DNA of 64,000 bases from a virus, in IMG/VR virus record IMGVR_UViG_3300047489_000453, positions 32,001 to 96,000 of that record. The stretch is one strand, 5' to 3'. The stretch's first letter is position 1. The number at the start of each line of letters is the position of its first letter. The notes under the pieces were generated by a model that was not told the DNA's origin, did not search any database, and saw only the letters and a list, made by a program, of their open reading frames with translations. This document shows, one piece after another, positions 1 to 64,000 of the stretch. The position numbers and the translations under genes were made by a program.

Positions 1-104
1 ACCATGTAATTCTTTTACGTGGTTAGCTATCTTGTCAAAAGTTGGAACGTGGTCTCTTAAAGACATTTTTTCCATAAACACTGGTGACGGGGCTCTTTTT
101 TCCA

Positions 105-911
105 TCATATGCCATTCTCCGGTATAAGGTATACAGCGTCAGAAAAAGGTGCCAGTCTTATATTAACATTAGTTACTATATTGAAGCTTCTTACAGTAAC
201 TACTTCTGATGTCTCGTGAACTATGTACCTTCTGCCGCTACCTTTGTCCCAGATGACATCCTGGCTTACAACTGGGTCACCTATAACTCTACAGTTTTGA
301 GTGGTCCCTTGGCTAGTCATTCCAGCGTAATCCACGTTTATTTTCTCTATTTCATTTGAAATAGGAAACTCTACTAGTAAGGGGATAGCGCTAAAATAGC
401 CGTTAACTTTACCTGTGCCCAGGCATACAGGGCACCTTCCATCGATAGGCTCATCTAGTAATGGGTCGGCACATCTTGTGCATTTAGGCCCAAATCTTTT
501 TCTTTTAAATAAATAGGCCTCTGGTACTCCTACGTACTTTGAAAGCCTAAGTTTCTCTTTTCTAAGAATCTCCCTGGCTATTCTCCAAGTCCTGTAATCT
601 ACTTTTGAATCAAGCGTTATTGATGGGGAATAGTATGTGCGAATACCAGTCTGTAGTTTTATTCTATAAAACCAGTCCAGCTCTTTTCCAAATAATCTGG
701 TCTCGTCATCTATAAGAAAATAAGCATTAATTACCGGCGGCCCTATGTCTACAAAACTTGCCGTCTCTACCGGATGGTTTGACCCTTGTAGTGTGAATAT
801 GTATGGACCTTTATCAGTAAATAAAGGATTAAGATCCCATTCTACCTTGCTAACTCCTAGCGGGGAGTATGATGCAGTCAGCTTCTCAAACGGCTCTATA
901 CCGTATGGCAT
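105..911 (-). CDS. Putative neck/head-completion protein with Zn-finger insert
   Basis: 268 aa; CxxC..CxxCxGxG (CTRC...CPVCLGTG) motif; lies downstream of the capsid module. Function inferred from position. Confidence 0.4.
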   Translation of the reverse strand: MPYGIEPFEKLTASYSPLGVSKVEWDLNPLFTDKGPYIFTLQGSNHPVETASFVDIGPPVINAYFLIDDETRLFGKELDWFYRIKLQTGIRTYYSPSITLDSKVDYRTWRIAREILRKEKLRLSKYVGVPEAYLFKRKRFGPKCTRCADPLLDEPIDGRCPVCLGTGKVNGYFSAIPLLVEFPISNEIEKINVDYAGMTSQGTTQNCRVIGDPVVSQDVIWDKGSGRRYIVHETSEVVTVRSFNIVTNVNIRLAPFSDAVYLIPENGI

Positions 912-1207
912 GGTCTGCTCCTGACCTTTTTCAGGTGCTCTTCACAATCCTTTCTAACGTTATCGTTCCAGGATACATAGGAATGAAGGTGACCAAATAC
1001 AAAATGACAAGTTCCACACAAAGTCATGCAGTTGGTCTCTTCAAGCTCTTTAGTACTATCGACACTTACCGGTATTATATGGTGTACTGTAAGTTTTTTC
1101 TTTGTACCACAGGCGCAGCAAGTAGGGTTCTTTTCTAAAAATTCTTTTCTAAATTTAGGCCATCTGCTGGATCTGTCACTTAATATCCAGGCGAACATCT
1201 TAAACAT
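896..1207 (-). CDS. Small HNH endonuclease
   Basis: CCAC...VHHI...N..TLCGTCH Zn-binding HNH pattern, 103 aa. Confidence 0.75.
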   Translation of the reverse strand: MFKMFAWILSDRSSRWPKFRKEFLEKNPTCCACGTKKKLTVHHIIPVSVDSTKELEETNCMTLCGTCHFVFGHLHSYVSWNDNVRKDCEEHLKKVRSRPCHTV

Positions 1208-1231
1208 GGTAGCCTCTTTAATGGTTTAGTC

Positions 1232-2173
1232 TTATCTGTATCTTCCAAAACCATCGTAGGTAGATCCAAAAGAGCCGTCCCAGGCTTCTTTGTTGATGGC
1301 CACTTTGGTCATCTTACACCATTTAAGGTAGTCCTGTAACATTCTATCGCCTGTTACTTCATATTCTTGGGCCTTGTTCTTATCATCAACAGATAATCCA
1401 CCAGCACTGTAGGTCAACTGGTTTCGTCTGTAATGCTTAGCCGCTATAAGGTAAAGCTCGCCTATTACACCGTTAATTAGGGCGGTTGGATTGAAGAAGT
1501 TGTTGGTGTTAAAGAATCTTCTAACTGTAGGCTGCATAGTATTCCAATGCTCTACGCATTTGAGCATACATAAGATTATTTCTGAGTCATCAAACTCAAA
1601 GGTATTTAACAATGGATTATCTTCTGGAGCATTATCTCTAAGTGCTATTCTTATTGCGGATATCTGAGGCACGCCGGATGCTTTACCTGATATAGCTGTA
1701 ACTGAACCAAATTGGCTCTTGTCAACCAAGACGTAAAGCCTTGATACATGAATAAGTTCGCCAATAGTGGAGACAACTCCACAATTTAGTTCAAGTATCT
1801 GATGAAGACTTGTGGCAGTGGCTGGAATCTTTGCCCTTACAACTCCTGCCGCTGCGTCAATAAACGCAGCCTCGGTGTCTACAATGTAGATACCGTTAGA
1901 CGTGTCTAAGGCTTCTCTGCCCTTTAATAATACCTTTCCGCTTGGAGACCCAGACGACGAGCTCAATGAGCTTGACGTTATGCTAGAAAACCCACAGGTT
2001 TCAAAGTTTATAGGCCTGCCGCGATCGTCCCGCAATACTAGTTCTACTACTGGGGCAGTGCCCTGAGGTATGGCTACAGCCGGTACTTTGGCCAAAATAG
2101 GTCTGTTGTCTACTGTCGTTACCGCAGGCCTTACTACCAGCTGGTCAGAGCATTCTATTATTGAGGGGTCCAT
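1232..2173 (-). CDS. Putative virion head-tail connector protein
   Basis: 313 aa, co-oriented downstream of capsid genes; function is positional inference only. Confidence 0.35.
   Translation of the reverse strand: MDPSIIECSDQLVVRPAVTTVDNRPILAKVPAVAIPQGTAPVVELVLRDDRGRPINFETCGFSSITSSSLSSSSGSPSGKVLLKGREALDTSNGIYIVDTEAAFIDAAAGVVRAKIPATATSLHQILELNCGVVSTIGELIHVSRLYVLVDKSQFGSVTAISGKASGVPQISAIRIALRDNAPEDNPLLNTFEFDDSEIILCMLKCVEHWNTMQPTVRRFFNTNNFFNPTALINGVIGELYLIAAKHYRRNQLTYSAGGLSVDDKNKAQEYEVTGDRMLQDYLKWCKMTKVAINKEAWDGSFGSTYDGFGRYR
1767..1782. repeat. Dispersed 16-bp palindrome copy
   Basis: GTGGAGACAACTCCAC, 2 mismatches to GTGGAGACGTCTCCAC, inside CDS. Confidence 0.65.
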
Positions 2174-2181
2174 GCCGGCTC

Positions 2182-3444
2182 CTATATTTTACATATACCT
2201 GGTTGGTGCTGTCCTTTCAAAGCACATAGGTCTGCGTAAACATACAAAATGTTGTGAGCCCTATGAAATTCCGATGGATGAGAAGTCCAAACTCTTACAT
2301 CCTGGAACCTACACTCTATCTCAGGCACAAACTTTGAGTAGTTCCTGTCTGTATAGTACCAGAAAGAGTTTTGATTGATAAAGTTAATATGTGTTGGATC
2401 TTGGTAAGCTCCTCTGCCGTCAGAACTTGGAGTCCCAGAAAGTATCCAACCACCAGGGGCTAGTACCCTATAAAAGTCATTCATGCACTGGACAAATTTT
2501 TCTCTTGGAAGATGCTCAAAGAAATCAAACGCCCTTAATATACCGACGGAATTATCGTCAAACGGTAGAGGAGATTCTCCTACTCTGTGAATAATCTCAG
2601 CGTTTCTAATATCCAGGCTTTTGTACTGCTTTGGAGAATTAAAGCCTCCTCCAAGGTCTATCATTAAAAGCTTTTCTCTTCGGCTCCATTCTTCGCACAT
2701 TCTATGTAAGAATCTATTGAAGGTATTGTTTTGAGTCTTGGCTATTAGTTCTCTCTTTTTAACAAACGAGTTGCTCTTTTTGGGGTCTAATATCCTTCGG
2801 TACAAGTATAGGCACTCTGGGTGATGCACAAACTTGCACCCGGCCAAATAAGTACGGCATACAAGATCATGATCATCTCCAACTTCCAAAGTAGCATCAT
2901 GCCCGCCTGCAGCGTAATAGACATCTCTGTGCCAGGCCCTTACGTGGTTAGGCGCGTACCATATCTCGCCCAGAGCCCTAGGAGTAGCAGCGAATGCCCT
3001 GTGAGCGGCGTATTTCTTGTCGTCTAAAGTAAAGTCATAAGTCTTCCAGCCATGCTGGTGATTGTAAAGCTCTGGAGACCCGTTTGGAAAAAAGCTAGCA
3101 AAGTCAGAATAATGAAAGGCTGGTCCTATCTCTTGATGCTTGTCGTAGATCTTTTCCAGGGCTGTAGGCACCAGCATATCATCATGGTCTAGCTCTACAT
3201 AAATGTCACCGGTTGCTTGGTTACATGCATAGTTTTTTAGATAACCTATTTTATCGCTAGATACCGGTCTGATTAAAACCCTAGGGTCGTTAACTATTTC
3301 AGCCGGCATCTGGAGGCTTTCCGCCCCGTTTGGGACTATTACCCACTCCCAGTCTTTATAGGTTTGTTTTAATAAGCTTTTATATGTTTCAAGAATCCAA
3401 GTTGGGTCATTTGTTGGCGTGAATACGCTAAACTTTATCGACAT
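2182..3444 (-). CDS. Glycosyltransferase family 2 fused to SAM-dependent methyltransferase domain
   Basis: N-term FSVFTPT..SLLKQTYKDWEWVI..ELDHDD (GT2 DxD); C-term IDLGGG..FFEHL..YRVLAPGG methyltransferase motifs. Confidence 0.8.
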   Translation of the reverse strand: MSIKFSVFTPTNDPTWILETYKSLLKQTYKDWEWVIVPNGAESLQMPAEIVNDPRVLIRPVSSDKIGYLKNYACNQATGDIYVELDHDDMLVPTALEKIYDKHQEIGPAFHYSDFASFFPNGSPELYNHQHGWKTYDFTLDDKKYAAHRAFAATPRALGEIWYAPNHVRAWHRDVYYAAGGHDATLEVGDDHDLVCRTYLAGCKFVHHPECLYLYRRILDPKKSNSFVKKRELIAKTQNNTFNRFLHRMCEEWSRREKLLMIDLGGGFNSPKQYKSLDIRNAEIIHRVGESPLPFDDNSVGILRAFDFFEHLPREKFVQCMNDFYRVLAPGGWILSGTPSSDGRGAYQDPTHINFINQNSFWYYTDRNYSKFVPEIECRFQDVRVWTSHPSEFHRAHNILYVYADLCALKGQHQPGICKI

Positions 3445-3523
3445 ATTTTCCTTCTTTCTGTGTTAGACAATAACAACGAAGTAAGGATAACTATATTGAA
3501 AAAAAGTTTCTAGTGTAGAAATA

Positions 3524-3553
3524 AAAAAGCCCCGGACTGCTCCGGGGCTTTTT
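3524..3553. terminator. Intrinsic terminator (bidirectional-looking) after the capsid operon
   Basis: AAAAAGCCCCGGA-ctgc-TCCGGGGCTTTTT hairpin with A/T tails. Confidence 0.8.
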
Positions 3554-3567
3554 AGTACAAGCCAAGC

Positions 3568-3900
3568 TTAGATTGAGCTTGAGTATGTTACGCCGCAAGG
3601 ATCTGCGACAGTTACGCTGCCATTGTCGATAGCCACGGTTTTCGTGACGTCAAGGGTAGCGTCATACAGGAAGGGCGTTGGGCTGCTAACTACAACAATA
3701 TCACCATTCTGAAGAGCGTTTTGAAACGCAGTTCGCTTCCTTTTGGAAGTAATAGCCTGCAGCAGAGCTGGTAGGCTACCGAAGAAGGTGTATTCTTGAC
3801 CAGCAGTCAAAGTCTTACCATGAGGAGGCAAAAAACCAAAAGTGGCAGTTGCTCCAGTCATGTTACGAACTTTGGTTTCCAAACAAGTAGTGTTAGCCAT
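3568..3900 (-). CDS. Hypothetical virion protein
   Basis: 110 aa, GGAGG RBS, last gene before the terminator of the capsid operon. Confidence 0.6.
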   Translation of the reverse strand: MANTTCLETKVRNMTGATATFGFLPPHGKTLTAGQEYTFFGSLPALLQAITSKRKRTAFQNALQNGDIVVVSSPTPFLYDATLDVTKTVAIDNGSVTVADPCGVTYSSSI

Positions 3901-3917
3901 TTTAAATTAAACCTCCG

Positions 3918-4310
3918 TTATTCAGCAGCCATCTGCTTAGCGATAGCGCCGTGATATGTGAGGACGGCATTAATCAAGTCTTCCCTATTGGCAAGCTCGT
4001 TAGATGCTTGCTTAATAGTCTGCTGCAAGTGTACATCTCCCGCAGGTCCACCTACCAAATTACCCAATTGCTGATTTGCAGCCTTAAGGAAGTTGGTTTG
4101 AGTGGAGGCGCTCTTTACTTGCTCCTGTGCATGGGCTTCGCCAAGACGGGCAGCAATTTCAAGGAGGCTGCCGACTTCTTCATCATTTTGTGGAACGATG
4201 CCGTAGTCGCTTGCGAGCTTTTCCAAGAAAACGGGAACAAAGACTTCCCGAATAAGAGTTGCATGTGCAGCTTGAGCCTGATTAAGCTCGTCGTGCGTCA
4301 AATTAGCCAT
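3918..4310 (-). CDS. Hypothetical head-associated protein (K-x-A motifs)
   Basis: 130 aa, GGAGG RBS; EKLAS, VKSAS, IKQAS motifs. Confidence 0.6.
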   Translation of the reverse strand: MANLTHDELNQAQAAHATLIREVFVPVFLEKLASDYGIVPQNDEEVGSLLEIAARLGEAHAQEQVKSASTQTNFLKAANQQLGNLVGGPAGDVHLQQTIKQASNELANREDLINAVLTYHGAIAKQMAAE

Positions 4311-4363
4311 GATAGCCTCCGAAGCCTATTGAAATTGGGGCCTCGTTAGAGGCCCCATGCCCA

Positions 4364-5293
4364 TTACGCAAAGTCAGCTCTAGCGATTGCGTTGGTGTTA
4401 CCAATTGCACCGCCGAGGGTTTCATAGGCGAAAAATTCGAGCATATACGCCTTACGATCGATATAAAGCGTGGTATCCTCTAAAATGAAACTTTTGCCTA
4501 CAAATTTAGGGTCAGCGAACATAAAGATGCTGTCCGTAGGAACCAAATCCTGCTTGATGGAGATAATCCAACGAGCATTCATGAAGTTCTGTTCGGTCCA
4601 ACCGTTCTTGAATACGTCCTGGCTGAAGTCACCGCCCATTTCTTCACGACCGAATTTCATCAGTTCGCGAATAGTAAGGTTGTTGATCAAGCAGGTGCCT
4701 ACTTCAAGGCGGCTGATGGTGCGAGGCAGAATCTTGAAAGCATCTTGAAGGGTATCACGAGTGATACCGCCGTAGATGGTTTCCCACTGTACCAAACCGG
4801 ACTGGGATACAGTAGTGTTAGCTGCGCTGCCCATAGCTGCGTTGCAAGCGGCGATGAACTTGCGATCTTCTTCCGCTAACATGTCCTTTATGGCGTTATC
4901 AGACAGGATCTGCCTGATGTCCATACGATAAGTGCGAAGTTCATCAACGTCCTTCGTGAATCGTGGGGTCACGATTCGGTCAAAGGTAACGCGATACTTC
5001 TGGCCACGAACATAGAGGTTCATAGGCAGAGTAGCGAAGGGAATGGAGATAGCAGCTGGGCTATCAGGTTCCCTTTCGATGATCTTAACAGGCTTATCGG
5101 TATCTACCTGTTGATCGAGATCGTCGTTGCTTACCTGGATTGGAGGAAGAATTCGTCGATAGAATCCTTCTTCACGCATCCTGTACCTGGTGTAGTCGAC
5201 CACTGCGTCGAGTGCTCGCTTTTCCATTCCAGGGGTTTCAAGGTAGCTGAGGAATGTTTCGTTCATCAGCTTAGTGTCGTTGTCGTAAGACAT
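4364..5293 (-). CDS. Probable major capsid protein (HK97/encapsulin-like fold)
   Basis: 309 aa; AAGGAGG RBS; RMREEGFYRRILP and long spine-like helix AIKDMLAEEDRKF; canonical protease-scaffold-capsid gene order. Confidence 0.65.
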   Translation of the reverse strand: MSYDNDTKLMNETFLSYLETPGMEKRALDAVVDYTRYRMREEGFYRRILPPIQVSNDDLDQQVDTDKPVKIIEREPDSPAAISIPFATLPMNLYVRGQKYRVTFDRIVTPRFTKDVDELRTYRMDIRQILSDNAIKDMLAEEDRKFIAACNAAMGSAANTTVSQSGLVQWETIYGGITRDTLQDAFKILPRTISRLEVGTCLINNLTIRELMKFGREEMGGDFSQDVFKNGWTEQNFMNARWIISIKQDLVPTDSIFMFADPKFVGKSFILEDTTLYIDRKAYMLEFFAYETLGGAIGNTNAIARADFA

Positions 5294-5316
5294 TTTGTAT
5301 GGCCTCCTTATGCCTA

Positions 5317-5874
5317 TTAGTATCCGGTCTTACCTGGTTTGTAAATAGGCCAGAACGCCAACACGTTGTTGCGATCTGACTGGCGCTTACGGACGCCTCT
5401 GGAAACTACGCCTACGATAGCGGTGGGGTTAGAGCCACCATCTTCGAGGACAGAAACGCTGGCGTTGGTCAGGAGACCGCCGTCTGTGCTGCTGTTCGAG
5501 CTGCTCTTGCAACGAAGATATTCGTTAGGAGCATAGGTATTGGCAGAGTCGAACTCGGTAGTTTCGAGTTCATAGGCACCTTTAGCGACCAAACCGGTAA
5601 TATTACCAGCAGGCCCGATTGGATACCAACGAGTGCCCCCAGAATTGGAGACGTCGTTGTCGTCACTGTTCTGCAGCAAGAAGATCGGCATCTGGGAACC
5701 AGTGCAGCCGAGCTCGAACTCACCGCTAGAGTTGAGATGAACGCAGCGGCCTGCGTACACAACGTCAACAGTAACGTTGCTTGACAGCTTGGCGGTAAAG
5801 TCCAGAGCTGCCATGTGGAACCAACCCTTGATTGCGTCTAGGGTATGGTCAAACATTTGGCGTGTAGTTGCCAT
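5317..5874 (-). CDS. Putative capsid decoration/cement protein
   Basis: 185 aa Gly/Ser/beta-rich protein immediately upstream of the capsid gene. Confidence 0.4.
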   Translation of the reverse strand: MATTRQMFDHTLDAIKGWFHMAALDFTAKLSSNVTVDVVYAGRCVHLNSSGEFELGCTGSQMPIFLLQNSDDNDVSNSGGTRWYPIGPAGNITGLVAKGAYELETTEFDSANTYAPNEYLRCKSSSNSSTDGGLLTNASVSVLEDGGSNPTAIVGVVSRGVRKRQSDRNNVLAFWPIYKPGKTGY

Positions 5875-5918
5875 TCTTAAAGACCTCCGTGTCTTTTAAA
5901 CTATCAACCTAGCGCGAG

Positions 5919-6308
5919 TTATGCCAAACCAAGATGTTGGCGGAAACGACGATCGGACTCGCGCTCGGAAGTAGTCCGTCGTCCTACATAAGGATCATTC
6001 ATAGAGTCTGATGCACTGGCTGATTTCTCAGTTTTGCCGATAGCTTTCGGCCTCACAGTGCGGTTAACGTCAGCTGCCTTGATAAGGATCTCCAAGGCTT
6101 TAGCATGATTTGTAAGGGCTTCAGCAGCCTTTTCCCTGTCGGCTGGGTCGATCCTATCGAATTGGATAAGAGCGTCTACAGCTTTAGGAAGCAAGTCGTT
6201 GACTTTAGCGTCGCTGGCTTGCTTTTCATTCAACTGCTTATCAGCAGCAGCCAAGGCTGCCTCGACACATTGAACGTAGTCAATTGTCTTTTCGTACAAG
6301 TTAGACAT
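5919..6308 (-). CDS. Hypothetical scaffold-associated protein
   Basis: 129 aa helical; EKQAS, IKAAD, EKSAS motifs; AGGAGG RBS. Confidence 0.55.
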   Translation of the reverse strand: MSNLYEKTIDYVQCVEAALAAADKQLNEKQASDAKVNDLLPKAVDALIQFDRIDPADREKAAEALTNHAKALEILIKAADVNRTVRPKAIGKTEKSASASDSMNDPYVGRRTTSERESDRRFRQHLGLA

Positions 6309-6323
6309 TAAAGTGGCCTCCTA

Positions 6324-7622
6324 TTAACCAATTATGTCACGAATGCATGATTTAATCTGGTCACGGAGAGCCCTCTGCTGAGCAGTCTTGGCTTCTGTAA
6401 CCCTAAACTTACCAGCTTTAATCTGGTTGTCCCTAACAGACTTGGCTTGCTTAATTAACTTAATAAGCCCAACTGTTTCGGGGTCAGATTTTTTAGCTGA
6501 TCCCATTTTAGGCATTGCTGCGGCGTCTGCGCCTGCTTCTGGCCCGCCTGCACCGCCTTCAACCATTTGAAGCAACTGGGCAGGGTCGACGCCTTGTTCC
6601 TGAAGAGCCATAAGAAGTTCTTGAACAGCGTCTCCTTCTGGAGCGCCTTCAGGCATACCGCCAGGAGCGGCTTCTTCGCCGGCCATCTGAGAAAGTAGCG
6701 CTGGATCAATGTCCATGCCGCCTTCTTCAGAAGCGTGCTCAGCGGCTTCTTCTTCTGGGCTTTCAGAGCTTTCTTGTTCTGGCGATTCATGGGTCTCTTC
6801 GCTAGAGCCACCGGCTGCCTCGCCCTCAGCGGCGGCTTTGTAAAAAGACTGGAGGTATGCTCCTACCATTGCAGCCTTTTCAAGCCCATCAGCGATAGTC
6901 GACTCTAAAGAACCAGATACAGCGGCATGAGCAGCTTTAACTAGCTCAGCTTGATCTTGTTCTGTCAAAGAAGCGGCGGCCTGGCCAGCTCTAGCAGCTG
7001 CCATCTTAGGTTCTTCTTTCTTCTTGCCTGCCCTGAGTGCAGCAAGGTCAGAACCTTCGATTTTGCCGTTATTATTCACGTCGAGCTTGGGCTGATCGCC
7101 TTTAAGCTCTTTTTTTTCTTCTGCCTTTTCTTCTGCAGCAGATTCTTCAGCGCTCTTGATGATATCAGCAAGAATGTTGTTGGCCTTATCTGCGGCTAAT
7201 TTTCGAAGTTGACCGTAGCTAAGCGAGCTATATTTTTCGCCTTCGCCAGCCTTGGCAGCATGATCAGTGCCTGGGTCATCTTTCTTTTCTTTATAGTTAT
7301 CTTCGTTAGAAGGATCTTCACCAGTAGCGGTGCTGGTAATACCAACATTGTGCTGCTGGTCTGCTTGGGCAGGAGCCTTGTCTGCAGCAGAGTCTACTCC
7401 GCCTGCAGGAATGGTGTCCTTAACGTCACCAGTATTTTCTTGTGACCTTTTTCCTTCCGAGGCTGGAAGGGTACCGTCGTCCTGGCTTTTGCTAGGATGA
7501 GTAGTAGGTCCGCCTTGAGCGGTTGTCTCGGTGTTGGCCTCTGCACGTTTCTTAACAGAAGCTTGTTTTTCATTTTCAACTTCTGCTAAAAAATCTCGCA
7601 GCTGATCGAATAGCTGAGGCAT
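6324..7622 (-). CDS. Probable prohead scaffolding protein
   Basis: 432 aa acidic Ala/Glu/Lys-rich low-complexity protein between protease and capsid genes; many K-x-A motifs. Confidence 0.55.
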   Translation of the reverse strand: MPQLFDQLRDFLAEVENEKQASVKKRAEANTETTAQGGPTTHPSKSQDDGTLPASEGKRSQENTGDVKDTIPAGGVDSAADKAPAQADQQHNVGITSTATGEDPSNEDNYKEKKDDPGTDHAAKAGEGEKYSSLSYGQLRKLAADKANNILADIIKSAEESAAEEKAEEKKELKGDQPKLDVNNNGKIEGSDLAALRAGKKKEEPKMAAARAGQAAASLTEQDQAELVKAAHAAVSGSLESTIADGLEKAAMVGAYLQSFYKAAAEGEAAGGSSEETHESPEQESSESPEEEAAEHASEEGGMDIDPALLSQMAGEEAAPGGMPEGAPEGDAVQELLMALQEQGVDPAQLLQMVEGGAGGPEAGADAAAMPKMGSAKKSDPETVGLIKLIKQAKSVRDNQIKAGKFRVTEAKTAQQRALRDQIKSCIRDIIG

Positions 7623-7775
7623 GTTAAATTTACTCCTATATCGTCGCCGGCATGACCTAACGTTAAGGGTTCCCTTAACTTATTGCTAGTACTGTAATGT
7701 CACGCCTTTTCAAATTGTGTACAGTACTTCAAAAGTGTGCAAGACCATCTTGCACTTTTTTTGGTGCTTTTGATG

Positions 7776-9215
7776 CTATTGCATATTATTGTAAGCCACG
7801 ACAGCCCTTCCGAAACCTAATTCTTGGTCTTCGGATTTAGCTGCGGCTTTGATCCATTGTAGCTGATTAATAGCGTATGCCTTGGCTAATTCAGCGTATT
7901 TCTCAGAGTATTCAGCTTCTTTTTCTAAACCTGTGTTAGCCTTTGGAGCTGAAGTTCCCGACAATATCAGTTTAGATATACCGGCTGACAGGGCTGCTGT
8001 CTTTATAGAAAGAGAATTAGATGCCTTAGCGGCTTCTAATTGCTGCCTTTCACTGGAAATAAGATTATATGGGTTAGATCTCCTGTCCGAAGCCGCCTTC
8101 TCAATAGTGGAGACGTCTCCAATAAGCTTGCTAAAAATATTAGGAAGATATTTTTTAACTTCAGACGCTACTTTTTCGTGTCCTTTAGCTAGCAGCCAGT
8201 CCTCTAAGGAAATCATAATACCGTTCGAGGCACAAGCAGCCCAGGGGTAGGAAACGCTTGCTGAGGCTTGTTTCCAGAAAGTTATAGGCTTAATTCTGTC
8301 TTTGATGGCGCTGTAAAAGGCCGAATGACCTTCCATGCACTTCTTTTCAAGCTCAGCGAGCTTTCTTGACAGGCTGGCTAGTTTTATTGATTCGCCGGTA
8401 AGATCACTTGCCCAAACTCCATCAGGAGCTTCTATTCCAGCCATTTCGGCCAGCTCAGCTCCGCCAGCTACATATAACCCAGAAGCTGCCTTATAATGAC
8501 CAACAACCCAAGCGATTCTATCAGCAGGCCTATAAACATCGCTGATATCAAACCAAGTAGGGTTAGGGTTGTCGACATGCAGTACATGACCGTCTTCGGC
8601 GACTTTTGTGAGGTTAATCCTGCAACCACCATAATCGCAATTATCTTCAGTACAGTACTCATCCCTATTTCTCGCCTTGTTTCCACAGCCTGAACATACG
8701 TCGTAGGCTACTTTACAAGCCATACTTACGCCCCAGTTATCATCACCTGAGGCAATCTTCTGCATTTCTTTATCTGCTAATAAGCCACCATTTCTAGCTG
8801 CCGCTTCTTTTGTGGCGTTTAAAGCAACTATCAGCTCAACTCTTTTCATCTTATCGTTGAACATCGAGGCTTTAACTAAGCCATAACTTGTTTTAGGGTC
8901 TTTATTCTTATGGTTTCTATACCACCTGGCGTGCTTTACAAAAGTGTCGTGGTATTTACGGCAGGTAGCTTCTTTGAACCCGTCGCCATTACGATTAGGG
9001 CCGTAGGCCTCTGTAGCACCGATGGCGATCATATGAATAGGCTGTTCGCCTGGCTTAAACTCTATACCTTTAAGCATGTGGGCGGCTTCTGCTCCGGCTC
9101 TTTTTACAAAGCTGGACAAGTCTGTTCCTACCAAACCTTTTGATGATACTTTTATCAACGAGCTTACAGAGTCACCAAAGTCTTGTGAATGAGGCGTTAT
9201 AACCTTGATCATCAT
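7776..9215 (-). CDS. Probable capsid maturation (prohead) protease
   Basis: NRNGDGF, NHKNKDP and VSMACKVAYDVCSGCGNKA..C motifs (His and Ser candidates, Cys cluster) resembling large-phage maturation proteases; C-terminal part rich in K-x-A. Confidence 0.6.
   Translation of the reverse strand: MMIKVITPHSQDFGDSVSSLIKVSSKGLVGTDLSSFVKRAGAEAAHMLKGIEFKPGEQPIHMIAIGATEAYGPNRNGDGFKEATCRKYHDTFVKHARWYRNHKNKDPKTSYGLVKASMFNDKMKRVELIVALNATKEAAARNGGLLADKEMQKIASGDDNWGVSMACKVAYDVCSGCGNKARNRDEYCTEDNCDYGGCRINLTKVAEDGHVLHVDNPNPTWFDISDVYRPADRIAWVVGHYKAASGLYVAGGAELAEMAGIEAPDGVWASDLTGESIKLASLSRKLAELEKKCMEGHSAFYSAIKDRIKPITFWKQASASVSYPWAACASNGIMISLEDWLLAKGHEKVASEVKKYLPNIFSKLIGDVSTIEKAASDRRSNPYNLISSERQQLEAAKASNSLSIKTAALSAGISKLILSGTSAPKANTGLEKEAEYSEKYAELAKAYAINQLQWIKAAAKSEDQELGFGRAVVAYNNMQ
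8107..8122. repeat. Dispersed 16-bp palindrome copy
   Basis: GTGGAGACGTCTCCAA, 1 mismatch, inside CDS. Confidence 0.75.
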
Positions 9216-9244
9216 GGCGGTGTCTCCTTTTGATACCTATTTAA

Positions 9245-9967
9245 TTAGTAAGGAAGTCCTATAAAATCTATGCCAGGGTTTCGTTTACTTGGCTTAGTAA
9301 TGTCTATAGGTTCAGGAGGCGCGACCAACTTATTATTTTTTTTAATTACTGGCGGAAGCATATTATTGCCTCGACGACCGAGTTTATTTGGAGGCAAATC
9401 GTCGGCTGTAAAAGGATCAGCAGTGTCTGGGTTTTGACCTAGTAATTTACCTCTAGACGGATTGCCTTCTGGTAAATTTTTGTATTTATCACTAATTTCT
9501 TGTTTTTGAGTTTCTTTTCGTATTTTCTCAGCTTCTTCCTGCATTTTCTCATTAGTGTCAAATTTCTTTGGAGGAGGTGTTTCTTCTGGTTCCTTTTTCT
9601 CGAACAATGACTTCTTTAATTCTTTTGCTTTTTCTCTTAGTTTACTAAACCCAGAAGTAATTTCTGAGCCTGGGTCAATATTGAATAAAGACTTAGACAT
9701 GTATCCAGCTGTAGCGCCTGGAACTGCGCCCAATAAGGCCCCTTTTAATATATCATTAATTGTAACTTTGTTACGGTTCTTTGCTGCAGAAATGGCGCCC
9801 CCAATTCCTCCAGCGCCTGACCCTAGCAAAGCGCCAACTAAGGCAGCCTTAAGATCTGGATTGCTTAGAATAGAAAGGTCTAGAGCTTGCTTCTCAGCGT
9901 AAGCCTCATTAATAATCCTAATAGCCTCTTCAGGAGTTTTATCGACAATCTTGTCAACCAGGCTCAT
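9245..9967 (-). CDS. Hypothetical protein with glycine-zipper hydrophobic segments
   Basis: 240 aa; EKQA then ALVGALLGSGAGGIGGAI and GALLGAVPGATAG. Confidence 0.6.
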   Translation of the reverse strand: MSLVDKIVDKTPEEAIRIINEAYAEKQALDLSILSNPDLKAALVGALLGSGAGGIGGAISAAKNRNKVTINDILKGALLGAVPGATAGYMSKSLFNIDPGSEITSGFSKLREKAKELKKSLFEKKEPEETPPPKKFDTNEKMQEEAEKIRKETQKQEISDKYKNLPEGNPSRGKLLGQNPDTADPFTADDLPPNKLGRRGNNMLPPVIKKNNKLVAPPEPIDITKPSKRNPGIDFIGLPY

Positions 9968-10002
9968 GTCAGTCTCCGTTAAATAAATTAGAACTTGTAG
10001 TT

Positions 10003-11427
10003 CTATCTTCTGAACTTGGGTCTAATAGTTCTTACTGGGTAGGCCGCTTCTCTTTCCGGTCTCTTGTAAGACTCCATCTCTAACATCTGGCTTACATCAA
10101 ATGGATCAATAGCGGCAGTTCCGCCTTCTAGTCTTTTTCTAAGAAGGGGGCGCATAATAGCAGTGTTATGGATCGACTCAGGCATTATTTTGCCTATTTC
10201 ATTAAAATGAAAAGTAACATCTTCTGGATGATGAGACGATATGATTTCATCGTTTGTAAGAAGATCTGCTAATGCTGAGGTCGCCCTAATATTTTTAAGG
10301 GCCTGGTTTTGCATAAGCTGATCAACATCGAACTTATAATCGTCTGCATCTTTACCGGAATTGCTGTCTAGTTTAGAAGTCATACCTGTCAGGCCTTTAA
10401 AGGCACCGCCATATATCTTGTTAAGGCCTCTATTATACTTACTTTCACTACCAAACGTGTCAGTAAGTTCTGGATAAATTTTCCTATTTTCGGTGCCGTA
10501 TTCCCACCATGTTCGTTCTCGTGGTCGTCGTCTGGCTTCTTTATTAATTCCGTCTAATACGGACCCATTGCTATCAAGGTCAGGCAAAGAGTCTTTATAC
10601 CCCTCGGTAAGGGCAGATTTAGCCAATCCGTTTAAAAACTCTGATGAGGCTTTTTTATTTACATAAACATCAGCGGTTTCTATGCAGTTCTTAATTGATT
10701 TATATGGCTCTTCGTCAATGTTTACAGGAGCCATAATATCATTAACTGTGCCTGCTTGCTTTTTTAGATGCCTATTAGACGACTCAATAATATCAAGCAA
10801 GGACGAAGCTTTCTTTCCAAATAGCCTTTGGCTGTTATCTTTTACCACTAGAAATGGCTTAGATCCAAATGATCTAAAATAACTGGCAAGCTTGGATATG
10901 CCCTCCATTATCTTGTCTCTTTCCCTGGCAGACTCAGATCTCATCTTATCTGCCGCGCTTCCAAGCTTTTCTATTAATGAATTAATTGTTCTGATGTTAA
11001 CTTCGTCTGCTTGAATTTCTTTTTTGGCCGCTTCTTTTACCAATGGAGGTAAGTTAGGAAGAGTATGGCTTGCTGTTTTTTCTGGCGGCCTGCTGTACGC
11101 ATCTGATACAGATTTATCTTTTAAAGCCTCTGCAGCAGATTTGATTTTGGAAGGATACATGATATCCATAACGGTCTTTGGATCGGCTAGCTCAAATTCA
11201 GCTAGCTTTTCATGCGGCTCGGCGCCAGATTGCCTTTGGGCCTCGCTTCTTCCAACGTTAAAAGCCCTAACCATGAGCTCCACGTGGCCCACGGGAATTC
11301 CGTTTGCCGAAGCTGTTTTGGCTATTGCCTCATTAGGGTTTTCGCCAGAGTTTACAAGCTCGGCTACCTCACTTAATGAGTTGGTAATTTTAACTTCCGC
11401 TTCCTTGCTGAGCCTAGATGTTGCCAT
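10003..11427 (-). CDS. Hypothetical K-x-A-rich virion protein
   Basis: ORF 10003..11457; ATG at 11427 has GGAGG RBS; nine or more K-x-A motifs. Confidence 0.65.
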   Translation of the reverse strand: MATSRLSKEAEVKITNSLSEVAELVNSGENPNEAIAKTASANGIPVGHVELMVRAFNVGRSEAQRQSGAEPHEKLAEFELADPKTVMDIMYPSKIKSAAEALKDKSVSDAYSRPPEKTASHTLPNLPPLVKEAAKKEIQADEVNIRTINSLIEKLGSAADKMRSESARERDKIMEGISKLASYFRSFGSKPFLVVKDNSQRLFGKKASSLLDIIESSNRHLKKQAGTVNDIMAPVNIDEEPYKSIKNCIETADVYVNKKASSEFLNGLAKSALTEGYKDSLPDLDSNGSVLDGINKEARRRPRERTWWEYGTENRKIYPELTDTFGSESKYNRGLNKIYGGAFKGLTGMTSKLDSNSGKDADDYKFDVDQLMQNQALKNIRATSALADLLTNDEIISSHHPEDVTFHFNEIGKIMPESIHNTAIMRPLLRKRLEGGTAAIDPFDVSQMLEMESYKRPEREAAYPVRTIRPKFRR

Positions 11428-12352
11428 CGGCCTTGGCCTCCGGTAATTTAATGCCAACTAATTTATCCAAAACCTCTTCGTTTCCGTTAGCGATCATTAG
11501 TGCTTCGCTAGCTCTCGGTTCTGCGGCATTGCTGTCATTAGCAATCCAGTCAATCGCAGAGTTCTCTTTAACCTGAGATCCAGTAGTAACCACTGACGAT
11601 ATAGCGTCCATAAAGCTTCCAAGGATATTAGCGTTAGAAGCTTTTGAGCTAATAGAAGGCGCAGTGAGTGTAATCTCTTTATTTTTTTGATGTAACTGCA
11701 ATATCTGAACTTGGTTCCAGCTATTAGTGGAAACAATTTTAGAGCTTTGCAGTGCTTTTCTAAGCATGTTCACATCAATTTCCTTTTCGGCCCAGGCTAT
11801 GGCTTCGTCACTATCTTTAGAGTGTAGCAGCCAATCTAACTTTTCAGAGCCGTGAAAGTATCCGCATAGCTTCCAAATAATATCCAAATCTCTTTCAGTA
11901 GCACCTATAAACGCCGCCTTGCCCATGGCGTGGTGTACAATCCATGACGCATTGTCCAGTCTATCAGAAACATTAAAGAATAAACTCTCAAACCACTTTA
12001 TAACTTTCTTGGATAAAGACATATGCCTGCTTATGGTAGCTATATCTTCTCTGGCAAGAATGCGGGCCTCTAATTCCCATCTTGTTAATCTACCGTCTGG
12101 TTGGGAATAAATGGCGTAGGCGTCGGCAAGGCTCTGATTAAATATGCATTTTGTAACATATTCCCATGGGCTATCGACGTCATTCATTAGGTGAATAAAC
12201 TTCCAGGCTGCAGCAACCAGCTTATCTTCTGAAAACCTGTCTGGAGTTCTACCGGCTTCTATAATTGCTGAAGCGCGCCGCCAGCGCCAATCTACCGGCC
12301 TTAACGGGCTAGACTTCCTATAGTTACCAAGTTCAGCTACTACTACTTCCAT
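11414..12352 (-). CDS. Hypothetical protein
   Basis: ORF 11414..12391; ATG at 12352 overlaps upstream stop (TAATG). Confidence 0.65.
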   Translation of the reverse strand: MEVVVAELGNYRKSSPLRPVDWRWRRASAIIEAGRTPDRFSEDKLVAAAWKFIHLMNDVDSPWEYVTKCIFNQSLADAYAIYSQPDGRLTRWELEARILAREDIATISRHMSLSKKVIKWFESLFFNVSDRLDNASWIVHHAMGKAAFIGATERDLDIIWKLCGYFHGSEKLDWLLHSKDSDEAIAWAEKEIDVNMLRKALQSSKIVSTNSWNQVQILQLHQKNKEITLTAPSISSKASNANILGSFMDAISSVVTTGSQVKENSAIDWIANDSNAAEPRASEALMIANGNEEVLDKLVGIKLPEAKADGNI

Positions 12353-12783
12353 TAACCAACGTCGCTCCAGCCTGACAGAGTTATATCCCAAGTAGCTTCT
12401 CCGCTACCTTCTGGCGCAATAGATAGATAAATCTTTCTTTTTCTATCAGATAGCGGGCCGTCCTGATTCTTATAGGCTCGGCCGAACTCGTCTATAAGAG
12501 TTAAATACTCGCCTGCGGTGCCTGCAACACTATTAAAAACTTTATAGGATTCCGGGTCAGCCGAGTAATTGCCTTCTGTGTCAAGGCCGCCAGAAGACGA
12601 GGCTGCTAGAAAGGCCTTCTTAGAATTAAATACGTTTAGTGTAAAGTTTTGAAGGCTATCTCCGCCTACTTGCTTTACTACTATCTTTTTTATGAATCCT
12701 TCTGAAAAGAATCCAAGCTCTAAGTCGGTAGATTCTCCCAACCGGGCAGGAATACTTCTATAGGTTTTTTCATATATACGCAT
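12352..12783 (-). CDS. Hypothetical protein
   Basis: 143 aa beta-rich ORF in operon. Confidence 0.6.
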   Translation of the reverse strand: MRIYEKTYRSIPARLGESTDLELGFFSEGFIKKIVVKQVGGDSLQNFTLNVFNSKKAFLAASSSGGLDTEGNYSADPESYKVFNSVAGTAGEYLTLIDEFGRAYKNQDGPLSDRKRKIYLSIAPEGSGEATWDITLSGWSDVG

Positions 12784-12799
12784 GATTTACCCCTATTTG

Positions 12800-15178
12800 T
12801 TAGTCTGCTTCCAAGCTGATGCCTTCATCAGGATAGGCATCGATAGTTTTTTGTTTTAAGAACAACATAAGGTCGCCTAGCTGCTCAAATGAATTTCTTA
12901 GGCTGTCTTCTAGCTCTGGAAGGTCTTTCTTTCCGTATCTGTCTTCAAACTTGTCTTTATGCCAGTAGAAACTAAACAGTATACGGCCTATTTTATCAAG
13001 ACCTTTCATAAGATCGCCAAGATGATTATCTACCATCGAATCGTCTCTTACAGACTTTACTAAAGATCCGATCATAGAGGTATCAAATACATCTTTCTGG
13101 CCTGCTGTGGCCGCGTTGTATCCGATAGCCATAGTCTTAGGATCAGGAATTTTAGGGTCATACACCGCCGAGTTAGCCTGTAAAGACTGGCTGGACATGG
13201 CTGGAAGAGCTTGCTGCAGAGGATAAGTTGACTTAACGCTGCCAAGCAAGGTCTGCTCCATGCCAGTAGGTTCTACTGGGAATGCCGGGGAAGCGGTTCC
13301 GCCGATCATACTAGGATCGATATTGTCACCCGGCGCTGCTGACTTAATAAGGTCACCAGCATCCTCTTTGATCGGTTTATGTACTCTGTATTCGGCTACT
13401 TTATTAGCCTTAGCTTCGTCCAAAATAATCCTGGCTTGTTTTTCTGTTAACGATACGTCTCTGACTAGGTGAATTAGAGCGCTTTGAGGATCTAATACCC
13501 TGCCGTTAACGTTTACTTCTGACCCAGTATGTCTGACGTTCAAGGACGCTGTTTTTTGATAAATAGCGTGCTGAAGGTCTGTGAGACTTCCTGGAGTTAT
13601 AGAGCCGTTGCCGCAGCAATCATCGTCGTTAAGTTTAATTACCTTAAAATTACCTGGAATATAGAGTTCGCCCTTTATAGCTTTAATTCTTACTCCGGGC
13701 TTATCGGTAACGTAAAGCTTTTTGCCGCCGCCAATAACGCTAAGGTTATCCATATTAAAGTCGCCGTAGGACCCTTTTCGAATCACATGCGGCAAATAGC
13801 TAGGTTTTGACTGAGAAGCCCAGTCATAATACTTAACTCTAAAATTGTTTGTTCCGTCAGAGTTTCCTTCGACTTTTAGAACTTCAAAAGGCACTGAGGC
13901 ATCGCCGCTTTCGCTTACTGCCATGTATACGTTGCCTTTGGTCATAGATTTGATTTCAGACAGGCCTTCAAAGAACTTTTCATAGCTTTGGCCGCTAGTC
14001 TTACTCTCTGGAGCATCTTGCCCCTTATCCCTTGGAGGACGGGTAAAAAGGTTACCTGGGTGACTGTTTATCCAGTTCTTTTCGCCTTCGTAGCTTACAA
14101 CAGTGGCAAATTCCTGTCTGCCTGTTGGGCCGTGCGGCATTAGGAATATTACTGTTTTGAGCATAGAGAAAGGCGAAATAAGAAGATCGTATACGCCAGT
14201 AGTTGGAGGGTTTTCAAGGCTGGTAGGCGCCTGAACTCTATAAGCTATAGCGGTGTCGTCTTTTGTTCTAGCGTCTTGAAAAATTACTCCATCAGTCAAA
14301 AGCTTTTGCTTATCAGCTTCTGGAGAGTCCATTACGCCGTCTGAGGAGGCCGAAAAACTTCTTACTACGATCGTAAGGGCTTTCTTTTCTACATGGCCTA
14401 CAGATGCTGCGCCGTCTAATACGCCTGGGTTCTTAAGTGACTTAAACGTATCTACCGCTTTCTTAAGGAAGTCTTTTCCATAGAACTTATCAATAGCCTC
14501 TGCAATTTTAGGAAACTGCTGGCATGTTTCGATAAGGGCGGTTACCGCTTTTTTATAGCCTTCTTTGCCTCTATTAGCCTCTTTCTTAAAGAAAGAATCT
14601 AAAGTAGTAAGGTTTTTATACTTGGCGTCGTGTTCAGGGTTAGAGCAGGCGTGTTTTGCAAGCTGCCTAAGGCCTTCTCTCATTTCTTTTAAATCGTCAT
14701 TAACAGACGCAAACTTGGCCGGAGGACGGCTAAATGCCTGGAGATCTGGGGAAAGAAATCCAAGTCGAGCCATATTCTGATCGGTTTTCTTGCCTAGGCT
14801 GGCTGGTTTTCTTCGCAGAATATAATTGAGCCAGTTTTCTTTGAGGGGGACAAACTGATCTTGGTCTTTAAGATATAAAAGCTCATGGCCTTTAAGGTCA
14901 CCATTAGAAAAGAAGACAGGAGCATACAGCCACTGTGATCCTACCTTAAACCCAAATATGCCTACAGCCTTGGTGTTATCTTCGTTTCTTTCGAGAAGTT
15001 CAAATCCAACTTCGTAATCTAAAAGGCCTGGCGCTTTATCTTTTAGATAAGCGTGAGCCAGATTGCTAAACGATTGTTCAAATTGCGTATCATTACCTAA
15101 ATCACTTCCGCCCGCTTTTTTTACGAATCCATTAATTGGAGGAAGCTCTACTAAAAACTTATCAGTGTTCTGGCTCAT
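12800..15178 (-). CDS. Large hypothetical morphogenesis-region protein
   Basis: 792 aa; globular N- and C-terminal parts separated by K-x-A motifs (VKKAG, AKFAS, EKKAL, QKTAS, IKSAA). Confidence 0.7.
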   Translation of the reverse strand: MSQNTDKFLVELPPINGFVKKAGGSDLGNDTQFEQSFSNLAHAYLKDKAPGLLDYEVGFELLERNEDNTKAVGIFGFKVGSQWLYAPVFFSNGDLKGHELLYLKDQDQFVPLKENWLNYILRRKPASLGKKTDQNMARLGFLSPDLQAFSRPPAKFASVNDDLKEMREGLRQLAKHACSNPEHDAKYKNLTTLDSFFKKEANRGKEGYKKAVTALIETCQQFPKIAEAIDKFYGKDFLKKAVDTFKSLKNPGVLDGAASVGHVEKKALTIVVRSFSASSDGVMDSPEADKQKLLTDGVIFQDARTKDDTAIAYRVQAPTSLENPPTTGVYDLLISPFSMLKTVIFLMPHGPTGRQEFATVVSYEGEKNWINSHPGNLFTRPPRDKGQDAPESKTSGQSYEKFFEGLSEIKSMTKGNVYMAVSESGDASVPFEVLKVEGNSDGTNNFRVKYYDWASQSKPSYLPHVIRKGSYGDFNMDNLSVIGGGKKLYVTDKPGVRIKAIKGELYIPGNFKVIKLNDDDCCGNGSITPGSLTDLQHAIYQKTASLNVRHTGSEVNVNGRVLDPQSALIHLVRDVSLTEKQARIILDEAKANKVAEYRVHKPIKEDAGDLIKSAAPGDNIDPSMIGGTASPAFPVEPTGMEQTLLGSVKSTYPLQQALPAMSSQSLQANSAVYDPKIPDPKTMAIGYNAATAGQKDVFDTSMIGSLVKSVRDDSMVDNHLGDLMKGLDKIGRILFSFYWHKDKFEDRYGKKDLPELEDSLRNSFEQLGDLMLFLKQKTIDAYPDEGISLEAD

Positions 15179-15260
15179 ATTCGCAACCTTCCGTGGTTTG
15201 GAAAATGTTATAGAGCTATTATGCTCTTAATTTTTCAATTGCGCAACGATTACGGCGACT

Positions 15261-15680
15261 TTAAGAGTCATAATCCGTAATATTTACATTTAGCAGGCTT
15301 CTAGCCGCTACTCCGCTCTTTATAAAATTTAGGAAGTTTTGAAGATTCCTAATTTCAGCCATCTTAGCATAATTAGTTTGTGAATTAATAGTGGAGACAT
15401 CTCCACGATTAATTTGTTGTACAGGAGAAGGAGGCTGAATGACTGGCTGGGGATTATTAGATTGGGTCGTCACTATAGGCTGACTCTGTACTCTAGGCTG
15501 TATATTAGGGCTAGTATCTACTGACTTTACAGCCACTTCAGAAGGCGGCTTACCCTTAGTGGCCTCGTTTACTTGCAAAGGTTTTAGTGTTTCTTTTTCT
15601 GTTTTAGACTGGGACCCTTCAAGTTTTAAAGACTTGTCGGCCTGCTTCCAGGTAGCCCACTTTTCTAAAAAGGTTTGCAT
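15261..15680 (-). CDS. Hypothetical Pro/Gln-rich protein
   Basis: 139 aa, start overlaps the stop of the beta' C-half gene; EKWAT/WKQAD leader. Confidence 0.55.
   Translation of the reverse strand: MQTFLEKWATWKQADKSLKLEGSQSKTEKETLKPLQVNEATKGKPPSEVAVKSVDTSPNIQPRVQSQPIVTTQSNNPQPVIQPPSPVQQINRGDVSTINSQTNYAKMAEIRNLQNFLNFIKSGVAARSLLNVNITDYDS
15391..15406. repeat. Dispersed 16-bp palindrome copy
   Basis: GTGGAGACATCTCCAC, 1 mismatch, inside CDS. Confidence 0.75.
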
Positions 15681-17590
15681 TATAGTACGCCCTTGCTCTG
15701 TTCAGGCACTTTGCCAAGCTCATTAACGTCAAATCCTTTTACCTTACCTTTACGACCAAAATCAACAGCTTTTGCCAATGATGGCACATATGATGTGCCA
15801 GCTTCGTCGCTTATGGCGCCTCTATGCACAGCTTGTAAGGTAGATTTTCTTAGATTGCTCCCCAGCATTCTAGTCATCCAGTCAGGGTCATGCTGAAGAT
15901 TTTCTAGACCTCTGACAAAATGGGGCTCAAACGGTGGAGGTTCTTTGTGGACTGTAATATCTTTTATGCCAAATTTTTCAAACTCTCTAACCATAGACGG
16001 CCTTATAGGCGTGCCTATCGTATAGTGAAGAACAGGTTTTTCCAAATAGCTTCCTACTCCTTGATTAGGCTTAACCGTTCTACTGTCTTGTCTAGGCTCC
16101 CATACGCTTTCAACTGAGTCATAAGGTATGACGTCGTCAGGGTTAAACTGATTATATTCGTCATTCATGATGACATGGTTGATAAGGCCTTTGGACATTA
16201 CCTCTATATTTCTGCGATGGCCGTACATGCCGGCCTCTTTCATTGCAGTCCTAAAAGAATTAACGAATTGGCGACGGCCCTCGCCTATTCCCCTAAACTT
16301 AGTAAATTGAGCAGGGTTGGGAATACCAGAGGATATGACATCTCCGGCTTCTACAGTATCGCCTACCTTTACTGAAGCGGAAGCCTCAGGGCTGACGTAA
16401 TGTTCTACGCCGTCTATAGTTACAAATACACCACCAGTAGGCGCAGGTTTAATATTTGATACTCTACCGTCCTTTTGTGCATGAGTAGCCCAGAATGGAG
16501 ACTGCTTAGGGATTTGCACTAATTGATTGAGGTGCCTAAAACCAGACACAGACGCGGACGCTCCTGCGATACCGCCAGTGTGTTTAGAGTTTAGCTGCCC
16601 TTGAGAAATGGGCTCTGATAAAGCCTGCATAGCAGCAATTCCAACAGCATCTCCTATAGGTGCAAGACCTGATCTTTCTCTAATTCCTAGGTCCCTTGCA
16701 TATAGCCCTCCACCGGCAGCTCCCGACGCTATTGGGCTCCTGATGACTATTCTGTCTATGTTCTTTGATTTTAAATCTTTAAGAACTCTAGGCGTGAGCA
16801 CAGTGTTTCTTCCGTAACCTCCGGCAGGCATTCCTAATAGTGCGCCTTCGTTTTCCTCGTCATCCGTGTCTACCGGCATCCCCCTGTTCTCTATTGATTT
16901 AGGGTCGTCAGCATCTTCGCCAGTAACTATCATCCTGTGGCCGATTTGATTTAATTGCTTGGAAAAGAAGCCTGCGTCCATAACTGAGAACTTGGTATCT
17001 GTGATACCTTTTCGTGTACCAAAGCTCCCTGCGAAGTATTCAGACGGAGTTAGTCCTTTTGAATAAGAGTTAAATACTGGTATTGGTATTTCTCTATCGT
17101 GATGATCGGTATATAAAATGTCGCCGCCTCTAAGGCTTTTGAGGTTTTTAGGCTTACCTCTGGACCCGGACTGAATTTGCCTAGCTAACTGATTTCCTTC
17201 AGCGCTAGCTTCATCAAATATACCTTTTTCTAGATCTTTTTGAGAATTAGCTAAGATAGCTACAATTTGTTTATTCTTATCGTCATCAGTGAGCTGTCTA
17301 TTTGAAATAATTGAGTCTATAGCTGCTTTAAGTTTTAGTTTTCTGTCGTGATAAAATTTTGATTCCCTAAGATCGCTAAGACCAAAAGAGAAGCCACCAG
17401 AGTTATATGACACGTCTCTACCGACGTCCATAAGCCCTTTGGCTATCTGTCTGTATTTGTCTGGGTGATTTTCTGCTACCGTCTGAAGAATACCTTGAAC
17501 TGCTTTGGTATCTAGAACTCTAGAGTAGTCCTTAAGCTCGTCAGGAAGCGCGTCATTAACCATGATTTGACCTATAGTGGTCTTTAACAT
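15680..17590 (-). CDS. rpoC: DNA-directed RNA polymerase beta' subunit, C-terminal half
   Basis: TTIGQ, SGSRG, bridge helix GLTPSEYF..GTRKGITDT...AGFFSKQL, trigger loop VGIAAMQALSEPISQGQLNSKHTGG, HRRNIEV. Confidence 0.92.
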   Translation of the reverse strand: MLKTTIGQIMVNDALPDELKDYSRVLDTKAVQGILQTVAENHPDKYRQIAKGLMDVGRDVSYNSGGFSFGLSDLRESKFYHDRKLKLKAAIDSIISNRQLTDDDKNKQIVAILANSQKDLEKGIFDEASAEGNQLARQIQSGSRGKPKNLKSLRGGDILYTDHHDREIPIPVFNSYSKGLTPSEYFAGSFGTRKGITDTKFSVMDAGFFSKQLNQIGHRMIVTGEDADDPKSIENRGMPVDTDDEENEGALLGMPAGGYGRNTVLTPRVLKDLKSKNIDRIVIRSPIASGAAGGGLYARDLGIRERSGLAPIGDAVGIAAMQALSEPISQGQLNSKHTGGIAGASASVSGFRHLNQLVQIPKQSPFWATHAQKDGRVSNIKPAPTGGVFVTIDGVEHYVSPEASASVKVGDTVEAGDVISSGIPNPAQFTKFRGIGEGRRQFVNSFRTAMKEAGMYGHRRNIEVMSKGLINHVIMNDEYNQFNPDDVIPYDSVESVWEPRQDSRTVKPNQGVGSYLEKPVLHYTIGTPIRPSMVREFEKFGIKDITVHKEPPPFEPHFVRGLENLQHDPDWMTRMLGSNLRKSTLQAVHRGAISDEAGTSYVPSLAKAVDFGRKGKVKGFDVNELGKVPEQSKGVL

Positions 17591-17599
17591 GGTACTCTC

Positions 17600-17812
17600 C
17601 TATAAATTAATCTTCCTGATAACTGGTTTATCCAGCCCGTGATCTTCTAGAACTTTTAAAAAATCATCATCGCCTGCAGTGGCGCAGACGATGATGTTTT
17701 TATCATTCTCAATAAAAACAGCTATAGGATTATTCATATTGTCGTAAACCACCAGCCTGGTAGCGGGCGACAGCCTATGATTTAAAAGATTATTATGATA
17801 ATCCAATAACAT
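17600..17812 (-). CDS. Hypothetical protein
   Basis: 70 aa, start overlaps upstream stop. Confidence 0.5.
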   Translation of the reverse strand: MLLDYHNNLLNHRLSPATRLVVYDNMNNPIAVFIENDKNIIVCATAGDDDFLKVLEDHGLDKPVIRKINL

Positions 17813-18456
17813 TATTTTTTCTTTCTAAGCAAGTACATCATTCCAGCGGCTTTCTCAGCTACAGAGATTTTAGCCGACTTAATTGGAGAGGTGTCTTGCG
17901 AAGAAGCGCTCGTAGCATCTTCACCATCTTTAGCTGGCGACGATACGTCATCTAGAATGTCATGAGGAAGGTTAAGCCCTAACGATGAATACAGGTGTGT
18001 CAAAAGCTTCTGTATTCTATGCATGTACAGCTCAACTTGCCCATTATCGTTTTTCTTTGAGGCTTTACCGGTGCCTTTGGCCCCGGCTAAAGCTTTTTGA
18101 AGCTCTTCCTGTACCACAGTTCTAATTTGCTCAGTAGGATCAGCTGGAGGGGATGCTCCGGCCGCAGCTGGATCCATAGGAGGCGCTCCGCCCATCATAG
18201 CTGGGTCCATAGGAGGCGCTCCGCCCATCATGGAGGGGTCCATAGGAGGTGCGCCGCCTGGAGGCATGCCGCCCATCATGGAGGGGTCCATAGGGGCTCC
18301 ACCTGGAGGCATGCCCCCCATCATAGATGGATCCATAGGAGGCGCTCCGCCCGGAGGCATACCGCCCATAGCTGCTGGGTCGCCGCCTTGGGTAGGAACA
18401 AAAGCACTTTTAATGCTATTTTTTGCTGATTGAAGCAGGAATCTATTAACTGCCAT
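17812..18456 (-). CDS. Pro/Met/Gly repeat protein
   Basis: 214 aa; GGAG RBS; IKSAF leader then (GGAPPMDPSMMGGMPP)n repeats. Confidence 0.7.
   Translation of the reverse strand: MAVNRFLLQSAKNSIKSAFVPTQGGDPAAMGGMPPGGAPPMDPSMMGGMPPGGAPMDPSMMGGMPPGGAPPMDPSMMGGAPPMDPAMMGGAPPMDPAAAGASPPADPTEQIRTVVQEELQKALAGAKGTGKASKKNDNGQVELYMHRIQKLLTHLYSSLGLNLPHDILDDVSSPAKDGEDATSASSQDTSPIKSAKISVAEKAAGMMYLLRKKK
18170..18390. repeat. Coding imperfect tandem repeat
   Basis: Repeated GGGTCCATAGGAGGCGCTCCGCCC(ATCAT) units encoding GGAPPMDP. Confidence 0.8.
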
Positions 18457-18500
18457 TGTATTTTATCTCCGTTTTAAGCCCCAGTATATGCATCGCGTGT

Positions 18501-19397
18501 TTATATTTTTCCAGAATCGTCAGTATGCATTTTGTCGAATAGTATTGGGCTATCTCCAATATTATCAGAAGTATGACTAAAGTCAGGTTGCACAAGTTGT
18601 TTATATGGATCGTGCAATCCAGTAGAACCTGGAAACTTACCAGTATAAGGATTAGGCCTTACAGGTATAAGAGGAGCAGAGTTTTTAGCTGCTTCTCTTT
18701 CTGCTAACATTTTGCCTAAAATAGAGCTTAAACTTCCAGCTCCTGCACCTATTACACCGCCGCCCAGCGCGCCTGTTGCAAATCTGTTTAACATCCCTTT
18801 TCTTTTGCTGCCTAAAGCTAAGTTTCCTACGCCGCCTACACCGGCTCCAATTAGAGAACCCATAATAGCTTTTTGAACTCTTGGGTCTAATTGTCCATAA
18901 GCCGACATAATATCAGATACCGCAGCACTTTTATTAAAGGCTCTGAGAACATGATTAGCGTTATTAAAGCCTGATTCTTTTATGCTCATTTCTTCAACTC
19001 CTAAAGTATCTGCGCTTCCGCATTTCCATTTTCTTAAAGACTTGTTAATCCTGCTGTCCGGGTCATTAGCCGTCTCAGATGAAGTAAGTTTTGACTTCAT
19101 GCCTTTCATTCTGGCGCAGAAGCTATCTTTGCGCGCCCCGCCTTCCGGCTGAGGCCTCTTTATATCATGCCCTTGCGCCTTTAAGCTAGCCCTGCCTTTT
19201 TCGTTTAATCCGCCTTCTGGATTCTTACCTTCGGCTTTTTGCCAGGCGGCTGTGCCTTTTTTCTCTGATATTGATGTTACTTTCTTCCAGTTTTTTGCAT
19301 CTGGATAGTCTTTATCGCCTGGCTTGGCTGGAGCCTCGCCTCTCTCTTTTTTAGCGTGAATATTAGCCCACAACCCCGGCTTAGACTTATCTGCCAT
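18501..19397 (-). CDS. Mosaic protein: small basic phage domains (DUF6321-like) plus glycine-zipper segments
   Basis: AWQKAEGKNPEGGLNEKGRAS...SFCARMKG...DPDSRINKSLRKWKC recalled as a widespread phage domain; after NKSAA, GSLIGAGVGGVG and GALGGGVIGAGAG. Confidence 0.6.
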   Translation of the reverse strand: MADKSKPGLWANIHAKKERGEAPAKPGDKDYPDAKNWKKVTSISEKKGTAAWQKAEGKNPEGGLNEKGRASLKAQGHDIKRPQPEGGARKDSFCARMKGMKSKLTSSETANDPDSRINKSLRKWKCGSADTLGVEEMSIKESGFNNANHVLRAFNKSAAVSDIMSAYGQLDPRVQKAIMGSLIGAGVGGVGNLALGSKRKGMLNRFATGALGGGVIGAGAGSLSSILGKMLAEREAAKNSAPLIPVRPNPYTGKFPGSTGLHDPYKQLVQPDFSHTSDNIGDSPILFDKMHTDDSGKI

Positions 19398-19415
19398 TTT
19401 TAACTCCTTTTAAAA

Positions 19416-19510
19416 CCAGTTAAAAGCCTTCATCTACTCTGTCGCACTTCCGCTTCGAGTGATGATTAGTCCCAGGAAAGTGCTAAAACGGGCCCTAGGC
19501 TTTCAACTGG
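19416..19510 (-). other. Structured intergenic RNA element candidate
   Basis: 14-bp closing stem CCAGTTGAAAGCCT/AGGCTTTTAACTGG (G-U pair only on minus strand) enclosing an 8-bp stem GCACTTTC/GGAAGTGC. Confidence 0.4.
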
Positions 19511-19521
19511 ATCTATAGATA

Positions 19522-21009
19522 CTAACGCTTAGAGCCTATCTCTTTAAGCAAATTCAAGAACTTTTCATTAAGTTCTTGCTTCTTTTGTGCTGCTGCCATC
19601 AAGTATTCGTCAGTGGCAGGATCGCCTTCAGGTTTAAACCCTATTAGTCCTAGCAGCGATTTTAGCCTACTTGGAGCCGTTCTCGCCAGATATCTTTCTA
19701 TTTTTACTTTTCTCTCTTCAGGTGGAAGGTGCTCATGGCTGTCAAACCTTAAAGCTCTTCCTTCGCTTTGCGACCCTCTGCTGGTATTCCAGTGCGGGTC
19801 CAGTAGCTGCACTAGCTTTGTGCCTTTAAACGATAGCCCCTCTGTTCCGGCTGGGCCTAGCAGAGCCACCTTTAACTTATCAGCATTAAAATCATCTACT
19901 AGTTTTTTCCTTTCCTTGTCGCTTAACGCCCCTGTAAAGGAGGCGGCAGGTATACCAGCTTTATTTAATGCAGCCAGGTAAGGAGACAAGCCGGCGTCAA
20001 CAAAATTAGAAAATACTAACGCCTTGCCTCTTGGGTCTGTCTTAAGAAGGGTATTAAGCCTATTAAACGCCTCGTTTAGTTTTGGAGACTCTTTGAACGC
20101 CTTCATAGGGTCGGCATTATCTTTCATAAATGGAAGAGTGGATAAGCCTACTTGTCTTGGTCCTGTTAAAAAGCTTACTAACTTTTTTGACTCCTCATCT
20201 GTGAGAGGGTAGTTAAGTTGTAGCTTCCATTTAAGAAGAGTCGGCAGCTTTCCAAACAATTGATTATATAAATCTGTCTGGTCTCTGCTCATCTCTACTA
20301 TTACGTCTTCTCTGTTAATGTCAGCTCTTGGTTTTAAAGGAGCAAAGTAATCTACCTTACCTTTTAATGATTTTTTTAGCTCTTCCACGTTTTTTAATTC
20401 TGGGTCGTGGGCTTTTACATTTAGAAGCAGCTTATACCATGGGGCCTTTTCTGGTTTGCTTACGTACCTTTCAGAGAAGGCCTCAGGCGTCATTTCGCTA
20501 TCGGTAAGTACGTTATAAGGTACGGCAAAGTCGGCTGGGCTATTAACTATGGGGGTTCCAGTAAGAAGAACAGCTTGTCTAGCCTTCCTTGCTGCCTCTA
20601 AGAGATTCTTAGTCTGGGCTGACTCCATATTTCTAAATCTATGAGCCTCGTCTACTAATAAAGATTCGGGATGCTCTATAGGCTTGCCCATAGCCAGTCC
20701 CGTATGGCTCATTATTGATGACGGGGTAGCAGTTGCAGGATCTATAAATTTTTCCTGCTCTTTTTTAAGATTAGTTCTAAGAGCTGCCGGCACTATGGCC
20801 GTGTAAGGAATTTTAGTAGCATCAGCGGCCGCCAGACCGCTTAAAGTCTTGCCCGACCCAAGACTATGATAGAGCAGCATTCTAGCTCTATCTTTTTTAT
20901 CTATCTGTTCTTGAACCTTGTCTACAACGGCCTGCTGATGCGGCTGTAGATTTACGCCTTGAGCTAAGTCGGCCTGCTTACAAATTGTGGAGACGTCGAC
21001 ACTACTCAC
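19522..21009 (-). CDS. SF2 (SNF2/DEAH-like) helicase
   Basis: Q-motif LQPHQ, Walker A LGSGKT, DEAH, LTGTP, EGLSF, QSEGRALR. Confidence 0.9.
   Translation of the reverse strand: MSSVDVSTICKQADLAQGVNLQPHQQAVVDKVQEQIDKKDRARMLLYHSLGSGKTLSGLAAADATKIPYTAIVPAALRTNLKKEQEKFIDPATATPSSIMSHTGLAMGKPIEHPESLLVDEAHRFRNMESAQTKNLLEAARKARQAVLLTGTPIVNSPADFAVPYNVLTDSEMTPEAFSERYVSKPEKAPWYKLLLNVKAHDPELKNVEELKKSLKGKVDYFAPLKPRADINREDVIVEMSRDQTDLYNQLFGKLPTLLKWKLQLNYPLTDEESKKLVSFLTGPRQVGLSTLPFMKDNADPMKAFKESPKLNEAFNRLNTLLKTDPRGKALVFSNFVDAGLSPYLAALNKAGIPAASFTGALSDKERKKLVDDFNADKLKVALLGPAGTEGLSFKGTKLVQLLDPHWNTSRGSQSEGRALRFDSHEHLPPEERKVKIERYLARTAPSRLKSLLGLIGFKPEGDPATDEYLMAAAQKKQELNEKFLNLLKEIGSKR
20987..21002. repeat. Dispersed 16-bp palindrome copy
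   Basis: GTGGAGACGTCGACAC, 2 mismatches, at 5' end of the helicase CDS. Confidence 0.65.
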
Positions 21010-24000
21010 TTTCCTGTCTCCATTATCACGACTCTATCGTTAATATCTATGTCGCCAGATCTGTAAGCTCTTATAGCGTCAGCTTTGGTCTTAAAGTATT
21101 TCTCTGGTCTTTTTGAAGGAGCAGCGGATGCAGCGTATAGCCCGCCCTGATACTCGTTAGCTGGAAGCTGATGAACTTTAAATGACTTAGCTGCCATAAG
21201 GTTACGACTTGGCAACATCTTTTCCATCGCGTCTTTTACAGCCTCGTCCGTGCTTGGAACGTGATAGTTCATGGCATCGCCATCAAAGTCGGCATTAAAA
21301 CCTTTTACTATTATTGGAGACACCTGTAGCGTGCTACCTTTTACCAGCTTAGGCTTAAACGCCATTACACCATATCTGTGAAGAATAGGCGCCCTTGTCA
21401 CTATTACGGGCCTTGCGTCCATCTCGGCAACCATGGCGTCTCTGGCCATGTTGTCTTTCTTATCAATCATGTCGGCAGCTTTAAACCTATCAACGCCTCT
21501 ACGAATAAGACGCCTCATTATAAACGGTTTATATACTGACCAGGCTCTATCCTCTGGAAGGCCTACTTCGTCCATGTCCAGATCAGGGTTAGGAGTAATT
21601 GCCGCCCTTCCTACCATATCAACTTGAGAGCCTAAAAGTTTTCTTTGAACAACGCCAAACTTAGGATTATCTCCGAATACTTGCTTTAATATTCCTTTTA
21701 CGTTTTTCTTTTCAAGCTTTGGATTAACAGAATCTCCAAGGCCAGTTATAGCCTTAAATGAGTCATAAAGAGCTAGTCTGTGTTGAGACAAGTCAGAAAA
21801 TGACTTTGAAGCTTCTCTGAACTCATTATTAACGTCGATAAGTTCCTTGTATAGGTAGTTAGCATCTCCGACCATCGGTAGACCGTTGTTAGACATTATA
21901 CTTACAGGTCTAAACACTGGAGGCAAAACGGGTACTTTTGTAAGCATCCATTCTGATGGGTGTATCTTAAGGTTCTTAGCGCTCTTAAGATAACTAAGCT
22001 TTCTTACAGCGTCGTCCCTGTACGACTTTTTACCGGACGCAATTATAGCTCTGGCTTTGGCTATTTCTTGATCCACGTTCATGGATTTGAGCGCATTAGC
22101 TATGGCTGAGGGCCCAGAGGCACCTCCAAGCTGCTCTTTTCCAGCTAGTACGTCTCTAAATTTATTCTCAGTTAGACCTAGAACTCTTCTTATAGGGTCT
22201 TCCATAACAGGGTTAGGCATTGCCTCGTGAAGCTTTATATGGCTCCACATGTTGCCGCCATGCCCGCCTGTAAGAGATACGTCAAATAGACCGCCACCAG
22301 CAGGCTCAAGACCTTTGCCCCAGTCTACTGTATCTGATTTTTTGATTTCCCTATTTCCTGACAGGGAATCTATATCCTTGTCAGTAAGGGCCATAAGTTG
22401 TGTCTTAGTTCCACTTCTTACAGGGTTTATTCCAGACGCCTGGAGCTGAGCCATGAACTTTCTGTAAGTCAGTGGGACTCTAGGTATTGGAAGAGGTCCG
22501 CCTGTCATAAAGGACGCCCAGTAATCTTCGTTCTTCTGGCCCCTTATAGCGCCGGCATCCCTAAGTACTTCGTGAGCGCCGTGTGACAATAAAGCGTTAA
22601 CGTCCATTAATGATACGCGCTTGCTTCCTTCTTCACCGCCCTTGGCCGGAGTCTCTTCAGAGGTATATCCGCCGCTGCCTATACCTCTACCCTGGCCTTT
22701 AGACTCCGAGGTATGGTGTAGCTTTAAAAAGAACCTGTTTCCTGTGAATATGCCTTTTATTTTTCTTCCAGTCTCCGGGTCTTCAATATCTTCCTTGTCG
22801 CTCATGTTATTTTTTTTAAGTTCATTAAGAGCAAACTCGGTAAGATCCTGGATGTTTTCAAAATCTTTTACCGCGTACCTTTTTCCAGTCTTTGCAGCTA
22901 TCTTTCCTAGAGCAGCCTCAATCATCTGACTTGGGTTTGTTCTAGATATAACGCCAAGGGGATTAAGAAGAATGTCAAAAGGATTGCCCTCTGAATCTCT
23001 AGGCATTTTTGAATCTGGAATAACGGCGGATATAACTCCCTTATCGCCATATCTACCTGACAGCTTGTCGCCTTCTTTTGAACTGCTAAGGCTTTTTACA
23101 GTTACTGATACTCCCTTATTTGTCTTGGTAACATCTGTAACTACGCCATCGTTTTCGTGGTCCCAGGTAATAGATGCATTACTAAACCCAGTCTTTGACC
23201 TGCCTATCTGTTGATTGTGTGACCTTGAAAGAATTTTGGCCTGTAAAAATAAAGGGTCTCCCTTTCTTACTACAGTGCCTGGCTTTATGGCGCCGTCATC
23301 GTCCAGAGAGTCAACTACCTGTCTAGAATAGTCTGAAGGAAATAATGTTAGAAATCCTCTTTTGCCTTCTTTAGTTTCCTTGCCAAATTCAGCTTGGTGC
23401 TGATACATGTGCTCTGACGTTAATTTTTTAGCGGCGCTTTCAGATATAACTACAGCGTCTTCAAAGTTATAGCCTTTATAAGGAATGTAGGCGGTTCTAA
23501 GATTAATGCCCAGAGCAGCTGTACCTTTTTCATCGGTATAGTTTGACCTTGCTAACAGCCCGCCTTTTTTTACCATATCGCCAACTTTTACAGTTGGAGT
23601 GTTGTGTAAAAAGGTTTTTCTATTAAAAGGTAAATTGTTGTATATCTCTTGCTTGTAAAGCTTTCCGTCTGTTCCTCTAATTCTAACCTCGTCGTTGTCG
23701 GCATAAATTACTTGGCCATCAACATCAGAGTAGGCTGCGCCCATATGCTTGCCGTATTCCTCTTCATATGATTTATCCTCTTCGCCAAGCTTACCGGACT
23801 GCACAAGTGGGGCCTCTGGATTTTTCAGAGGCAGAGCCTGGGTAAGCATTCTTGAACCCATCACTACTCTTTGGCCAAATGTAGCGCTCTTAAGCGGAAC
23901 CATGTTGGCAAGGTGATTAAAGGCGCTGTCCATTCTAGGCAGTTCGAAGTCAACATCTTGTCTATCAACATATTTAATCTTACCGCCGGCCATAGCGGCT

Positions 24001-25457
24001 ACTTTAGTCTTTGATTTATCTATGAGCTGGTTTGGAAACGCTATTACTGACTGGGCCATCTCTTGCGGAGTTTTCCAAACTTCATCACCTGTTCTTACAT
24101 CTCTAAACTTAGAATAAACTTTTCCGTCTACGCCTTTGCGGGCGTTTGTAGCTATTCTGCTATCAATACCCACCTTAAGTGACTCTGGCGTAAGCAGAGG
24201 ATCTATGTAGCCAAAGTGAGATGGCTGAACGTTTCTAGCTTCTTCTGGAACAGCTTGCAAGGAAGGAATGCCGCCTTCGCCGAGACGACTTACTCTGGTG
24301 ATTTGATTTAATAAATCAGCTGGATTTACTTCTTCAAGAGGCTGGCCCAAGCCGCTTTTCATAATAGCGGAATTAACCTGTGAAGATAAAAATCCAGGAG
24401 CAAATGGCGATAAGTTTTGTTTAAAGCTGGCCTTCCACAGCAGAGGGCGCATAACTTTATAAGCAGCCCTAATTCTTTCAGTAAATAAATCTTCAGGGCC
24501 ATACAGATTCTGATAGGCCATGGCGTCTCTGTCGTCTGGATCTGCCTCTTTTCTATGCACAGCTAATATTCTTTTTGTGGCTGCCAACACTGAATCAACT
24601 GACAAGTTAGAGAAGCCTTTACCTAAAGTTGCAGCCGTAACTTCTGGATCAAGCTCCATTTTTGTCATGGCAGCTGCTACGGCTTTAGCTTTACTTTCTT
24701 CGGTCATGGCCTCGCCAGGCTGTAGTCTTCCTATCTTTTTGAAGATCTTGTCTAGGTATTGAGGATCATTTTTAACTGCGTTTGAAGCGTATATCTCATT
24801 TCCCCACGCTTCCCTAATCTGCTTATCGCTAGCGCCCATAGCTTTAAGAACTGGCATAAGAGGCACATTAGACTGGCCAAATGAAATATTAAACACGCCC
24901 TTTTCTGGGCTTAAAGAGTATCTATGAGATAGCCCCTTGCCAGGCATTACGTTTACGTGGCTTTCAACGTCGCCGCTATTTGTTATTCTTGTAAATACAC
25001 CCGGCCTTAGCCTCATCTGGTTAGCCAAGGTATACTCAGTGCCGTTTACTATATAAGTTCCTCTATCTGTTAGGTAGGGAATCTTAGCTATAGTTGTCCT
25101 CTTGCTTTCAAGCACCTTGCCCGTACTATTATCGATTAGATTTATTGTACCTTTGAGGCCGCGACTGAGAGTTTCGCCTTTTAATATGGCTTCTTTTTGA
25201 GTCTTTATAGGCTTTACCTCTTCAGGGTCGCCCCAGCCTACATCTGTAATTGATAGAGTGTGTCTCTGGTTACTGAGAGGCTGTAACGACGAGGCTGCTG
25301 TCTGAACTCCGTTAAATATTGCAGCTCTAGTAGCCTTTATGTCATCAAACCCTCTCATGGAAGGGGCTTGCATAGAAGGAACTAAGCCGACCATTTTATT
25401 GGCCGGCTTAGGAATGAGGCCGCTGCTATCTGGCTGATCGGGAAGTACGCCGGCCAT
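21006..25457 (-). CDS. rpoB: DNA-directed RNA polymerase beta subunit fused to N-terminal half of beta'
   Basis: beta motifs GTYIVNGTE, RVSRLGEGG, TPES, GYNFEDA, GDKLSGRYGDKGVIS, LKLHH; beta' motifs VPVLPPVFRP, LLGSQVDMVGRAAI, RAPILHR, catalytic NADFDGD. Confidence 0.95.
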   Translation of the reverse strand: MAGVLPDQPDSSGLIPKPANKMVGLVPSMQAPSMRGFDDIKATRAAIFNGVQTAASSLQPLSNQRHTLSITDVGWGDPEEVKPIKTQKEAILKGETLSRGLKGTINLIDNSTGKVLESKRTTIAKIPYLTDRGTYIVNGTEYTLANQMRLRPGVFTRITNSGDVESHVNVMPGKGLSHRYSLSPEKGVFNISFGQSNVPLMPVLKAMGASDKQIREAWGNEIYASNAVKNDPQYLDKIFKKIGRLQPGEAMTEESKAKAVAAAMTKMELDPEVTAATLGKGFSNLSVDSVLAATKRILAVHRKEADPDDRDAMAYQNLYGPEDLFTERIRAAYKVMRPLLWKASFKQNLSPFAPGFLSSQVNSAIMKSGLGQPLEEVNPADLLNQITRVSRLGEGGIPSLQAVPEEARNVQPSHFGYIDPLLTPESLKVGIDSRIATNARKGVDGKVYSKFRDVRTGDEVWKTPQEMAQSVIAFPNQLIDKSKTKVAAMAGGKIKYVDRQDVDFELPRMDSAFNHLANMVPLKSATFGQRVVMGSRMLTQALPLKNPEAPLVQSGKLGEEDKSYEEEYGKHMGAAYSDVDGQVIYADNDEVRIRGTDGKLYKQEIYNNLPFNRKTFLHNTPTVKVGDMVKKGGLLARSNYTDEKGTAALGINLRTAYIPYKGYNFEDAVVISESAAKKLTSEHMYQHQAEFGKETKEGKRGFLTLFPSDYSRQVVDSLDDDGAIKPGTVVRKGDPLFLQAKILSRSHNQQIGRSKTGFSNASITWDHENDGVVTDVTKTNKGVSVTVKSLSSSKEGDKLSGRYGDKGVISAVIPDSKMPRDSEGNPFDILLNPLGVISRTNPSQMIEAALGKIAAKTGKRYAVKDFENIQDLTEFALNELKKNNMSDKEDIEDPETGRKIKGIFTGNRFFLKLHHTSESKGQGRGIGSGGYTSEETPAKGGEEGSKRVSLMDVNALLSHGAHEVLRDAGAIRGQKNEDYWASFMTGGPLPIPRVPLTYRKFMAQLQASGINPVRSGTKTQLMALTDKDIDSLSGNREIKKSDTVDWGKGLEPAGGGLFDVSLTGGHGGNMWSHIKLHEAMPNPVMEDPIRRVLGLTENKFRDVLAGKEQLGGASGPSAIANALKSMNVDQEIAKARAIIASGKKSYRDDAVRKLSYLKSAKNLKIHPSEWMLTKVPVLPPVFRPVSIMSNNGLPMVGDANYLYKELIDVNNEFREASKSFSDLSQHRLALYDSFKAITGLGDSVNPKLEKKNVKGILKQVFGDNPKFGVVQRKLLGSQVDMVGRAAITPNPDLDMDEVGLPEDRAWSVYKPFIMRRLIRRGVDRFKAADMIDKKDNMARDAMVAEMDARPVIVTRAPILHRYGVMAFKPKLVKGSTLQVSPIIVKGFNADFDGDAMNYHVPSTDEAVKDAMEKMLPSRNLMAAKSFKVHQLPANEYQGGLYAASAAPSKRPEKYFKTKADAIRAYRSGDIDINDRVVIMETGK

Positions 25458-25459
25458 GC

Positions 25460-26560
25460 TTATCTCCCTAGATGTGCGATAGGATTATTATTTTCTTGTT
25501 TTTTAGCACTAGGAATAGGCGTAGGAGTGACGTAAATAGGAGACCCTTGCTCCTGCTGCCTTTGCAGAAACTCAGCTAAATACCTATTAGATTCGTACGG
25601 CTCTGTATCTTCTGCTTTAGCTCTTCTTAGACCATGGTATGTGCCTATTCCACCACCAATGAGCCCTAATGCCCCAGTCAAGCCTAAAGCGGCTCTTCCT
25701 TGTTGAGTACCTAGAAGAAAGTTATTAGTTCTGCCAGCTACGTCCATAAGAGCCTTAATCCCTTTAGACAGGCCTGTGCTAGCTAGGTCCCATGGCGACA
25801 TTCCATTTCTCGCTATATCATCTATTTCTTGCTGGCTCTTTCCGGCTAGGCCGAGCCGCCCAGCCCACCGTTCAAGCGTAGGAGCGCCTGCTAAAGGGTC
25901 ATTAGACACATCTACGACCCCTTTACCGCCAGCAGCTTTCTCTATGTACAATTCTGATAGTTCGTCTAAATCATTAATTATCTCTTCAGAGACGGAAGCA
26001 GCTTTTGCTCGAACGGCCTCAACTGGATTATTTAACTTACTGGCACTAGTCTCCACTAGAGTCTTATTAAACGCCTCTCTAGCTATGTCTTGGTCATCTT
26101 GTACGTCTTTTTTTCGTTTATTTTTTAAAAGTTGGCTTAAGGTCAAGTAGCTAAGTAGTCCTGGTCCGCCCATAGCAGTGACGACGCCAGGTAAAAAATA
26201 TGGATTAGTAAGATTCTTCCAGTCGTATAAGTTAGAGACTGGAGCAGATGCAGTGTCTCCTGCCTTCTTTTCATTTTTAGGTTTAACTTCGTAGTCTTCC
26301 CCTGGACTAAAGTCTCTTAATTTATCAGATCTTTTGTCTGGTTTTCTCCCCATTTCTTTGGAAAGGTCGACTCCTTCTGGCTCAGAATCCATTCCAACAA
26401 CAGGAAGATACGCAGAATACCCTAAAGATTCCGGTAAAACAGCTGGGGTGGACCCGCGCAGTAAATGCTTAATAGCAGGTATACTAGACCCTACTCCAAG
26501 AGATATAAGGCCAAGCTTTTTAAGATAATCCCACTGCTGCGGCGTATACATGTCAGACAT
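25460..26560 (-). CDS. Hypothetical protein with hydrophobic Gly-rich segments
   Basis: 366 aa; EKKAG/EKAAG motifs; ALGLTGALGLIGGGIG. Confidence 0.65.
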   Translation of the reverse strand: MSDMYTPQQWDYLKKLGLISLGVGSSIPAIKHLLRGSTPAVLPESLGYSAYLPVVGMDSEPEGVDLSKEMGRKPDKRSDKLRDFSPGEDYEVKPKNEKKAGDTASAPVSNLYDWKNLTNPYFLPGVVTAMGGPGLLSYLTLSQLLKNKRKKDVQDDQDIAREAFNKTLVETSASKLNNPVEAVRAKAASVSEEIINDLDELSELYIEKAAGGKGVVDVSNDPLAGAPTLERWAGRLGLAGKSQQEIDDIARNGMSPWDLASTGLSKGIKALMDVAGRTNNFLLGTQQGRAALGLTGALGLIGGGIGTYHGLRRAKAEDTEPYESNRYLAEFLQRQQEQGSPIYVTPTPIPSAKKQENNNPIAHLGR

Positions 26561-26568
26561 TAGATCAC

Positions 26569-26919
26569 CTATTTCCTATTAACAATTTGACCCTTAACTT
26601 CTGCCCATTCCATATGAACGGATATCGTTTTATTATCCTCTGATATTAGCTTGGTTCTATCAAGCTGAATACAGGCCTTATTGGCTATGAGGTCCCTAAC
26701 CTTAGTATACTCGTCAAGGTCCTCTTTCTTAGTTAAATCAAATATCCTTACCTTAACGTCCAACTGCAACGGAATATTTTCATACTCCTCTTGCGTCGTA
26801 TTAGGCGCCATAGGTCCGCCTAATATAGGATACCCCTGGGATGTAGTTCCTGTTTTCTGCCTGTACTTAACTCCAACTCCGCCCAGGCCAAATTGGTTAA
26901 GTATTCCTAATTCCCTCAT
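26569..26919 (-). CDS. Hypothetical protein
   Basis: 116 aa ORF in operon. Confidence 0.6.
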   Translation of the reverse strand: MRELGILNQFGLGGVGVKYRQKTGTTSQGYPILGGPMAPNTTQEEYENIPLQLDVKVRIFDLTKKEDLDEYTKVRDLIANKACIQLDRTKLISEDNKTISVHMEWAEVKGQIVNRK

Positions 26920-26933
26920 GTTTTAGCGTCTTT

Positions 26934-27842
26934 CTAATATCTGGTTATGCCGGATATATTCTTAGATCTTTCTTTTCTTCTTTTAGCTAGTTCCGTGTTC
27001 TTTTTGAGCATGTCAGCTTGTCTTTCATACTCTCTAGTCAGCTCTTCTTTTAGTATTTCATCCCTGTTTGGCAGGTTGGGCTTAGTTACATTATGGATCA
27101 TGGGGCCTAGTCCGTAGTAGCCAGCGGCGGTAGGGAGAGCTATAGCGCCTAGCCCGAAAAGACCGTACGCCTTTCCAAGAGTCTTTAAAACGTCAGCTCC
27201 AAACCCTATTAAGTCTGTAAGAGCTTTCTTTTCAAAAGAAGCTTTAACTTTTGCAGTATGAAGGGCTGTTTTAACTCTCTCAGAAATCTGGTCTATGCTA
27301 AGGCCGTCTTCAACACACTTAGCTAAAAAGGCTGCTTTAAACATTTGTTTTTCGTCCATAGCACTCCCCTGCTTACGAGAAAGCCCAGGCTGAGCTGTAG
27401 TCGTGCCCATTTGAGGCTGCCCGCCAGTCCTGGTTATAGTACCCTTGTTCAAATCAACAGTTGCTCCGCCTTGAACAGGCTTGATCTGTGCGCCTGACAT
27501 AGATGTCAAAGGAAGACCAGACAGGCCTCCAGTAGAAGCTCCTAACATATTTCCTACAAAGCTGCCGACATTAGTTGAGGCCGTTGTGGCTCTAGGGTCT
27601 ACGGTAGGCTTAAGCCTTCCTTGTGCAGCCATTTGCTTTACTGCCGGCAAAGGATACCTGTTAACAGCTTCCCTTAGGTTAGCTGGCTGCTGCATCCAAT
27701 TGGTGCCTTTTTGGTCGACTCCAAAGTTCTCTACCAAGTACTTTTGGGTGCTTGGATGAAGCTGGTTCCAGCTGCCTACCGGGTTAGTATTCCTAACTCC
27801 AGGAGATATATTAATTGATTCGTACGGGCCTGGTTGTGGCAT
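26934..27842 (-). CDS. Hypothetical protein with hydrophobic segment
   Basis: 302 aa; low-complexity N-half, then MDEKQMFKAAFL..EKKAL..GLFGLGAIALPTAAGYYG. Confidence 0.65.
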   Translation of the reverse strand: MPQPGPYESINISPGVRNTNPVGSWNQLHPSTQKYLVENFGVDQKGTNWMQQPANLREAVNRYPLPAVKQMAAQGRLKPTVDPRATTASTNVGSFVGNMLGASTGGLSGLPLTSMSGAQIKPVQGGATVDLNKGTITRTGGQPQMGTTTAQPGLSRKQGSAMDEKQMFKAAFLAKCVEDGLSIDQISERVKTALHTAKVKASFEKKALTDLIGFGADVLKTLGKAYGLFGLGAIALPTAAGYYGLGPMIHNVTKPNLPNRDEILKEELTREYERQADMLKKNTELAKRRKERSKNISGITRY

Positions 27843-27844
27843 GA

Positions 27845-28207
27845 TTACCCCAGAATAATACCTGACTTAGTGACACCTTTTACAGCGCCTGATGACCATA
27901 TTTTACGGTTATCGTGTGCAAGCTGCTCGGCCACCTTTGGGTCAGTAGGATCGCCTTGTTCTTTAGCTTCTTGAATGCAGAGCATGATGTCTCTGGCTGC
28001 TTCAATAAGCTTCTTCTTCTCATCCTGGTAGGTGGCCCTTGAAGCCTCTTCAAACAAGGCTTTGGCCCTAGGCCTCATAACAGAGGTAAGCTCTGCTTTT
28101 TGTGAGCCATCCCTTCCGTCATATATCTGCACAAACCCATCTTCTGCCCAGAATTCAATCTGGTTGTACTTGTAAATCTTCTTCGTATGAATCTGCGGCG
28201 CTTCCAT
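27845..28207 (-). CDS. Hypothetical protein
   Basis: 120 aa with GAAGGA RBS. Confidence 0.65.
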   Translation of the reverse strand: MEAPQIHTKKIYKYNQIEFWAEDGFVQIYDGRDGSQKAELTSVMRPRAKALFEEASRATYQDEKKKLIEAARDIMLCIQEAKEQGDPTDPKVAEQLAHDNRKIWSSGAVKGVTKSGIILG

Positions 28208-28294
28208 GACGGTCCTTCCAGGTTAATACTAACAATATTAATATAATGCAGCCACGCTGTCATCTGATCTTTTGACTAAGCATTATAATGTTTG

Positions 28295-29821
28295 CTACTG
28301 GCCGAACAAGCCCGGAACAACTGATTTAACAGCCCCGGCTATAACTCCAGCTGTTTGTAACGTTTTTTGAGCTTCTGGAGTGAGCCCGGCTAGAGCCCCC
28401 AAGACTTTTCCGCCAATCGTAGCCTGTACGTATCCTGCGCCCATTCCAAGACCTATTCTGGCTATGTCCATAGGACTTACGTATCTAGACGGACCGCCTA
28501 TATTGCTGGCAGCGTTTACAACTCCAAGTGTAGCCGCCTGCATTGGAGGTGCTATAAATGGGTCGTTTAAAACTAGCCTATTAAACGCGTCTACAGGAAT
28601 GGGCTCAAGGCTTATTGAAGGCGCGCCAAACCCGCCGCCGAAGCCTCCACCAAACATGTCGGCCGCTTTTTGCATCTCTTCTGATATCTCAGGCTGAATA
28701 GCTTTTAGGCAGGCACTTGCTTTGTTTATAAATGAATTGCCTTGGGCATTAACTGGATTGCCGTATATAACGTTAGGTCGTATAAACGCTCTCCAGCTTC
28801 CTTTGTCCCTTTCGGGATTATATTTACTATCCCAGGTAGAGACGCCTAAAGCGCCTAGCCCGGCTCCAGGTAGAGTTCCAAGAGCGCCAGCCAGCATAGC
28901 CAGCCTCTTTCTTGATTTGTTCTTTTCAAACACGCCTGGAGCTAAGGATTCGGCTATAGTGCCTGCTCCATATCCTACTCCTGCGGATAAAAGTCCGCCT
29001 GCTAGCATAGCAGCTAGTGGGGTAGGTCCTCCTATGGCGTTTGAGAACCTAGACGGCTTAAGCATAAGCATTTTGGCAGCCGGGCCAAATACGTCTGACA
29101 TTAACAAGTCTCTGGCGCTCTTGACCATGATCCATGGTGGGCCTTCAGTAAGACTGTCTTCAGGCTGACAAATATCGTGAGCTATGGCTTCTTTCTCAAG
29201 ACAAGTGGAGACGTGTCCACTTTTCTCTACGACTACCCTGCTATCGAACGGATTAATCCAGGCGTATGTCCCTGGCAGCAAAGCATTTGCGACTTTATAG
29301 TAGGTGTCTCTTACAGCATTGGCATACACCAAAACCTGGTCTGGTACATCATCCCAAGTTAAATTATTTGCAGATTTCATTGTTGGTACTTGCCACTTTA
29401 CGGAAGGCGGAATAATATTCCTAGGTACATGAATTTTAAAAGACGTAGGTACGTGAGTTATGCCAACATATTTGTTATTCAATACTGAATCAATTACAAA
29501 CTCATCAGGGTACTGTTCCATCATACCCCTTAGTATCTTGTTCTTTTCCTCGTAGTTTTTCTCATCAGAAAACTTTTTTGCCTTAAGCAAAATATTAAGT
29601 GCTGATTTGGGGTCTCTTTTTTTAGATTCCTCAGAGGCAGGCTCAGGTAACGGCTGTTGCTCAGTCTGTTGCTCAGTGCCTGGTTGGCTGACTGGTTTTG
29701 GTGGATCTAGTGGTTCTGGCGGAGGTTCTTGTTGTGTTACGGGAAGAGGAGGTTCCTCAGGCTTAGGTGGCGCCGTGGGTACTGGCGGGGTAGACGGTGG
29801 TAACGGTAGTTCTGCCTGCAT
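28295..29821 (-). CDS. Multi-segment protein: Pro-rich N-terminus, K-x-A sites, glycine-zipper membrane segments
   Basis: ORF 28295..29884; ATG at 29821 has GGAGG RBS; several GxxxG-rich hydrophobic helices in C-half. Confidence 0.7.
   Translation of the reverse strand: MQAELPLPPSTPPVPTAPPKPEEPPLPVTQQEPPPEPLDPPKPVSQPGTEQQTEQQPLPEPASEESKKRDPKSALNILLKAKKFSDEKNYEEKNKILRGMMEQYPDEFVIDSVLNNKYVGITHVPTSFKIHVPRNIIPPSVKWQVPTMKSANNLTWDDVPDQVLVYANAVRDTYYKVANALLPGTYAWINPFDSRVVVEKSGHVSTCLEKEAIAHDICQPEDSLTEGPPWIMVKSARDLLMSDVFGPAAKMLMLKPSRFSNAIGGPTPLAAMLAGGLLSAGVGYGAGTIAESLAPGVFEKNKSRKRLAMLAGALGTLPGAGLGALGVSTWDSKYNPERDKGSWRAFIRPNVIYGNPVNAQGNSFINKASACLKAIQPEISEEMQKAADMFGGGFGGGFGAPSISLEPIPVDAFNRLVLNDPFIAPPMQAATLGVVNAASNIGGPSRYVSPMDIARIGLGMGAGYVQATIGGKVLGALAGLTPEAQKTLQTAGVIAGAVKSVVPGLFGQ
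29205..29220. repeat. Dispersed 16-bp palindrome copy
   Basis: GTGGAGACGTGTCCAC, 1 mismatch, inside CDS. Confidence 0.75.
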
Positions 29822-29909
29822 AGTATCCTCCAACACAAATAGTACCAATTCTTGAGGGTCCAATCTATAGTTTAGGTTTAACAATTTTACCTTTAGGAGG
29901 GTAGTTTCA

Positions 29910-32165
29910 ATGTCGAGTTCAAAGAAGTCAAGTGCCGTGGCAACTCAAAAAGTAAAAAAGAGAGACGGCAGAATAGACGAGTTCAACGAAAACAAGATAG
30001 CATCTGCAATCGAGAGATGCTTTAAAAACGGGCTAGGTTGGTCAGACGACGACGCTGCCACGGCTACTGCCAAGGTAACCAAGTCAGTTGTCAACATTCT
30101 CAGCAAAAAAACTGACTCTAATTACGAAGTCGAGGACATCCAAAAGGTAATAATTCAGCAGTTATGGGCCAGAGGATACGACGACGCAGCCACTCAATAC
30201 ACTTTGTTTAAAGAAAAAAGGCGCAATGAGCGACTAGAGACTCCGGTAGATCCCGAGCTTAGAAAAATGGTCGATGACGACAATAAATACTTTCCATCAG
30301 CCCTTCAGTATTACCAGTTTTTAAGTAAGTTTGCCAAATGGAACGAAGAGCTTGGCAGGCGTGAAACGTGGGGCGAGTGTGTTGATAGGGTCATGGATTT
30401 CTTTGCCAAGAACAACTTTTACAAAAAGCTATCAGAGCAAGACAAGAAAGACCTTAAAGAATACCTTCATAGAATGGATGCGACTCCAGCCATGCGCGTC
30501 ATTCAAATGGCAGGACCAGCCTTGGACAGGTGTAACGTAGGTGTTTATAACTGCAGCTATCTTACCATCTCTGACACCAAGTCATTCAGCGAACTGCTTT
30601 ATATCCTAATGCAAGGTACTGGTGCAGGCTTTTCAGTCGAGCGTCAATACGTTAATCAGCTTCCTCCTGTCAGGCGGCAAACTGGCAAGGCTCCAAAGAA
30701 GCTGACTATTATTGACGACACTGAGGGATGGTGTGACGCCCTGACCGCTGGTATTGATGCCTGGTTCAATGGCGAAGACATTGAGTTTGATTACTCAAAA
30801 ATTCGACCAGCTGGAACAAGGCTCAAAACCAAAGGCGGCAGGGCTAGTGGGCCTGGTCCACTTATGGAGCTTATGTCATTCGCTCGTAACCTTATCCTGT
30901 CTAGACAGGGCCAGTCCCTTACTGACATCGACTGCCATGATCTTGCTTGCAAGGTAGGCAAGATAGTACAGGTGGGAGGTGTAAGGCGTGCCAGTGAGAT
31001 CTCTTTAAGTGATCTAAACTCTGTGGAAATGCGTAACGCCAAGGCTGGTTCCTGGTGGACGAATAACCTGCAGAGGACGATGGCTAATAACTCTGCCGTG
31101 TATACAAAGAAGCCGGGAACTATTGAGTTCGTGGAGGAGTGGCTTGCGCTGGCTAAAAGCGGTTCAGGCGAACGAGGTATCTTTAATAGGGAAGGTGTTA
31201 ATAAGGCCCTTCCTGAAAGAAGGAAGCCTTGGACTTTCGGAACAAATCCCTGCGCCGAAATAATTTTGAGACCTTACCAGTTTTGCAACCTTTCCATTGT
31301 AGTTGCCAGGGAAAACGACACGCCTGAAAGCCTTGCTAAAAAGGTTCGTATCGCAACTATCTTTGGAACCATGCAGTCTTGCCTGACAAACTTCAAGTAC
31401 ATTCGTAAAGAATGGAAAGACAACTGTGAGGAAGAAAGACTTCTTGGCGTGGACATTACTGGTCAAATGGACTGCCCTATACTTAGGCCTGGCGCCAAGG
31501 GAAGGGCTGAGCTGCTTGAGAAGCTTAGAGGTATCGTCAACAAGACCAACGAAGAGTACGCAAAGAAGTTCGGTATTCCCAAGTCAGCAGCCGACACATG
31601 CGTTAAGCCGTCAGGTGATAGCGCTGTTATGTTCGGATGCTCTTCGGGTATTCACGCCAGGTTCGCCCAGTACTACATAAGACGCGTTCGTGAGCGAGCA
31701 GACAGCCCAATTGCACATATGCTTATTGACGCTGGTGTGCCTTGGATTGTGGCTCCAGAAGATGCTTCGCTTGTTGCTTTTGAGTTTCCCTGCGCTTCAC
31801 CTAAGGGCGCTATTATCAAGACTCAGCAGACCGCTATTGATCAGCTTGATAATTGGCTTGATTGGAAGCGCCACTGGGCTGAGCATTCTGTGTCTGCTAC
31901 TGTCTATATGGAACAGGATGAATGGCTAGACGCTGGCACCTGGGTTTATAAAAACTTTGATGAGATCTCTGGTATAAGCTTCTTGCCTAGGGACAACGGA
32001 ACTTATACAGGAACACCTTACGAAGAGATCGATGAAGCCGAGTACAAGCGAAGAGTGGAGACGTTTCCACAAGTTGATTGGGCTAAGCTTTCTAGGTACG
32101 AGAAGACAGACCACACTGAGTCAGCTCAGACCTACGCTTGCACTAGCGGCTCTTGCGAGCTGTAA
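29910..32165 (+). CDS. nrdJ: Class II (adenosylcobalamin-dependent) ribonucleotide reductase with N-terminal ATP cone
   Basis: ATP cone VKKRDGR..KI; RRETW, YNCSY, GGVRRA, TNPCAEI, VKPSG, C-terminal CTSGSC; no small-subunit gene adjacent. Confidence 0.88.
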   Translation: MSSSKKSSAVATQKVKKRDGRIDEFNENKIASAIERCFKNGLGWSDDDAATATAKVTKSVVNILSKKTDSNYEVEDIQKVIIQQLWARGYDDAATQYTLFKEKRRNERLETPVDPELRKMVDDDNKYFPSALQYYQFLSKFAKWNEELGRRETWGECVDRVMDFFAKNNFYKKLSEQDKKDLKEYLHRMDATPAMRVIQMAGPALDRCNVGVYNCSYLTISDTKSFSELLYILMQGTGAGFSVERQYVNQLPPVRRQTGKAPKKLTIIDDTEGWCDALTAGIDAWFNGEDIEFDYSKIRPAGTRLKTKGGRASGPGPLMELMSFARNLILSRQGQSLTDIDCHDLACKVGKIVQVGGVRRASEISLSDLNSVEMRNAKAGSWWTNNLQRTMANNSAVYTKKPGTIEFVEEWLALAKSGSGERGIFNREGVNKALPERRKPWTFGTNPCAEIILRPYQFCNLSIVVARENDTPESLAKKVRIATIFGTMQSCLTNFKYIRKEWKDNCEEERLLGVDITGQMDCPILRPGAKGRAELLEKLRGIVNKTNEEYAKKFGIPKSAADTCVKPSGDSAVMFGCSSGIHARFAQYYIRRVRERADSPIAHMLIDAGVPWIVAPEDASLVAFEFPCASPKGAIIKTQQTAIDQLDNWLDWKRHWAEHSVSATVYMEQDEWLDAGTWVYKNFDEISGISFLPRDNGTYTGTPYEEIDEAEYKRRVETFPQVDWAKLSRYEKTDHTESAQTYACTSGSCEL
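32055..32070. repeat. Dispersed 16-bp palindrome copy
   Basis: GTGGAGACGTTTCCAC, 1 mismatch, inside nrdJ. Confidence 0.75.
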
Positions 32166-32172
32166 TACCCAA

Positions 32173-32220
32173 TAGCTAAAAAAATCCACTGTAGCTTACG
32201 GGCTACAGTGGATTTTTATT
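32173..32220. terminator. Bidirectional intrinsic terminator between convergent genes
   Basis: AAAATCCACTGTAGCT-tacg-GGCTACAGTGGATTTT. Confidence 0.85.
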
Positions 32221-32231
32221 TGTTAATAGTT

Positions 32232-33272
32232 TTATTCAAACTTAACTATGCCAGCATCTATCAGTTCTTGCCGTAAAGATTCACCCTGGTATATGCCAGA
32301 GTAAGAGATTACGCCAGGACTAAATGGATGGAAACTGAATATACCGTCGCTTCCCCTTACACGGCCATACCAGTCTCGATTAAAGTCGAAGTCGCTAGCG
32401 TGCTTAAGAGTAGACTCATGGCACCTAGTACATGACTTAGTATCCACAGCTATAGTAGCCGCCTTAAAGCCTTTGGGAACAATATGAAACGCTTCCTCAG
32501 TTGTTGGAGCAAATGCATCTTTATTCCACTCTTGCCCTAAGGCGTTTACAAACTTCTGGCTAAGGGCTTTCTTAATCAAGCCATCAGACAGCTTGCCTAG
32601 TGAAGTTGTAGTCACATCGCCTTTGAATATCTGATGCGACTGGTAGACTCTCTTATCTGTGACAGACAACTCTTCGCCGTTAAAGCTGCAGAATCTCTGA
32701 AACTCTTTAAGAGTTGCAAATGGCCTGTACGATGTCATCTTCCAGCCATCGCTTGATTTGCTTCTGAGCCTGACCTCAAAGGTGTAGTATTTCTCTTTGT
32801 AGTAGATTTGAAGAACTTCACCTACTACAGCGCCCTCTGGGTACGCCCATACGTAAGAGGATCTTCTATCGCCTGGCAGAAACTTCTTGCTGACAACAAT
32901 AGGCTTATCCTTAGGCAGCAGCAAGAATTTAAAGGTAGAGAAATTATCGTCTGGAACACTTTCTGTTCCAGCTGGAGACCCCCATGGAAACTCTACATTA
33001 GGGTTGCCGTACAACTCCCTTGGCTTGTCGGCAGATATGTTATACGAGGGAGAGTGAATGCCTGGAAGGGCTCCAGCAAAATCTTGATAAGCTTTAGGCA
33101 TTTCCTTTTCCGTATATATAAGAAGCCTGCTATCTTTACGGATTCTATCTAGAACTCCGTCTTTACTGTCCGGTATATGAGAGGACAGTATCTCGTGCCT
33201 CTCAGGCGTAATAAACTTATAACCGTCGTTTCCTAAAATAGCCGCCAATCCTAGCGCCACAAATGAAAACAT
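32232..33272 (-). CDS. Secreted protein with a single CxxCH motif (possible c-type heme)
   Basis: Signal-like N-terminus MFSFVALGLAAILG; SCTRCHE motif; AGGAGG RBS. Confidence 0.55.
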   Translation of the reverse strand: MFSFVALGLAAILGNDGYKFITPERHEILSSHIPDSKDGVLDRIRKDSRLLIYTEKEMPKAYQDFAGALPGIHSPSYNISADKPRELYGNPNVEFPWGSPAGTESVPDDNFSTFKFLLLPKDKPIVVSKKFLPGDRRSSYVWAYPEGAVVGEVLQIYYKEKYYTFEVRLRSKSSDGWKMTSYRPFATLKEFQRFCSFNGEELSVTDKRVYQSHQIFKGDVTTTSLGKLSDGLIKKALSQKFVNALGQEWNKDAFAPTTEEAFHIVPKGFKAATIAVDTKSCTRCHESTLKHASDFDFNRDWYGRVRGSDGIFSFHPFSPGVISYSGIYQGESLRQELIDAGIVKFE

Positions 33273-33418
33273 AAAAACCTCCTGTCAAATGGGCTCCCAC
33301 AATCGAGAGCCGGGACTAAGAATAGTACCAACGAGTTAATATTTTACAACTGTTAAATTAATATTGCCGTCTTGATTTAATAGGCAATAGTAATAGACTA
33401 TTGGTGAAAGGAGCCACC

Positions 33419-34246
33419 ATGCCATCTAAAAAAATCGCCGTATTTAGCATCATGCAAAACGAAGATATATTTTCTAGGATATGGGTTAATCACTACTCTA
33501 AGCTAGTTCCTACATCAGATATGTTCATACTTAATCATAATACTTCAACTGAAAAAGCCATGAAGCACCTTGAGGACTTTAAACTAGAGGGCGTTAACGT
33601 CATAGATATAAACAACAGCGTCAGCTTTGATCATGAATGGCTCAGAGACACTGTCAAAGATTATCAAAAGAAGCTATTAGAATCCTATGAAGTGGTAATA
33701 TTTGCCGAGGCCGACGAATATATAGTAATAGACCCAAGTAAAACAAACCTAAGCCTATCAGAATATATTTCAGAATTCTTCAAAGACGGCGTTAAAAACA
33801 CAATACGCTGCACGGGGTACTGCGTTGATCATGTTGTAACACAGGAGCCACCGTTAAATCTTTCAAGGCCAATATTAGCCCAAAGATCCAGGTGGCGCAG
33901 AACCTTTATGTTTGATAAGCCTCTAATATCAAATCAACCTTGCGATTGGCATATAGGATTTCACTGGATTGAAGGCAAAGAAAACTCTCATACACCGGAT
34001 CGTAATGTTTTATTATTACATCTACACAAGATGGACTATTATTTATGCCTGCAGAAGCATGCTGAGTCTTCTAGAAGAAATTGGTCAGAAAAAGACATCA
34101 ACGAAAGAATAGGCGAGCATAACTATATAAGCGGCGACGTGGACCTATATAAATGGTTTGTATCTGGATCTAAGTTTCAAAAAACTGGCAACGAACTTGT
34201 AAAGTATCCTGACTATATAAGGAACATCGATCTACGATATTCTTGA
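33419..34246 (+). CDS. Glycosyltransferase (GT-A fold, family 2-like)
   Basis: IMQNEDIF..WVNHY..FAEADEY..KP..GFH..LLHL pattern; ATG at 33419 after AAAGGAG. Confidence 0.7.
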   Translation: MPSKKIAVFSIMQNEDIFSRIWVNHYSKLVPTSDMFILNHNTSTEKAMKHLEDFKLEGVNVIDINNSVSFDHEWLRDTVKDYQKKLLESYEVVIFAEADEYIVIDPSKTNLSLSEYISEFFKDGVKNTIRCTGYCVDHVVTQEPPLNLSRPILAQRSRWRRTFMFDKPLISNQPCDWHIGFHWIEGKENSHTPDRNVLLLHLHKMDYYLCLQKHAESSRRNWSEKDINERIGEHNYISGDVDLYKWFVSGSKFQKTGNELVKYPDYIRNIDLRYS

Positions 34247-34250
34247 TAGA

Positions 34251-34288
34251 TAAAAAAATCAGCCGTAGCGCATAAGCTACGGCTGATT
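34251..34288 (-). terminator. Intrinsic terminator
   Basis: AATCAGCCGTAGC-gcataa-GCTACGGCTGATT with T-tract on minus strand. Confidence 0.8.
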
Positions 34289-34292
34289 AAAT

Positions 34293-34742
34293 TTATCTAA
34301 CCTTATCAAAGTACCTGTCCAGGTTTCTGGACACAAGGGCGGTGACTGCCCTATCCACCTTCAACCCTATTTTGGGCGTCGGGGAGTCTATAGCCAGCCA
34401 CCTGAGGTCTTTGGAGTTTTCTGTCATTTTCTTGTAGTCAGAAAATGACATCTCTCCGAATAGCTCACAGACGACTACTCTGTAAGCTTCCTGGCTAACT
34501 TCTCTCAGCATGGTTTCATTAGGCGTGACAACGTCATCGCCTAACGAGACTATGTTGAACCTCTTCTTGTAGGCTCTTCTATAGGCCTCGGAGAAGTTAC
34601 CGTAAACCTCGCCTGCAGCCAGCTTATCAGCTGGCATATCCATTACCGTCATAACTGGCCTTGGAGTAACGCCCTCCAAGGCTGGCTTGGTGTCGACTTC
34701 GACACCAAGCGCAAGGACTACCGAAAGTAACAAAGCATTCAT
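34293..34742 (-). CDS. Hypothetical protein with signal peptide
   Basis: MNALLLSVVLALG N-terminus; AAAGGA RBS. Confidence 0.65.
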   Translation of the reverse strand: MNALLLSVVLALGVEVDTKPALEGVTPRPVMTVMDMPADKLAAGEVYGNFSEAYRRAYKKRFNIVSLGDDVVTPNETMLREVSQEAYRVVVCELFGEMSFSDYKKMTENSKDLRWLAIDSPTPKIGLKVDRAVTALVSRNLDRYFDKVR

Positions 34743-34767
34743 GTTTTATCCTTTCTTAAAGTAAAAA

Positions 34768-35139
34768 TTATTTAACCACATCTTTTGCAGATCTTACCAA
34801 AACTATTCGCCTGAACTGGGCGAACGTCTTGATCTCTAAAAGGCCCTCCTGCAGAATACTGCAGGCGACCTTTATCGTCTTTTCCCAACCTTGTAACTCT
34901 TCATCACTTAAAAGCATGATGAGAGAGTCAGTTTGACCCCGGTAAAAATCTACCGTGGTCTTACGCCACTTCTTGCCGCCGAGCTCGGCGAATAGAAAAT
35001 CCGAGCTTGAGGTATATTTACCCCAATTTTTCCTCTTCCCGATTAGGAAGAGTTTCTCTCTCCCTTGGACGCCAAGAGAGCACACGCTCTCTTCGAAACA
35101 TCCAATCGTAAAATCATGATCATGCACTGCAGGTAGCAT
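34768..35139 (-). CDS. Hypothetical protein
   Basis: 123 aa; AAAGGAG RBS; downstream of promoter-like motif. Confidence 0.65.
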   Translation of the reverse strand: MLPAVHDHDFTIGCFEESVCSLGVQGREKLFLIGKRKNWGKYTSSSDFLFAELGGKKWRKTTVDFYRGQTDSLIMLLSDEELQGWEKTIKVACSILQEGLLEIKTFAQFRRIVLVRSAKDVVK

Positions 35140-35209
35140 GTCATTTCTCCTTTAAGATGTCCGTCACGCCATGGCGAAAGCCATGGTTAAAACGCGCGGA
35201 TCACCTAAT

Positions 35210-35236
35210 TATGACGCTAAAATGCTTCTAATTTAG
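35210..35236 (-). promoter_or_regulatory. Bipartite promoter-like motif
   Basis: Minus strand CTAAATTA-N11-GCGTCATA. Confidence 0.55.
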
Positions 35237-36000
35237 CTTTTCTTATTTAGATACATATCGCACAAAAATGTGAAAGAAAACTTCTTTAGCTTGTCTCTTA
35301 CGGTCGATATGTTAAGGCCAAACTTCTTAGCCCATCTTGGAAGTGTCATTGATTTGCCCATGTAGCTATACAGCTTAGGCTTGTTTATTTTTTTAGCCAT
35401 TGGAGACGCTGCTATGTCGTCTCCGCTGTATCCTTGGACATACAGGCTGCATACTGTTTCAAAATTAAGTCTAAGCTGCTTACAAAACGCGCTTAGGCTG
35501 AGTATCTCGCCCTTATAAACCACATCTCCGCATACCTTTGGAGGCTCTTCCATTATGGCCTCCTCAAAAGTCAACCCTCTCCTTAGCCTGGTATTTATAG
35601 TGTTGTAACACAGACCGAGATCTTTACACCAAACTGCAAGTGGTTGCTTTTTGCCTTTATATTCTATTATTCTGTTGGTTGACTTGTTTATAGCCTGCAT
35701 TTCAGAGACTATCCATTTCATGTTATTTGTCACGTAACCTTTATCATTATCTATCCTTTCAATCGTAAATTTATCCTTGGGTAAAGGGCATTCTCCAACT
35801 TCATTAAGAAAGTTTAAAAAGCTGTACCTGTAAAAGTCATCAAATACAAATCCTCTTCCGCCGTAGTTCTCATATCTTGCGTGTCTTGGATTGTGACACT
35901 TACTTATTATTCTTTGCCATGTTTTGTACTCTTTATAAAACCGTCTTCCTGGCATTGATGCGCCAGCCACGTCTAAATTTGTGAATGAATAATTTGGCAT
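35233..36000 (-). CDS. HNH-type homing endonuclease-like protein with C-terminal DNA-binding repeats
   Basis: EYKTW..I..KC.NP...YENYGGRG..TIERIDNDKGY...N.KW; repeated YKG...L..W...GL units. Confidence 0.75.
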   Translation of the reverse strand: MPNYSFTNLDVAGASMPGRRFYKEYKTWQRIISKCHNPRHARYENYGGRGFVFDDFYRYSFLNFLNEVGECPLPKDKFTIERIDNDKGYVTNNMKWIVSEMQAINKSTNRIIEYKGKKQPLAVWCKDLGLCYNTINTRLRRGLTFEEAIMEEPPKVCGDVVYKGEILSLSAFCKQLRLNFETVCSLYVQGYSGDDIAASPMAKKINKPKLYSYMGKSMTLPRWAKKFGLNISTVRDKLKKFSFTFLCDMYLNKKS

Positions 36001-36011
36001 TGGGCCCCCAA

Positions 36012-36051
36012 TATCTAAAAAAAAGCCAAGCAGCCTTAAGGCTGCCTGGCT
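36012..36051 (-). terminator. Intrinsic terminator
   Basis: AGCCAAGCAGCC-ttaa-GGCTGCCTGGCT with T8 tail on minus strand. Confidence 0.8.
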
Positions 36052-36063
36052 AATTAGTTATTA

Positions 36064-36231
36064 TTACCACTGCTTACGCAGGGTAACAGTTATGTCTATT
36101 TTGTCGACGAGTCTGCAGTCATACGGATTGACTGCAGTCCTAGAAGTCGTCTCGACTGAGTAGGACGTCTTTTCAGTCGACCTACATCCTAACCCTAGAC
36201 ATACCAAAGACAATAAAACAAGCCTGATCAT
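36064..36231 (-). CDS. Small lipoprotein
   Basis: ATG at 36231 after GGAGG; MIRLVLLSLVCLGLG-C lipobox-like. Confidence 0.6.
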   Translation of the reverse strand: MIRLVLLSLVCLGLGCRSTEKTSYSVETTSRTAVNPYDCRLVDKIDITVTLRKQW

Positions 36232-36266
36232 AAATCCTCCTTGTTGATAAGGGCTTATCATCTAAT

Positions 36267-36293
36267 TATGACTCAATTTCAGGCTTAATTTAC
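36267..36293 (-). promoter_or_regulatory. Bipartite promoter-like motif
   Basis: Minus strand GTAAATTA-N11-GAGTCATA. Confidence 0.5.
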
Positions 36294-36297
36294 AACC

Positions 36298-36858
36298 CTA
36301 TTTAAACGGCGGACCTTCGTACCAGGTGACCAGGCTGTACCTGGTACCTGAGGTAACTGGAACAACCCGGTGCTTAATAAAAGATGGGAATACGATGGTT
36401 GTTCCTTTTATCCTTAGATCTGCCGGCATAGGAGACTGCTCATTCATCTGGAACTCGAGATCTCCGCCAGTGTAAGTTGACGGGTCACTAAGCTGCAGCA
36501 CAAACGATAGTTTTCTTTGAGAGTTACTGCCTGACTGTGGAATCCATCGAAGATCCTCATGCCAACCGTAATAACCTGTGTAGGCAGCGTCATACTCTGT
36601 GAACTGTATTTCATGAAATAGATTTATGTCGAAGCCAAATGCTGTATTGGCTCTTTTGCACACGTATTCTATGTCCCTAAACAGCCAGTCCCAATCTGAG
36701 TCAGATCTTTGTATCCACCTTATTTTTGATCTTCTCAAATCAGGGACATTACCATATGTAGTTGCCTGCACAGGTGCAATCTCAAGCGCTTGCTTGACAA
36801 CCTTGTCGCACTGGCTATCAGGCATGTAATTTTTCCACATTTGCCACATTGATCGCAT
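36298..36858 (-). CDS. 2OG-Fe(II) oxygenase (PKHD/prolyl-hydroxylase-like)
   Basis: WHED..RKLS..QLSDP..YTGGDL..FPS..HRVVPVTSGTRYSLV. Confidence 0.88.
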   Translation of the reverse strand: MRSMWQMWKNYMPDSQCDKVVKQALEIAPVQATTYGNVPDLRRSKIRWIQRSDSDWDWLFRDIEYVCKRANTAFGFDINLFHEIQFTEYDAAYTGYYGWHEDLRWIPQSGSNSQRKLSFVLQLSDPSTYTGGDLEFQMNEQSPMPADLRIKGTTIVFPSFIKHRVVPVTSGTRYSLVTWYEGPPFK

Positions 36859-36917
36859 CTTAGACTCCTTTTGTTAGGTGTATTAAACATCACTACGGTA
36901 CATAAAGTCAATAAAGA

Positions 36918-37060
36918 GAAGATGCCGGCTTCAGGAAGGAGGGTCCGTCCGGCATCTTCGGCCGAGGTTAGGCTGAAAGGGTAAGGCCTGCGCACTCTCG
37001 GCTTACGCCCCCATGCAGCCGTGATGCTGGCAGCCGCTTAAGGCTAGGAGGAGCCTCGGG
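36918..37060. ncRNA. Structured non-coding RNA candidate
   Basis: GC-rich intergenic island with consecutive hairpins (GAAGATGCCGG/CCGGCATCTTC; GCCGAG/CTCGGC; two short stems). Confidence 0.35.
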
Positions 37061-37199
37061 ATTAGGTTATATTATCGAGTTCAAAAAGTAAATTCCATAA
37101 TTAATGGACGTAAACTTAAATAACCTGGGTAAATAGCCTATACACTGAAATAATGTATTGACTATAATTCGTAGCTTCAATACTGGGCAGGAAAAAATT

Positions 37200-37835
37200 A
37201 TGGTTATGTACAACCTTTCTCATCTAATTCAATACGATCCTCAAATAGTGTTTGGACCGATACAGGATGATGAAGCTCTGTTTTTATTCTCGCTAGTTAG
37301 GGTTCTTAGACTTAAAAGAATTCTTGAGGTAGGGTTTTTCAAAGGCTATTCAGCCACTAACTTTCTAGCGGCAGTTGGCAAAAAGGGAACTGTCTATAGC
37401 TGCGATATAAATAAGATTACGGCCCTGGAAGAAAACCATAAGCCAATAAGCAAAGACGTTGGAGAATTAACAGCCCAAGACGTAGATGGTCTACCGTTAG
37501 ACTTGGTGTTCTTTGACTGCCACAACCTTATAGCGCAGATGAAATGTTTTCATAAGCTTAAAGAGGCCGGAATAATTACTGATAAAACTATTTTAGCCCT
37601 GCATGATACCGGGACTCACCCAGGCAAGCTCCATACTGCCGTTGTATACACGCAGATAGGGCCCGGAGAGTTTATACACCAGCCGGTTGAAAGAGAGATG
37701 GTTAACATATTTGCCGACATGGGCTACAGCCCTTTATGCCTTAATATGGACATAAGCCGATGCTCTGAGGATGATCTACCGTTTAGGCACGGTCTTACAA
37801 TAATGAGCAAGTTTACCAAGCTAAGACTGTCTTAG
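37200..37835 (+). CDS. Class I SAM-dependent methyltransferase (Methyltransf_24-like)
   Basis: ILEVGFFKGYS, LVFFDCH, LHDT; ATG at 37200 within ORF 37158..37835. Confidence 0.78.
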   Translation: MVMYNLSHLIQYDPQIVFGPIQDDEALFLFSLVRVLRLKRILEVGFFKGYSATNFLAAVGKKGTVYSCDINKITALEENHKPISKDVGELTAQDVDGLPLDLVFFDCHNLIAQMKCFHKLKEAGIITDKTILALHDTGTHPGKLHTAVVYTQIGPGEFIHQPVEREMVNIFADMGYSPLCLNMDISRCSEDDLPFRHGLTIMSKFTKLRLS

Positions 37836-37837
37836 GC

Positions 37838-38236
37838 TTACTTATCAAGATTTAAATCGCCTATAAACTTACGAGTTATCCTGTAGGAATCGTCATCAAA
37901 GTGTTGAGTTGAGAACTCTGTTATTTTGGCGTCGGTCACACCATAGAACTGATGAACTACCCCAGGCTCGACGTGCCAAGCCTGCCCTGCGGATAGCATG
38001 ATCTGCTTAAAGCTAGGAACGTTGTCTCCAACTACAGGGCTTACAGAATATACAAATAGGACTTTGCCCTCAGTAACTAGTAAGACTTCGTCTTTTATCT
38101 TGTGATAATGATAACTACAGTATCCGTCTTTATTAAGAGTCAGTAGCTTACCGCAGTATTTGTCGCTGTTTGCTACCCATACTTCTGTGCCCCATGTCTT
38201 GGGAGCAAACGTCATTTTATCTACAAATCCCGGCAT
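37838..38236 (-). CDS. Cupin-domain protein (sugar isomerase-like)
   Basis: KTWGTE..YCGK..SYHYHKIKDE..PGVVHQF..EFST..DSYR. Confidence 0.8.
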   Translation of the reverse strand: MPGFVDKMTFAPKTWGTEVWVANSDKYCGKLLTLNKDGYCSYHYHKIKDEVLLVTEGKVLFVYSVSPVVGDNVPSFKQIMLSAGQAWHVEPGVVHQFYGVTDAKITEFSTQHFDDDSYRITRKFIGDLNLDK

Positions 38237-38331
38237 AAGAACTCCAGTTGTCTTAAAACAGCAAGTATGGCATTATTCTACCAGCCCGTGGTCTGGGCTC
38301 ATACATATTATGGCATACAGGCAGAGACAAT

Positions 38332-39057
38332 ATGATAAAAATACCGCTGGTTATAAACAATAGAAACAGGTTTACATATCTTAAAGCCATGATTGACTGG
38401 TTTAAACCTGATCGAATGGCTGAGATAATAATATTAGACAACGACTCCACGTATGAGCCGCTTCTTGATTACTATAAAACATTGGATTGCCAGGTGGTTA
38501 AGCTTGGCAAGAACCTTGGACATACGGCTTTATACAGCTGGAATGGGCATCATAACTTTAAGAGTAAAAACTTCATCTATACAGACCCAGATCTGCTGCC
38601 TACTGAAACCTGTCCTAAAAACATAATACCGTACTTGATGTACCTTAAACATGAGCACTTCTTTAGCAACAAGATAGGAATAATGCTTGAGACCACAGAT
38701 TTGCCTGATCATTATAAGTACAAGAAAGATGTCTTAGAGCTTACTAAGCATTACTGCCACAATAGGCTAAAGACTTGCTTTATAAGCCACGTTGATACAA
38801 CGTTTGCCATGTACGACATTGATAACGTAGCAGGAAAAGAACACTTTCTAGGTAACTGTCTTTTGACCGACAGGCCTTATGTAATGAGGCACCTGCCATG
38901 GTACGAAGACAGTAATAACCTTTCAGAAGAACAGGTATATTACGCAGCCCATGCTGACGCTACTTTTACAAACTTTAGTAATAAAGTTGTTACAGTAGGT
39001 CAGTGGACAAGGCTTACTAGAAAGGACTTGATAGATGAGGGAAAGATAAAAGTCTAG
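38332..39057 (+). CDS. Glycosyltransferase family 2-like
   Basis: INNRNR..ILDNDSTY..NLGH..YTDPD..DTTFAMY..RHLPWY. Confidence 0.75.
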   Translation: MIKIPLVINNRNRFTYLKAMIDWFKPDRMAEIIILDNDSTYEPLLDYYKTLDCQVVKLGKNLGHTALYSWNGHHNFKSKNFIYTDPDLLPTETCPKNIIPYLMYLKHEHFFSNKIGIMLETTDLPDHYKYKKDVLELTKHYCHNRLKTCFISHVDTTFAMYDIDNVAGKEHFLGNCLLTDRPYVMRHLPWYEDSNNLSEEQVYYAAHADATFTNFSNKVVTVGQWTRLTRKDLIDEGKIKV

Positions 39058-39059
39058 TA

Positions 39060-39830
39060 TCACTTACGCCTAACGGCATGTGCATAAACATAAGAGATAG
39101 ACATCTGAAATGAGCTTATCTCGTTATTGCTGTGCTTTCCGTAAAAAGCGTTAAGTCTATCAACTAATATCTTGTTCTTTTCAAAAAAAGTCTCAACAGG
39201 CGTATAAACCGGCTGCTTATATATTGGCATAAGGCCTGACCTAGTCATGTAGGCGTCGTAGGTATAAAGAGGATAAATTGCCCTTTGAACTGGGAGTATG
39301 TTGCCAAGCTCCCTATGCTCTTTATCGCTTAAAACCATGTGCGCGAACGCTTTGTTTATTCTTTTATAGATATGCCCGCCATGTCTTGCACAGATGGGGT
39401 GAAACCTGATATAGGCCATGCCGTCTTCTTTTAGCATAGTCCTTATCTTATACAGATCGAACACGGGGTCGTGAGAGTGATCAAACACATCGTTCATGAA
39501 AACAAAGTCATAAGGCCCGTAGGTCATGACCTTATTCCATCTTGTTGTCATGGTAGCTGGGTTTTCTTTCCAGAAATCATTCTCATAAAATACAGCATCA
39601 AAGCCTACTGACTCGGCCCCAAGCTCGCGGCAGAGCTTAACTAGATGGCCTGTTCCGCAGCCGTAATCTAATACTTTCTTGTTCTTTACGTCTTTCTTTA
39701 CCACCTCTCGTAAGAACAGCTCTGCATTAGCTTTATGACTGGCATCGCTTCCTTCTGCGTCGACTACTTCTTGCGGTAAAGCTTCAGGCCATTCTTTTGA
39801 CTCAAGCATCTCCATAACTTGTTTTAACAC
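39060..39830 (-). CDS. Class I SAM-dependent methyltransferase
   Basis: VLDYGCGTG, YDFVF..DVFDH. Confidence 0.82.
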   Translation of the reverse strand: MLKQVMEMLESKEWPEALPQEVVDAEGSDASHKANAELFLREVVKKDVKNKKVLDYGCGTGHLVKLCRELGAESVGFDAVFYENDFWKENPATMTTRWNKVMTYGPYDFVFMNDVFDHSHDPVFDLYKIRTMLKEDGMAYIRFHPICARHGGHIYKRINKAFAHMVLSDKEHRELGNILPVQRAIYPLYTYDAYMTRSGLMPIYKQPVYTPVETFFEKNKILVDRLNAFYGKHSNNEISSFQMSISYVYAHAVRRK

Positions 39831-39832
39831 GA

Positions 39833-40489
39833 TCAGCCCTTTCCTTTTGACTCCGCCTTTTTAAGGGCATCCATTATTGACGCCAGAGACGGGTGCCTTA
39901 CTATCATGCCATCAGTAAATGTTACATAACCTATACAGTCTAATTCTTCAAGAGACTTTGCAAACCTGGCCAGAGCGTTATTGTTTCTAAGATCGCTTTG
40001 GTCAGGGTCGCCACAAATAATAAGCTTTCCGCCCTTGCCTAGTCTAGTGATAAAAGCTTTCAACTGCTCCCATGTGCAGTTCTGGGCTTCATCAAGAATG
40101 GCTACGCAATCATCGAAGGTCCTACCTCTGATCATAGCCAGAGGGACGATCTCCATGGTCTTTATTATCTCTTGAGGCGAGACAGTAGTTATGCGCCTGA
40201 GCACGTCCTCTACTGGAGCTATCCACGGCCCCATCTTTCTGTTTACATCGCCTGGAAGAAATCCAAGCTTTTCGCCGCACTCTACGGTAGGCCTTGTGAG
40301 TATTATTCTATGGCATTTGTTGTTTAGAAATGATGTTATGGCAAGTTTTACAGCTTGATGGGTCTTGCCTGTTCCGGCAGGCCCTATAAAGAAAAGAACG
40401 TCTTTTTTTGGAAATATAGACTCTGACTCTCTCTGCGCCTCGTTAATGGGTAAAAGTACTGGGTTAAGGTCCTTTGGCATTTTTGCCAT
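39833..40489 (-). CDS. phoH: PhoH family ATPase
   Basis: GPAGTGKT, ILTRP, LGFLPG, RGRTF, ILDEAQN, GDPDQSD, VRH. Confidence 0.93.
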   Translation of the reverse strand: MAKMPKDLNPVLLPINEAQRESESIFPKKDVLFFIGPAGTGKTHQAVKLAITSFLNNKCHRIILTRPTVECGEKLGFLPGDVNRKMGPWIAPVEDVLRRITTVSPQEIIKTMEIVPLAMIRGRTFDDCVAILDEAQNCTWEQLKAFITRLGKGGKLIICGDPDQSDLRNNNALARFAKSLEELDCIGYVTFTDGMIVRHPSLASIMDALKKAESKGKG

Positions 40490-40527
40490 TTTATCTCCAA
40501 CCGGGAAAGGCCCGGCATTTAGTAATT

Positions 40528-40543
40528 ATGGAAACGTCTCCAC
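40528..40543. repeat. Dispersed 16-bp palindrome copy
   Basis: ATGGAAACGTCTCCAC, 2 mismatches, intergenic upstream of phoH. Confidence 0.65.
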
Positions 40544-40546
40544 TAT

Positions 40547-41140
40547 CTAACGCTGCTTGACCTCCTTCATAAAAGGAGCGTCGTCTATACGGATTAGGGC
40601 AACATTTTGTATGACAGACTCGTAAACAGGTTTTGTGTTCTTCCATATGACTAATCCAAACCTGTCATATTTCTTTCCTGTTTTATCTTTATCGTGCCAC
40701 CTGGATTCAAGCTCCGCCCACGGTATATAGCCTCGACAGTCATCCAAGGCTGGGTCCTCGAAGTACACGTTGTTAGAGTCGTAATCTATGGCTATTACGT
40801 AGTGTCCACTGTCACCTTCAAGCTCTGCTTGAGTGGAAGCCCACGCCTGCACTGTTATTATTACTGGTCGACCTGAGTCTAGATAACTTATAAGTTCAGA
40901 GTCAGACATGTCTTCATGCCATATCGTCTCAAAGCCACGTGACATGGCCGCTTGTTGAAGCTTATCCGGGCTTGTACCGCCTATTGGATCGGAATTAAGC
41001 TCCTCAGCTAGATTAAACTCGCTTTCAATACAGCCCCAGTAGTTAAACACGGAGCTTAAGACAGCTGGACCACAGGTATGGCTGCGCTGCTGCCTTATGT
41101 CTGGTAGGGGTATTCTATTTCCTCGCAGAGTCCTTATCAT
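40547..41140 (-). CDS. Stand-alone C39-like cysteine peptidase
   Basis: QQRSHTCGPA (Gln/Cys), GHYV (His), EDP (Asp). Confidence 0.82.
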   Translation of the reverse strand: MIRTLRGNRIPLPDIRQQRSHTCGPAVLSSVFNYWGCIESEFNLAEELNSDPIGGTSPDKLQQAAMSRGFETIWHEDMSDSELISYLDSGRPVIITVQAWASTQAELEGDSGHYVIAIDYDSNNVYFEDPALDDCRGYIPWAELESRWHDKDKTGKKYDRFGLVIWKNTKPVYESVIQNVALIRIDDAPFMKEVKQR

Positions 41141-41262
41141 GGTGGGCTCCCTGCAAGTTAAGGTTTAAGATGTAATAACGAACTACTAATATCCTACCCG
41201 ATTAGTAGTACGGATTAAAGAATTATGGTAAAAAATGACGTAAGTTATTAATTTACAACAAC

Positions 41263-43164
41263 TTACATATAGTTAAGGCTGTTCCTATAGGGCCCAGTTT
41301 GACTCATATAACCCTGGTTCATGGCGGCAGTGACTGGATTACCTTGCTGCTGGGCGCTTGAGGCGCCTCCGCCCATCAATCGACTAATAGCGGCTCCGCC
41401 TAGCAAGCCTCCGCCTGCTAATAGAGCCCATTTGGCCCATGGGTTATTTTGAAAAAATTCTAATGCTGGAAGCGTGTATCCTGCAGCCATTCTACGGCCT
41501 TCACTTTGAGCCGCTAGCGACGAGCCATAATTGCCTAGCCCTTTAACTAACGGCGTTACGGGGCCTTTGAATCGATCGGCTACTGCTTTTGAAGTTTCGT
41601 ATAACGAGCTCAAAGGAGAGGTCTTCAAACCAGTTGCGTATTGTACAGCTTCTAATGGATTCTCCTTAGCCCATTGAACTTTTGCTGCGTCAAAGCTTTT
41701 TGAGGTTCTGTCTACAAAATTGTTAAAGCCTTGGCGCATGTTAGTAAAATTAGGCCTATTAACGTCCTCCCTTACTCTGTTCATTGCTTCTTCGTTGCCA
41801 AACAATCCTCTAGCGGCGTCATATACGCCAGCCCCTGCCCCTCTTAAAGCATTAGTAGTTGCTGGGCTTCTTACGGTATCAACAAAACTAGGTTTTTGCG
41901 GCTGGGCTGCGCCACTATTAGACGAAGACGTTAAGCCTCCAACTATTGGACCGAATGCCGCAGTGCCTGCAGAGCCTGCAGGGCCTGAAAGCGAGTCGGC
42001 TGTGGCGCCTAGAACATTCTTGGCCCCTGTGTAAGTTTGCTTAAAAGCATCAGACATAGGCCCCGCTGCATTAGATAACTGTTTTTGCAGTGGTTTGTAC
42101 TTACGATAAGCCGCAATAGCGCTTGGTGAATATCGGCGCTTACTTGCATTATCTACAATACCCTTGCCTATCGAATTGGCTCCTTGCCAAATAGATTTTG
42201 CCGCATCTAGTGGGTTAGACGGCTTACCGGCTCCCTGAGCGGCGACGTCTTGTATGGCTTTTAGCTTGTCTTTGTCAAAAGGCTGGCCTAGAGAGCTAAA
42301 GTCAAAGTTAGGCCTAGCAGAAGTGTCAGCCGCTGATTTTAGAAGGTTTAAAAGCTCTGATCTTTTTCCAAACATAGATCCGCCGGTAGGGTTCACGCCA
42401 AACGTGCTTCTAGTTGCGCCTATTAGAGCCTTTCTGGCTGACGAGGCCCGTAGCTTCTTGCTAAGAGGCATGACACCGGCTCCAGGAGATGACTTTCTAG
42501 CTCTAGGCAATCCATCAGATGGATCGAAGTTAACTACGCCATCTTTAGAATCACCTGCACCCCTATTAGGACTGGTTACTACTTCGGCTAGTTTTTGCAG
42601 ATTGGCATCTTTAGACCATAAGCTAATAAGCCTGCTCATGGCTTTCTTTTCTCCGTTTTCTTCCATTTTTTCTAGTTTTTTGTAATAGTCTTTGTCGTCA
42701 GTTAAATGATCCATGGCTATTTCTTTAGCCAGGTCTTTATTAACAGTGTGCTCTCTTTCGTGATCGGCCCCCATCTGAAGCGACTTAGCCGGGAAGTCGC
42801 ACGGCCTCTTATCGTCAGCTGCGCCGCCAGGAACTATATCCTGGCTAGATCTAGCTTTAGGCTTGCTATTCTCAGTGTCGCTACCATCCAGGCAGCTACC
42901 TGAGCTACTTTGGTCAGTGCTTTCGGGGTTTAACTTTTTTTTTAAAGCTTTGGTAGCCTCACTCATAGCTTCAGCAAGCTTGCTTATGGCGTTTGCTGCC
43001 TTATCTGCTGGCTTTGAATCTTTTGATTTGCCGTCTGCTACGTGCTCTGGAAGCTTTTCGTCTTTTGTTTCTTTGGCCCACTCGTCACAATTCCAAGAGC
43101 CAGCCTCTCCTTTCTCTTTCAAAGCATAGCATAGTCTACGTTGTGCTTCTGATTTAAACGGCAT
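41263..43164 (-). CDS. Mosaic K-x-A-segmented protein (MPFKS..Q domain, DUF5661-like domain, C-terminal glycine zipper)
   Basis: MPFKSEAQRR; MGADHEREH..AKEIAMDHL....YYKKL; WALLAGGGLLGGAAI. Domain names from recall. Confidence 0.6.
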   Translation of the reverse strand: MPFKSEAQRRLCYALKEKGEAGSWNCDEWAKETKDEKLPEHVADGKSKDSKPADKAANAISKLAEAMSEATKALKKKLNPESTDQSSSGSCLDGSDTENSKPKARSSQDIVPGGAADDKRPCDFPAKSLQMGADHEREHTVNKDLAKEIAMDHLTDDKDYYKKLEKMEENGEKKAMSRLISLWSKDANLQKLAEVVTSPNRGAGDSKDGVVNFDPSDGLPRARKSSPGAGVMPLSKKLRASSARKALIGATRSTFGVNPTGGSMFGKRSELLNLLKSAADTSARPNFDFSSLGQPFDKDKLKAIQDVAAQGAGKPSNPLDAAKSIWQGANSIGKGIVDNASKRRYSPSAIAAYRKYKPLQKQLSNAAGPMSDAFKQTYTGAKNVLGATADSLSGPAGSAGTAAFGPIVGGLTSSSNSGAAQPQKPSFVDTVRSPATTNALRGAGAGVYDAARGLFGNEEAMNRVREDVNRPNFTNMRQGFNNFVDRTSKSFDAAKVQWAKENPLEAVQYATGLKTSPLSSLYETSKAVADRFKGPVTPLVKGLGNYGSSLAAQSEGRRMAAGYTLPALEFFQNNPWAKWALLAGGGLLGGAAISRLMGGGASSAQQQGNPVTAAMNQGYMSQTGPYRNSLNYM

Positions 43165-43221
43165 TGCTCGACTCCTAAAATTTATTGCATTAAAAATTCT
43201 AGCAAACTGCAGAGGCAGGCG

Positions 43222-43956
43222 CTATAGGTTATTTAGATTGAAAAACTTTCGATATCTAGCGGCCTTAGCCTGGGTTCCAGTGTAAGTTACTCCTTTGTCG
43301 GTGAAGTCCGTAGCTGGATAATACCCAAACAAATTGTTTTTTGGCACTATGTTTGATTTAAACTTTGCCAGCAGGCCCTCATCTAATATTGCAAAGTTCT
43401 TATTGCAGTAGTTCATAACTTCTAAGTCTAAGCACCACATAAGCTTAGATGGTTTTAATAAGTCGCTTGCAACTTGATTTACCGTGCTTACGACATCTTT
43501 TCTAAAGAAATTTACCATCATGTTTTTAGGCCTGGTCTTATCTACAAAGACCCTTGGCAGCCTGTACTGGTGATACTTACTAAAGATGTCGTTTATTCTT
43601 TTAATGTCTGGCTTTTTTATAGCAACAACGTCTACGTCAGTCAGCCCGACGTGGTCATCTACGACAGGCATTGAAAGCCACCTGCTTAGCGCGTAGTAGC
43701 CGTAGCAAGCTTTAGGTCTTTTATCCTTTTCTGGCAGCTCTATCTGTGAGAAGTTTGCGTTTATTTCTTCAAAAGTTATTGGGTCGTGGGTAATAAGTAT
43801 GTCATTGTCTGAGCAGTACTTGTCTACAGATTTATTCTTAGGGCCTACAAACCTTAAAGAAAATCTGGCGTTTGGCCAAAACTTCTTTATAGAAGTGTGC
43901 CAATTTAGAAAAAACAAATCAAAATATACCTGCTCTGCTGCAGTGTGAAATATCAT
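43222..43956 (-). CDS. Putative glycosyltransferase (DxD)
   Basis: YYALSRW..LTDVDV; coupled to FkbM-type gene. Confidence 0.45.
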   Translation of the reverse strand: MIFHTAAEQVYFDLFFLNWHTSIKKFWPNARFSLRFVGPKNKSVDKYCSDNDILITHDPITFEEINANFSQIELPEKDKRPKACYGYYALSRWLSMPVVDDHVGLTDVDVVAIKKPDIKRINDIFSKYHQYRLPRVFVDKTRPKNMMVNFFRKDVVSTVNQVASDLLKPSKLMWCLDLEVMNYCNKNFAILDEGLLAKFKSNIVPKNNLFGYYPATDFTDKGVTYTGTQAKAARYRKFFNLNNL

Positions 43957-44579
43957 GAAGGGATATAAATCCTCTCGTGCATTATTGATTCATATTTTGT
44001 GTAGTTTCTTTGAGCAAGCCAAGACTCTATGTCTGCGTCTTTAAACCCAAACCTTTCACCGTGGCTCATCCATTCCAAGGCAATTACTGGTCTATATTTC
44101 TCTATGGTAACAGCCGAGCCTCTTAGAGCAGGAAGCTCCCAGCCTTCTATATCGAAATGGATTAAGTCGCAGCCTTCAAGCCCCAGGTCGTCTACCATTA
44201 GAGTGGGTATAAGACCGGTAGTCTCAGGTATTATTGAATAACATCCGATGTTCTTTTTGCTGTTGGTCAGGGCTACGAGCTGCCTGCAGTCTCCTATGCA
44301 CGCCTGCTGCTTAAAAACATTAGCAGCAGAGGCGTTTAAGGTAAGGCAATAAAAATTAAGATTGTCGGGCTCAAATGTATAAACGGACTTAAATATGTTT
44401 CCGTAAAGCTTAGGATAAAAGCCGCAGTTACCGCCGGCTTGTACAGCTACATTTTTATTTTTGCAGTGTGACGAGATTATTGACGGTAAGTCTTTTTCTC
44501 TTTGAAGCCAAGGCCAGCATTTCATGTCTTTAGAGGGCCAGTACCAGCCGTCTTTTAAAATAACTTCTTTTTTTAGCAT
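43953..44579 (-). CDS. FkbM-family methyltransferase
   Basis: VQAGGNCG, VYTFEP, LIHFDIEGWE..ALRG..TI...RPVI. Confidence 0.85.
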   Translation of the reverse strand: MLKKEVILKDGWYWPSKDMKCWPWLQREKDLPSIISSHCKNKNVAVQAGGNCGFYPKLYGNIFKSVYTFEPDNLNFYCLTLNASAANVFKQQACIGDCRQLVALTNSKKNIGCYSIIPETTGLIPTLMVDDLGLEGCDLIHFDIEGWELPALRGSAVTIEKYRPVIALEWMSHGERFGFKDADIESWLAQRNYTKYESIMHERIYIPS

Positions 44580-44604
44580 TTATGTGGCCTCTTGAGTTTT
44601 CTGA

Positions 44605-45381
44605 TTATACCTTACCGGCTTTCAGGGCGTATACCCAATCTCTTATGATTTCAGGAGTTATTCTGTTCATTGCCGCCGTACAGTGCGAACACTTTATCTT
44701 CATTCCACAGGGCGTACCACCTGTGAATATGTTTACGTGGATTGGGTATCCAGTCTGAACTGGGGATATGTAGCCGCCAAATATTACCACCGCTTTCTTA
44801 TTTACAGCAGCAGCCGCATGGTGCAGCCCTCCTTCCGGTAGAACGCATAGCGCTATATTTGATATCAAGGAGGCGGCATGCCTAAAGCTCGGTGGCTGTA
44901 TTACATTTATACCTTTTATCTTTTTGTATTCTGGTTTTGAGATCTGTACCCAATTGACATCTGGCGCCAGGCTTACTAGCTTTTCCCAGTTAGGCCAGCC
45001 CCAATCTTTGTTTACAGTGGCTATTTGTTTTAAGTTTGGCTCTATTATTACAGCGTCTCTACCTATCTTGCCTGCATTATCAATACCGTACTTAATCTCC
45101 TCGTCTGTAAAGAAAAACTCTCCAACAGAAGGACCGACGTTGGTCCACGTCCTTTTTTCTTTTGTCTCACTGGCCCTATATCTTCTTCCTGCGTTTGCGC
45201 CTATCCAGTGTACAAGTGCGCCCCTTTTGACTTCTTCAATGGTTGCCATATTAGGATTATTGAAAAATACTTCCGACCATCTCTGGCGGTTTTTATCCAT
45301 TTTTACGGCAATTTTACGATTAATGGTCTTGGCGAGTATTTTTACCTCACCAGTAACCATAAGGTCGTCACCTAGCCCCAT
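44605..45381 (-). CDS. Glycosyltransferase family 9 (heptosyltransferase-like)
   Basis: MGLGDDL..NKDW..W..EGGLHHAAAA..VVIFG..C..C..M..I. Confidence 0.75.
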   Translation of the reverse strand: MGLGDDLMVTGEVKILAKTINRKIAVKMDKNRQRWSEVFFNNPNMATIEEVKRGALVHWIGANAGRRYRASETKEKRTWTNVGPSVGEFFFTDEEIKYGIDNAGKIGRDAVIIEPNLKQIATVNKDWGWPNWEKLVSLAPDVNWVQISKPEYKKIKGINVIQPPSFRHAASLISNIALCVLPEGGLHHAAAAVNKKAVVIFGGYISPVQTGYPIHVNIFTGGTPCGMKIKCSHCTAAMNRITPEIIRDWVYALKAGKV

Positions 45382-45392
45382 GACTCATTCCT

Positions 45393-47216
45393 TTACATTT
45401 TCATACGAAATTTTTTATACCATACGGCGAACATAACTATAGTGAATAGCTCTTTTTGGGCATTTAGCCCAGGTCCGGCTGACGGCTTGCCGCTTGCCTT
45501 TTTAGGACCGATATGGTTTACATTATTTAAATATTTGTTGTCTATATCTGCGGAGTTTATTTCGAATATTTCCATTATTTCCCGGTCACTAAGAATATCT
45601 CTGAAATAAGCCCTTATAGGTGAATTCTTCTTGGCCGGGTAGGCCTGAGTGCCGATTACCCAATCGTCAGTAGGAGCCCTCCAGCCTGTCTTGTTTTTAG
45701 TTGTTATAAACTCTGGGAGCTTTGAGTTGTAAGCAAGCCTTAGTAAGTTTTTATTGCACTGATCCCATCTTAGCTTGGAATGCTTTGGAGCGGCTTTTAG
45801 GTTTCCAGGTATACTTCTAGCAAAGTTTTTAAAAACATTACACATCATTGGAAACCTGGCTTCCATTCCAAAGGCCATTCCCAACTTGTCGTTTCTTACT
45901 AAAAAATCCTCACTTAAAGTGTGGAGGCTCTCTATGTACATTATGTCATTAAGATTATTACCAGTCAGGCCGCCTTTTGGAATCCACGACATAAGATACT
46001 CGTGCTGATCTTTGTTTGTAAGCGCCTTTGCTGGATCTAATAGTTTTCTGTGGTGTAGCCTAAGGCTGTCAAGCCTGTCATTAAAAGTGGCATGATTAAA
46101 GTAGTGCTTGTACCCGGCTAGCAGTTCGTCTCCTCCGTCACCGCTCAATGTGACTATTACGCCGTTGTCGCGCAGAAACTTATTAGTGGCGTAATAAGCC
46201 GAGTAACTTTTACCCTGCCTAGGCTCTTCAAGGGCCAGAACCGCAGACTCAAGATTGTCCAGCCAAGCCTGTTCGTTTATTTTTATTTCTTTATGGTCAG
46301 AGCCATAAAGCTCTGCAAGCTGCTTGGCTAAGACGGCATCCTCGTTATGGTTGCACTTTTTATGCGGAATATCAAATTTTGTGGAAAAGGTATGGGCGCT
46401 TATACCAAGTGATTTTGACATTTCGTAAAGAACAGACGAGCTGTCCATGCCGCCGCTAAGAAACAAGCCTACCTGCCTGCGCCCCATAAGTGTCATACTT
46501 ACGGCTTGTTTAAGCTTATCGTGAAGTAGAAGCGGAATGTCTTCTTCGTTCGAAGTAAATGGGTCTATCGGCCTGTTATTAATATTACTGCTATATTTGA
46601 CTCCTGTTCTTATATCCAGCTCTATAATTTCACCGGGTACAAGCCTGCTTATATTCTTGAAGCACGTTATTGGCCCGGCCGTCAGGCCTGAATAATAGAA
46701 GTGCTTGAACCCGTCTATGGACACTTTTCTCTCAAACCCAAGCTCAAGTAAGCTTGCCACCTCTGACGAGAATGCGAGTTTATTTTTTAGATATCCATAG
46801 AATAAAGGCTTGGCTCCGTTACTATCCCTTGCCAGTAGCAGCTTCTTTGATTTCTTATTATAAATAGCCACGGCAAACATACCGTCGCACTCGTATAAAA
46901 AGTCTTTTCCAAACTTTTCATACCCTTTGATTAAAACTTCGGTGTCTGTATCAGACACGAAGTCGCCGCCTATCTTAGCTCTAAGGGATTTGTAGTTATA
47001 GATTTCGCCGTTGTATACCATGACACTTGATTCAGTGTGCCATGGCTGGCTTGATTGTGGAGGCGTATCCACTATTGATAAAAGATTATGCCCCAAGGTT
47101 ATAAAGTCGTCGCCCCATATACCTTCGCCGTCTGGGCCTCTGTGTCTTGCTTTTTTAACCATGGCCGGCATGGCGCCGGTGTCATCTTTCCAACAAAATC
47201 CATGAATACCGCACAT
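45393..47216 (-). CDS. asnB: Asparagine synthase-like glutamine amidotransferase
   Basis: MCGI Ntn nucleophile, HRGPD, YNGEIYN, ARD..G.KPL, LSGGMDSS, LSGDGGDE, EARFP. Confidence 0.9.
   Translation of the reverse strand: MCGIHGFCWKDDTGAMPAMVKKARHRGPDGEGIWGDDFITLGHNLLSIVDTPPQSSQPWHTESSVMVYNGEIYNYKSLRAKIGGDFVSDTDTEVLIKGYEKFGKDFLYECDGMFAVAIYNKKSKKLLLARDSNGAKPLFYGYLKNKLAFSSEVASLLELGFERKVSIDGFKHFYYSGLTAGPITCFKNISRLVPGEIIELDIRTGVKYSSNINNRPIDPFTSNEEDIPLLLHDKLKQAVSMTLMGRRQVGLFLSGGMDSSSVLYEMSKSLGISAHTFSTKFDIPHKKCNHNEDAVLAKQLAELYGSDHKEIKINEQAWLDNLESAVLALEEPRQGKSYSAYYATNKFLRDNGVIVTLSGDGGDELLAGYKHYFNHATFNDRLDSLRLHHRKLLDPAKALTNKDQHEYLMSWIPKGGLTGNNLNDIMYIESLHTLSEDFLVRNDKLGMAFGMEARFPMMCNVFKNFARSIPGNLKAAPKHSKLRWDQCNKNLLRLAYNSKLPEFITTKNKTGWRAPTDDWVIGTQAYPAKKNSPIRAYFRDILSDREIMEIFEINSADIDNKYLNNVNHIGPKKASGKPSAGPGLNAQKELFTIVMFAVWYKKFRMKM
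47057..47072. repeat. Dispersed 16-bp palindrome copy
   Basis: GTGGAGGCGTATCCAC, 2 mismatches, inside asnB. Confidence 0.6.
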
Positions 47217-47269
47217 ACGATTCTACTCCATCGTAATTATTTTTACGCTAGTAGGTATGTATTGCACAG

Positions 47270-47983
47270 TTATTTGGGTGGTTGGTAGTTAGGGCTTAAA
47301 ACGCCGCTTCTATATAAATTATACAGGTGGTACGGCAAAACAGGGGCGGCCGGCGCTGGGTGCATTCCAGCGCCGTGAGCTATAGCATCGGCGGTGGTGT
47401 GACCGGCTAAGTGCCCCAAAGCTTTAGGAGCATGCTGAACTGCTAGATTTGAAGCTGTATGGCCTACGGTACTGGCAAGATGAGGCTGAGCTGCCTGTGC
47501 CGCAGGTGCGAGAATCTTGCCTCCATAATAACCTGCTGTGCGGCTAGCCCCTGATATTCCTAAAGTTGACGCCATCGTATTAAAAGCGTGCTGGTCTTGC
47601 TCGCTTTTTTGCCTAAATTTTTCGGCCTCTAGCCCTTTAGTAGGGAAGCTTTTTTGCTCCCCAAGCCTTGCAGTTTCTTTAAGCCTTTCCAGGTCTTGCT
47701 GCTTAGTAGTCAGGCCTTTATGGCTAAGATAGTCACTGGCTTGCTGCTGCATAGTAGGAGCTTGCCTGGACGCCCACAGCTCATTTAGCGTAGGGTTTTT
47801 AGATGGACTAAAGGAGCGATCTGGAGGAACAGGAAGCGGTCGACCTCTACCGTCTAAAGGTCTTATACGGTCAGGGCTATTATACGGCTGAGGGGATTGG
47901 CCGCCTGGCGCTACCGGTTGATTGCCTGCGGCAATTTTTCCCATAAGCTTGCCAAAGTTTTCCGCTCTTCGAATATTAATCAT
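47270..47983 (-). CDS. Leader-bearing hypothetical cargo protein
   Basis: N-term MINIRRAENFGKLMGKIAA; Cys-free. Confidence 0.7.
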   Translation of the reverse strand: MINIRRAENFGKLMGKIAAGNQPVAPGGQSPQPYNSPDRIRPLDGRGRPLPVPPDRSFSPSKNPTLNELWASRQAPTMQQQASDYLSHKGLTTKQQDLERLKETARLGEQKSFPTKGLEAEKFRQKSEQDQHAFNTMASTLGISGASRTAGYYGGKILAPAAQAAQPHLASTVGHTASNLAVQHAPKALGHLAGHTTADAIAHGAGMHPAPAAPVLPYHLYNLYRSGVLSPNYQPPK

Positions 47984-48009
47984 GTATCACCTGTAAGTAT
48001 TGTATAATT

Positions 48010-48636
48010 CTAGCGTTCTAGGCTTTTACTCACTGCATTATTAACTGCTTTTTGAGCACTTATTGGATCTGTTAGTTTAATTGAACTGCCTGCTACGTTT
48101 CTAGCGTAATTACCCCAAGATCCTGCAGGAGTAAATAGGGCTTTAAGTACGCTTGGGCCTTTGTATGCCAGCGCCAAATCACCACTTGAACCTATTAACC
48201 CATGTCCTCTTTGTAGATTGTAATCAATCATTGCTTGGTGTTTAGCTTTGTTTTCAGCTTCCCATGCCTCTCTTTGCTCTGGACTGGCTGCGGCCCACCT
48301 GCTTTTATCGGTAGGAAAATACTTTCCGGCTGCTTGGTCTTTTGCTCTTGCAGTGTCAGACATCTCATAACTTGCATTGTACTTTTTGGGGGGAGAGCCT
48401 GATAAACTTGGAGCCGCATTATTAGCCTGGTTCCACATCTTATTTTGTTGTTCAAATCCTAAAGGTTGTTTTGTTTCTTTAAGGTTTACGCTTTTAACAG
48501 GAGCCCCCAGTTTGCCAGGAACTGGTGTTACTGATAAAGGGTCGGCAGAATTGGCGGAAAGATTGTCAGCTGCTATCTTTCCCATAATCTGGCCAAATCT
48601 AGCCGCTTTGGTAAATCTATTCATTATTTTACTCAT
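48010..48636 (-). CDS. Leader-bearing hypothetical cargo protein
   Basis: N-term MNRFTKAARFGQIMGKIAA; Cys-free. Confidence 0.7.
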   Translation of the reverse strand: MSKIMNRFTKAARFGQIMGKIAADNLSANSADPLSVTPVPGKLGAPVKSVNLKETKQPLGFEQQNKMWNQANNAAPSLSGSPPKKYNASYEMSDTARAKDQAAGKYFPTDKSRWAAASPEQREAWEAENKAKHQAMIDYNLQRGHGLIGSSGDLALAYKGPSVLKALFTPAGSWGNYARNVAGSSIKLTDPISAQKAVNNAVSKSLER

Positions 48637-49193
48637 GAGTCAGCCGTTAGCTTACTTACGTTGTTTTCACCAGTTACGTTTTTCTTTTTGCAGCCAACCG
48701 GAATATAGAATCCTAATTGTGGAGACGTCTCCAAACCATAGCTCCGGCGTATATCCTCAAGATTATCACTTTCTATTGAAATTGCCCATAGCTTTTCGTA
48801 CTCACCGTTAGCTGGGAGCTCTACTATTGGGCCTAAAGTATAGTTATAAGCGTGCCCTCTTTCAGTTACTTTGTCAGGGCCGCCAATCTTATCTACTTCG
48901 GCTTTGGTCATTACTTTAATAGCAGCCTCAGTACGATTATTACGCACAACAAACTCAGCGCCAGGCTCATGTAGGGCATCGAATACTCCTTTGATTAGGG
49001 AAGCTGGGACAGTAAGTTCTATGCCGCCGTTAGGGCCTGCTTGAAGCCTACCGGATAAAGCATGCACAGCCGTATGTGACCCTGCTTTGCATAGATGCCC
49101 GTGAGCCTGACCTAATGAAAAGAACTCGGAGTCGATGAGCTTTGCTCTTTCGATTCCTTTAGATAAACCCAACGATAGCGGCGGTATGGTCAT
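48633..49193 (-). CDS. Hypothetical protein, possibly degenerate 2H-phosphoesterase fold
   Basis: Spacing AAIKV ... SDNLEDIRRSYGL ... FYIPV resembles 2H fold, but with both HxT/S His missing. Confidence 0.35.
   Translation of the reverse strand: MTIPPLSLGLSKGIERAKLIDSEFFSLGQAHGHLCKAGSHTAVHALSGRLQAGPNGGIELTVPASLIKGVFDALHEPGAEFVVRNNRTEAAIKVMTKAEVDKIGGPDKVTERGHAYNYTLGPIVELPANGEYEKLWAISIESDNLEDIRRSYGLETSPQLGFYIPVGCKKKNVTGENNVSKLTADS
48719..48734. repeat. Dispersed 16-bp palindrome copy
   Basis: GTGGAGACGTCTCCAA, 1 mismatch, inside CDS. Confidence 0.75.
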
Positions 49194-49717
49194 TTGACTG
49201 AACCAGGTATAAGCCCTTTAGGATTAAAAAGGTAAGGTAATGCACTGGCGGCATTGCTATTGTATTCGTTGTTAACTCTCATACGAGAAGCTGCTATACC
49301 ATTAATATCTCTAGGTGGATTTGCCCTGTTCATATTGGCTAGTTCGTTATAGTGCTTAGCGTTAGATAGTTCTCTTACTTTATCAGATACGTTAGCTGAT
49401 CTCCACGGACTTGCCGCTGGTGAATCGCTGCGCTTGGGATCTTTAGCGACAGATAGTTGGTTTCTGTTATCTCTATTAGTATTTAACCAACTGTTAGGAT
49501 TAACAAATCCACTGGGGTCTTTTAATCCCCACAGCTGGCTTCTTGCGTCGCCTGTACTAAGACTTCTTCTTTCAGCCTCGCCCGGACTATTAACGATTGT
49601 ACTGATGCCGTTGCCTTTAGGGACATTATCGTGCTGGGGGTTAAAGATATCATTTCTAGGACGCTTGGCCATTCTGCCCATCATTCTTCCAAACTCTTCT
49701 GCTTGTTTAATACTCAT
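49190..49717 (-). CDS. Leader-bearing hypothetical cargo protein
   Basis: N-term MSIKQAEEFGRMMGRMA; Cys-free. Confidence 0.65.
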   Translation of the reverse strand: MSIKQAEEFGRMMGRMAKRPRNDIFNPQHDNVPKGNGISTIVNSPGEAERRSLSTGDARSQLWGLKDPSGFVNPNSWLNTNRDNRNQLSVAKDPKRSDSPAASPWRSANVSDKVRELSNAKHYNELANMNRANPPRDINGIAASRMRVNNEYNSNAASALPYLFNPKGLIPGSVK

Positions 49718-49751
49718 TTGATAAACCCAATGATAGTGGAGGTATGGTCAT
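49707..49751 (-). pseudogene. Truncated duplicate of the 5' end of gene 48633..49193
   Basis: Encodes MTIPPLSLGLSNEY*; 34-nt match (3 mismatches) to 49162..49195. Confidence 0.7.
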
Positions 49752-49755
49752 TTTT

Positions 49756-49825
49756 AATCCTTATAAGTTACCTTGCCAATTACTCTAGGAAATCCTTATA
49801 AGTTACCTTGCCGATAACTCTACGA
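49756..49825. repeat. 35-bp tandem duplication at 3' end of gene 49780..50622
   Basis: AATCCTTATAAGTTACCTTGCC(A/G)AT(T/A)ACTCTA(G/C)GA twice. Confidence 0.85.
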
Positions 49826-50622
49826 CTCCCTCCATCAGAGCTTGGAGGTAGGGCTATTTCTCCGCCCCAATTCATATATGGACCTGCTTTTTGTCTACTA
49901 TAAGTGTTAGGGTATTTACTAGTATCGAGTATCTGATTCACAAGATGTCCGTAGTAGCTCCTCTCGGCGTCTGTTCTAGCAATGTTTTCTCTAGCCTTTA
50001 TGATGAGTGGCTCTGAATAGTACGGAGGTTTTTGTCTCAACTCTCTTGCAAGGTCAGCCCGAGCTCTTTGGTGCTCAAAGTCAGCTCTGTTTTGTTTTGT
50101 AGTTGCGTCATCAAGGTCACTTTGATAACGGAGACCTTCGAACTCAGGTATGCGGTTTAAATCAATCGGGTAAGGTTCATCTGGGTAATAATTTTTATAT
50201 TTTTTACGATAGTAGTCATCCATCTCTGCTTTTGTAGGCTCTCTAAACCTATGCCTACTCCAGAAATTAGATGAGGAATCATCTGATTTAGGGAGGCTAG
50301 AAGGTGAACCTTGCAAGTGCTTTTTAACTTCCCTTTCTAGCACTCTCTGTTCAGCCTGTCTATACTCGTCGTCTGAAGGCTTACTAGCAGGAATTAGCTT
50401 ACCAGCCAAGTGGCCCAATCCGGCTCCAGCCAAACCACCTAATCCTGCCCCAATCATAGCTCTTCTCAACTTATTCTCTTTGGTTCCTTTAAGCCAGTCA
50501 TAGATAGCGGTGCCTCCGCCACCTATAGCTGCCCCTGCCAAGGATGATAACATTGTAGGGCTTAAAGCTACTGCCCTTTTACCCATCATTCTTCCAAACT
50601 CTTCTGCTTGTTTAATGTTCAT
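49780..50622 (-). CDS. Leader-bearing glycine-zipper cargo protein
   Basis: N-term MNIKQAEEFGRMMGKRA; LAGAAIGGGG and IGAGLGGLAGAGLG; Cys-free. Confidence 0.7.
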   Translation of the reverse strand: MNIKQAEEFGRMMGKRAVALSPTMLSSLAGAAIGGGGTAIYDWLKGTKENKLRRAMIGAGLGGLAGAGLGHLAGKLIPASKPSDDEYRQAEQRVLEREVKKHLQGSPSSLPKSDDSSSNFWSRHRFREPTKAEMDDYYRKKYKNYYPDEPYPIDLNRIPEFEGLRYQSDLDDATTKQNRADFEHQRARADLARELRQKPPYYSEPLIIKARENIARTDAERSYYGHLVNQILDTSKYPNTYSRQKAGPYMNWGGEIALPPSSDGGSRRVIGKVTYKDFLE

Positions 50623-50626
50623 TGCA

Positions 50627-52261
50627 TTAAATTCCTATTGTTCCGAGGGCTTTTTCATACCAAGGTTTTTCTTCGTCTGAATGGAGTAGCGGAAGCGCTT
50701 CTCTAAGATATTCAGGCTTCAGTAAACCATACTCTTTTAATACTTTAGCAGTAGCCAATAAGTTTCTATTGTAGCGTGAAGCGCCTAAGTGGCCCATACC
50801 GGCCCCTGTCAAGCCGCCCATAGCTGCAAGGCCTAACGACTTACCTAGCCCCTGCCCTGTGTACTTACCGGCTACCCCGCCTGCAGCAGCTCCTACAAGT
50901 CCTTTAATGATAGACTCAGCCTTTGGGCTTCTCTTCATTTCTGAGAACTCATAGCCTTCGTCTTTCTTATCAGCCAACTGCTTGATCATGTCGTTAAATG
51001 TTCCTCTGGAAAGACCGGCTGATTCCAAGGTATCAGTAGGGTCAACCAAGGCCCTGGCTTGATGGAACATGGACAAAGCGTTGGACATCTGCTGCGGGCC
51101 AGTACCTCTAGCAACAGAGCCTAAGTCCCTAAAGGCCGCTGTCTTAGCCAGATTTGCTCCAAACTTAGCCGCATTAAGGTACCTGTTATTGGACATGATT
51201 GTTTCCTTATTTAAAGTATCCGCAGCTTTGGCCATTGGCTTTTTAGCTTTTGGCTTTTTCTTCTTTGCCTTTTCTTTTTCCCTAATAGCGTCCCTAAGCC
51301 TAGTAAGCTTTGTAAGGGCTAGTTCTTTGGGAATATTGTACTCTTTTGAATAAGCGTCGGCGTACTCGTCCAAGTAACTTTGTAAGGCCTTTTCATCTCC
51401 AAGAGATTTTCTACTGCCCAATGCCGAGCCTATAGAATAACCCAGCGGAGTTCCAATACCTTTTCCTACAACGTTACCAGTTAAGGCTCCTAGTATGCCG
51501 TAGCCTAGTGGCCCAGCCGGTGATCCTCCGCCGATTGCTGAGCCCTTCATGGCGCCCAATATACCGCCTCCAACTGTTCCAAGAGCGCCGCCTAAACTAT
51601 GGCCCCAATAACTGCCAAGCCCCATAGGTTTGGTTCTAGCCGATTGCTCCAGGGTCTTTACTAAAAGATCTGGGTCAAGCTTTGTCTTGGCCGCGCCGCT
51701 TAGTAGTCTATCTTTGCCTTTGTTCCAGGCCGCATGTTCCATCCATAAAGTAGGCGCAAATCGCTGATATAGGCCAGCGAGTGCGCTTCTTACTTTATCC
51801 TCAGGATCGTATTCATTAAAGTCAGTAGCATGGCCCAGCTCGTGCATCAATACGCCTGGGTTTCCAGAAGGAAGCCATACCTCGTCGGGAGTGCTCCAGT
51901 AAGCGTCGCCAAGCTCCTGGGTGTGAAACTGCTCTTTAGGAAAGTATTTGTTTTTAGCTTTTTCATCTATGAACGGGTTTTGAAACGAGGCTTTATCTTC
52001 GTCAGACACCCTTGGGTTCATTTTGACGCGCTTTTCTAAGTCATCAAGACGTGAACCATGCAGGCCTATTCTAACGTTATTGAGCGCATTATGGGTGGCG
52101 GCAGCCTCCATAGCTTTTCCGATAGCCTTAACTTGTTTAAGATTAATAGTGCCGCCTTCATTAGCTCCGCTACCTGTAGGCCAGGCTGGATCGTAGACAG
52201 GCATCTTATAGTGCTGATAAGCGTCTATGGCTTTTTTTATCATGTCTTGTACATTTGTCAT
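50627..52261 (-). CDS. HExxH metallopeptidase-like glycine-zipper protein with internal leader
   Basis: ATG at 52261 after GGAGG; LMHELGH; long GxxxG tracts; internal MSNNRYLNAAKFGANLAKTAA at 51196. Confidence 0.65.
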   Translation of the reverse strand: MTNVQDMIKKAIDAYQHYKMPVYDPAWPTGSGANEGGTINLKQVKAIGKAMEAAATHNALNNVRIGLHGSRLDDLEKRVKMNPRVSDEDKASFQNPFIDEKAKNKYFPKEQFHTQELGDAYWSTPDEVWLPSGNPGVLMHELGHATDFNEYDPEDKVRSALAGLYQRFAPTLWMEHAAWNKGKDRLLSGAAKTKLDPDLLVKTLEQSARTKPMGLGSYWGHSLGGALGTVGGGILGAMKGSAIGGGSPAGPLGYGILGALTGNVVGKGIGTPLGYSIGSALGSRKSLGDEKALQSYLDEYADAYSKEYNIPKELALTKLTRLRDAIREKEKAKKKKPKAKKPMAKAADTLNKETIMSNNRYLNAAKFGANLAKTAAFRDLGSVARGTGPQQMSNALSMFHQARALVDPTDTLESAGLSRGTFNDMIKQLADKKDEGYEFSEMKRSPKAESIIKGLVGAAAGGVAGKYTGQGLGKSLGLAAMGGLTGAGMGHLGASRYNRNLLATAKVLKEYGLLKPEYLREALPLLHSDEEKPWYEKALGTIGI

Positions 52262-52262
52262 T

Positions 52263-53582
52263 TTAGGCGCTCTCCTCCACTCTTCTTTTCTTACCAAACT
52301 TTTTATCGACAAGTTTGTTAACTCCCTCAATATCAGAGGGGTCCATGTCGTAAATTTCTTTTTTAGCTATTCCAAGGTTTATAAGATCCTTAGTCGGCCT
52401 GCTAGTTAAAAATGGGCCGCCCCATTCTGGGTGCAGGTGAGTGGCTTTGAGCCCAGTGTACGAGTCTTCTGAGACATGTTTATTTAACAAATTAGCCGCT
52501 AATAGGGCTGCATAGTCGCCAAAGTTGTATTGCTTATCAAACTTGCGACCGCCTCTAACGTGATCAAGGGAGCCGCCTAAGTTGTCAAAGACTGAACTAG
52601 CGGCATAATTTAAATAATTTCCTGGAACTTCAGCCGGGTCGTCAACGAATAACCTTGTTAGAAACCTTGGTTCCTTATTTCTAACTATACCAGTTGGCCA
52701 TATTTTGCTTGAATCGCCGCCTATGCCGTTAATTTTTAAAGGCAGGTCGACAGCCATCATAAGCTGTTTTGGTGTTATATCCCTATAAAACAAACCAGCT
52801 CTTTTATTAAAGCTAGGAGCAAACGGACTATTCAAAGAGAAGCCGTTTGAATACAGGTCGTTATAGGCATTCATGTGATGAATGTCGTTTAGTCTGCTTA
52901 TTGCTCTTAGCTTTCTCATAGACTCGTCCCTGTTATATACAGGGTCAGACAAAAGGTCTCGCTTGGTAGCCCCCTGAGGAAGCCTTAGCATTAAATCTTT
53001 TATTCCTTCGTTCTGGGCTTTTCTAGAGAAGTAACCGCCTATACCTGTTAGCCCGCCAAGACCTAACCCGCCTATAAGAGAGGCCCCAAGAATTTTATTA
53101 AGATTAGTATCTTGAAGCTGTGAGCCCAGTGCGGCTCCGCCTAAAGATCCTGCGAGAGCGCCACCTAGGCCGTGAAGTAAGGCGCCTTTAGCTGGGCTGG
53201 AAAGAAGTTCCTGGGCTGGAGTGCCGTAAGACGAGAAAATACGCGGAAACCATCTAGATTCCCCCTCCTGCATTTTCTTTTTATCTTCTTCAGTAATGTC
53301 CCTTCGCTCGGCTACTGGCATGTTTTCTTGGACGGCCAGGTTCTTTATACCGTAAGCGCTTGCCCATTTATAAGACAAGTTAAACGGCTTATAGCCTGCA
53401 GCGCTGACATGGGTGCGCCTGGCAAGATCTGACTTTCTAAGGTTTTTGGGCATCCTGACTGGTTTTTTGGACTCATGCTGCCCTTCTTCCTTGTCGTCTT
53501 CCTCTTCGTCTTTTTTAACTTCTTCCGCAGCTGCTTTTCCAAGATACCTTGCGAACTCGGCTGCCTCGTTAAACCTATCCAT
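52263..53582 (-). CDS. Leader-bearing glycine-zipper cargo protein
   Basis: N-term MDRFNEAAEFARYLGKAAA; GLGGALAGSLGGAALG; Cys-free. Confidence 0.7.
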   Translation of the reverse strand: MDRFNEAAEFARYLGKAAAEEVKKDEEEDDKEEGQHESKKPVRMPKNLRKSDLARRTHVSAAGYKPFNLSYKWASAYGIKNLAVQENMPVAERRDITEEDKKKMQEGESRWFPRIFSSYGTPAQELLSSPAKGALLHGLGGALAGSLGGAALGSQLQDTNLNKILGASLIGGLGLGGLTGIGGYFSRKAQNEGIKDLMLRLPQGATKRDLLSDPVYNRDESMRKLRAISRLNDIHHMNAYNDLYSNGFSLNSPFAPSFNKRAGLFYRDITPKQLMMAVDLPLKINGIGGDSSKIWPTGIVRNKEPRFLTRLFVDDPAEVPGNYLNYAASSVFDNLGGSLDHVRGGRKFDKQYNFGDYAALLAANLLNKHVSEDSYTGLKATHLHPEWGGPFLTSRPTKDLINLGIAKKEIYDMDPSDIEGVNKLVDKKFGKKRRVEESA

Positions 53583-53600
53583 GGTTATCTCCGGTTAAAA

Positions 53601-54857
53601 TTAGGCCATTCCAATTCCTGGTGCAGCCTGGTCTCCCTTGACGATTGATAATATCTGCATGATGGCTTTCTTTTTTAAGTCATCACTATTAAGTAACATG
53701 GGCATAATCCGCCTTAGAGCGTCTGTCTTTCTAGGATACCTGTCACTCATATAGTAATCTAATACCTTCTGTGCGTCAGCTGGAGTAGCTACTGGTTTTC
53801 CAAGATCTTTAGAGTAATAGCGTTTGGCTTCGCTAAGGTGGGCACCCCATTCAGAAGGATTTCCAACATATTTTGCGGTAGTATCAAACTCGCTTGGAGA
53901 CATATTTATCTTTTTTAAAAATTTTTTCATTACTTCGATTTGAGGTTCGCTTATGATCTGAGTCATATTTGTCGAATCGGCAGGCCCAAACGCAGCGTGG
54001 GTCATCTCGTGCCCCAGTATAGAGTACCTGTCTTTTGCGTCAGGATTTAATACAACGTCCCCATAACTACTGAATGGTCGTCTAGGAGCGGCTCCTCCTA
54101 GGTTCTCTCTGCTAACTTTACCTCCATAGGTTGATCGGCCAGAATTGACTATCTTTATCATCTTGTCGATGTCGCTACCTTTACTGCTTATGTTAATAGG
54201 GGCGTCGAGGTCTTTTTGATTAAAAGTAACTAGGCCTAGCTTTTTAGCATCGTCTCTGTACTTTTCGGCATTTTCAACGGCCTTGTCAAATCCGCCCTCT
54301 GTGTCTTTGTAAAAAGGACTTACCACTTCTCTTAAAGAGGCCTTGGCCGAAGTCTCATCTGGAAACTTGAATCTATTTAGTTCGTTAATCAGGCTAGTGC
54401 TAGCCACTTGCCTTTTGTCTTTTGATGGTGGCTGATATGTAGTTTCGCCAGGATTTCTGTTTGGTTGTTGGGGAGTGCTGCCGCCTCTGGCCTGCCCTAA
54501 AGAAAGTAAAGATTTACGCAACGAAGGCACGACTCCTACAGCTCCGCCTATACCGGCGCCTGTAAGACCTCGACTAAGTGCTTCTCGAAGTCTTGACTTA
54601 TCTTTCATTTCGTAGACAGGATCACCATCCTTGTCATACATTGGCTTGCCTTTTTTATCCTTCTTCTGAACATATTCAGATCTAGGAAACAAGGCTCCAT
54701 ACAAAGCGCCAACAGGCCCACCGATAGAGGCACCTATGCCTGCCCCTCTAAGAGGGCTTTCGTCCATATTTAAATCCCCAAACCTGTGAGCCAACCCTAC
54801 TATGGGGGCTATTAGTTTAGGAAGAGGCGCAGCGGACTTGTTGTGACCTTTGTTCAT
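53601..54857 (-). CDS. Glycine-zipper protein with HExxH metallopeptidase-like domain
   Basis: NKSAA short leader; GAGIGASIGG..GALYG; ILGHEMTHA and downstream E. Confidence 0.6.
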   Translation of the reverse strand: MNKGHNKSAAPLPKLIAPIVGLAHRFGDLNMDESPLRGAGIGASIGGPVGALYGALFPRSEYVQKKDKKGKPMYDKDGDPVYEMKDKSRLREALSRGLTGAGIGGAVGVVPSLRKSLLSLGQARGGSTPQQPNRNPGETTYQPPSKDKRQVASTSLINELNRFKFPDETSAKASLREVVSPFYKDTEGGFDKAVENAEKYRDDAKKLGLVTFNQKDLDAPINISSKGSDIDKMIKIVNSGRSTYGGKVSRENLGGAAPRRPFSSYGDVVLNPDAKDRYSILGHEMTHAAFGPADSTNMTQIISEPQIEVMKKFLKKINMSPSEFDTTAKYVGNPSEWGAHLSEAKRYYSKDLGKPVATPADAQKVLDYYMSDRYPRKTDALRRIMPMLLNSDDLKKKAIMQILSIVKGDQAAPGIGMA

Positions 54858-54868
54858 TTGCCTATACC

Positions 54869-55282
54869 TTAAAACAACTTCTTAGGAGTTTTACTTTCAA
54901 TAACAGGAGACTTAGCCGGTAAAGGCTGTTCCTGGGGTAACTTTATATTAGACCAATCTATATCCTTTGGCGCCATACTACCTTGCGGAGTAAACGTAGC
55001 CCCTGGCTGGATTACGCCGTCTTTCATTATGGCCTTGGTAGTACCCGGACCAGTAGCACCTGCTGCCGCCCTGGCTGCTTGACCTTTTCTATATAGTTCC
55101 TGCCTAGTTTTATATATGTCGTTTTCTCTCCAGGTATAAGCCTTTCCATCTTCTGGCTTAGGCCTTGGTAGAGTTTCTGGAGTATATCTAGGCATATATG
55201 GCGGGCCTGCTAACTCTAATGGAGCGCCTGCGGCTTTTCCCATTCTTGCTCCAAAGCTTGCCGCTTTTTGAAATCTATTCAT
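54869..55282 (-). CDS. Leader-bearing hypothetical cargo protein
   Basis: N-term MNRFQKAASFGARMGKAAG; Cys-free. Confidence 0.7.
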   Translation of the reverse strand: MNRFQKAASFGARMGKAAGAPLELAGPPYMPRYTPETLPRPKPEDGKAYTWRENDIYKTRQELYRKGQAARAAAGATGPGTTKAIMKDGVIQPGATFTPQGSMAPKDIDWSNIKLPQEQPLPAKSPVIESKTPKKLF

Positions 55283-55284
55283 AA

Positions 55285-55539
55285 TTACTCATTCCTAGTA
55301 AAAACGTAAGTAATAAAGGATACCACTATTAACAACAGGCCTATGGGGGCTGTGAAGAAAAACCATAAAAAAGGCAATGCCGCCCCAGCTGATTTGTCGT
55401 TGGCTGGTAAATTCCATATGGCTGCAAAATAGGCTTCTGCTCTGCTTGGACTAATAAAGAAAGCCGGTAACGGCCAGCAAATTCCGTAGATTCCGGCTAA
55501 TAGTAGTATGACTGCAAATATATGGGCGTATAACTTCAT
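55285..55539 (-). CDS. Small membrane protein (2 TM)
   Basis: 84 aa, two hydrophobic helices. Confidence 0.6.
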   Translation of the reverse strand: MKLYAHIFAVILLLAGIYGICWPLPAFFISPSRAEAYFAAIWNLPANDKSAGAALPFLWFFFTAPIGLLLIVVSFITYVFTRNE

Positions 55540-55547
55540 TTGTTTCC

Positions 55548-55970
55548 CTAAGCAGCGTCATGAATTCTTGGTTGTATGCCGTTAACTTCCTGTTCAAACA
55601 ACTTTCTTTTAAGTCCTATAATCTCTTCTTCCAGCTGAATGACTCTCTTTCTAAGTTCATCATTCTCTTTTCTACAGTTACGTCTGTCATTCTGCAGTTC
55701 TTCCATGTCTTTTTTCAAGTCCACTATCTCGTTTCTAATAAAATCGTGCATGGACTTGGTAGTTTCAACTATCATTCGATACTCTTCAAATATGGTGTCG
55801 TGCTCCTTATGCTCCATTCTTTGCTGCTGAAGATTGAGCTTTTGCAGCTCAACCTCCGCAGTCTTTGATGTCTTTAACTTATTTATGTAAATCATAGATA
55901 CGGCGCCAGCGATTGAGCCGATGGCGCCTATGATGATGCTAACTGCTGACAGGGCTATTTCAAAACTCAT
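55548..55970 (-). CDS. N-terminal TM plus coiled-coil protein
   Basis: Hydrophobic residues 5-29 followed by heptad-rich charged region. Confidence 0.65.
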   Translation of the reverse strand: MSFEIALSAVSIIIGAIGSIAGAVSMIYINKLKTSKTAEVELQKLNLQQQRMEHKEHDTIFEEYRMIVETTKSMHDFIRNEIVDLKKDMEELQNDRRNCRKENDELRKRVIQLEEEIIGLKRKLFEQEVNGIQPRIHDAA

Positions 55971-55972
55971 AG

Positions 55973-56788
55973 TTATCTCCCTGGGTTAGTTAGGTTTAGA
56001 GTGTTTCTAGAAATAGGATCAGGAGCTGGGGCGGGTCCTGGGTTAGTAGAATTTATAACAGCCTGGGATATAGGAGCAGTATCGCCTGAAGATTGAGCCG
56101 ATGCAACCACTTGTGGCTTGGGTATAGTAGCTCCATAAGCATTTAACTTACTCAAAATTTCGGCCTGTCTTGCCTTCATCTTGGCAAGCGTAGCTTTAAG
56201 ATCCTTTAGTTGATTGTTAAGTGAATCTATTTCTTTCTTGCTAAGGTTCCTTGTGGCCCTGCCGTTGATGGCTCTATCCATTTGATTAATTTGCGCTTCT
56301 GTAGCTGGGATTTGCTTTTTGATATTAGCCAATTCAGATTGAAGGGCCGCTATATCTGCAGGCACCCCTGAGGAACCTCCGCCGCCAGAAGACGCACTGT
56401 TCTTGGCGGCATTATATTCTTTGTTGAGGACTACTAAAATGTCGGTGTACTTCTTTGATACGGAGTTAAGTTGGTCTTTACGTGGCCTGTACTGCTTTTC
56501 AAACGACTGAACCAGCTCAACCGCGCCTTTTACAGCAGGGTCCGCTAGCACCTTTTTAATGTCAGTAACTCCGGCTGCAGCGTACTTGTCCAAGGTTGCT
56601 TTATATATAAGGTTGTAAGTCGATACTGAGTTCTCGTAATTAAACTTGAGAAATAACAAATTATCCAAATCCCTGGCTGCGGCTTCAACCTGACTTACGG
56701 TCTTATTGCCAATACGGCCTTTCATGAACTTGTACGAGTCAAGTCCCTGTAAGGCAGTCATAGTAGGGGAATAAGGAATAGCGGCCAT
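55973..56788 (-). CDS. Coiled-coil hypothetical protein with PDPISxN..NLTNP C-terminal motif
   Basis: 271 aa; AAGGAG RBS; Cys-free. Confidence 0.7.
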   Translation of the reverse strand: MAAIPYSPTMTALQGLDSYKFMKGRIGNKTVSQVEAAARDLDNLLFLKFNYENSVSTYNLIYKATLDKYAAAGVTDIKKVLADPAVKGAVELVQSFEKQYRPRKDQLNSVSKKYTDILVVLNKEYNAAKNSASSGGGGSSGVPADIAALQSELANIKKQIPATEAQINQMDRAINGRATRNLSKKEIDSLNNQLKDLKATLAKMKARQAEILSKLNAYGATIPKPQVVASAQSSGDTAPISQAVINSTNPGPAPAPDPISRNTLNLTNPGR

Positions 56789-56831
56789 CTTAGCTCCTTG
56801 CGCTTAGCGCTTATGATATAGGTCAAATCAA

Positions 56832-57797
56832 CTATCTTCTTGCTGGGTTAGTTAGATTTTTTACATTGTTTGAAATGGGGTCAGGTTTAGCTGGCTTTGG
56901 AGGATTAGTCTGAGCTATTACTGCAGATGACGGCTTTAAAGCGGCATTCTTTGTAGGAGCCGGTTTTGGAATAGGCCTGCTCTTCAAAGACTTAGCCGCT
57001 ATCGCGAGAGCCCCTTTGACTTGATCGAGGGTGGCTTCTTTAGGCAGCTCTCTTGCTATTTTAGACAGGTCTGTATTTGATAGCTTGTTTCCATCAGGCA
57101 CAAGGGTAGCTGCCAGGCCAAGAGTGGTTAGATTCCAAACCAATTGCTTAGACGCCAATCCATTATTCAATACGTTGGTTATATTGCCCGGAGTAAATGA
57201 GTCTTTGTTTACTTTGTTTGGATTGGTCAAGTCTTTTAAAGAATTCTGATAGTTAAAGGCTGCTTGTGCTTCTTGTCTGGCGCCAGCTACGGCCACGTCG
57301 TTGGCCGCCCTGGCATCAGCTACTATTGAACCCATTACTTGGTCAGGAGATGGAAGTGGAGATTGATTTGGATTGTTAGGGCTTTTGTAGTTGTTAATAG
57401 TAGACTGGGAGTTGAATATGTCCTTATTGTATTTTGTTATCTTGGCGTTGAAATCAGCTTCTGCCTGCCCTGGGTCGCCAATATAGCCGCCCGCAGATCC
57501 AGCAGATTTTAGCTTTCCGCCGTTTCTTATCACTATGGCTTTCCACTTATCTACCTCTAATTGAAGTTTTGTATAAGTAGCAAAGCTATAACCAGGCGCT
57601 CTTTGGTCAGGGTTAGCTACTTTAAAGTCCGCCAAAGCCTTGTAAGCGTTGTTATAAGACGTGGCTATTGATGTATAGTACTTTATTCTTTCGTTGGCTA
57701 TTACGATAATATTGTTTGCTCTGATTACGGTAGTCGGGGCGCCTGAGAACCCTGCTGCTGGTTTGTCGACGTCTATTCCTTCATATATAAAAGCCAT
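56832..57797 (-). CDS. Hypothetical protein with PDPISxN..NLTNP C-terminal motif
   Basis: 321 aa; Cys-free; shares C-terminus with downstream gene. Confidence 0.7.
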   Translation of the reverse strand: MAFIYEGIDVDKPAAGFSGAPTTVIRANNIIVIANERIKYYTSIATSYNNAYKALADFKVANPDQRAPGYSFATYTKLQLEVDKWKAIVIRNGGKLKSAGSAGGYIGDPGQAEADFNAKITKYNKDIFNSQSTINNYKSPNNPNQSPLPSPDQVMGSIVADARAANDVAVAGARQEAQAAFNYQNSLKDLTNPNKVNKDSFTPGNITNVLNNGLASKQLVWNLTTLGLAATLVPDGNKLSNTDLSKIARELPKEATLDQVKGALAIAAKSLKSRPIPKPAPTKNAALKPSSAVIAQTNPPKPAKPDPISNNVKNLTNPARR

Positions 57798-57821
57798 TTT
57801 TAAATTACCCCATATAAAATT

Positions 57822-57837
57822 GTGGAGACGTCTCCAA
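57822..57837. repeat. Dispersed 16-bp palindrome copy
   Basis: GTGGAGACGTCTCCAA, 1 mismatch, intergenic 25 bp upstream of start 57797. Confidence 0.75.
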
Positions 57838-57895
57838 AAATAAAGGCCCTGCGGTAATTTTACACGCAGAGCCTTAGTAATTAAAGCAATATTTA

Positions 57896-58360
57896 CTAAT
57901 CCATGTCATCCGACGTGAACAATATCTCAGGGCACTTCTCGGAAAGCATCATTACGTCGTATTCAGTAGGGTAGTGTCTGAGGGCTGACCTTATTAGTTC
58001 TTTAGTTTCGTCCGTTATTACATCTTCTGATCGATCATTTATAAGAAGATTGGTAAGAAGCGTTCTAGCAAAGTTTATACTTCTTGCCCTTTCAAACGGT
58101 AAGGTCATATGAAAATCCTCAGCCTGATCCCATTCGACGTCACACCTGTTTACTTCCAAGATCTTATCAATTAACGACTTAAGTTTATCAGGATCATTGT
58201 TCATAAGAGTGTTAACCTGAAGTTCCCTCGGATCCCCTCCCCGAGGACCTACGGCTACTGTGAGCTCAGGGCAAGTAATATGAGTGTAAACTGCCCACTC
58301 CGCCTGCCGCATCTCGAAGCTTTCGCCATGATGCGGGTACCTTAGCGACGATAAAGGCAT
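57896..58360 (-). CDS. Hypothetical protein (C-terminal LRHYP motif)
   Basis: 154 aa; AGGAG RBS; RSALRHYP. Confidence 0.6.
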   Translation of the reverse strand: MPLSSLRYPHHGESFEMRQAEWAVYTHITCPELTVAVGPRGGDPRELQVNTLMNNDPDKLKSLIDKILEVNRCDVEWDQAEDFHMTLPFERARSINFARTLLTNLLINDRSEDVITDETKELIRSALRHYPTEYDVMMLSEKCPEILFTSDDMD

Positions 58361-58449
58361 CCTGCCACGCCGCTCCTAACCAGCTGACACTCTCAGCTAA
58401 ACTTCAGGTCAACGGCGGTATTCTATAGTATTGGCTGTCTTTGTCTATA

Positions 58450-59175
58450 CTATTCTTCGTTTTCGTCTTCTATCTCGTCTGTACTGGCAAAGTATATCTT
58501 TATCTCTTTTATGATATCCAGGCGGTTTAAAGACGGAAACAACATAAACAAAGCGTCTCTGACTTTACTTGGATTAGGCGTTATCTGGCACATATCCGGG
58601 TCGTTATCGGCTATGTGCATGGTTATTTGAAGAAATGGTGGCTTTTCGCCGTCGTAGTCGTCCTCATATTCGTCAGAGTTATCTTCGTATATTACGGCGT
58701 CTTCGCTATCACTATCGCTATCGCTGTCACTGTCATAAGATGACTCGTAACCCAAAGCCTCAAAGCTGGCTTCAAAGTTTTCGTCTGAGTCAGAGGATGA
58801 ATCTGAGTCAGACTCGCTCTCCCATGTACCCCAGGGCTTCTCCTCGTCAGCAAATATGTCGTCGCTTACTTCTTCGCTTTCTTTATTTACCTTGGGTTCT
58901 CTAACTTTTACCGTGTGCATAAACAACGGACCAAATCCACCTGACTTTGACTTCTCTACTAGTTTAGTAAAGTATTCGTTAAGAGCCTCTTTTGACTCAA
59001 ACCCCATTTCGGCAATGATGTCTATCATTATGAAGGTGTCGTAGACAGGCAGGAACTCGTCGTTAGGCGCCGTTACAACACCTACTAGGGCTCTGTCGTA
59101 TCCTTCTATAAGAGATATCTTTGGATAAAGGCCTTTTAACTCTTCGGCCGTAAGTTTTTTATTGCTTTCAAACAT
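58450..59175 (-). CDS. Highly acidic hypothetical protein
   Basis: 241 aa; N-term EGYDRALVG..VYD; long Ser/Asp/Glu tract. Confidence 0.7.
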   Translation of the reverse strand: MFESNKKLTAEELKGLYPKISLIEGYDRALVGVVTAPNDEFLPVYDTFIMIDIIAEMGFESKEALNEYFTKLVEKSKSGGFGPLFMHTVKVREPKVNKESEEVSDDIFADEEKPWGTWESESDSDSSSDSDENFEASFEALGYESSYDSDSDSDSDSEDAVIYEDNSDEYEDDYDGEKPPFLQITMHIADNDPDMCQITPNPSKVRDALFMLFPSLNRLDIIKEIKIYFASTDEIEDENEE

Positions 59176-59420
59176 AATGTCACCACAAATTATGAAGTGT
59201 AATTATCTTGATTAAGTTGTATTACTTACCGGCTGCTAAATCAACCATAAGTGGAAGCTAATCCACTATTTTGTCTAATAAAAGTATACTGCAGTTATTC
59301 TTATTTTTAAGAATCTATTCTCACTTTTAAGAAACGGGTCGTAAATTTGTAAATTTTACGTAAGTAGAAACGTAATAAGGACTTACGTCGAGTCGGGGTT
59401 TAAGGTAAAGGAAGTTTACC

Positions 59421-59708
59421 TTAAGCAGTAGGGGGTTGCAACTTATTTTTAGCTAAAAAAGGATTATCTTCTTTATCACCTAACTGCTTCTGTGTCATAG
59501 GGTTAGGTGATATATTCTTATAATTGAGAATAGATGGTTTCATTTTTTTATTATTAGAACCAACATAGCCCAGATTACCCATGGCTGACTTAACAGCTGG
59601 ACCGCCTTTAGTACAGTTACAGAAGTCATAACCTGTCAGTAGGGTTAATATTTTTTTAACAGCTTCTAATTTATCGTTATTAGCCATGATTCTACCTTGA
59701 TGATACAA
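59421..59708 (-). CDS. Hypothetical protein
   Basis: 95 aa ORF; true start probably at internal MANND. Confidence 0.5.
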   Translation of the reverse strand: MYHQGRIMANNDKLEAVKKILTLLTGYDFCNCTKGGPAVKSAMGNLGYVGSNNKKMKPSILNYKNISPNPMTQKQLGDKEDNPFLAKNKLQPPTA

Positions 59709-59934
59709 ATGGGGTCATTTTGCCGTTATCCAATACAACTTTATCAGAGGCGTGTTCAGCGCAAAAGTCTAAGAATGACTCGAAGTGATTCTTAATATTG
59801 ATAATATCCATGTCAGACAGGCTTGTGTCAGCCTTGATCCTTGCTGATATAAAGTCATCAACAAGAGTCTCTACAAAAGATTCATACTGATCACCTGTAA
59901 ACAACCTAAGATTGGGTCGCTTTGACATAGACAT
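59692..59934 (-). CDS. Hypothetical protein
   Basis: 80 aa, start overlaps upstream stop. Confidence 0.55.
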   Translation of the reverse strand: MSMSKRPNLRLFTGDQYESFVETLVDDFISARIKADTSLSDMDIINIKNHFESFLDFCAEHASDKVVLDNGKMTPFVSSR

Positions 59935-60311
59935 TACTTACCCCCTGTAATAGGTGCTGATGTATCAATTTGATTCTCTGTCCTAGGTGAGGCCAGCATC
60001 TCAGTTGGACCCATGACATTGATAGATACAGATGGTGACGTAATAGTGCTGGACTTATTAAAAGGAATCTTCTCGCCTGTGGATAATATGACAGCTATGC
60101 CTGTATCAATATACTCCATGGCTACAACAGGTTTTTGGCTGATAAGTTCCTTTGACGATTTGATAAAATCAATCACTACTTTATTTGTTGCGTCGTCTGG
60201 ATTGCTCTTATCCTTCCAATTCGTATATAGCCAGGTAAGTAAATCAGGATCATCCTGGGTATACACATTGAACCCGACCGTGTTTTTAAGATACTGAGAC
60301 ATAGCTGACAT
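59934..60311 (-). CDS. Hypothetical protein
   Basis: 125 aa with AAAGG RBS. Confidence 0.6.
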   Translation of the reverse strand: MSAMSQYLKNTVGFNVYTQDDPDLLTWLYTNWKDKSNPDDATNKVVIDFIKSSKELISQKPVVAMEYIDTGIAVILSTGEKIPFNKSSTITSPSVSINVMGPTEMLASPRTENQIDTSAPITGGK

Positions 60312-60329
60312 ATGAAAGCCTTTCTAGTA

Positions 60330-60659
60330 CTACTTCATGTTTAGTTTCATTATAGTTAGCCCTATGGCAACTATAAGGGAACCCAGTGTTACATATTTAT
60401 TAGCGTTTAGACCAAAAAACACAAGAGGGATTACATAATCTGTTAGTATAACCGCAAATTCCCAGCAAAGGCTAAAGAAAAATATCCTGTCAGTGGTCTG
60501 GCATATCCTTACTCCACTGACCCATAGAGATCCTATAAGGAAACTGCAGCACAAAGACATTGCATAATAATACTTGGACTCACGTATGCTATCTGTGTAA
60601 GAGAAAACTAAAGAGGTGCTATAAACTAGTACTACCATAAACAGAATTAGGTAAGCCAT
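60330..60659 (-). CDS. Small 4-TM membrane protein
   Basis: 109 aa, four hydrophobic segments; GGAGG RBS. Confidence 0.65.
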   Translation of the reverse strand: MAYLILFMVVLVYSTSLVFSYTDSIRESKYYYAMSLCCSFLIGSLWVSGVRICQTTDRIFFFSLCWEFAVILTDYVIPLVFFGLNANKYVTLGSLIVAIGLTIMKLNMK

Positions 60660-60687
60660 AGGCCCTCCGTTGTAGTAGTGATTGATT

Positions 60688-60703
60688 GTGGAGACGTCTC
60701 CAC
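60688..60703. repeat. Dispersed 16-bp palindrome, perfect copy
   Basis: GTGGAGACGTCTCCAC, intergenic upstream of start 60659. Confidence 0.8.
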
Positions 60704-60736
60704 TTTTGATTGTACATTATTATTGGCAGCACCTGA

Positions 60737-60785
60737 TAGCTAAAAAAATCACCTCCAATCCCCTAAGGGATGGAGGTGGTTTTAT
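60737..60785 (-). terminator. Intrinsic terminator with TTTTTTTAGCTA tail
   Basis: CACCTCCA(A)TCCC-ctaa-GGGATGGAGGTG hairpin. Confidence 0.75.
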
Positions 60786-61124
60786 TTAGTTGGTATCGCC
60801 ATCGCGATACCATGTACCGCCCGTGAAGGGCAGCTGGACAAGGGTTACCTTGTCAGCGCCCTCACCAGATGTGGCTACTCTGGTGAATCCCACATTCGTG
60901 ACTGTCCAACTTCGTGAAAACACGAAGGCTTTAAGTCCTATCTTCTGTGGGAGAGACGCTTCTTGGTAACCTGCACATTTGTCAGCGGACGGTAGTCCGC
61001 TGTACTGTGACAGGTCGTAAGCGGAAACGCCAACCGCTATCAACAGACATGTAAACGCCGCCAACAGAAGTTTGTTAAATATATTAACAACCCCTGCTAT
61101 AAAAGCCATTACAGTCTCCACCAT
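60786..61124 (-). CDS. Hypothetical membrane-anchored/secreted protein
   Basis: ATG at 61124 after AAAGGAG; hydrophobic N-terminus. Confidence 0.6.
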   Translation of the reverse strand: MVETVMAFIAGVVNIFNKLLLAAFTCLLIAVGVSAYDLSQYSGLPSADKCAGYQEASLPQKIGLKAFVFSRSWTVTNVGFTRVATSGEGADKVTLVQLPFTGGTWYRDGDTN

Positions 61125-61218
61125 GGCATTTTCTCCTTTCATAAAAGAGGGCATGCCTGCCCTATATGAGATTAAGAATCATTCACGTCTGAATGATTAA
61201 CCTATCCCTTCATATATC

Positions 61219-61245
61219 TATGACACATTTGTGCCTTGAATTAAG
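61219..61245 (-). promoter_or_regulatory. Bipartite promoter-like motif
   Basis: Minus strand CTTAATTC-N11-GTGTCATA. Confidence 0.65.
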
Positions 61246-61256
61246 GGCATGGGTGA

Positions 61257-61305
61257 TAGCTAAAAAAATAACCCAACCCACTATTCAGTGGGCTGGGAGA
61301 TTTTT
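61257..61305 (-). terminator. Intrinsic terminator with TTTTTTTAGCTA tail
   Basis: CCCAACCCACT-attc-AGTGGGCTGGG hairpin. Confidence 0.65.
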
Positions 61306-61418
61306 ATTAGTGCCAGGGAAGATATCCCTAGCATAACCAGACCAACCAGTCTTTCGGTTGGGCTGGAGTTAAATCCAAAGCTAAGCATTAGACCCAGGGT
61401 AATCATGATTTCAAACAT
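61281..61418 (-). CDS. 45-aa two-helix membrane peptide (not in ORF track)
   Basis: GAAAGGAGGT RBS then MFEIMITLGLMLSFGFNSSPTERLVGLVMLGISSLALIKISQPTE*. Confidence 0.6.
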   Translation of the reverse strand: MFEIMITLGLMLSFGFNSSPTERLVGLVMLGISSLALIKISQPTE

Positions 61419-61450
61419 GATTACCTCCTTTCTGTATGACCAAGTCCCCC

Positions 61451-61633
61451 TTAGGAGAAGGACTTGGCGGCCACAGCGTTAACTGGTAACGCTTTGTGGC
61501 CTGACGAGAAGATCTTTGACCTGGCAACAACGCCGGTCTTAGATTCTTCTCTAATGGACTCTTCTTTCGGATGAGCCCATACAATCCGTCTTGCTTTTGA
61601 CAGAAGCAAGAAAAACTGTGTGCTTGACTGCAT
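61451..61633 (-). CDS. Small hypothetical protein
   Basis: 60 aa; AGGAGGT RBS. Confidence 0.6.
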   Translation of the reverse strand: MQSSTQFFLLLSKARRIVWAHPKEESIREESKTGVVARSKIFSSGHKALPVNAVAAKSFS

Positions 61634-61709
61634 GTTACCTCCTATAACACTATCAAGCTGGGATCAGGGCCACATCGCATGTGGCAGATAACCCGTCCCT
61701 TCATGTATA

Positions 61710-61736
61710 TATGACACGGTAACGGGTTGAATTAAG
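61710..61736 (-). promoter_or_regulatory. Bipartite promoter-like motif
   Basis: Minus strand CTTAATTC-N11-GTGTCATA. Confidence 0.65.
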
Positions 61737-61747
61737 TGGTCCAGTAA

Positions 61748-61784
61748 TAGCTAAAAAAAAAGAACCCGGCCTTTCGGCCGGGTT
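61748..61784 (-). terminator. Intrinsic terminator with TTTTTTTTTAGCTA tail
   Basis: AACCCGGCC-tttc-GGCCGGGTT (GAAA loop on minus strand). Confidence 0.85.
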
Positions 61785-61790
61785 GACTAC

Positions 61791-62075
61791 TTAGTAGTCT
61801 GACGCCGGTGAGGCGTCATTCTTTTTATTTTTGGGCTTTCGCTTCTTCTTCAGAAGCTTAGCCCGCCGGATTAGGCGAGCAGCCCGCTTGGCTTCCCGCT
61901 CGTTGTCGAGACGGGTAATGGCAAGCAATACCTCCTGTTGGAGGGTTGCTTGCGCATGCCTCTTCTTCATTAAGTCGTCAAGGCGACGACTTAAGAAGAT
62001 TCGGCTATGCAGCTCGGCCGCCAAAAGGCCAAGCCCGAAACAAAGGATACATCCAATGATGTACTCCATGTCCAT
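61791..62075 (-). CDS. N-terminal TM, basic C-terminal hypothetical protein
   Basis: 94 aa; AAAGGAG RBS; Lys/Arg-rich tail. Confidence 0.65.
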   Translation of the reverse strand: MDMEYIIGCILCFGLGLLAAELHSRIFLSRRLDDLMKKRHAQATLQQEVLLAITRLDNEREAKRAARLIRRAKLLKKKRKPKNKKNDASPASDY

Positions 62076-62166
62076 TGTTATACTCCTTTCAGTATAACGA
62101 GGTCAGCGTCTGCTCAAACGAGCAGACTGTAAGCCGCCTCTAATGGTTATGTCTCTTTCATGTATA

Positions 62167-62193
62167 TATGACACGTTTATGGCCCGAATTAAG
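62167..62193 (-). promoter_or_regulatory. Bipartite promoter-like motif
   Basis: Minus strand CTTAATTC-N11-GTGTCATA. Confidence 0.65.
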
Positions 62194-62209
62194 GCCTGGT
62201 AAGTGATGC

Positions 62210-62348
62210 CTAAAAACATCTAGATCAACGCCAGCGACAGACTGCACTAGCGTTGATCGGTAATCCCCACGCATTATGGCCGTCGCCATAATGCAATATG
62301 ATGGTCGCTCAATATTCGCTCGGGGCTTGCGAATAGCCAACATATCAT
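62210..62348 (-). ncRNA. Three-hairpin small RNA candidate
   Basis: Downstream of promoter motif 62354..62380; stems TATTCGC/GCGAATA, GCATTATGGC/GCCATAATGC, GATCAACGCTAG/CTGGCGTTGATC then T-tract; no RBS-led ORF. Confidence 0.45.
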
Positions 62349-62353
62349 TTAAT

Positions 62354-62380
62354 TATGACGCAATTATTGATTGGATTAAG
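62354..62380 (-). promoter_or_regulatory. Bipartite promoter-like motif
   Basis: Minus strand CTTAATCC-N11-GCGTCATA. Confidence 0.6.
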
Positions 62381-63003
62381 TTGTTCCATAAGCCTGTTGT
62401 TCCATGTCTTGTGAGTTGTGGAACGCGTGGAACGCGTGGAACGACTTTATGTAACTTGTTATGTTTAAAGCAGTTATATTAATACATGTTGTTCCAAGTT
62501 CAATAAAAGCTGTGGAACGCGTGGAACAATCGCATGTAACTTGTTATTCTTAAAGTACTTACATAAATATATGTTGTTCGATAAAACTCTTGTCACTTTC
62601 TTCACCCTAGGTGCTAGTAACTGATTAGAGTTCCCCTATAAGGGACCATCTAATCCCTAAGCTCCCGCTGGCCCTACTAAGGATTGTGATTAAGGTACTT
62701 CTTGACCCATAGGTTCCTATGGTCCTGAAGGTCCTTGATAACATTCTCGTGGTTTATCCTGTATTGGAGACCATGGTAATCGAGAAGCTCGTTTACCTTA
62801 TTGGTATCCTCTAGGTCCCATGAGGTCCTTAGGGCCTGACTAGCTAACCAAGAGCTAACTATGGGCTTTCCTAGCTTATGGCTATTAGGCCTGTCGTATG
62901 CTCTTATGAGAGATTCGGATAAATTATTAAATTTAAAAGACTTATGCTTATATAGTCTGTTCCATAAACCCGCTGTTCCAAGTTCGATAAAAGTTGTGGA
63001 ACG
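62381..63003. repeat. Repeat-rich region (GTGGAACGC tandem and inverted GTTCCA copies, TAAST-N15-ASTTA boxes, 30-bp duplication)
   Basis: GTGGAACGC x3 near 62418, x2 near 62512; TGTTCCAAGTTC(A/G)ATAAAAG(C/T)TGTGGAACG at 62490 and 62974. Confidence 0.7.
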
Positions 63004-63041
63004 TTTTAGATTTATGACACGTTGAAACAAAATGATTTAAA

Positions 63042-63419
63042 CTAAGACATGCCGCCAGTGTCTTCTCTGAGGATATCCTCTTCGGAAACATTGACGGAGT
63101 AGATCTCTATGGCCTCGGTGTCTTCCATGGCATGAAACTTATGGTTAACGCCTGGCATTACTTTGATAGAGTCGTTGGGTCCAAGGTATAGAATTGAGTA
63201 AGGAGTTTTATCTCCCTCTTTAAATAGCTCGACGGCCAACTTACCCGATATGATGTAAAACTGGTTCCACTTATGAGTATGCCTGTGATTTGAGCAGAAC
63301 CCGCCTTTCTTTATGGTTATATGGCAAGCCTGGAATACGTTGTCTATGTGCATGATATAATTCATGCCCCATAGCTTTTCTTCCTGCCTAATTTTTATTA
63401 TCTGTATGTTCTTGTCCAT
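63042..63419 (-). CDS. Cupin-domain protein
   Basis: KLWG..CSNHRHTHKWNQF.IISG..PGVNHKF. Confidence 0.78.
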   Translation of the reverse strand: MDKNIQIIKIRQEEKLWGMNYIMHIDNVFQACHITIKKGGFCSNHRHTHKWNQFYIISGKLAVELFKEGDKTPYSILYLGPNDSIKVMPGVNHKFHAMEDTEAIEIYSVNVSEEDILREDTGGMS

Positions 63420-63465
63420 ATTGCACCTAGGCCTGGCTACAACTTAATTATATCTTATTTTATCA

Positions 63466-64000
63466 TCATCCTTCTATAAGTCTTTTCCATTGTGAAAGAA
63501 ACTGGCTTCGGGCAGCCCTTCTACCTGACGCTGTATTTTTACTTATCGACAACAGGCCGTCTTTAATAGCGTTTACAACTACCTCTATGAATGCCTCTGG
63601 ATTAGGTTCTGCATACATTACGCCGCCCTTTGAGCCGCCACAATTACAGGGCACTAGTCTTCCGTTAACACCGTCTGTAATTATGTTTGATATAGGCGGC
63701 ACATCGTAGGCTATAACCGGCGTACCCATATAAAGAGACTCTATGCCAACCAAGCCGAATCCTTCTATTTCAGCTGGCCACAATACAAGATCATGCTTGC
63801 TGTAAAGAATAAGTGAGCTGGTACAAGTTGTTTCATCAATAACCAACTTAATAGACTTATGTTTTGTAATAAATTTAGCTAAGGATTTCTTACAAGACCA
63901 AGGCATACTCTTGGGGCTGTGCGATATAGTTATAACCACGTTTGGAAGCTTAGCCTGAATACCTGTCAGTATTTCATAAAGTGAATCCAGGTCACATCTT
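63466..64000 (-). CDS. Glycosyltransferase family 4 (GT-B), 5' end beyond window
   Basis: EGFGLVGIESLYMGTPVIAYD..I.DGVNG; frame appears open to the window edge. Confidence 0.8.
   Translation of the reverse strand, partial: RCDLDSLYEILTGIQAKLPNVVITISHSPKSMPWSCKKSLAKFITKHKSIKLVIDETTCTSSLILYSKHDLVLWPAEIEGFGLVGIESLYMGTPVIAYDVPPISNIITDGVNGRLVPCNCGGSKGGVMYAEPNPEAFIEVVVNAIKDGLLSISKNTASGRRAARSQFLSQWKRLIEG

Follow-up and report, generated by a model that had tools for sequence, protein, structure and literature searches.

The closest published case to the element described here is the 17-bp dyad repeat TGTTCGG-N3-CCGAACA of the Cluster O mycobacteriophages (Cresawn et al. 2015, PMC4351075). According to the available part of that paper, the repeat is present in more than 30 copies per genome, both within and between genes; most positions are common to relatives, single base changes abolish sites, deletions occur between copies, and the repeat is missing from host genomes. 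The authors suggested a dimeric protein and thought transcriptional control unlikely, leaving the function unexplained, and no regular spacing is reported in the same part of the paper. A second relevant system is KorB and the 16-bp site O_B of plasmid RK2 (McLean et al. 2025, PMC11790492). In the available text of that study, KorB loads at O_B and slides off as a clamp, and one site serves the flanking DNA.

A contig of 136,787 bp from an uncultured freshwater jumbo phage (G0) contains 21 copies, at two or fewer mismatches, of the 16-bp palindrome GTGGAGACGTCTCCAC. The original prediction was made on a part of this contig, a stretch of 64,000 nucleotides referred to here as the window, and the scan of the whole contig is the genome-wide count that it had called for. 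All eleven copies predicted in the window were found in their places, and there are exactly eleven matches at this threshold (Table 1). Dinucleotide shuffles of the window (n = 100) gave a mean of 0.00 matches and a maximum of 0, and allowing three mismatches in the window yielded no further copies (0.09 expected). By our own ORF calls eight of the eleven are within ORFs and three between them, and the peptides GDVST, VDVST, GHVST, VETFP, LETSP and VDTPP were reproduced.

Table 1. Motif copies in the window (window coordinates), with the corresponding places in the relatives G1, G2 and G4 and the outgroup G5
Position	Mismatches	Location	Peptide	Relatives and surroundings
1767..1782	2 (GTGGAGACAACTCCAC)	inside ORF 1232-2173(-)	CGVVST	lineage-specific; aligned place in G1 and G2 is not a site
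8107..8122	1	inside ORF 7776-9215(-)	IGDVST	16/16 identical in G1, G2 and G4
15391..15406	1	inside ORF 15261-15680(-)	GDVST	protein 30-33% identical among relatives, GDVST its sole conserved island
20987..21002	2	helicase ORF, codons 3-8, 4 bp past the fused beta-beta' RNAP stop		perfect site in G2 and G4; GTGA start/stop overlap at the RNAP/helicase junction
29205..29220	1	inside ORF 28295-29884(-)	SGHVST	SGDVST in relatives, with adjoining indels
32055..32070	1	class II ribonucleotide reductase 29910-32165(+), near 3' end	VETFPQ	retained in G1; missing from G2 and G4
40528..40543	2	intergenic, 39 bp upstream of PhoH-like start (40489)		
47057..47072	2	inside asparagine-synthase-like ORF 45393-47216(-)	VDTPPQ	lineage-specific
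48719..48734	1	inside ORF 48633-49193(-)	LETSPQ	16/16 identical in G1, G2 and G4; LSALPK in G5
57822..57837	1	intergenic, 25 bp upstream of start of ORF 56832-57797(-)		
60688..60703	0 (perfect)	intergenic, 29 bp upstream of ORF 60330-60659(-)		borders hypervariable island of genome-unique small genes (window ~60786-63030)

All 16 positions of the motif are specified, including the centre. The AT-rich flanks noted earlier are confirmed and are themselves part of the palindrome. The 133 unique sites from eight genomes have A at position -1 in 103 cases, and at position +16 they have T (77) or A (48), which gives a consensus of roughly TA-GTGGAGACGTCTCCAC-TA and a full site of about 18-20 bp. 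Resemblance between the flanks stops after about 2 bp, and the copies have nothing in common past about 20 bp.

The same word occurs in the same places in relatives that are only about 69% identical in DNA. Comparison of each site with each genome gave 370 cases, 110 of them alignable, and the site is kept in 102 of these. Identity is 93.4% within the motif and 66.9% in the 112 bp of flanks, which is conservation in homologous genes of the motif itself. The original prediction was open to two objections, namely that a codon-preserving shuffle might give similar counts and that the word might be an adapter or assembly artefact. The shuffle removes the in-gene copies: on the contig (n = 200) it left a mean of 4.47 and a maximum of 7 compared with 21 observed, and the remainder is almost wholly due to four intergenic copies that the procedure leaves untouched. 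The second objection is excluded, because the word is found at orthologous places in independently assembled relatives and DNA contigs from other runs span the sites.

Within genes the motif imposes the peptides GDVST, LETSP or WRRLH; the residues there are different in the outgroup G5, which lacks the motif. The imposed peptides often lie beside indels or within proteins that are otherwise 30% identical. A site specific to G0, at contig position 136161, encodes NGDVST where relatives have DSNSAV and TGGKAV, and G2 has a site of its own 899 bp from that place. Strong purifying selection acts on the motif at the level of the DNA; the motif overrides protein coding, and individual sites turn over.

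Dispersed copies, some of them flanking variable genes, could be expected of a small mobile element of the MITE or REP kind. The copies have only about 20 bp in common, their flanks are unrelated, 18 of 23 lie in ORFs, and they sit in frame within conserved genes at orthologous positions, which is not the pattern of a REP/MITE-type repeat. With independent assemblies in agreement, a mobile element or artefact is already refuted as an explanation.

The exact 16-mer is present in IMG/VR in 59 stretches on 15 contigs, and all contigs checked belong to this clade. Nine of the 15 (G001-G004 and G010-G014) carry 9-25 sites each; eight of them were shown to form one clade by 68-90% nucleotide identity or by their RNAP, and G011 was counted only. 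No lattice of sites was found in the sister clade of 55% identity (the whole genome of G005 and 24-kb loci of others) or in the first 50 kb of Salmonella phage Arash. Among the genomes and loci examined, the lattice is restricted to one clade of the phage family, and is clade-specific. In 596 Gb of prokaryote genomes from about 185,000 species, the exact 16-mer gave 72 single matches, at most two per contig, with no genome enriched. These distributions bear on the idea that the phage exploits a protein of its host, for example a nucleoid protein, a topoisomerase or a partition protein, as the reader of the sites. No reader was found in the phage, and bacterial supercoil domains have a size of the order of the spacing described below. 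The lack of enrichment in any species, a comparison made for the exact word, and the lack of the motif in the sister-clade genomes and loci examined make a host reader very improbable.

The copies are spread evenly along the genome. In G0 the gaps have a coefficient of variation (CV) of 0.39, and none of 100,000 random placements was as even. The CV is 0.32-0.55 in all eight genomes or fragments (p from <0.00005 to 0.016), which share ancestry, so these tests are not independent. The pooled gaps (n = 95) have a median of 7,529 bp, and 22 of them fall within 7-8 kb. The gaps do not follow a strict period (Rayleigh test, p 0.07-0.71). Genome-unique DNA coincides with large gaps: unique genes hold two sites in 93.7 kb, and shared genes hold 68 in 549.6 kb. 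Sites occur across the whole genome, and the distance favoured between neighbours is about 7.5 kb.

Sequence variants of the motif mirror each other about its centre. G>T at position 0 was counted 29 times and C>A at position 15 26 times; the corresponding pairs are G>A at position 5 and C>T at position 10 (6 and 7), and A>G at position 6 and T>C at position 9 (6 and 6). Counts of 8-bp half-sites that are not part of a full site are 0-6 per genome, near the 0.5-2.8 expected by chance. Symmetric variants are what would be expected of a reader with two-fold symmetry, and not of an RNA hairpin.

A motif acting in RNA would form a 6-bp stem with an ACGU loop and could serve in processing, stability, antitermination or translation control. 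Since 136 of 149 ORFs lie on one strand, every copy is transcribed, and the fold energies are -6 to -11.7 kcal/mol. However, the variants do not favour pairing: there are 27 G>A changes in the 5' arm, where a pair is lost, and 13 C>U changes in the 3' arm, where a wobble pair is retained. The pattern follows the dyad mirror expected of duplex DNA. The loop is as invariant as the stem, two of six folded examples are no better than their shuffles (z = -0.7), and the copy at 32055, the only one in the window within a plus-strand gene, has the same form. An intrinsic terminator or structured RNA family does not account for the motif either, as there is no wobble bias, the stem is followed by WATT alone, and Rfam gave no matches in the window. 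We regard a role in RNA as very unlikely.

Of 101 sites, 37 are located at most 150 bp upstream of a start codon, compared with 17% for random positions, a 2.2-fold enrichment. The genes for DNA polymerase and PhoH and two further conserved genes have an upstream site in 7/7, 5/5, 6/6 and 4/4 of the covering genomes. This enrichment might reflect a function close to promoters and not coverage of the genome; the sites would then be operators through which a global transcription regulator or roadblock acts on the promoters or 5' regions of the downstream genes. The conserved inverted repeats of phiC31 are an example of dispersed palindromic operators. The O_B sites of KorB on RK2 are another, as described in the available part of that report (PMC11790492). 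Against operators, about 63% of the sites are deeper within genes, gene ends are also the positions most tolerant of a forced peptide, and regulation does not need even spacing. What looks like real transcription punctuation in this phage is a different element, a hairpin followed by TTTTTTTAGCTAT, with eight copies in G0, seven of them intergenic. No regulator gene was found by Pfam, PHROGs or NCBIfam. We judge the operator explanation to be distinctly unlikely.

A fully specified 16-bp palindrome, centre included, is commoner for nucleases, recombinases and ParB than for ordinary helix-turn-helix (HTH) dimers. A homodimeric site-specific nuclease or recombinase that cuts, nicks or recombines the sites would suit such a palindrome. 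The purpose might be programmed nicks as in T5, recombination hotspots, or replication starts primed by breaks or nicks and spaced so that copying is fast. Deletion variants joined within the motif are seen in two contigs that come from different studies. A contig of run X19 departs from the window at motif base 15 (48733) and continues in the right flank of the 60688 site, a deletion of 12.0 kb, and a contig of run X9 departs at base 15 (57836) and continues in the same flank, a deletion of 2.9 kb. Deletions of the same repeat-to-repeat kind are described for Cluster O phages in the available part of the paper (PMC4351075). Intergenic sites are also overrepresented beside genome-unique genes (13 of 274 gaps, against 6 of 504 between shared genes; Fisher p 0.003), and copies frame the hypervariable island. 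Among the proteins of the phage are a family A polymerase, a UvsX-like recombinase and SbcCD-like proteins, and it also carries HNH genes. Rare deletions, however, are possible from any repeat of 15-20 bp, and of 19 indels that separate the members of the two closest genome pairs, only one is bounded within 50 bp of a site. DNA contigs span the sites unbroken, all 24 listed runs being in the form of assembled contigs, which do not reveal nicks. None of the clade's IMG/VR contigs terminates at a site. The syntenic HNH protein encoded beside the reductase gene resembles a homing-type enzyme that is monomeric and has three HTH repeats, and the small HNH gene at window 896-1207 is without an ortholog in G1. 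We consider an enzyme of this kind unlikely.

The search for a ParB-like or repressor gene proposed with the original prediction found none, either in the contig or in two relatives that are nearly complete. With PF02195 (ParB_N; E <= 0.1), a search of all six frames was negative in all five records (G000, G001, G002, G005 and G007); the control was positive in 11 of 14 genomes, G000-G002 are 67-92% complete, and a very divergent ParB fold could escape this profile. Pfam scans of 145 and 122 ORFs gave no ParB match. Pfam, PHROGs and NCBIfam returned no convincing HTH, ribbon-helix-helix (RHH) or repressor match and no other recognisable site-specific DNA-binding gene, and the profile scans contained no repressor or integrase match of the stoperator-type temperate system. 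Because 68 of 143 conserved families have no HMM match in the motif-free relative G5 and are clade-specific candidates, gene presence or absence fails to narrow the search for the reader. The earlier interpretation as a binding site for a dimeric protein is partly supported: it agrees with the DNA-level selection, the symmetric variants and the genome-wide spread, and no ParB-like or repressor gene was found to accompany it.

Taken together, the sequence data lead us to put somewhat better than even confidence in the motif being a docking site in double-stranded DNA for a dimeric protein, most likely encoded by the phage clade, with regional coverage as its function. We infer all three components, the dimer, its phage origin and the coverage. 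A docking grid appears most likely because the palindrome is kept about every 7.5 kb even where this forces the protein sequence. Selection maintains about one site per 7.5 kb across the chromosome, and with this density over the whole chromosome each site appears to serve the surrounding few kilobases. Coverage might consist in loading or nucleating a sliding, spreading or processive protein, or in marking the DNA as self. Where there is no intergenic room, a site is placed in a gene, preferably in tolerant parts such as gene ends and loops, the fixed peptides being the cost.

A more specific version of docking, which we put forward tentatively and as rather less probable than its negation, is a genome-wide coverage code, a kind of system not known to have been described in viruses. 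In it, a clade-specific protein would load at the palindrome and act over about +/-4 kb. The protein might slide or spread as a coat, or it might tell a processive nuclease or translocase to stop or that the DNA is self. If so, the phage needs one site per 7.5 kb and rewrites its own proteins to fit the sites, and the positions drift while the grid stays.

Stoperators of Cluster A mycobacteriophages and Chi also occur in many dispersed copies, including copies in genes, and have a genome-wide function. They are asymmetric and orientation-dependent, whereas the unit here is the whole palindrome. The near-chance number of half-sites does not fit a Chi-like recombination signal, and the palindromic site with its symmetric variants does not fit the stoperator and repressor system of temperate phages, for which no repressor or integrase was matched. 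The analogy with parS holds for form, since ParB/parS-type systems (KorB/O_B, Noc/NBS) use a palindromic site of 14-16 bp in several copies, and fails for the protein, as the ParB N-terminal (CTPase) domain was not matched. According to the available part of the KorB study (PMC11790492), O_B resembles the lattice as a 16-bp site dispersed over a replicon, and the loading and sliding of a KorB or ParB clamp gives a reason for spacing. The reach of KorB is given as up to 1.5 kb (PMC11790492), in contrast to the approximately +/-3.7 kb needed here, and O_B sites are promoter-linked and not in genes, whereas lattice sites are also in genes. The likeness is greatest to the Cluster O repeat, taken as a descriptive class and not as a homologous family: one dyad word, tens of copies in and between genes, positions shared by relatives and absence elsewhere, together with occasional deletions or insertions bounded by copies (here two contig junctions and a framed island, with one of 19 indels). 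As far as the available part of that report goes (PMC4351075), the Cluster O phages are unrelated mycobacterial siphoviruses of 70 kb, with another word that has a variable 3-bp spacer and with copies about 2 kb apart, mostly in one arm, compared with about 7.5 kb over the whole genome here. Unlike that repeat, the palindrome of this jumbo phage clade is contiguous and fully specified, and it demonstrably overrides the amino-acid sequence.

The eleven copies of a 16-bp palindrome with a central ACGT that the original prediction placed in the window were all recovered, each at its predicted position and with its predicted number of mismatches, and shuffled sequences give none. The whole source contig (G000) contains 21 copies with at most two mismatches and 23 with at most three, and the reversed pattern of the motif has no match on it. 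Eighteen of the 23 copies lie within ORFs, at arbitrary depths, and five lie between ORFs. Under codon-preserving shuffling, which the original prediction had named as the test that could refute it, 4.47 sites remain on average compared with the 21 observed; this is close to the number of intergenic copies, four, which the shuffle cannot alter. The lattice of sites is real and strongly selected. No avoidance of GACGTC tied to the motif was found in the source genome, where 19 further GACGTC words occur outside the sites.

The source contig, of which the window is bases 32,001–96,000, is linear, with a length of 136,787 bp and a CheckV completeness of 67% (IMG/VR), and 136 of its 149 called ORFs are on the minus strand. 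Its gene content is that of a large tailed phage, in a group with Salmonella phage Arash and Vibrio phages D69, D148, and D181, and its RNA polymerase is about 32% identical to those of the closest cultured relatives. Besides the polymerases listed in the table, it encodes sigma-like proteins, ThyX, a class II ribonucleotide reductase, PhoH, SbcCD-like proteins, a UvsX-like recombinase, and many sugar and methyl transferases. The 6-bp palindromes that are avoided differ by genome, which suggests that the lineages are under different restriction pressure: TCCGGA (0 versus 9.4 expected) and CCCGGG (1 versus 6.9) in G000, GTCGAC (3 versus 11.9) in the relative G001, and CGGCCG (1 versus 6.7) in the relative G002. 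Near-identical DNA of the phage is present in freshwater and lake metagenome runs from 12 studies; every run was represented by assembled contigs, no RNA data set is on record as containing it, and two metagenome runs labeled as RNA-Seq are probably DNA. Contigs from two runs, X19 and X20, skip ∼634–641 bp at window 47919–48628, including the ORF at 48010–48636. Single-base differences are dense in other parts of these contigs, a sign that the samples contain strain variants of the phage.

Positions of genes and sequence features in the source contig (G000) and its relative G002; contig coordinates count from the start of the record, and L numbers denote loci
Feature	Position	Strand	Remarks
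Fused beta-beta' RNA polymerase	window 21006-25457		profile searches
Separate beta' C-terminal part of RNA polymerase	window 15680-17590		profile searches
Family A DNA polymerase with N-terminal UDG-superfamily domain	L008:14820-18026		G000
CsrA homologue	L043:12096-12278	+	G002; E 5e-21
Gene-strand GC hairpin, then TTTTTTTAGCTAT	window 32172, 34246, 36011, 59449, 60736, 61256, 61747; contig 105156		starts of the 12-mer, + strand
Hypervariable island of genome-unique small genes	window 60786-63030 (contig 92786-95030); G002 106201-109349		between two conserved blocks
IS110/TIGR-Tas-like 303-331-aa protein	L009:13232-14227 (contig 133232-134227)	-	adjoins SbcC-like gene
HNH_3-like domain with usual His replaced (ERIDN), then three ~45-aa HTH-like repeats	window 35233-36000	-	

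The form of the site was analyzed with a pool of 133 unique sites from eight genomes. Each of the 14 central positions is at least 91% conserved, and the outermost pair is G/T...C/A. The palindrome continues into the flanks, with A at position −1 in 103 of the 133 sites and T or A at position +16 in 77 and 48, respectively. Substitutions are balanced between matching positions on either side of the dyad (29 versus 26, 6 versus 7, and 6 versus 6). A palindrome within transcribed genes could also work as an RNA hairpin, and the motif does fold as one, but the hairpin is small (−6 to −11.7 kcal/mol), and two of six folded examples are no better than shuffled sequences. The variants show no bias toward keeping an RNA stem: in the 5′ arm, G>A changes that disrupt pairing were counted 27 times, and in the 3′ arm, C>U changes that retain a wobble pair were counted 13 times. 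Rfam gave no match within the window. Half-sites alone occur near chance. Given the symmetric variants, the lack of stem bias, the near-chance half-sites, and the weak hairpin, it is the palindrome in duplex DNA that forms the functional unit, and a role as an RNA hairpin is very unlikely.

Conservation was measured by taking sites with at most one mismatch in one genome and checking the aligned place in another; G000 and G002, for example, are syntenic at ∼69% DNA identity. An alignment was possible in 110 of 370 comparisons, and 102 of the 110 retain the site, with an identity of 93.4% inside the 16 bp versus 66.9% in the flanks. When located in a gene, the word translates to LETSP or VETxP, GDVST, or WRRLH, and these peptides are retained in proteins that are otherwise 30–70% identical, frequently adjoining indels. 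Where the gene is present in the motif-free outgroup G005, it has LVVLPS, LSALPK, or NWIKAQ instead. Individual sites are gained and lost: the weak G000 sites with two to three mismatches, at contig positions 33767, 79057, 96103, and 107699, are lineage-specific, and so is the site at 136161. The latter encodes NGDVST in place of the DSNSAV and TGGKAV of the relatives, and G002 has a site of its own 899 bp away; the counterpart of the 96103 site in G002 is 1,089 bp away. These two "moved" sites are anecdotes rather than statistics.

The sites are evenly distributed along the genome. The coefficient of variation (CV) of the gaps in G000 is 0.39, an evenness that did not arise once in 100,000 random placements. 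Seven related genomes or fragments have CVs of 0.32–0.55, with p values from <0.00005 to 0.016, but because they share ancestry, the eight genomes are not independent tests of evenness and amount to one lattice seen several times. When the gaps are pooled, their median is 7,529 bp and they peak sharply at 7–8 kb (22 of 95 gaps), and no strict long-range period was found. The pattern is one site per ∼7.5 kb rather than a ruler. Genome-unique genes carry 2 sites per 93.7 kb, compared with 68 per 549.6 kb in shared genes, and the largest gaps, of 15 kb in G002 and 25 kb in G001, include genome-specific or collagen-like repeat genes. The site-free stretches at G002 1–7000 (L036) and G001 ∼73–83 kb contain long collagen-like Gly-X-Y genes with periods of 9, 18, 27, and 36, as well as 144–147-bp tandem repeats.

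Sites are enriched 2.2-fold close upstream of start codons, with 37 of 101 at a distance of at most 150 bp, versus 17% of random points, and some are fixed upstream of conserved genes, such as those for DNA polymerase (7/7) and PhoH (5/5). Such positions would be expected of a global operator. They agree equally well with gene ends that better tolerate the encoded peptide and with a promoter-proximal role. We consider it quite unlikely that the sites act as a global operator. A separate element, a short GC hairpin followed by TTTTTTTAGCTAT, occurs in eight copies in G000, seven of them intergenic, 0–114 bp ahead of the next start codon. This looks like the usual transcription punctuation of the phage, as a terminator and/or promoter, and is distinct from the palindrome.

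Some of the sites appear to have undergone recombination. Two contigs from different studies depart from the window sequence at base 15 of a motif copy (48733 and 57836, respectively), and both then run on into the right flank of the perfect 60688 copy; they are deletion variants joined within the shared 15 bp. As the contigs were assembled from 31-mers, we would not expect a 15-bp repeat by itself to produce a join of this kind. Intergenic sites are also more frequent beside genome-unique genes (13 of 274 gaps versus 6 of 504, p 0.003). The gene content of the hypervariable island is wholly different between relatives; motif copies frame it at contig position 92688 in G000 and at 106711, 107241, and 109366 in G002, where they subdivide it. 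These observations would fit sites that serve a nuclease or recombinase, but among the 19 indels between the closest genome pairs, only one starts or ends within 50 bp of a site, and this role appears doubtful. A metagenome scan for strain-level junctions gave two short loci, neither reaching a site, and an exact 34-base stretch of the window had no match in IMG/VR. Occasional repeat-to-repeat deletions are likewise described in the paper on the 17-bp Cluster O repeat of mycobacteriophages (PMC4351075). We regard the recombination at the sites as either a by-product of having a repeated word or a hint of cleavage.

Among 26 loci found via the RNA polymerase, the 14-bp core is present only in the five closest (75–81% identity) and is absent from the other 21. 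G005, a relative with a complete 203-kb genome and terminal repeats, has no motif copy anywhere, and a dyad scan found no other palindrome lattice there. None was obvious in the 24-kb loci L015–L035, and bases 1–50,000 of Arash have no lattice. The motif-free sister clade does contain TCCCGATCGGGA-like palindromes, in two to three copies within ∼80 bp (G005 108841–108902, G006 95913–95995, and G007 27789–27871); this cluster is local and looks like an ordinary operator rather than a lattice. IMG/VR has 59 stretches with the exact 16-mer, in 15 contigs. Nine of these contigs, leaving out six short ones, have 9–25 sites each. Four of the nine align to G000–G002 at 68–90% identity, and G011 was used for counting only.

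In prokaryotes (∼185,000 species, one genome each; 596 Gb), the exact 16-mer occurs in 72 stretches, with at most two per contig. This is within the range of chance, as ∼140 would be expected at uniform base composition by our own arithmetic. Given the distribution of the motif, the putative protein that reads the sites is probably encoded by the phage clade itself. One of the 72 matches is in L208, a 4,779-bp lake scaffold assigned to a Flavobacteriales MAG; given its short length and lake origin, it may be a fragment of the phage clade that was binned wrongly, or a hint of the host. That a host factor reads the sites is highly improbable.

Candidates for the reader were sought among the phage proteins. 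Six-frame searches found no ParB N-terminal domain. Profile searches with Pfam (145 G000 and 122 G002 ORFs), PHROGs (46 and 150), and NCBIfam (103 conserved G002 ORFs) revealed no site-specific binder, HTH, or repressor family in these ORFs. In the Pfam, NCBIfam, and larger PHROGs sets, translations of minus-strand genes were offset by a codon, so that they began at the second residue and included the stop; the profile matches are unaffected by this. A PHROG "DNA binding protein" match in G002 (L044:4694–5155) belongs to the pyrimidine-dimer glycosylase (DenV-like) family. The 303–331-aa protein encoded next to the SbcCD genes has weak but concordant matches to the C-terminal part of IS110 transposases and to TIGR-Tas-like proteins (PHROG E 3e-4, NCBIfam E 2e-3, and PDB 9mty E 7e-3; none in Pfam), and neither a guide-like half-site copy nor a tandem guide array was seen near its gene. 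The motif-free relatives G005, G007, and G008 have this protein as well (E 1e-30 to 1e-36), so its presence does not follow that of the lattice; its gene belongs to the core set of the entire phage family. An 86-aa basic protein adjoining the terminase gene, whose homologues are clade-internal only and without names, was dropped as well. The gene for the HNH protein with three HTH-like repeats is syntenic in five genomes, directly downstream of the ribonucleotide reductase gene; it looks like a fixed free-standing homing endonuclease, and this candidate was dropped. In a phyletic profile, 68 of the 143 conserved families have no HMM match in G005 and are clade-specific relative to it, too large a number for a ranking of the families.

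On balance, we lean toward the reading that the lattice consists of putative duplex-DNA docking sites for a protein dimer that the clade itself encodes and that has a regional function, in which each site covers the few kilobases around it. If so, a large virus gives up protein-coding freedom to maintain a regular grid of a single DNA word, and jumbo phages would have a chromosome-scale process that no annotated gene explains. Candidate processes are coating, compaction, self-marking, and the start of replication or repair. The reader and its site would also form a compact and highly specific DNA-binding module, with 72 occurrences of the 16-mer across 596 Gb of prokaryote sequence. With ∼130 sites in eight genomes, gains, losses, and a motif-free sister clade, the clade is a clean test set that is suited to a search for the reader.

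Literature text searches for parallels to the motif returned the Cluster O repeat as the sole relevant one, and the 12-bp core only in unrelated contexts. If the docking-site reading is correct, the lattice would also tie this repeat, which has stayed unexplained for a decade, to something more general. The phage lattice resembles the Cluster O repeat in form (PMC4351075) and the KorB/O_B system of plasmid RK2 in logic (PMC11790492), without belonging to either by homology.

What the first reader, a model, noticed from the sequence alone, without database searches (positions are those of the whole stretch)
15680..25457. Cysteine-free, re-partitioned multisubunit RNA polymerase embedded among virion genes: candidate injected virion RNAP
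Seen: beta is fused directly to the N-half of beta' (junction near 22390-22440; catalytic NADFDGD near 21274-21296). The beta' C-half (bridge helix, trigger loop) is a separate gene 3.4 kb downstream. Reading both translations I find no Cys in 1483+636 aa. The N-terminal beta' Zn-binding domain is deleted (GGGLFDVSLTGGHGGNMWSHIKL) and the second Zn-site Cys are replaced (VTGEDAD, RSPIASG..LYARDLG). NrdJ and AsnB in the same window contain many Cys. Known: the phage N4 virion RNAP lacks Cys and is injected; phiKZ-like phages split beta and beta' into several chains, without this beta-beta' fusion as far as I recall. Inference: a bacterial-like two-chain RNAP packaged in the head and ejected unfolded through an oxidising envelope. 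No alpha, omega or sigma gene is recognisable in the window.
Basis: partly seen in the sequence, partly recalled or inferred. Interest (0 to 1): 0.92.

Follow-up and report, generated by a model that had tools for sequence, protein, structure and literature searches.

The report
Cysteine-free two-chain phage RNA polymerase
This uncultured large phage builds a bacterial-type RNA polymerase from only two proteins that contain no cysteine and no zinc sites, most likely because the enzyme travels inside the virus particle and is injected with the DNA.

Summary
Window 21006-25457(-) encodes all of beta joined to the front half of beta' (1483 aa). Window 15680-17590(-) encodes the back half of beta' (636 aa). 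Neither has a cysteine, and both beta' zinc sites are gone. This is not chance. 96 of 120 and 110 of 120 listed relatives are also Cys-free, whereas conserved neighbouring virion genes carry 0.9-2.1% Cys. The second zinc site was lost once: basal relatives, including cultured Salmonella phage Arash, keep exactly those four Cys. In Arash the two chains, a sigma factor and the linked helicase are among the most abundant virion proteins by mass spectrometry (PMC10585845). Our genome has the Cys-free sigma homologue outside the window. Packaging is therefore likely. Ejection as the reason for the cysteine loss is inferred. It matches the published rule for N4-like phages, but phiKZ's virion polymerase has 16 Cys. 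The lineage (mReC), Arash's virion proteome and the N4 rule are published; the fused/split, zinc-free architecture is not, in my searches. This scan found the same family earlier on other genomes. Verdict: new variant of a known kind.

The parts
21006..25457 (-). Gene for the fused chain: complete beta followed by the beta' N-half (1483 aa, 0 Cys). Junction at 22386-22439, excised zinc-ribbon site at 22230-22298, catalytic NADFDGD at 21276-21296.
15680..17590 (-). Gene for the beta' C-half (636 aa, 0 Cys). Bridge helix at 16952-17017, trigger loop at 16571-16636, former second zinc site at 16907-16927 and 16685-16741.
19522..21009 (-). SNF2/DEAD-type helicase (495 aa, 1 Cys) whose start overlaps the stop of the fused chain. 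It is the homologue of Arash Gp217, a virion protein by MS.
   Evidence: PMC10585845
18501..19397 (-). 298-aa protein with DUF6321 and a glycine-rich hydrophobic stretch (2 Cys). It lies between the two RNAP genes. Role unknown.
17812..18456 (-). 214-aa Cys-free Met/Gly/Pro-repeat protein. Homologues lie between the two RNAP genes in 24 of 79 related loci.
17600..17812 (-). Small ORF (70 aa) directly upstream of the beta' C-half gene. A homologous 70-90 aa ORF sits at the same place in 56 of 80 related loci. Candidate accessory subunit, untested.
15261..15680 (-). 139-aa Cys-free, low-complexity ORF abutting the beta' C-half stop. Many relatives instead carry a long Cys-free tail fused to the beta' C-half.
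25460..26560 (-). 366-aa Cys-free ORF immediately upstream of the fused chain. No family match.
12800..15178 (-). 792-aa weak homologue of Arash structural protein Gp218 (4 Cys). Used as a neighbour control with normal cysteine content in relatives.
7776..9215 (-). 479-aa homologue of Arash structural protein Gp222 (9 Cys). Neighbour control.
4364..5293 (-). Major capsid protein homologue (Arash Gp226; PHROG major head protein).

Best explanation
The two genes encode the catalytic core of a bacterial-type multisubunit RNA polymerase of a roughly 200-kb tailed phage of the RNAP-encoding ('mReC'-like) lineage. One chain carries all of beta joined, through about 7 residues, to beta' residues ~15-553. 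The other carries the rest of beta'. The core has no alpha or omega. I infer that it is directed by a phage sigma-70-family factor. I also infer that core, sigma and an SNF2-type helicase are packed into the head and enter the cell with the DNA, so early genes are transcribed without host polymerase. Complete relatives have only one RNAP gene set, so newly made enzyme probably also serves later transcription, perhaps with the second sigma. The complete loss of cysteine, including both structural zinc sites, is best read as the selection already described for ejected proteins of N4-like phages. Shown: architecture, intact catalytic motifs, conserved and specific cysteine loss, single loss of the second zinc site, synteny with head genes. 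From a paper on a 32%-identical relative: presence in virions. Inferred: packaging in this phage, ejection, and the reason for the cysteine loss.
For: Architecture and motifs. Models: pLDDT 70.9 and 77.5; Foldseek top hits are cyanobacterial gamma / plastid RpoC1 and Thermus beta' (TMq 0.63-0.66). Conserved Cys loss: fused chain 96 of 120 relatives with 0 Cys, and all 11 with 4 or more Cys are 1814-2195 aa forms with insertions. Beta' C-half: 110 of 120. Sigma: 48 of 48 phage homologues. Specificity in 80 IMG/VR loci: fused chain 0.12% and beta' C-half 0.06% Cys, against 0.92% and 2.09% in two conserved structural neighbours and 1.04% in unassigned ORFs. In this genome portal has 9 Cys and the Gp222-like protein 9. 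Gene order fused chain -> beta' C-half, same strand, in 79 of 79 loci. Synteny with the Arash head module, helicase and virion sigma Gp10. Arash LC-MS: Gp206 3516 spectra (the highest), Gp216 1210, Gp217 1148, Gp10 467 (PMC10585845). One beta gene per genome in 4 complete relatives and Arash. Sigma docking on the beta' clamp helices: ipSAE 0.76 against a best control of 0.00 (3 controls). That mark was reached by 58 of 80 solved and 2 of 110 mismatched pairs; runs agree in at least 91% of contacts; partner pLDDT at least 80; my own alignments were used, so the counts hold only roughly. Sigma-clamp complexes are solved, so this pass shows likeness only. The Cys rule for ejected N4-like proteins is published (PMC11445570, PMC3715699).
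Against: No virion data exist for this phage or its zinc-free clade. The Arash preparation yielded 116 'virion' proteins, including ribonucleotide reductases, a kinase and a primase. Its authors themselves allow carry-over of abundant infection proteins. Arash, D69 and L092-L094 keep four Cys. phiKZ's virion RNAP has 16 Cys in 2614 aa, against 33 in 2850 aa for its non-virion enzyme. So cysteine loss is neither necessary for nor diagnostic of ejection. With one RNAP per genome the enzyme must also work as an ordinary intracellular polymerase. The host, and hence whether there is a periplasm, is unknown for this clade. The record is 67% complete, so a second RNAP, alpha or omega cannot be excluded for this genome itself.
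Confidence: 0.6

Rival explanations
1. It is an ordinary non-virion phage RNAP, made after infection for middle or late genes. Its detection in Arash particles is carry-over. The cysteine loss has another cause, such as resistance to oxidation, avoidance of metal dependence, or a host defence that targets thiols or zinc sites.
For: The Arash MS list holds 116 proteins, many of them clearly non-structural, and the authors mention carry-over. There is only one RNAP set per genome, so it must act intracellularly. phiKZ's virion RNAP tolerates 16 Cys.
Against: Gp206 is the single most detected Arash protein, ahead of the capsid protein. The genes lie inside the head module. The Cys-free set is RNAP, sigma, helicase and low-complexity or glycine-zipper proteins, not metabolic enzymes. 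The second sigma and Arash gp196 do carry Cys.
Confidence: 0.22
2. The cysteine loss is a general property of this phage's virion module or proteome (sulphur economy, extracellular oxidation of any particle protein). It says nothing specific about the polymerase.
For: Many ORFs in 9245-29884 and 47270-57797 are Cys-free or Cys-poor. In Arash, capsid and tail proteins also have 0 Cys.
Against: Portal (9 Cys), the Gp222-like protein (9) and the Gp218-like protein (4) in this genome are not depleted. Across 80 loci the same neighbours carry 0.92% and 2.09% Cys, and only 1 of 77 and 0 of 57 are Cys-free. Two ancient structural zinc sites had to be removed, which implies strong directed selection on this enzyme.
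Confidence: 0.1
3. The contig is cellular, or the two ORFs are a decayed cellular rpoBC remnant.
For: The best PDB sequence matches are bacterial beta and beta'.
Against: It is a virus record with capsid and portal homologues. There are hundreds of full-length intact relatives on 150-235 kb phage contigs. Catalytic motifs are intact. Folds are predicted with confidence.
Confidence: 0.01

Closest known systems
RNAP of Salmonella phage Arash (Gp206 1525 aa + Gp216 606 aa; sigma Gp10; helicase Gp217; OQ632216.1; PMC10585845) and Vibrio phage D69
   Same: Same beta-beta'N fusion and separate beta' C-half. The zinc ribbon is absent (1-2 Cys in the fused chain). The helicase is linked, the sigma is Cys-free, and the genes lie between portal and capsid genes. 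These proteins were found in virions by MS.
   Different: Only about 32% and 24-27% identical. The four-Cys second zinc site is retained. The paper annotates them simply as beta and beta' subunits. In the passages I saw, it does not describe the fusion, the split, the lost zinc ribbon or the cysteine pattern.
mReC lineage: multisubunit-RNAP-encoding Caudovirales (Weinheimer & Aylward 2020, PMC7481178)
   Same: IMG/VR tailed-phage contigs, some over 200 kb, with beta and beta' close enough to cellular ones to align. Described as a deep clade.
   Different: In that text 'virion', 'split', 'cysteine' and 'sigma' occur 0 times, and 'fused'/'fusion' refer only to crAssphage. The list of its 97 contigs is in supplements I could not open, so membership is unverified.
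phiKZ / AR9 virion RNAPs
   Same: Multisubunit RNAP carried in the head and ejected, with no alpha or omega. Beta' is split after the DPBB domain (PMC7598289, PMC8287921).
   Different: phiKZ-type enzymes are 4-5 chains with beta also split. They lack a recognisable sigma and have a second, non-virion enzyme. They are too divergent to appear among the listed hits. The virion enzyme has 16 Cys.
N4-like (Schitoviridae) virion RNAP gp50 / DEV gp71 and ejection proteins gp72-73
   Same: Ejected transcription enzyme with conserved suppression of cysteine. The published explanation is passage through tail and periplasm.
   Different: That is a single-subunit T7-like polymerase of about 3400 aa, an unrelated fold with no zinc sites to lose.
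Cellular precedents: cyanobacterial/plastid gamma + beta' split; Helicobacter/Wolbachia full beta-beta' fusion (the latter recalled, not from a call)
   Same: The split lies after the DPBB domain, and the best structural matches are gamma / RpoC1. The beta C-terminus is joined head-to-tail to the beta' N-terminus.
   Different: The split here lies about 60-70 residues before the cyanobacterial one. Fusion and split are combined in one enzyme. Cellular forms keep their zinc sites, alpha and omega.
Poxvirus virion RNAP with NPH-I (role recalled)
   Same: The linked helicase's best PDB sequence match is vaccinia NPH-I, an SNF2-type ATPase of the packaged polymerase (E 1.7e-11).
   Different: The match covers only the helicase C-domain (residues 326-445). 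It is an analogy, not evidence of shared function.

Membership tests
Bacterial-type multisubunit RNAP core (beta/beta') | Beta domains including the DPBB/Rpb2_6 domain | tested here: met
   PF00562 E 2.3e-54, PF04565, PF04561; bacterial beta E 6e-72
Bacterial-type multisubunit RNAP core (beta/beta') | Beta' catalytic NADFDGD, bridge helix and trigger loop | tested here: met
   NADFDGD at residues 1388-1394. Bridge-helix and trigger-loop stretches located. The model has a 36-residue helix at 182-217.
Bacterial-type multisubunit RNAP core (beta/beta') | Two beta' zinc sites (Cys70/72/85/88 and Cys814/888/895/898 in enterobacterial numbering; their role as ligands is recalled) | tested here: not met
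   0 Cys. The ribbon is excised and the second-site positions are substituted or deleted.
Bacterial-type multisubunit RNAP core (beta/beta') | Alpha dimer and omega subunits | tested here: not met
   No PF01000, PF01193 or PF01192 match in the 136.8-kb record (67% complete); controls were positive in 14 of 14 genomes.
Sigma-70-dependent holoenzyme | A sigma-70-family factor that binds the beta' clamp helices | tested here: inconclusive
   Sigma regions 3 and 4 are found in a 354-aa ORF outside the window; region 2 gives no Pfam hit. The predicted complex scores 0.76 against a control of 0.00, at the clamp helices, but this may reflect likeness to solved complexes.
mReC lineage (PMC7481178) | Tailed-phage contig encoding both beta and beta' homologues detectable with cellular models | tested here: met
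mReC lineage (PMC7481178) | Placement inside the published mReC clade | not testable with these tools
   The contig list and trees are in supplements or external files that I could not open.
Virion (packaged, ejected) RNAP | Protein present inside purified particles | not testable with these tools
   Only by proxy: Arash homologues are top MS hits.
Virion (packaged, ejected) RNAP | Early transcription independent of host RNAP and of new protein synthesis | not testable with these tools
   Needs a cultured phage.
Cysteine-suppressed ejection proteins (N4-like rule) | Near-zero cysteine conserved across homologues while other proteins of the phage are normal | tested here: met
phiKZ-type jumbo-phage RNAPs | Beta and beta' each split into several chains; two paralogous sets; no sigma | tested here: not met
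   Two chains with beta fused. One set in 5 of 5 complete genomes. Sigma-like genes are present.

The most novel reading that the evidence does not exclude
A self-contained, zinc-free, alpha- and omega-less but sigma-dependent RNA polymerase holoenzyme is carried in the capsid. It consists of a 165-kDa fused chain, a 70-kDa chain and a Cys-free sigma, together with an SNF2 ATPase. [quoted passage not shown] The stepwise purge of every cysteine, with the last structural zinc site replaced by an Asp/Gly/Tyr/Asp set in one ancestral event, would be an adaptation to translocation in unfolded form across an oxidising envelope. The variable Cys-free glycine-zipper tails on the beta' C-half in many relatives would be the translocation or membrane-anchoring device, playing the role of the terminal domains of N4 vRNAP.
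Probability: 0.35. Interest if true: 0.8.

Novelty: new variant of a known kind. Interest (0 to 1): 0.62.

Why it matters
Bacterial RNAP is thought to need alpha2 as an assembly platform, omega, and two structural zinc sites in beta'. Here a very large natural family manages with two chains and no zinc, yet still seems to use a sigma factor: more than 150 clusters at 50% identity, on genomes of about 150-235 kb. That offers a minimal, probably easy-to-express model for sigma-dependent transcription. It is also a natural experiment on what the zinc sites are for. If the enzyme is really packaged and ejected, it is a second, independent case of the 'no cysteine in ejected proteins' rule, this time in a cellular-type polymerase. 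A cultured relative (Arash) exists in which the rule, and the puzzle of moving a 165-kDa chain through a tail, can be tested. It would also make Cys-free signatures a usable predictor of ejected cargo in uncultured phages.

Tried and rejected
PHROGs and Pfam on 30 neighbouring ORFs gave almost nothing. The virion nature of the neighbours therefore rests on tblastn synteny with Arash.

Megablast of 15000-26000 against phages found nothing.

I looked for the N-terminal leader motif noted in an earlier finding (A-x-x-F-G-x-x-M-G-K). It occurs in 6 Cys-free ORFs of window 47270-55282 but not in the RNAP chains, sigma or helicase. It gives no packaging signal for the polymerase.

I asked whether the helicase is the counterpart of phiKZ gp75, which follows the non-virion beta' C-half gene. 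BLASTP found no significant similarity (best E 0.14), so I dropped the idea.

I asked whether the C-terminal tails on the beta' C-half of relatives correspond to our 139-aa and 792-aa downstream ORFs. Neither blastp nor phmmer found a match.

The ORFs between the two RNAP genes are not a fixed third subunit. The Met/Gly/Pro-repeat protein is found there in only 24 of 79 loci.

Sigma region 4 searches in 4 complete relatives and Arash were patchy: 2 of 5 hit, and Arash's annotated sigmas were missed. Pfam counts of sigma genes are therefore unreliable in this family.

The listing of cluster members gave no named isolate for 8 NCBI-sourced relatives, so the host of the crown clade stays unknown.

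Searches for a prior description found the mReC paper, the Arash paper, reviews and the N4/DEV cysteine passages. None treats the fusion/split, the zinc loss or the cysteine loss of this family (term look-ups). Supplements were closed and subscription journals are not covered.

I did not build a phylogeny against cellular and phiKZ/AR9 subunits. The only tree is of the beta' C-half, with one long-branched Salmonella outgroup. It used 40 rows. Left out were L093, 33 other rows shorter than 700 aa (every second row was taken), and the 11 forms of 1000 aa or more.
Full report
WHAT IS THERE. The window is bases 32001-96000 of a 136,787-bp IMG/VR virus record judged 67% complete. On the minus strand, ORF 21006-25457 (1483 aa) and ORF 15680-17590 (636 aa) lie 3416 nt apart.

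Pfam finds Rpb2 domains 2, 3 and 6, followed by Rpb1 domains 1 and 2, in the long ORF, and Rpb1 domain 5 in the short one. Against PDB sequences the long ORF matches bacterial beta (E 6e-72, query residues about 50-1037). From residue about 1083 it then matches bacterial beta' and cyanobacterial gamma (gamma residues 186-555 of 624). The short ORF matches beta' from roughly residue 577-660 of various bacteria onward.

A family alignment with Salmonella rpoB/rpoC added shows the details of the join. The beta C-terminus (…ASGINPV) is linked by about seven residues to beta' from about residue 15. The conserved flanks of the beta' zinc ribbon are kept, but the ribbon itself is replaced by a short Gly/His linker.

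The long chain ends near Salmonella beta' residue 553, and the short chain starts near residue 572. The split therefore lies after the DPBB domain, about 60-70 residues before the cyanobacterial gamma/beta' boundary.

AlphaFold models built with family alignments are of fair confidence. Residues 920-1483 of the fused chain give pLDDT 70.9, and the short chain gives 77.5. The regions around both former zinc sites reach about 80-94. The models retrieve cyanobacterial gamma, plastid RpoC1 and Thermus beta' as best structural matches, with TMq 0.63-0.66 for the short chain.

THE CYSTEINE OBSERVATION. Both chains have 0 Cys. ORFs of the window average 0.93% Cys (177 of 18,962 aa), so about 20 Cys would be expected and P(0) is about 3e-9 (my arithmetic). 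Salmonella beta and beta' have 7 and 15 Cys, including positions 70/72/85/88 and 814/888/895/898. In the HMMER alignment to Thermus beta', the four second-site cysteines face Ala, Ser, a three-residue deletion and Leu.

IT IS A CONSERVED RULE, AND IT IS SPECIFIC.
- Fused chain: all 120 listed relatives (53-100% identity) have the fused architecture, and 96 have 0 Cys. Ten have 1 Cys and three have 2. The 11 with 4 or more are all 1814-2195 aa forms, and 10 of those 11 have intein or LAGLIDADG Pfam hits on record.
- Short chain: of 120 relatives (51-100% identity), 110 have 0 Cys. The 8 with 3 or more are 826-1040 aa forms with insertions.
- All-against-all HMMER search: 1031 representatives reach E<=1e-30. 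The best 150 are all at least 46% identical. Within the part aligned to our protein, 101 have 0 Cys and 43 have 1. Among the first 60 rows printed, 11 rows have one aligned Cys, and 10 of those 11 carry 5 or more Cys outside the aligned part, i.e. in insertions.
- 80 IMG/VR loci with 10-kb flanks: the fused chain holds 0.12% Cys and the short chain 0.06%. Two conserved structural neighbours hold 0.92% (1 of 77 Cys-free) and 2.09% (0 of 57 Cys-free). Unassigned ORFs hold 1.04%.
- This genome: portal has 9 Cys, the Gp222-like protein 9 and the capsid protein 2. The ORFs over 300 aa with 0 Cys are the two RNAP chains, a sigma-like protein, a 1520-aa protein, and ORFs of 366, 567, 418 and 321 aa.

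HISTORY OF THE ZINC SITES. Arash Gp216, Vibrio phage D69 0264 and three IMG/VR relatives (L092-L094, 43% identical) have exactly four Cys, at the four second-site columns, and no others. The 67 other IMG/VR short chains under 700 aa, and the window's own, have no Cys at those columns. The commonest replacement pattern is D-G-Y-D. Stray Cys elsewhere sit mostly in the first 23 alignment columns, probably from over-extended start calls.

A maximum-likelihood tree of 40 rows places the lineages in order: (Arash, D69), then (L092, L094), then a clade of 35 zinc-free rows that includes the window (support 96/94). The label needs one change. The rooting rests on one very long Salmonella branch, and about half of the rows were left out.

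The zinc ribbon is missing from all of them: Arash Gp206 has 1 Cys and D69 has 2. So the fusion and the ribbon loss came first, and the second site was the last cysteine cluster to go.

CONTEXT. tblastn of all ORFs of the record against Arash and D69 gives these matches:
- window 4364-5293 = major capsid protein Gp226
- window 7776-9215 = structural protein Gp222
- window 12800-15178 = structural protein Gp218 (weak)
- window 19522-21009 = helicase Gp217 (33% identity, E 8e-61)
- outside the window: portal Gp204, structural proteins Gp13, Gp234 and Gp236, and sigma Gp10

In Arash the RNAP genes lie between the portal and capsid genes.

The helicase is SNF2/DEAD-like. Its best PDB sequence match is vaccinia NPH-I, over the helicase C-domain only.

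The Gp10 homologue (354 aa as called, while relatives are about 275 aa) has sigma regions 3 and 4 and 0 Cys. So do 48 of 48 phage homologues at 25-99% identity. The seven weakest hits of that search are mostly bacterial primary sigmas, and five of them carry 1-2 Cys. A second sigma-like ORF (229 aa) has 1 Cys. In Arash, virion sigma Gp10 has 0 Cys and the other sigma, gp196, has 3.

No alpha or omega homologue was found in the record. Four relatives rated 100% complete, plus Arash, each have a single beta gene; in one of them it is in two adjacent pieces.

In 79 of 79 loci the fused gene lies upstream of the short one on the same strand, never adjacent, with a gap of 0.9-6.5 kb.

IS IT A VIRION ENZYME? 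The direct evidence comes from the Arash paper (PMC10585845; I read the passages returned). LC-MS of particles gave Gp206 the highest spectral count (3516). Gp216 had 1210, Gp217 1148 and Gp10 467, against 1333 for the capsid protein. The same list contains 116 proteins, including ribonucleotide reductases, a kinase and a primase. The authors note that abundant infection proteins might co-purify. This is good but not conclusive evidence, and it concerns a relative only 32% identical.

The indirect evidence is threefold: the position of the genes in the head module, the linkage to a Cys-free sigma, and the cysteine pattern itself. Conserved suppression of cysteine is published for the ejected virion RNAP and ejection proteins of N4-like phages. 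The proposed reason is passage through the tail and the disulfide-forming periplasm (PMC11445570 and PMC3715699, passages).

Against a simple rule, phiKZ's virion RNAP (gp80, gp149, gp178, gp180) has 16 Cys in 2614 aa, while its non-virion enzyme has 33 in 2850 aa. The virion-associated Arash enzyme also keeps a four-Cys zinc site. Cysteine loss is therefore compatible with ejection, and mildly predictive of it, but not required for it.

SIGMA PARTNER. A predicted complex of sigma residues 100-354 with residues 920-1483 of the fused chain scored 0.76, against 0.00 for the best of three controls. That mark was reached by 58 of 80 solved and 2 of 110 mismatched pairs. The runs agree in at least 91% of contacts and the partner's pLDDT is at least 80. 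My own alignments were used, so the counts hold only roughly. The interface is the beta' clamp-helix pair (fragment residues 279-314) with sigma residues 128-167. Sigma-clamp complexes are solved, so this shows that the canonical interface is preserved, not that binding occurs.

COMPARISON WITH WHAT IS KNOWN. The lineage matches the description of the RNAP-encoding Caudovirales of Weinheimer & Aylward (abstract and sections 6-7 read). That text never mentions virion, split, cysteine or sigma, and it uses 'fused' only for crAssphage. Reviews of jumbo-phage RNAPs describe the phiKZ-type enzymes as multiply split, sigma-less and present in two sets, and mention mReC only in passing. The jumbo-phage review of 2026 matched my terms only in its reference list. 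I found no paper that describes the beta-beta'N fusion with a separate beta' C-half, the loss of both zinc sites, or the cysteine-free state of this family.

This scan had already met the same family on other genomes. Follow-up agents reached the same main conclusions. I read those notes after my own analysis. What I add here:
- the neighbour-gene control
- the single loss of the second zinc site, with basal four-Cys lineages
- the phiKZ counter-example
- the sigma survey and sigma docking
- the one-RNAP-per-genome count
- the small ORF upstream of the short chain

VERDICT. Packaging is likely (about 0.7 by my estimate). Ejection as the cause of the cysteine purge is plausible but unproven. 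I rate this a new variant of known kinds, namely phage multisubunit RNAPs and Cys-free ejected proteins, with interest 0.62.

Noticed in passing
window 17600-17812 (-): A 70-aa ORF ends 10 nt before the beta' C-half start. jackhmmer finds a homologous 70-90 aa ORF at the same spot in 56 of 80 related loci (40 of 56 Cys-free). It has no Pfam family. It could be a small polymerase accessory subunit.
   Followed up: partly
relatives of window 15680-17590 (e.g. P0245, P0251, P0288, P0330): Many representatives of the beta' C-half carry an extra 400-1100 aa C-terminal tail. The tail is highly variable, rich in Pro/Ala/Gly/Gln, contains glycine-zipper hydrophobic stretches, and is also Cys-free. It is not similar to our downstream ORFs.
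   Followed up: partly
relatives P0023, P0027, P0040, P0163, P0213 and others; L022, L092-L094: Inteins or LAGLIDADG insertions interrupt both RNAP chains in many relatives, and these supply nearly all the cysteines seen in the family.
   Followed up: partly
window 17812-18456 (-): A 214-aa Cys-free protein with 21 Met, made of repeats of a Met/Gly/Pro-rich unit, lies between the RNAP genes. Homologues are present in 24 of 79 loci.
   Followed up: partly
window 47270-55282 (-): Six Cys-free ORFs share an N-terminal (one internal) motif of the form A/E-x-x-F-G-x-x-M-G-K, followed by unrelated low-complexity or glycine-zipper sequence. The motif is absent from the RNAP chains.
   Followed up: partly
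same record, outside the window (record 18631-23193, minus strand): A 1520-aa ORF with 0 Cys and no family match lies in the same module as the Cys-free sigma. It sits at the position that Arash Gp4 occupies (1097 aa, 0 Cys, second most detected virion protein).
   Followed up: no
window 19522-21009 (-): The RNAP-linked SNF2-type helicase has vaccinia NPH-I as its best PDB sequence match (E 1.7e-11, helicase C-domain only). It shows no significant similarity to phiKZ gp75.
   Followed up: partly
window 2182-3444 (-), 29910-32165 (+), 45393-47216 (-): Auxiliary genes: a glycosyltransferase-methyltransferase fusion, a class II (B12-type) ribonucleotide reductase with an ATP-cone, and an asparagine synthase. 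All have normal cysteine content.
   Followed up: no
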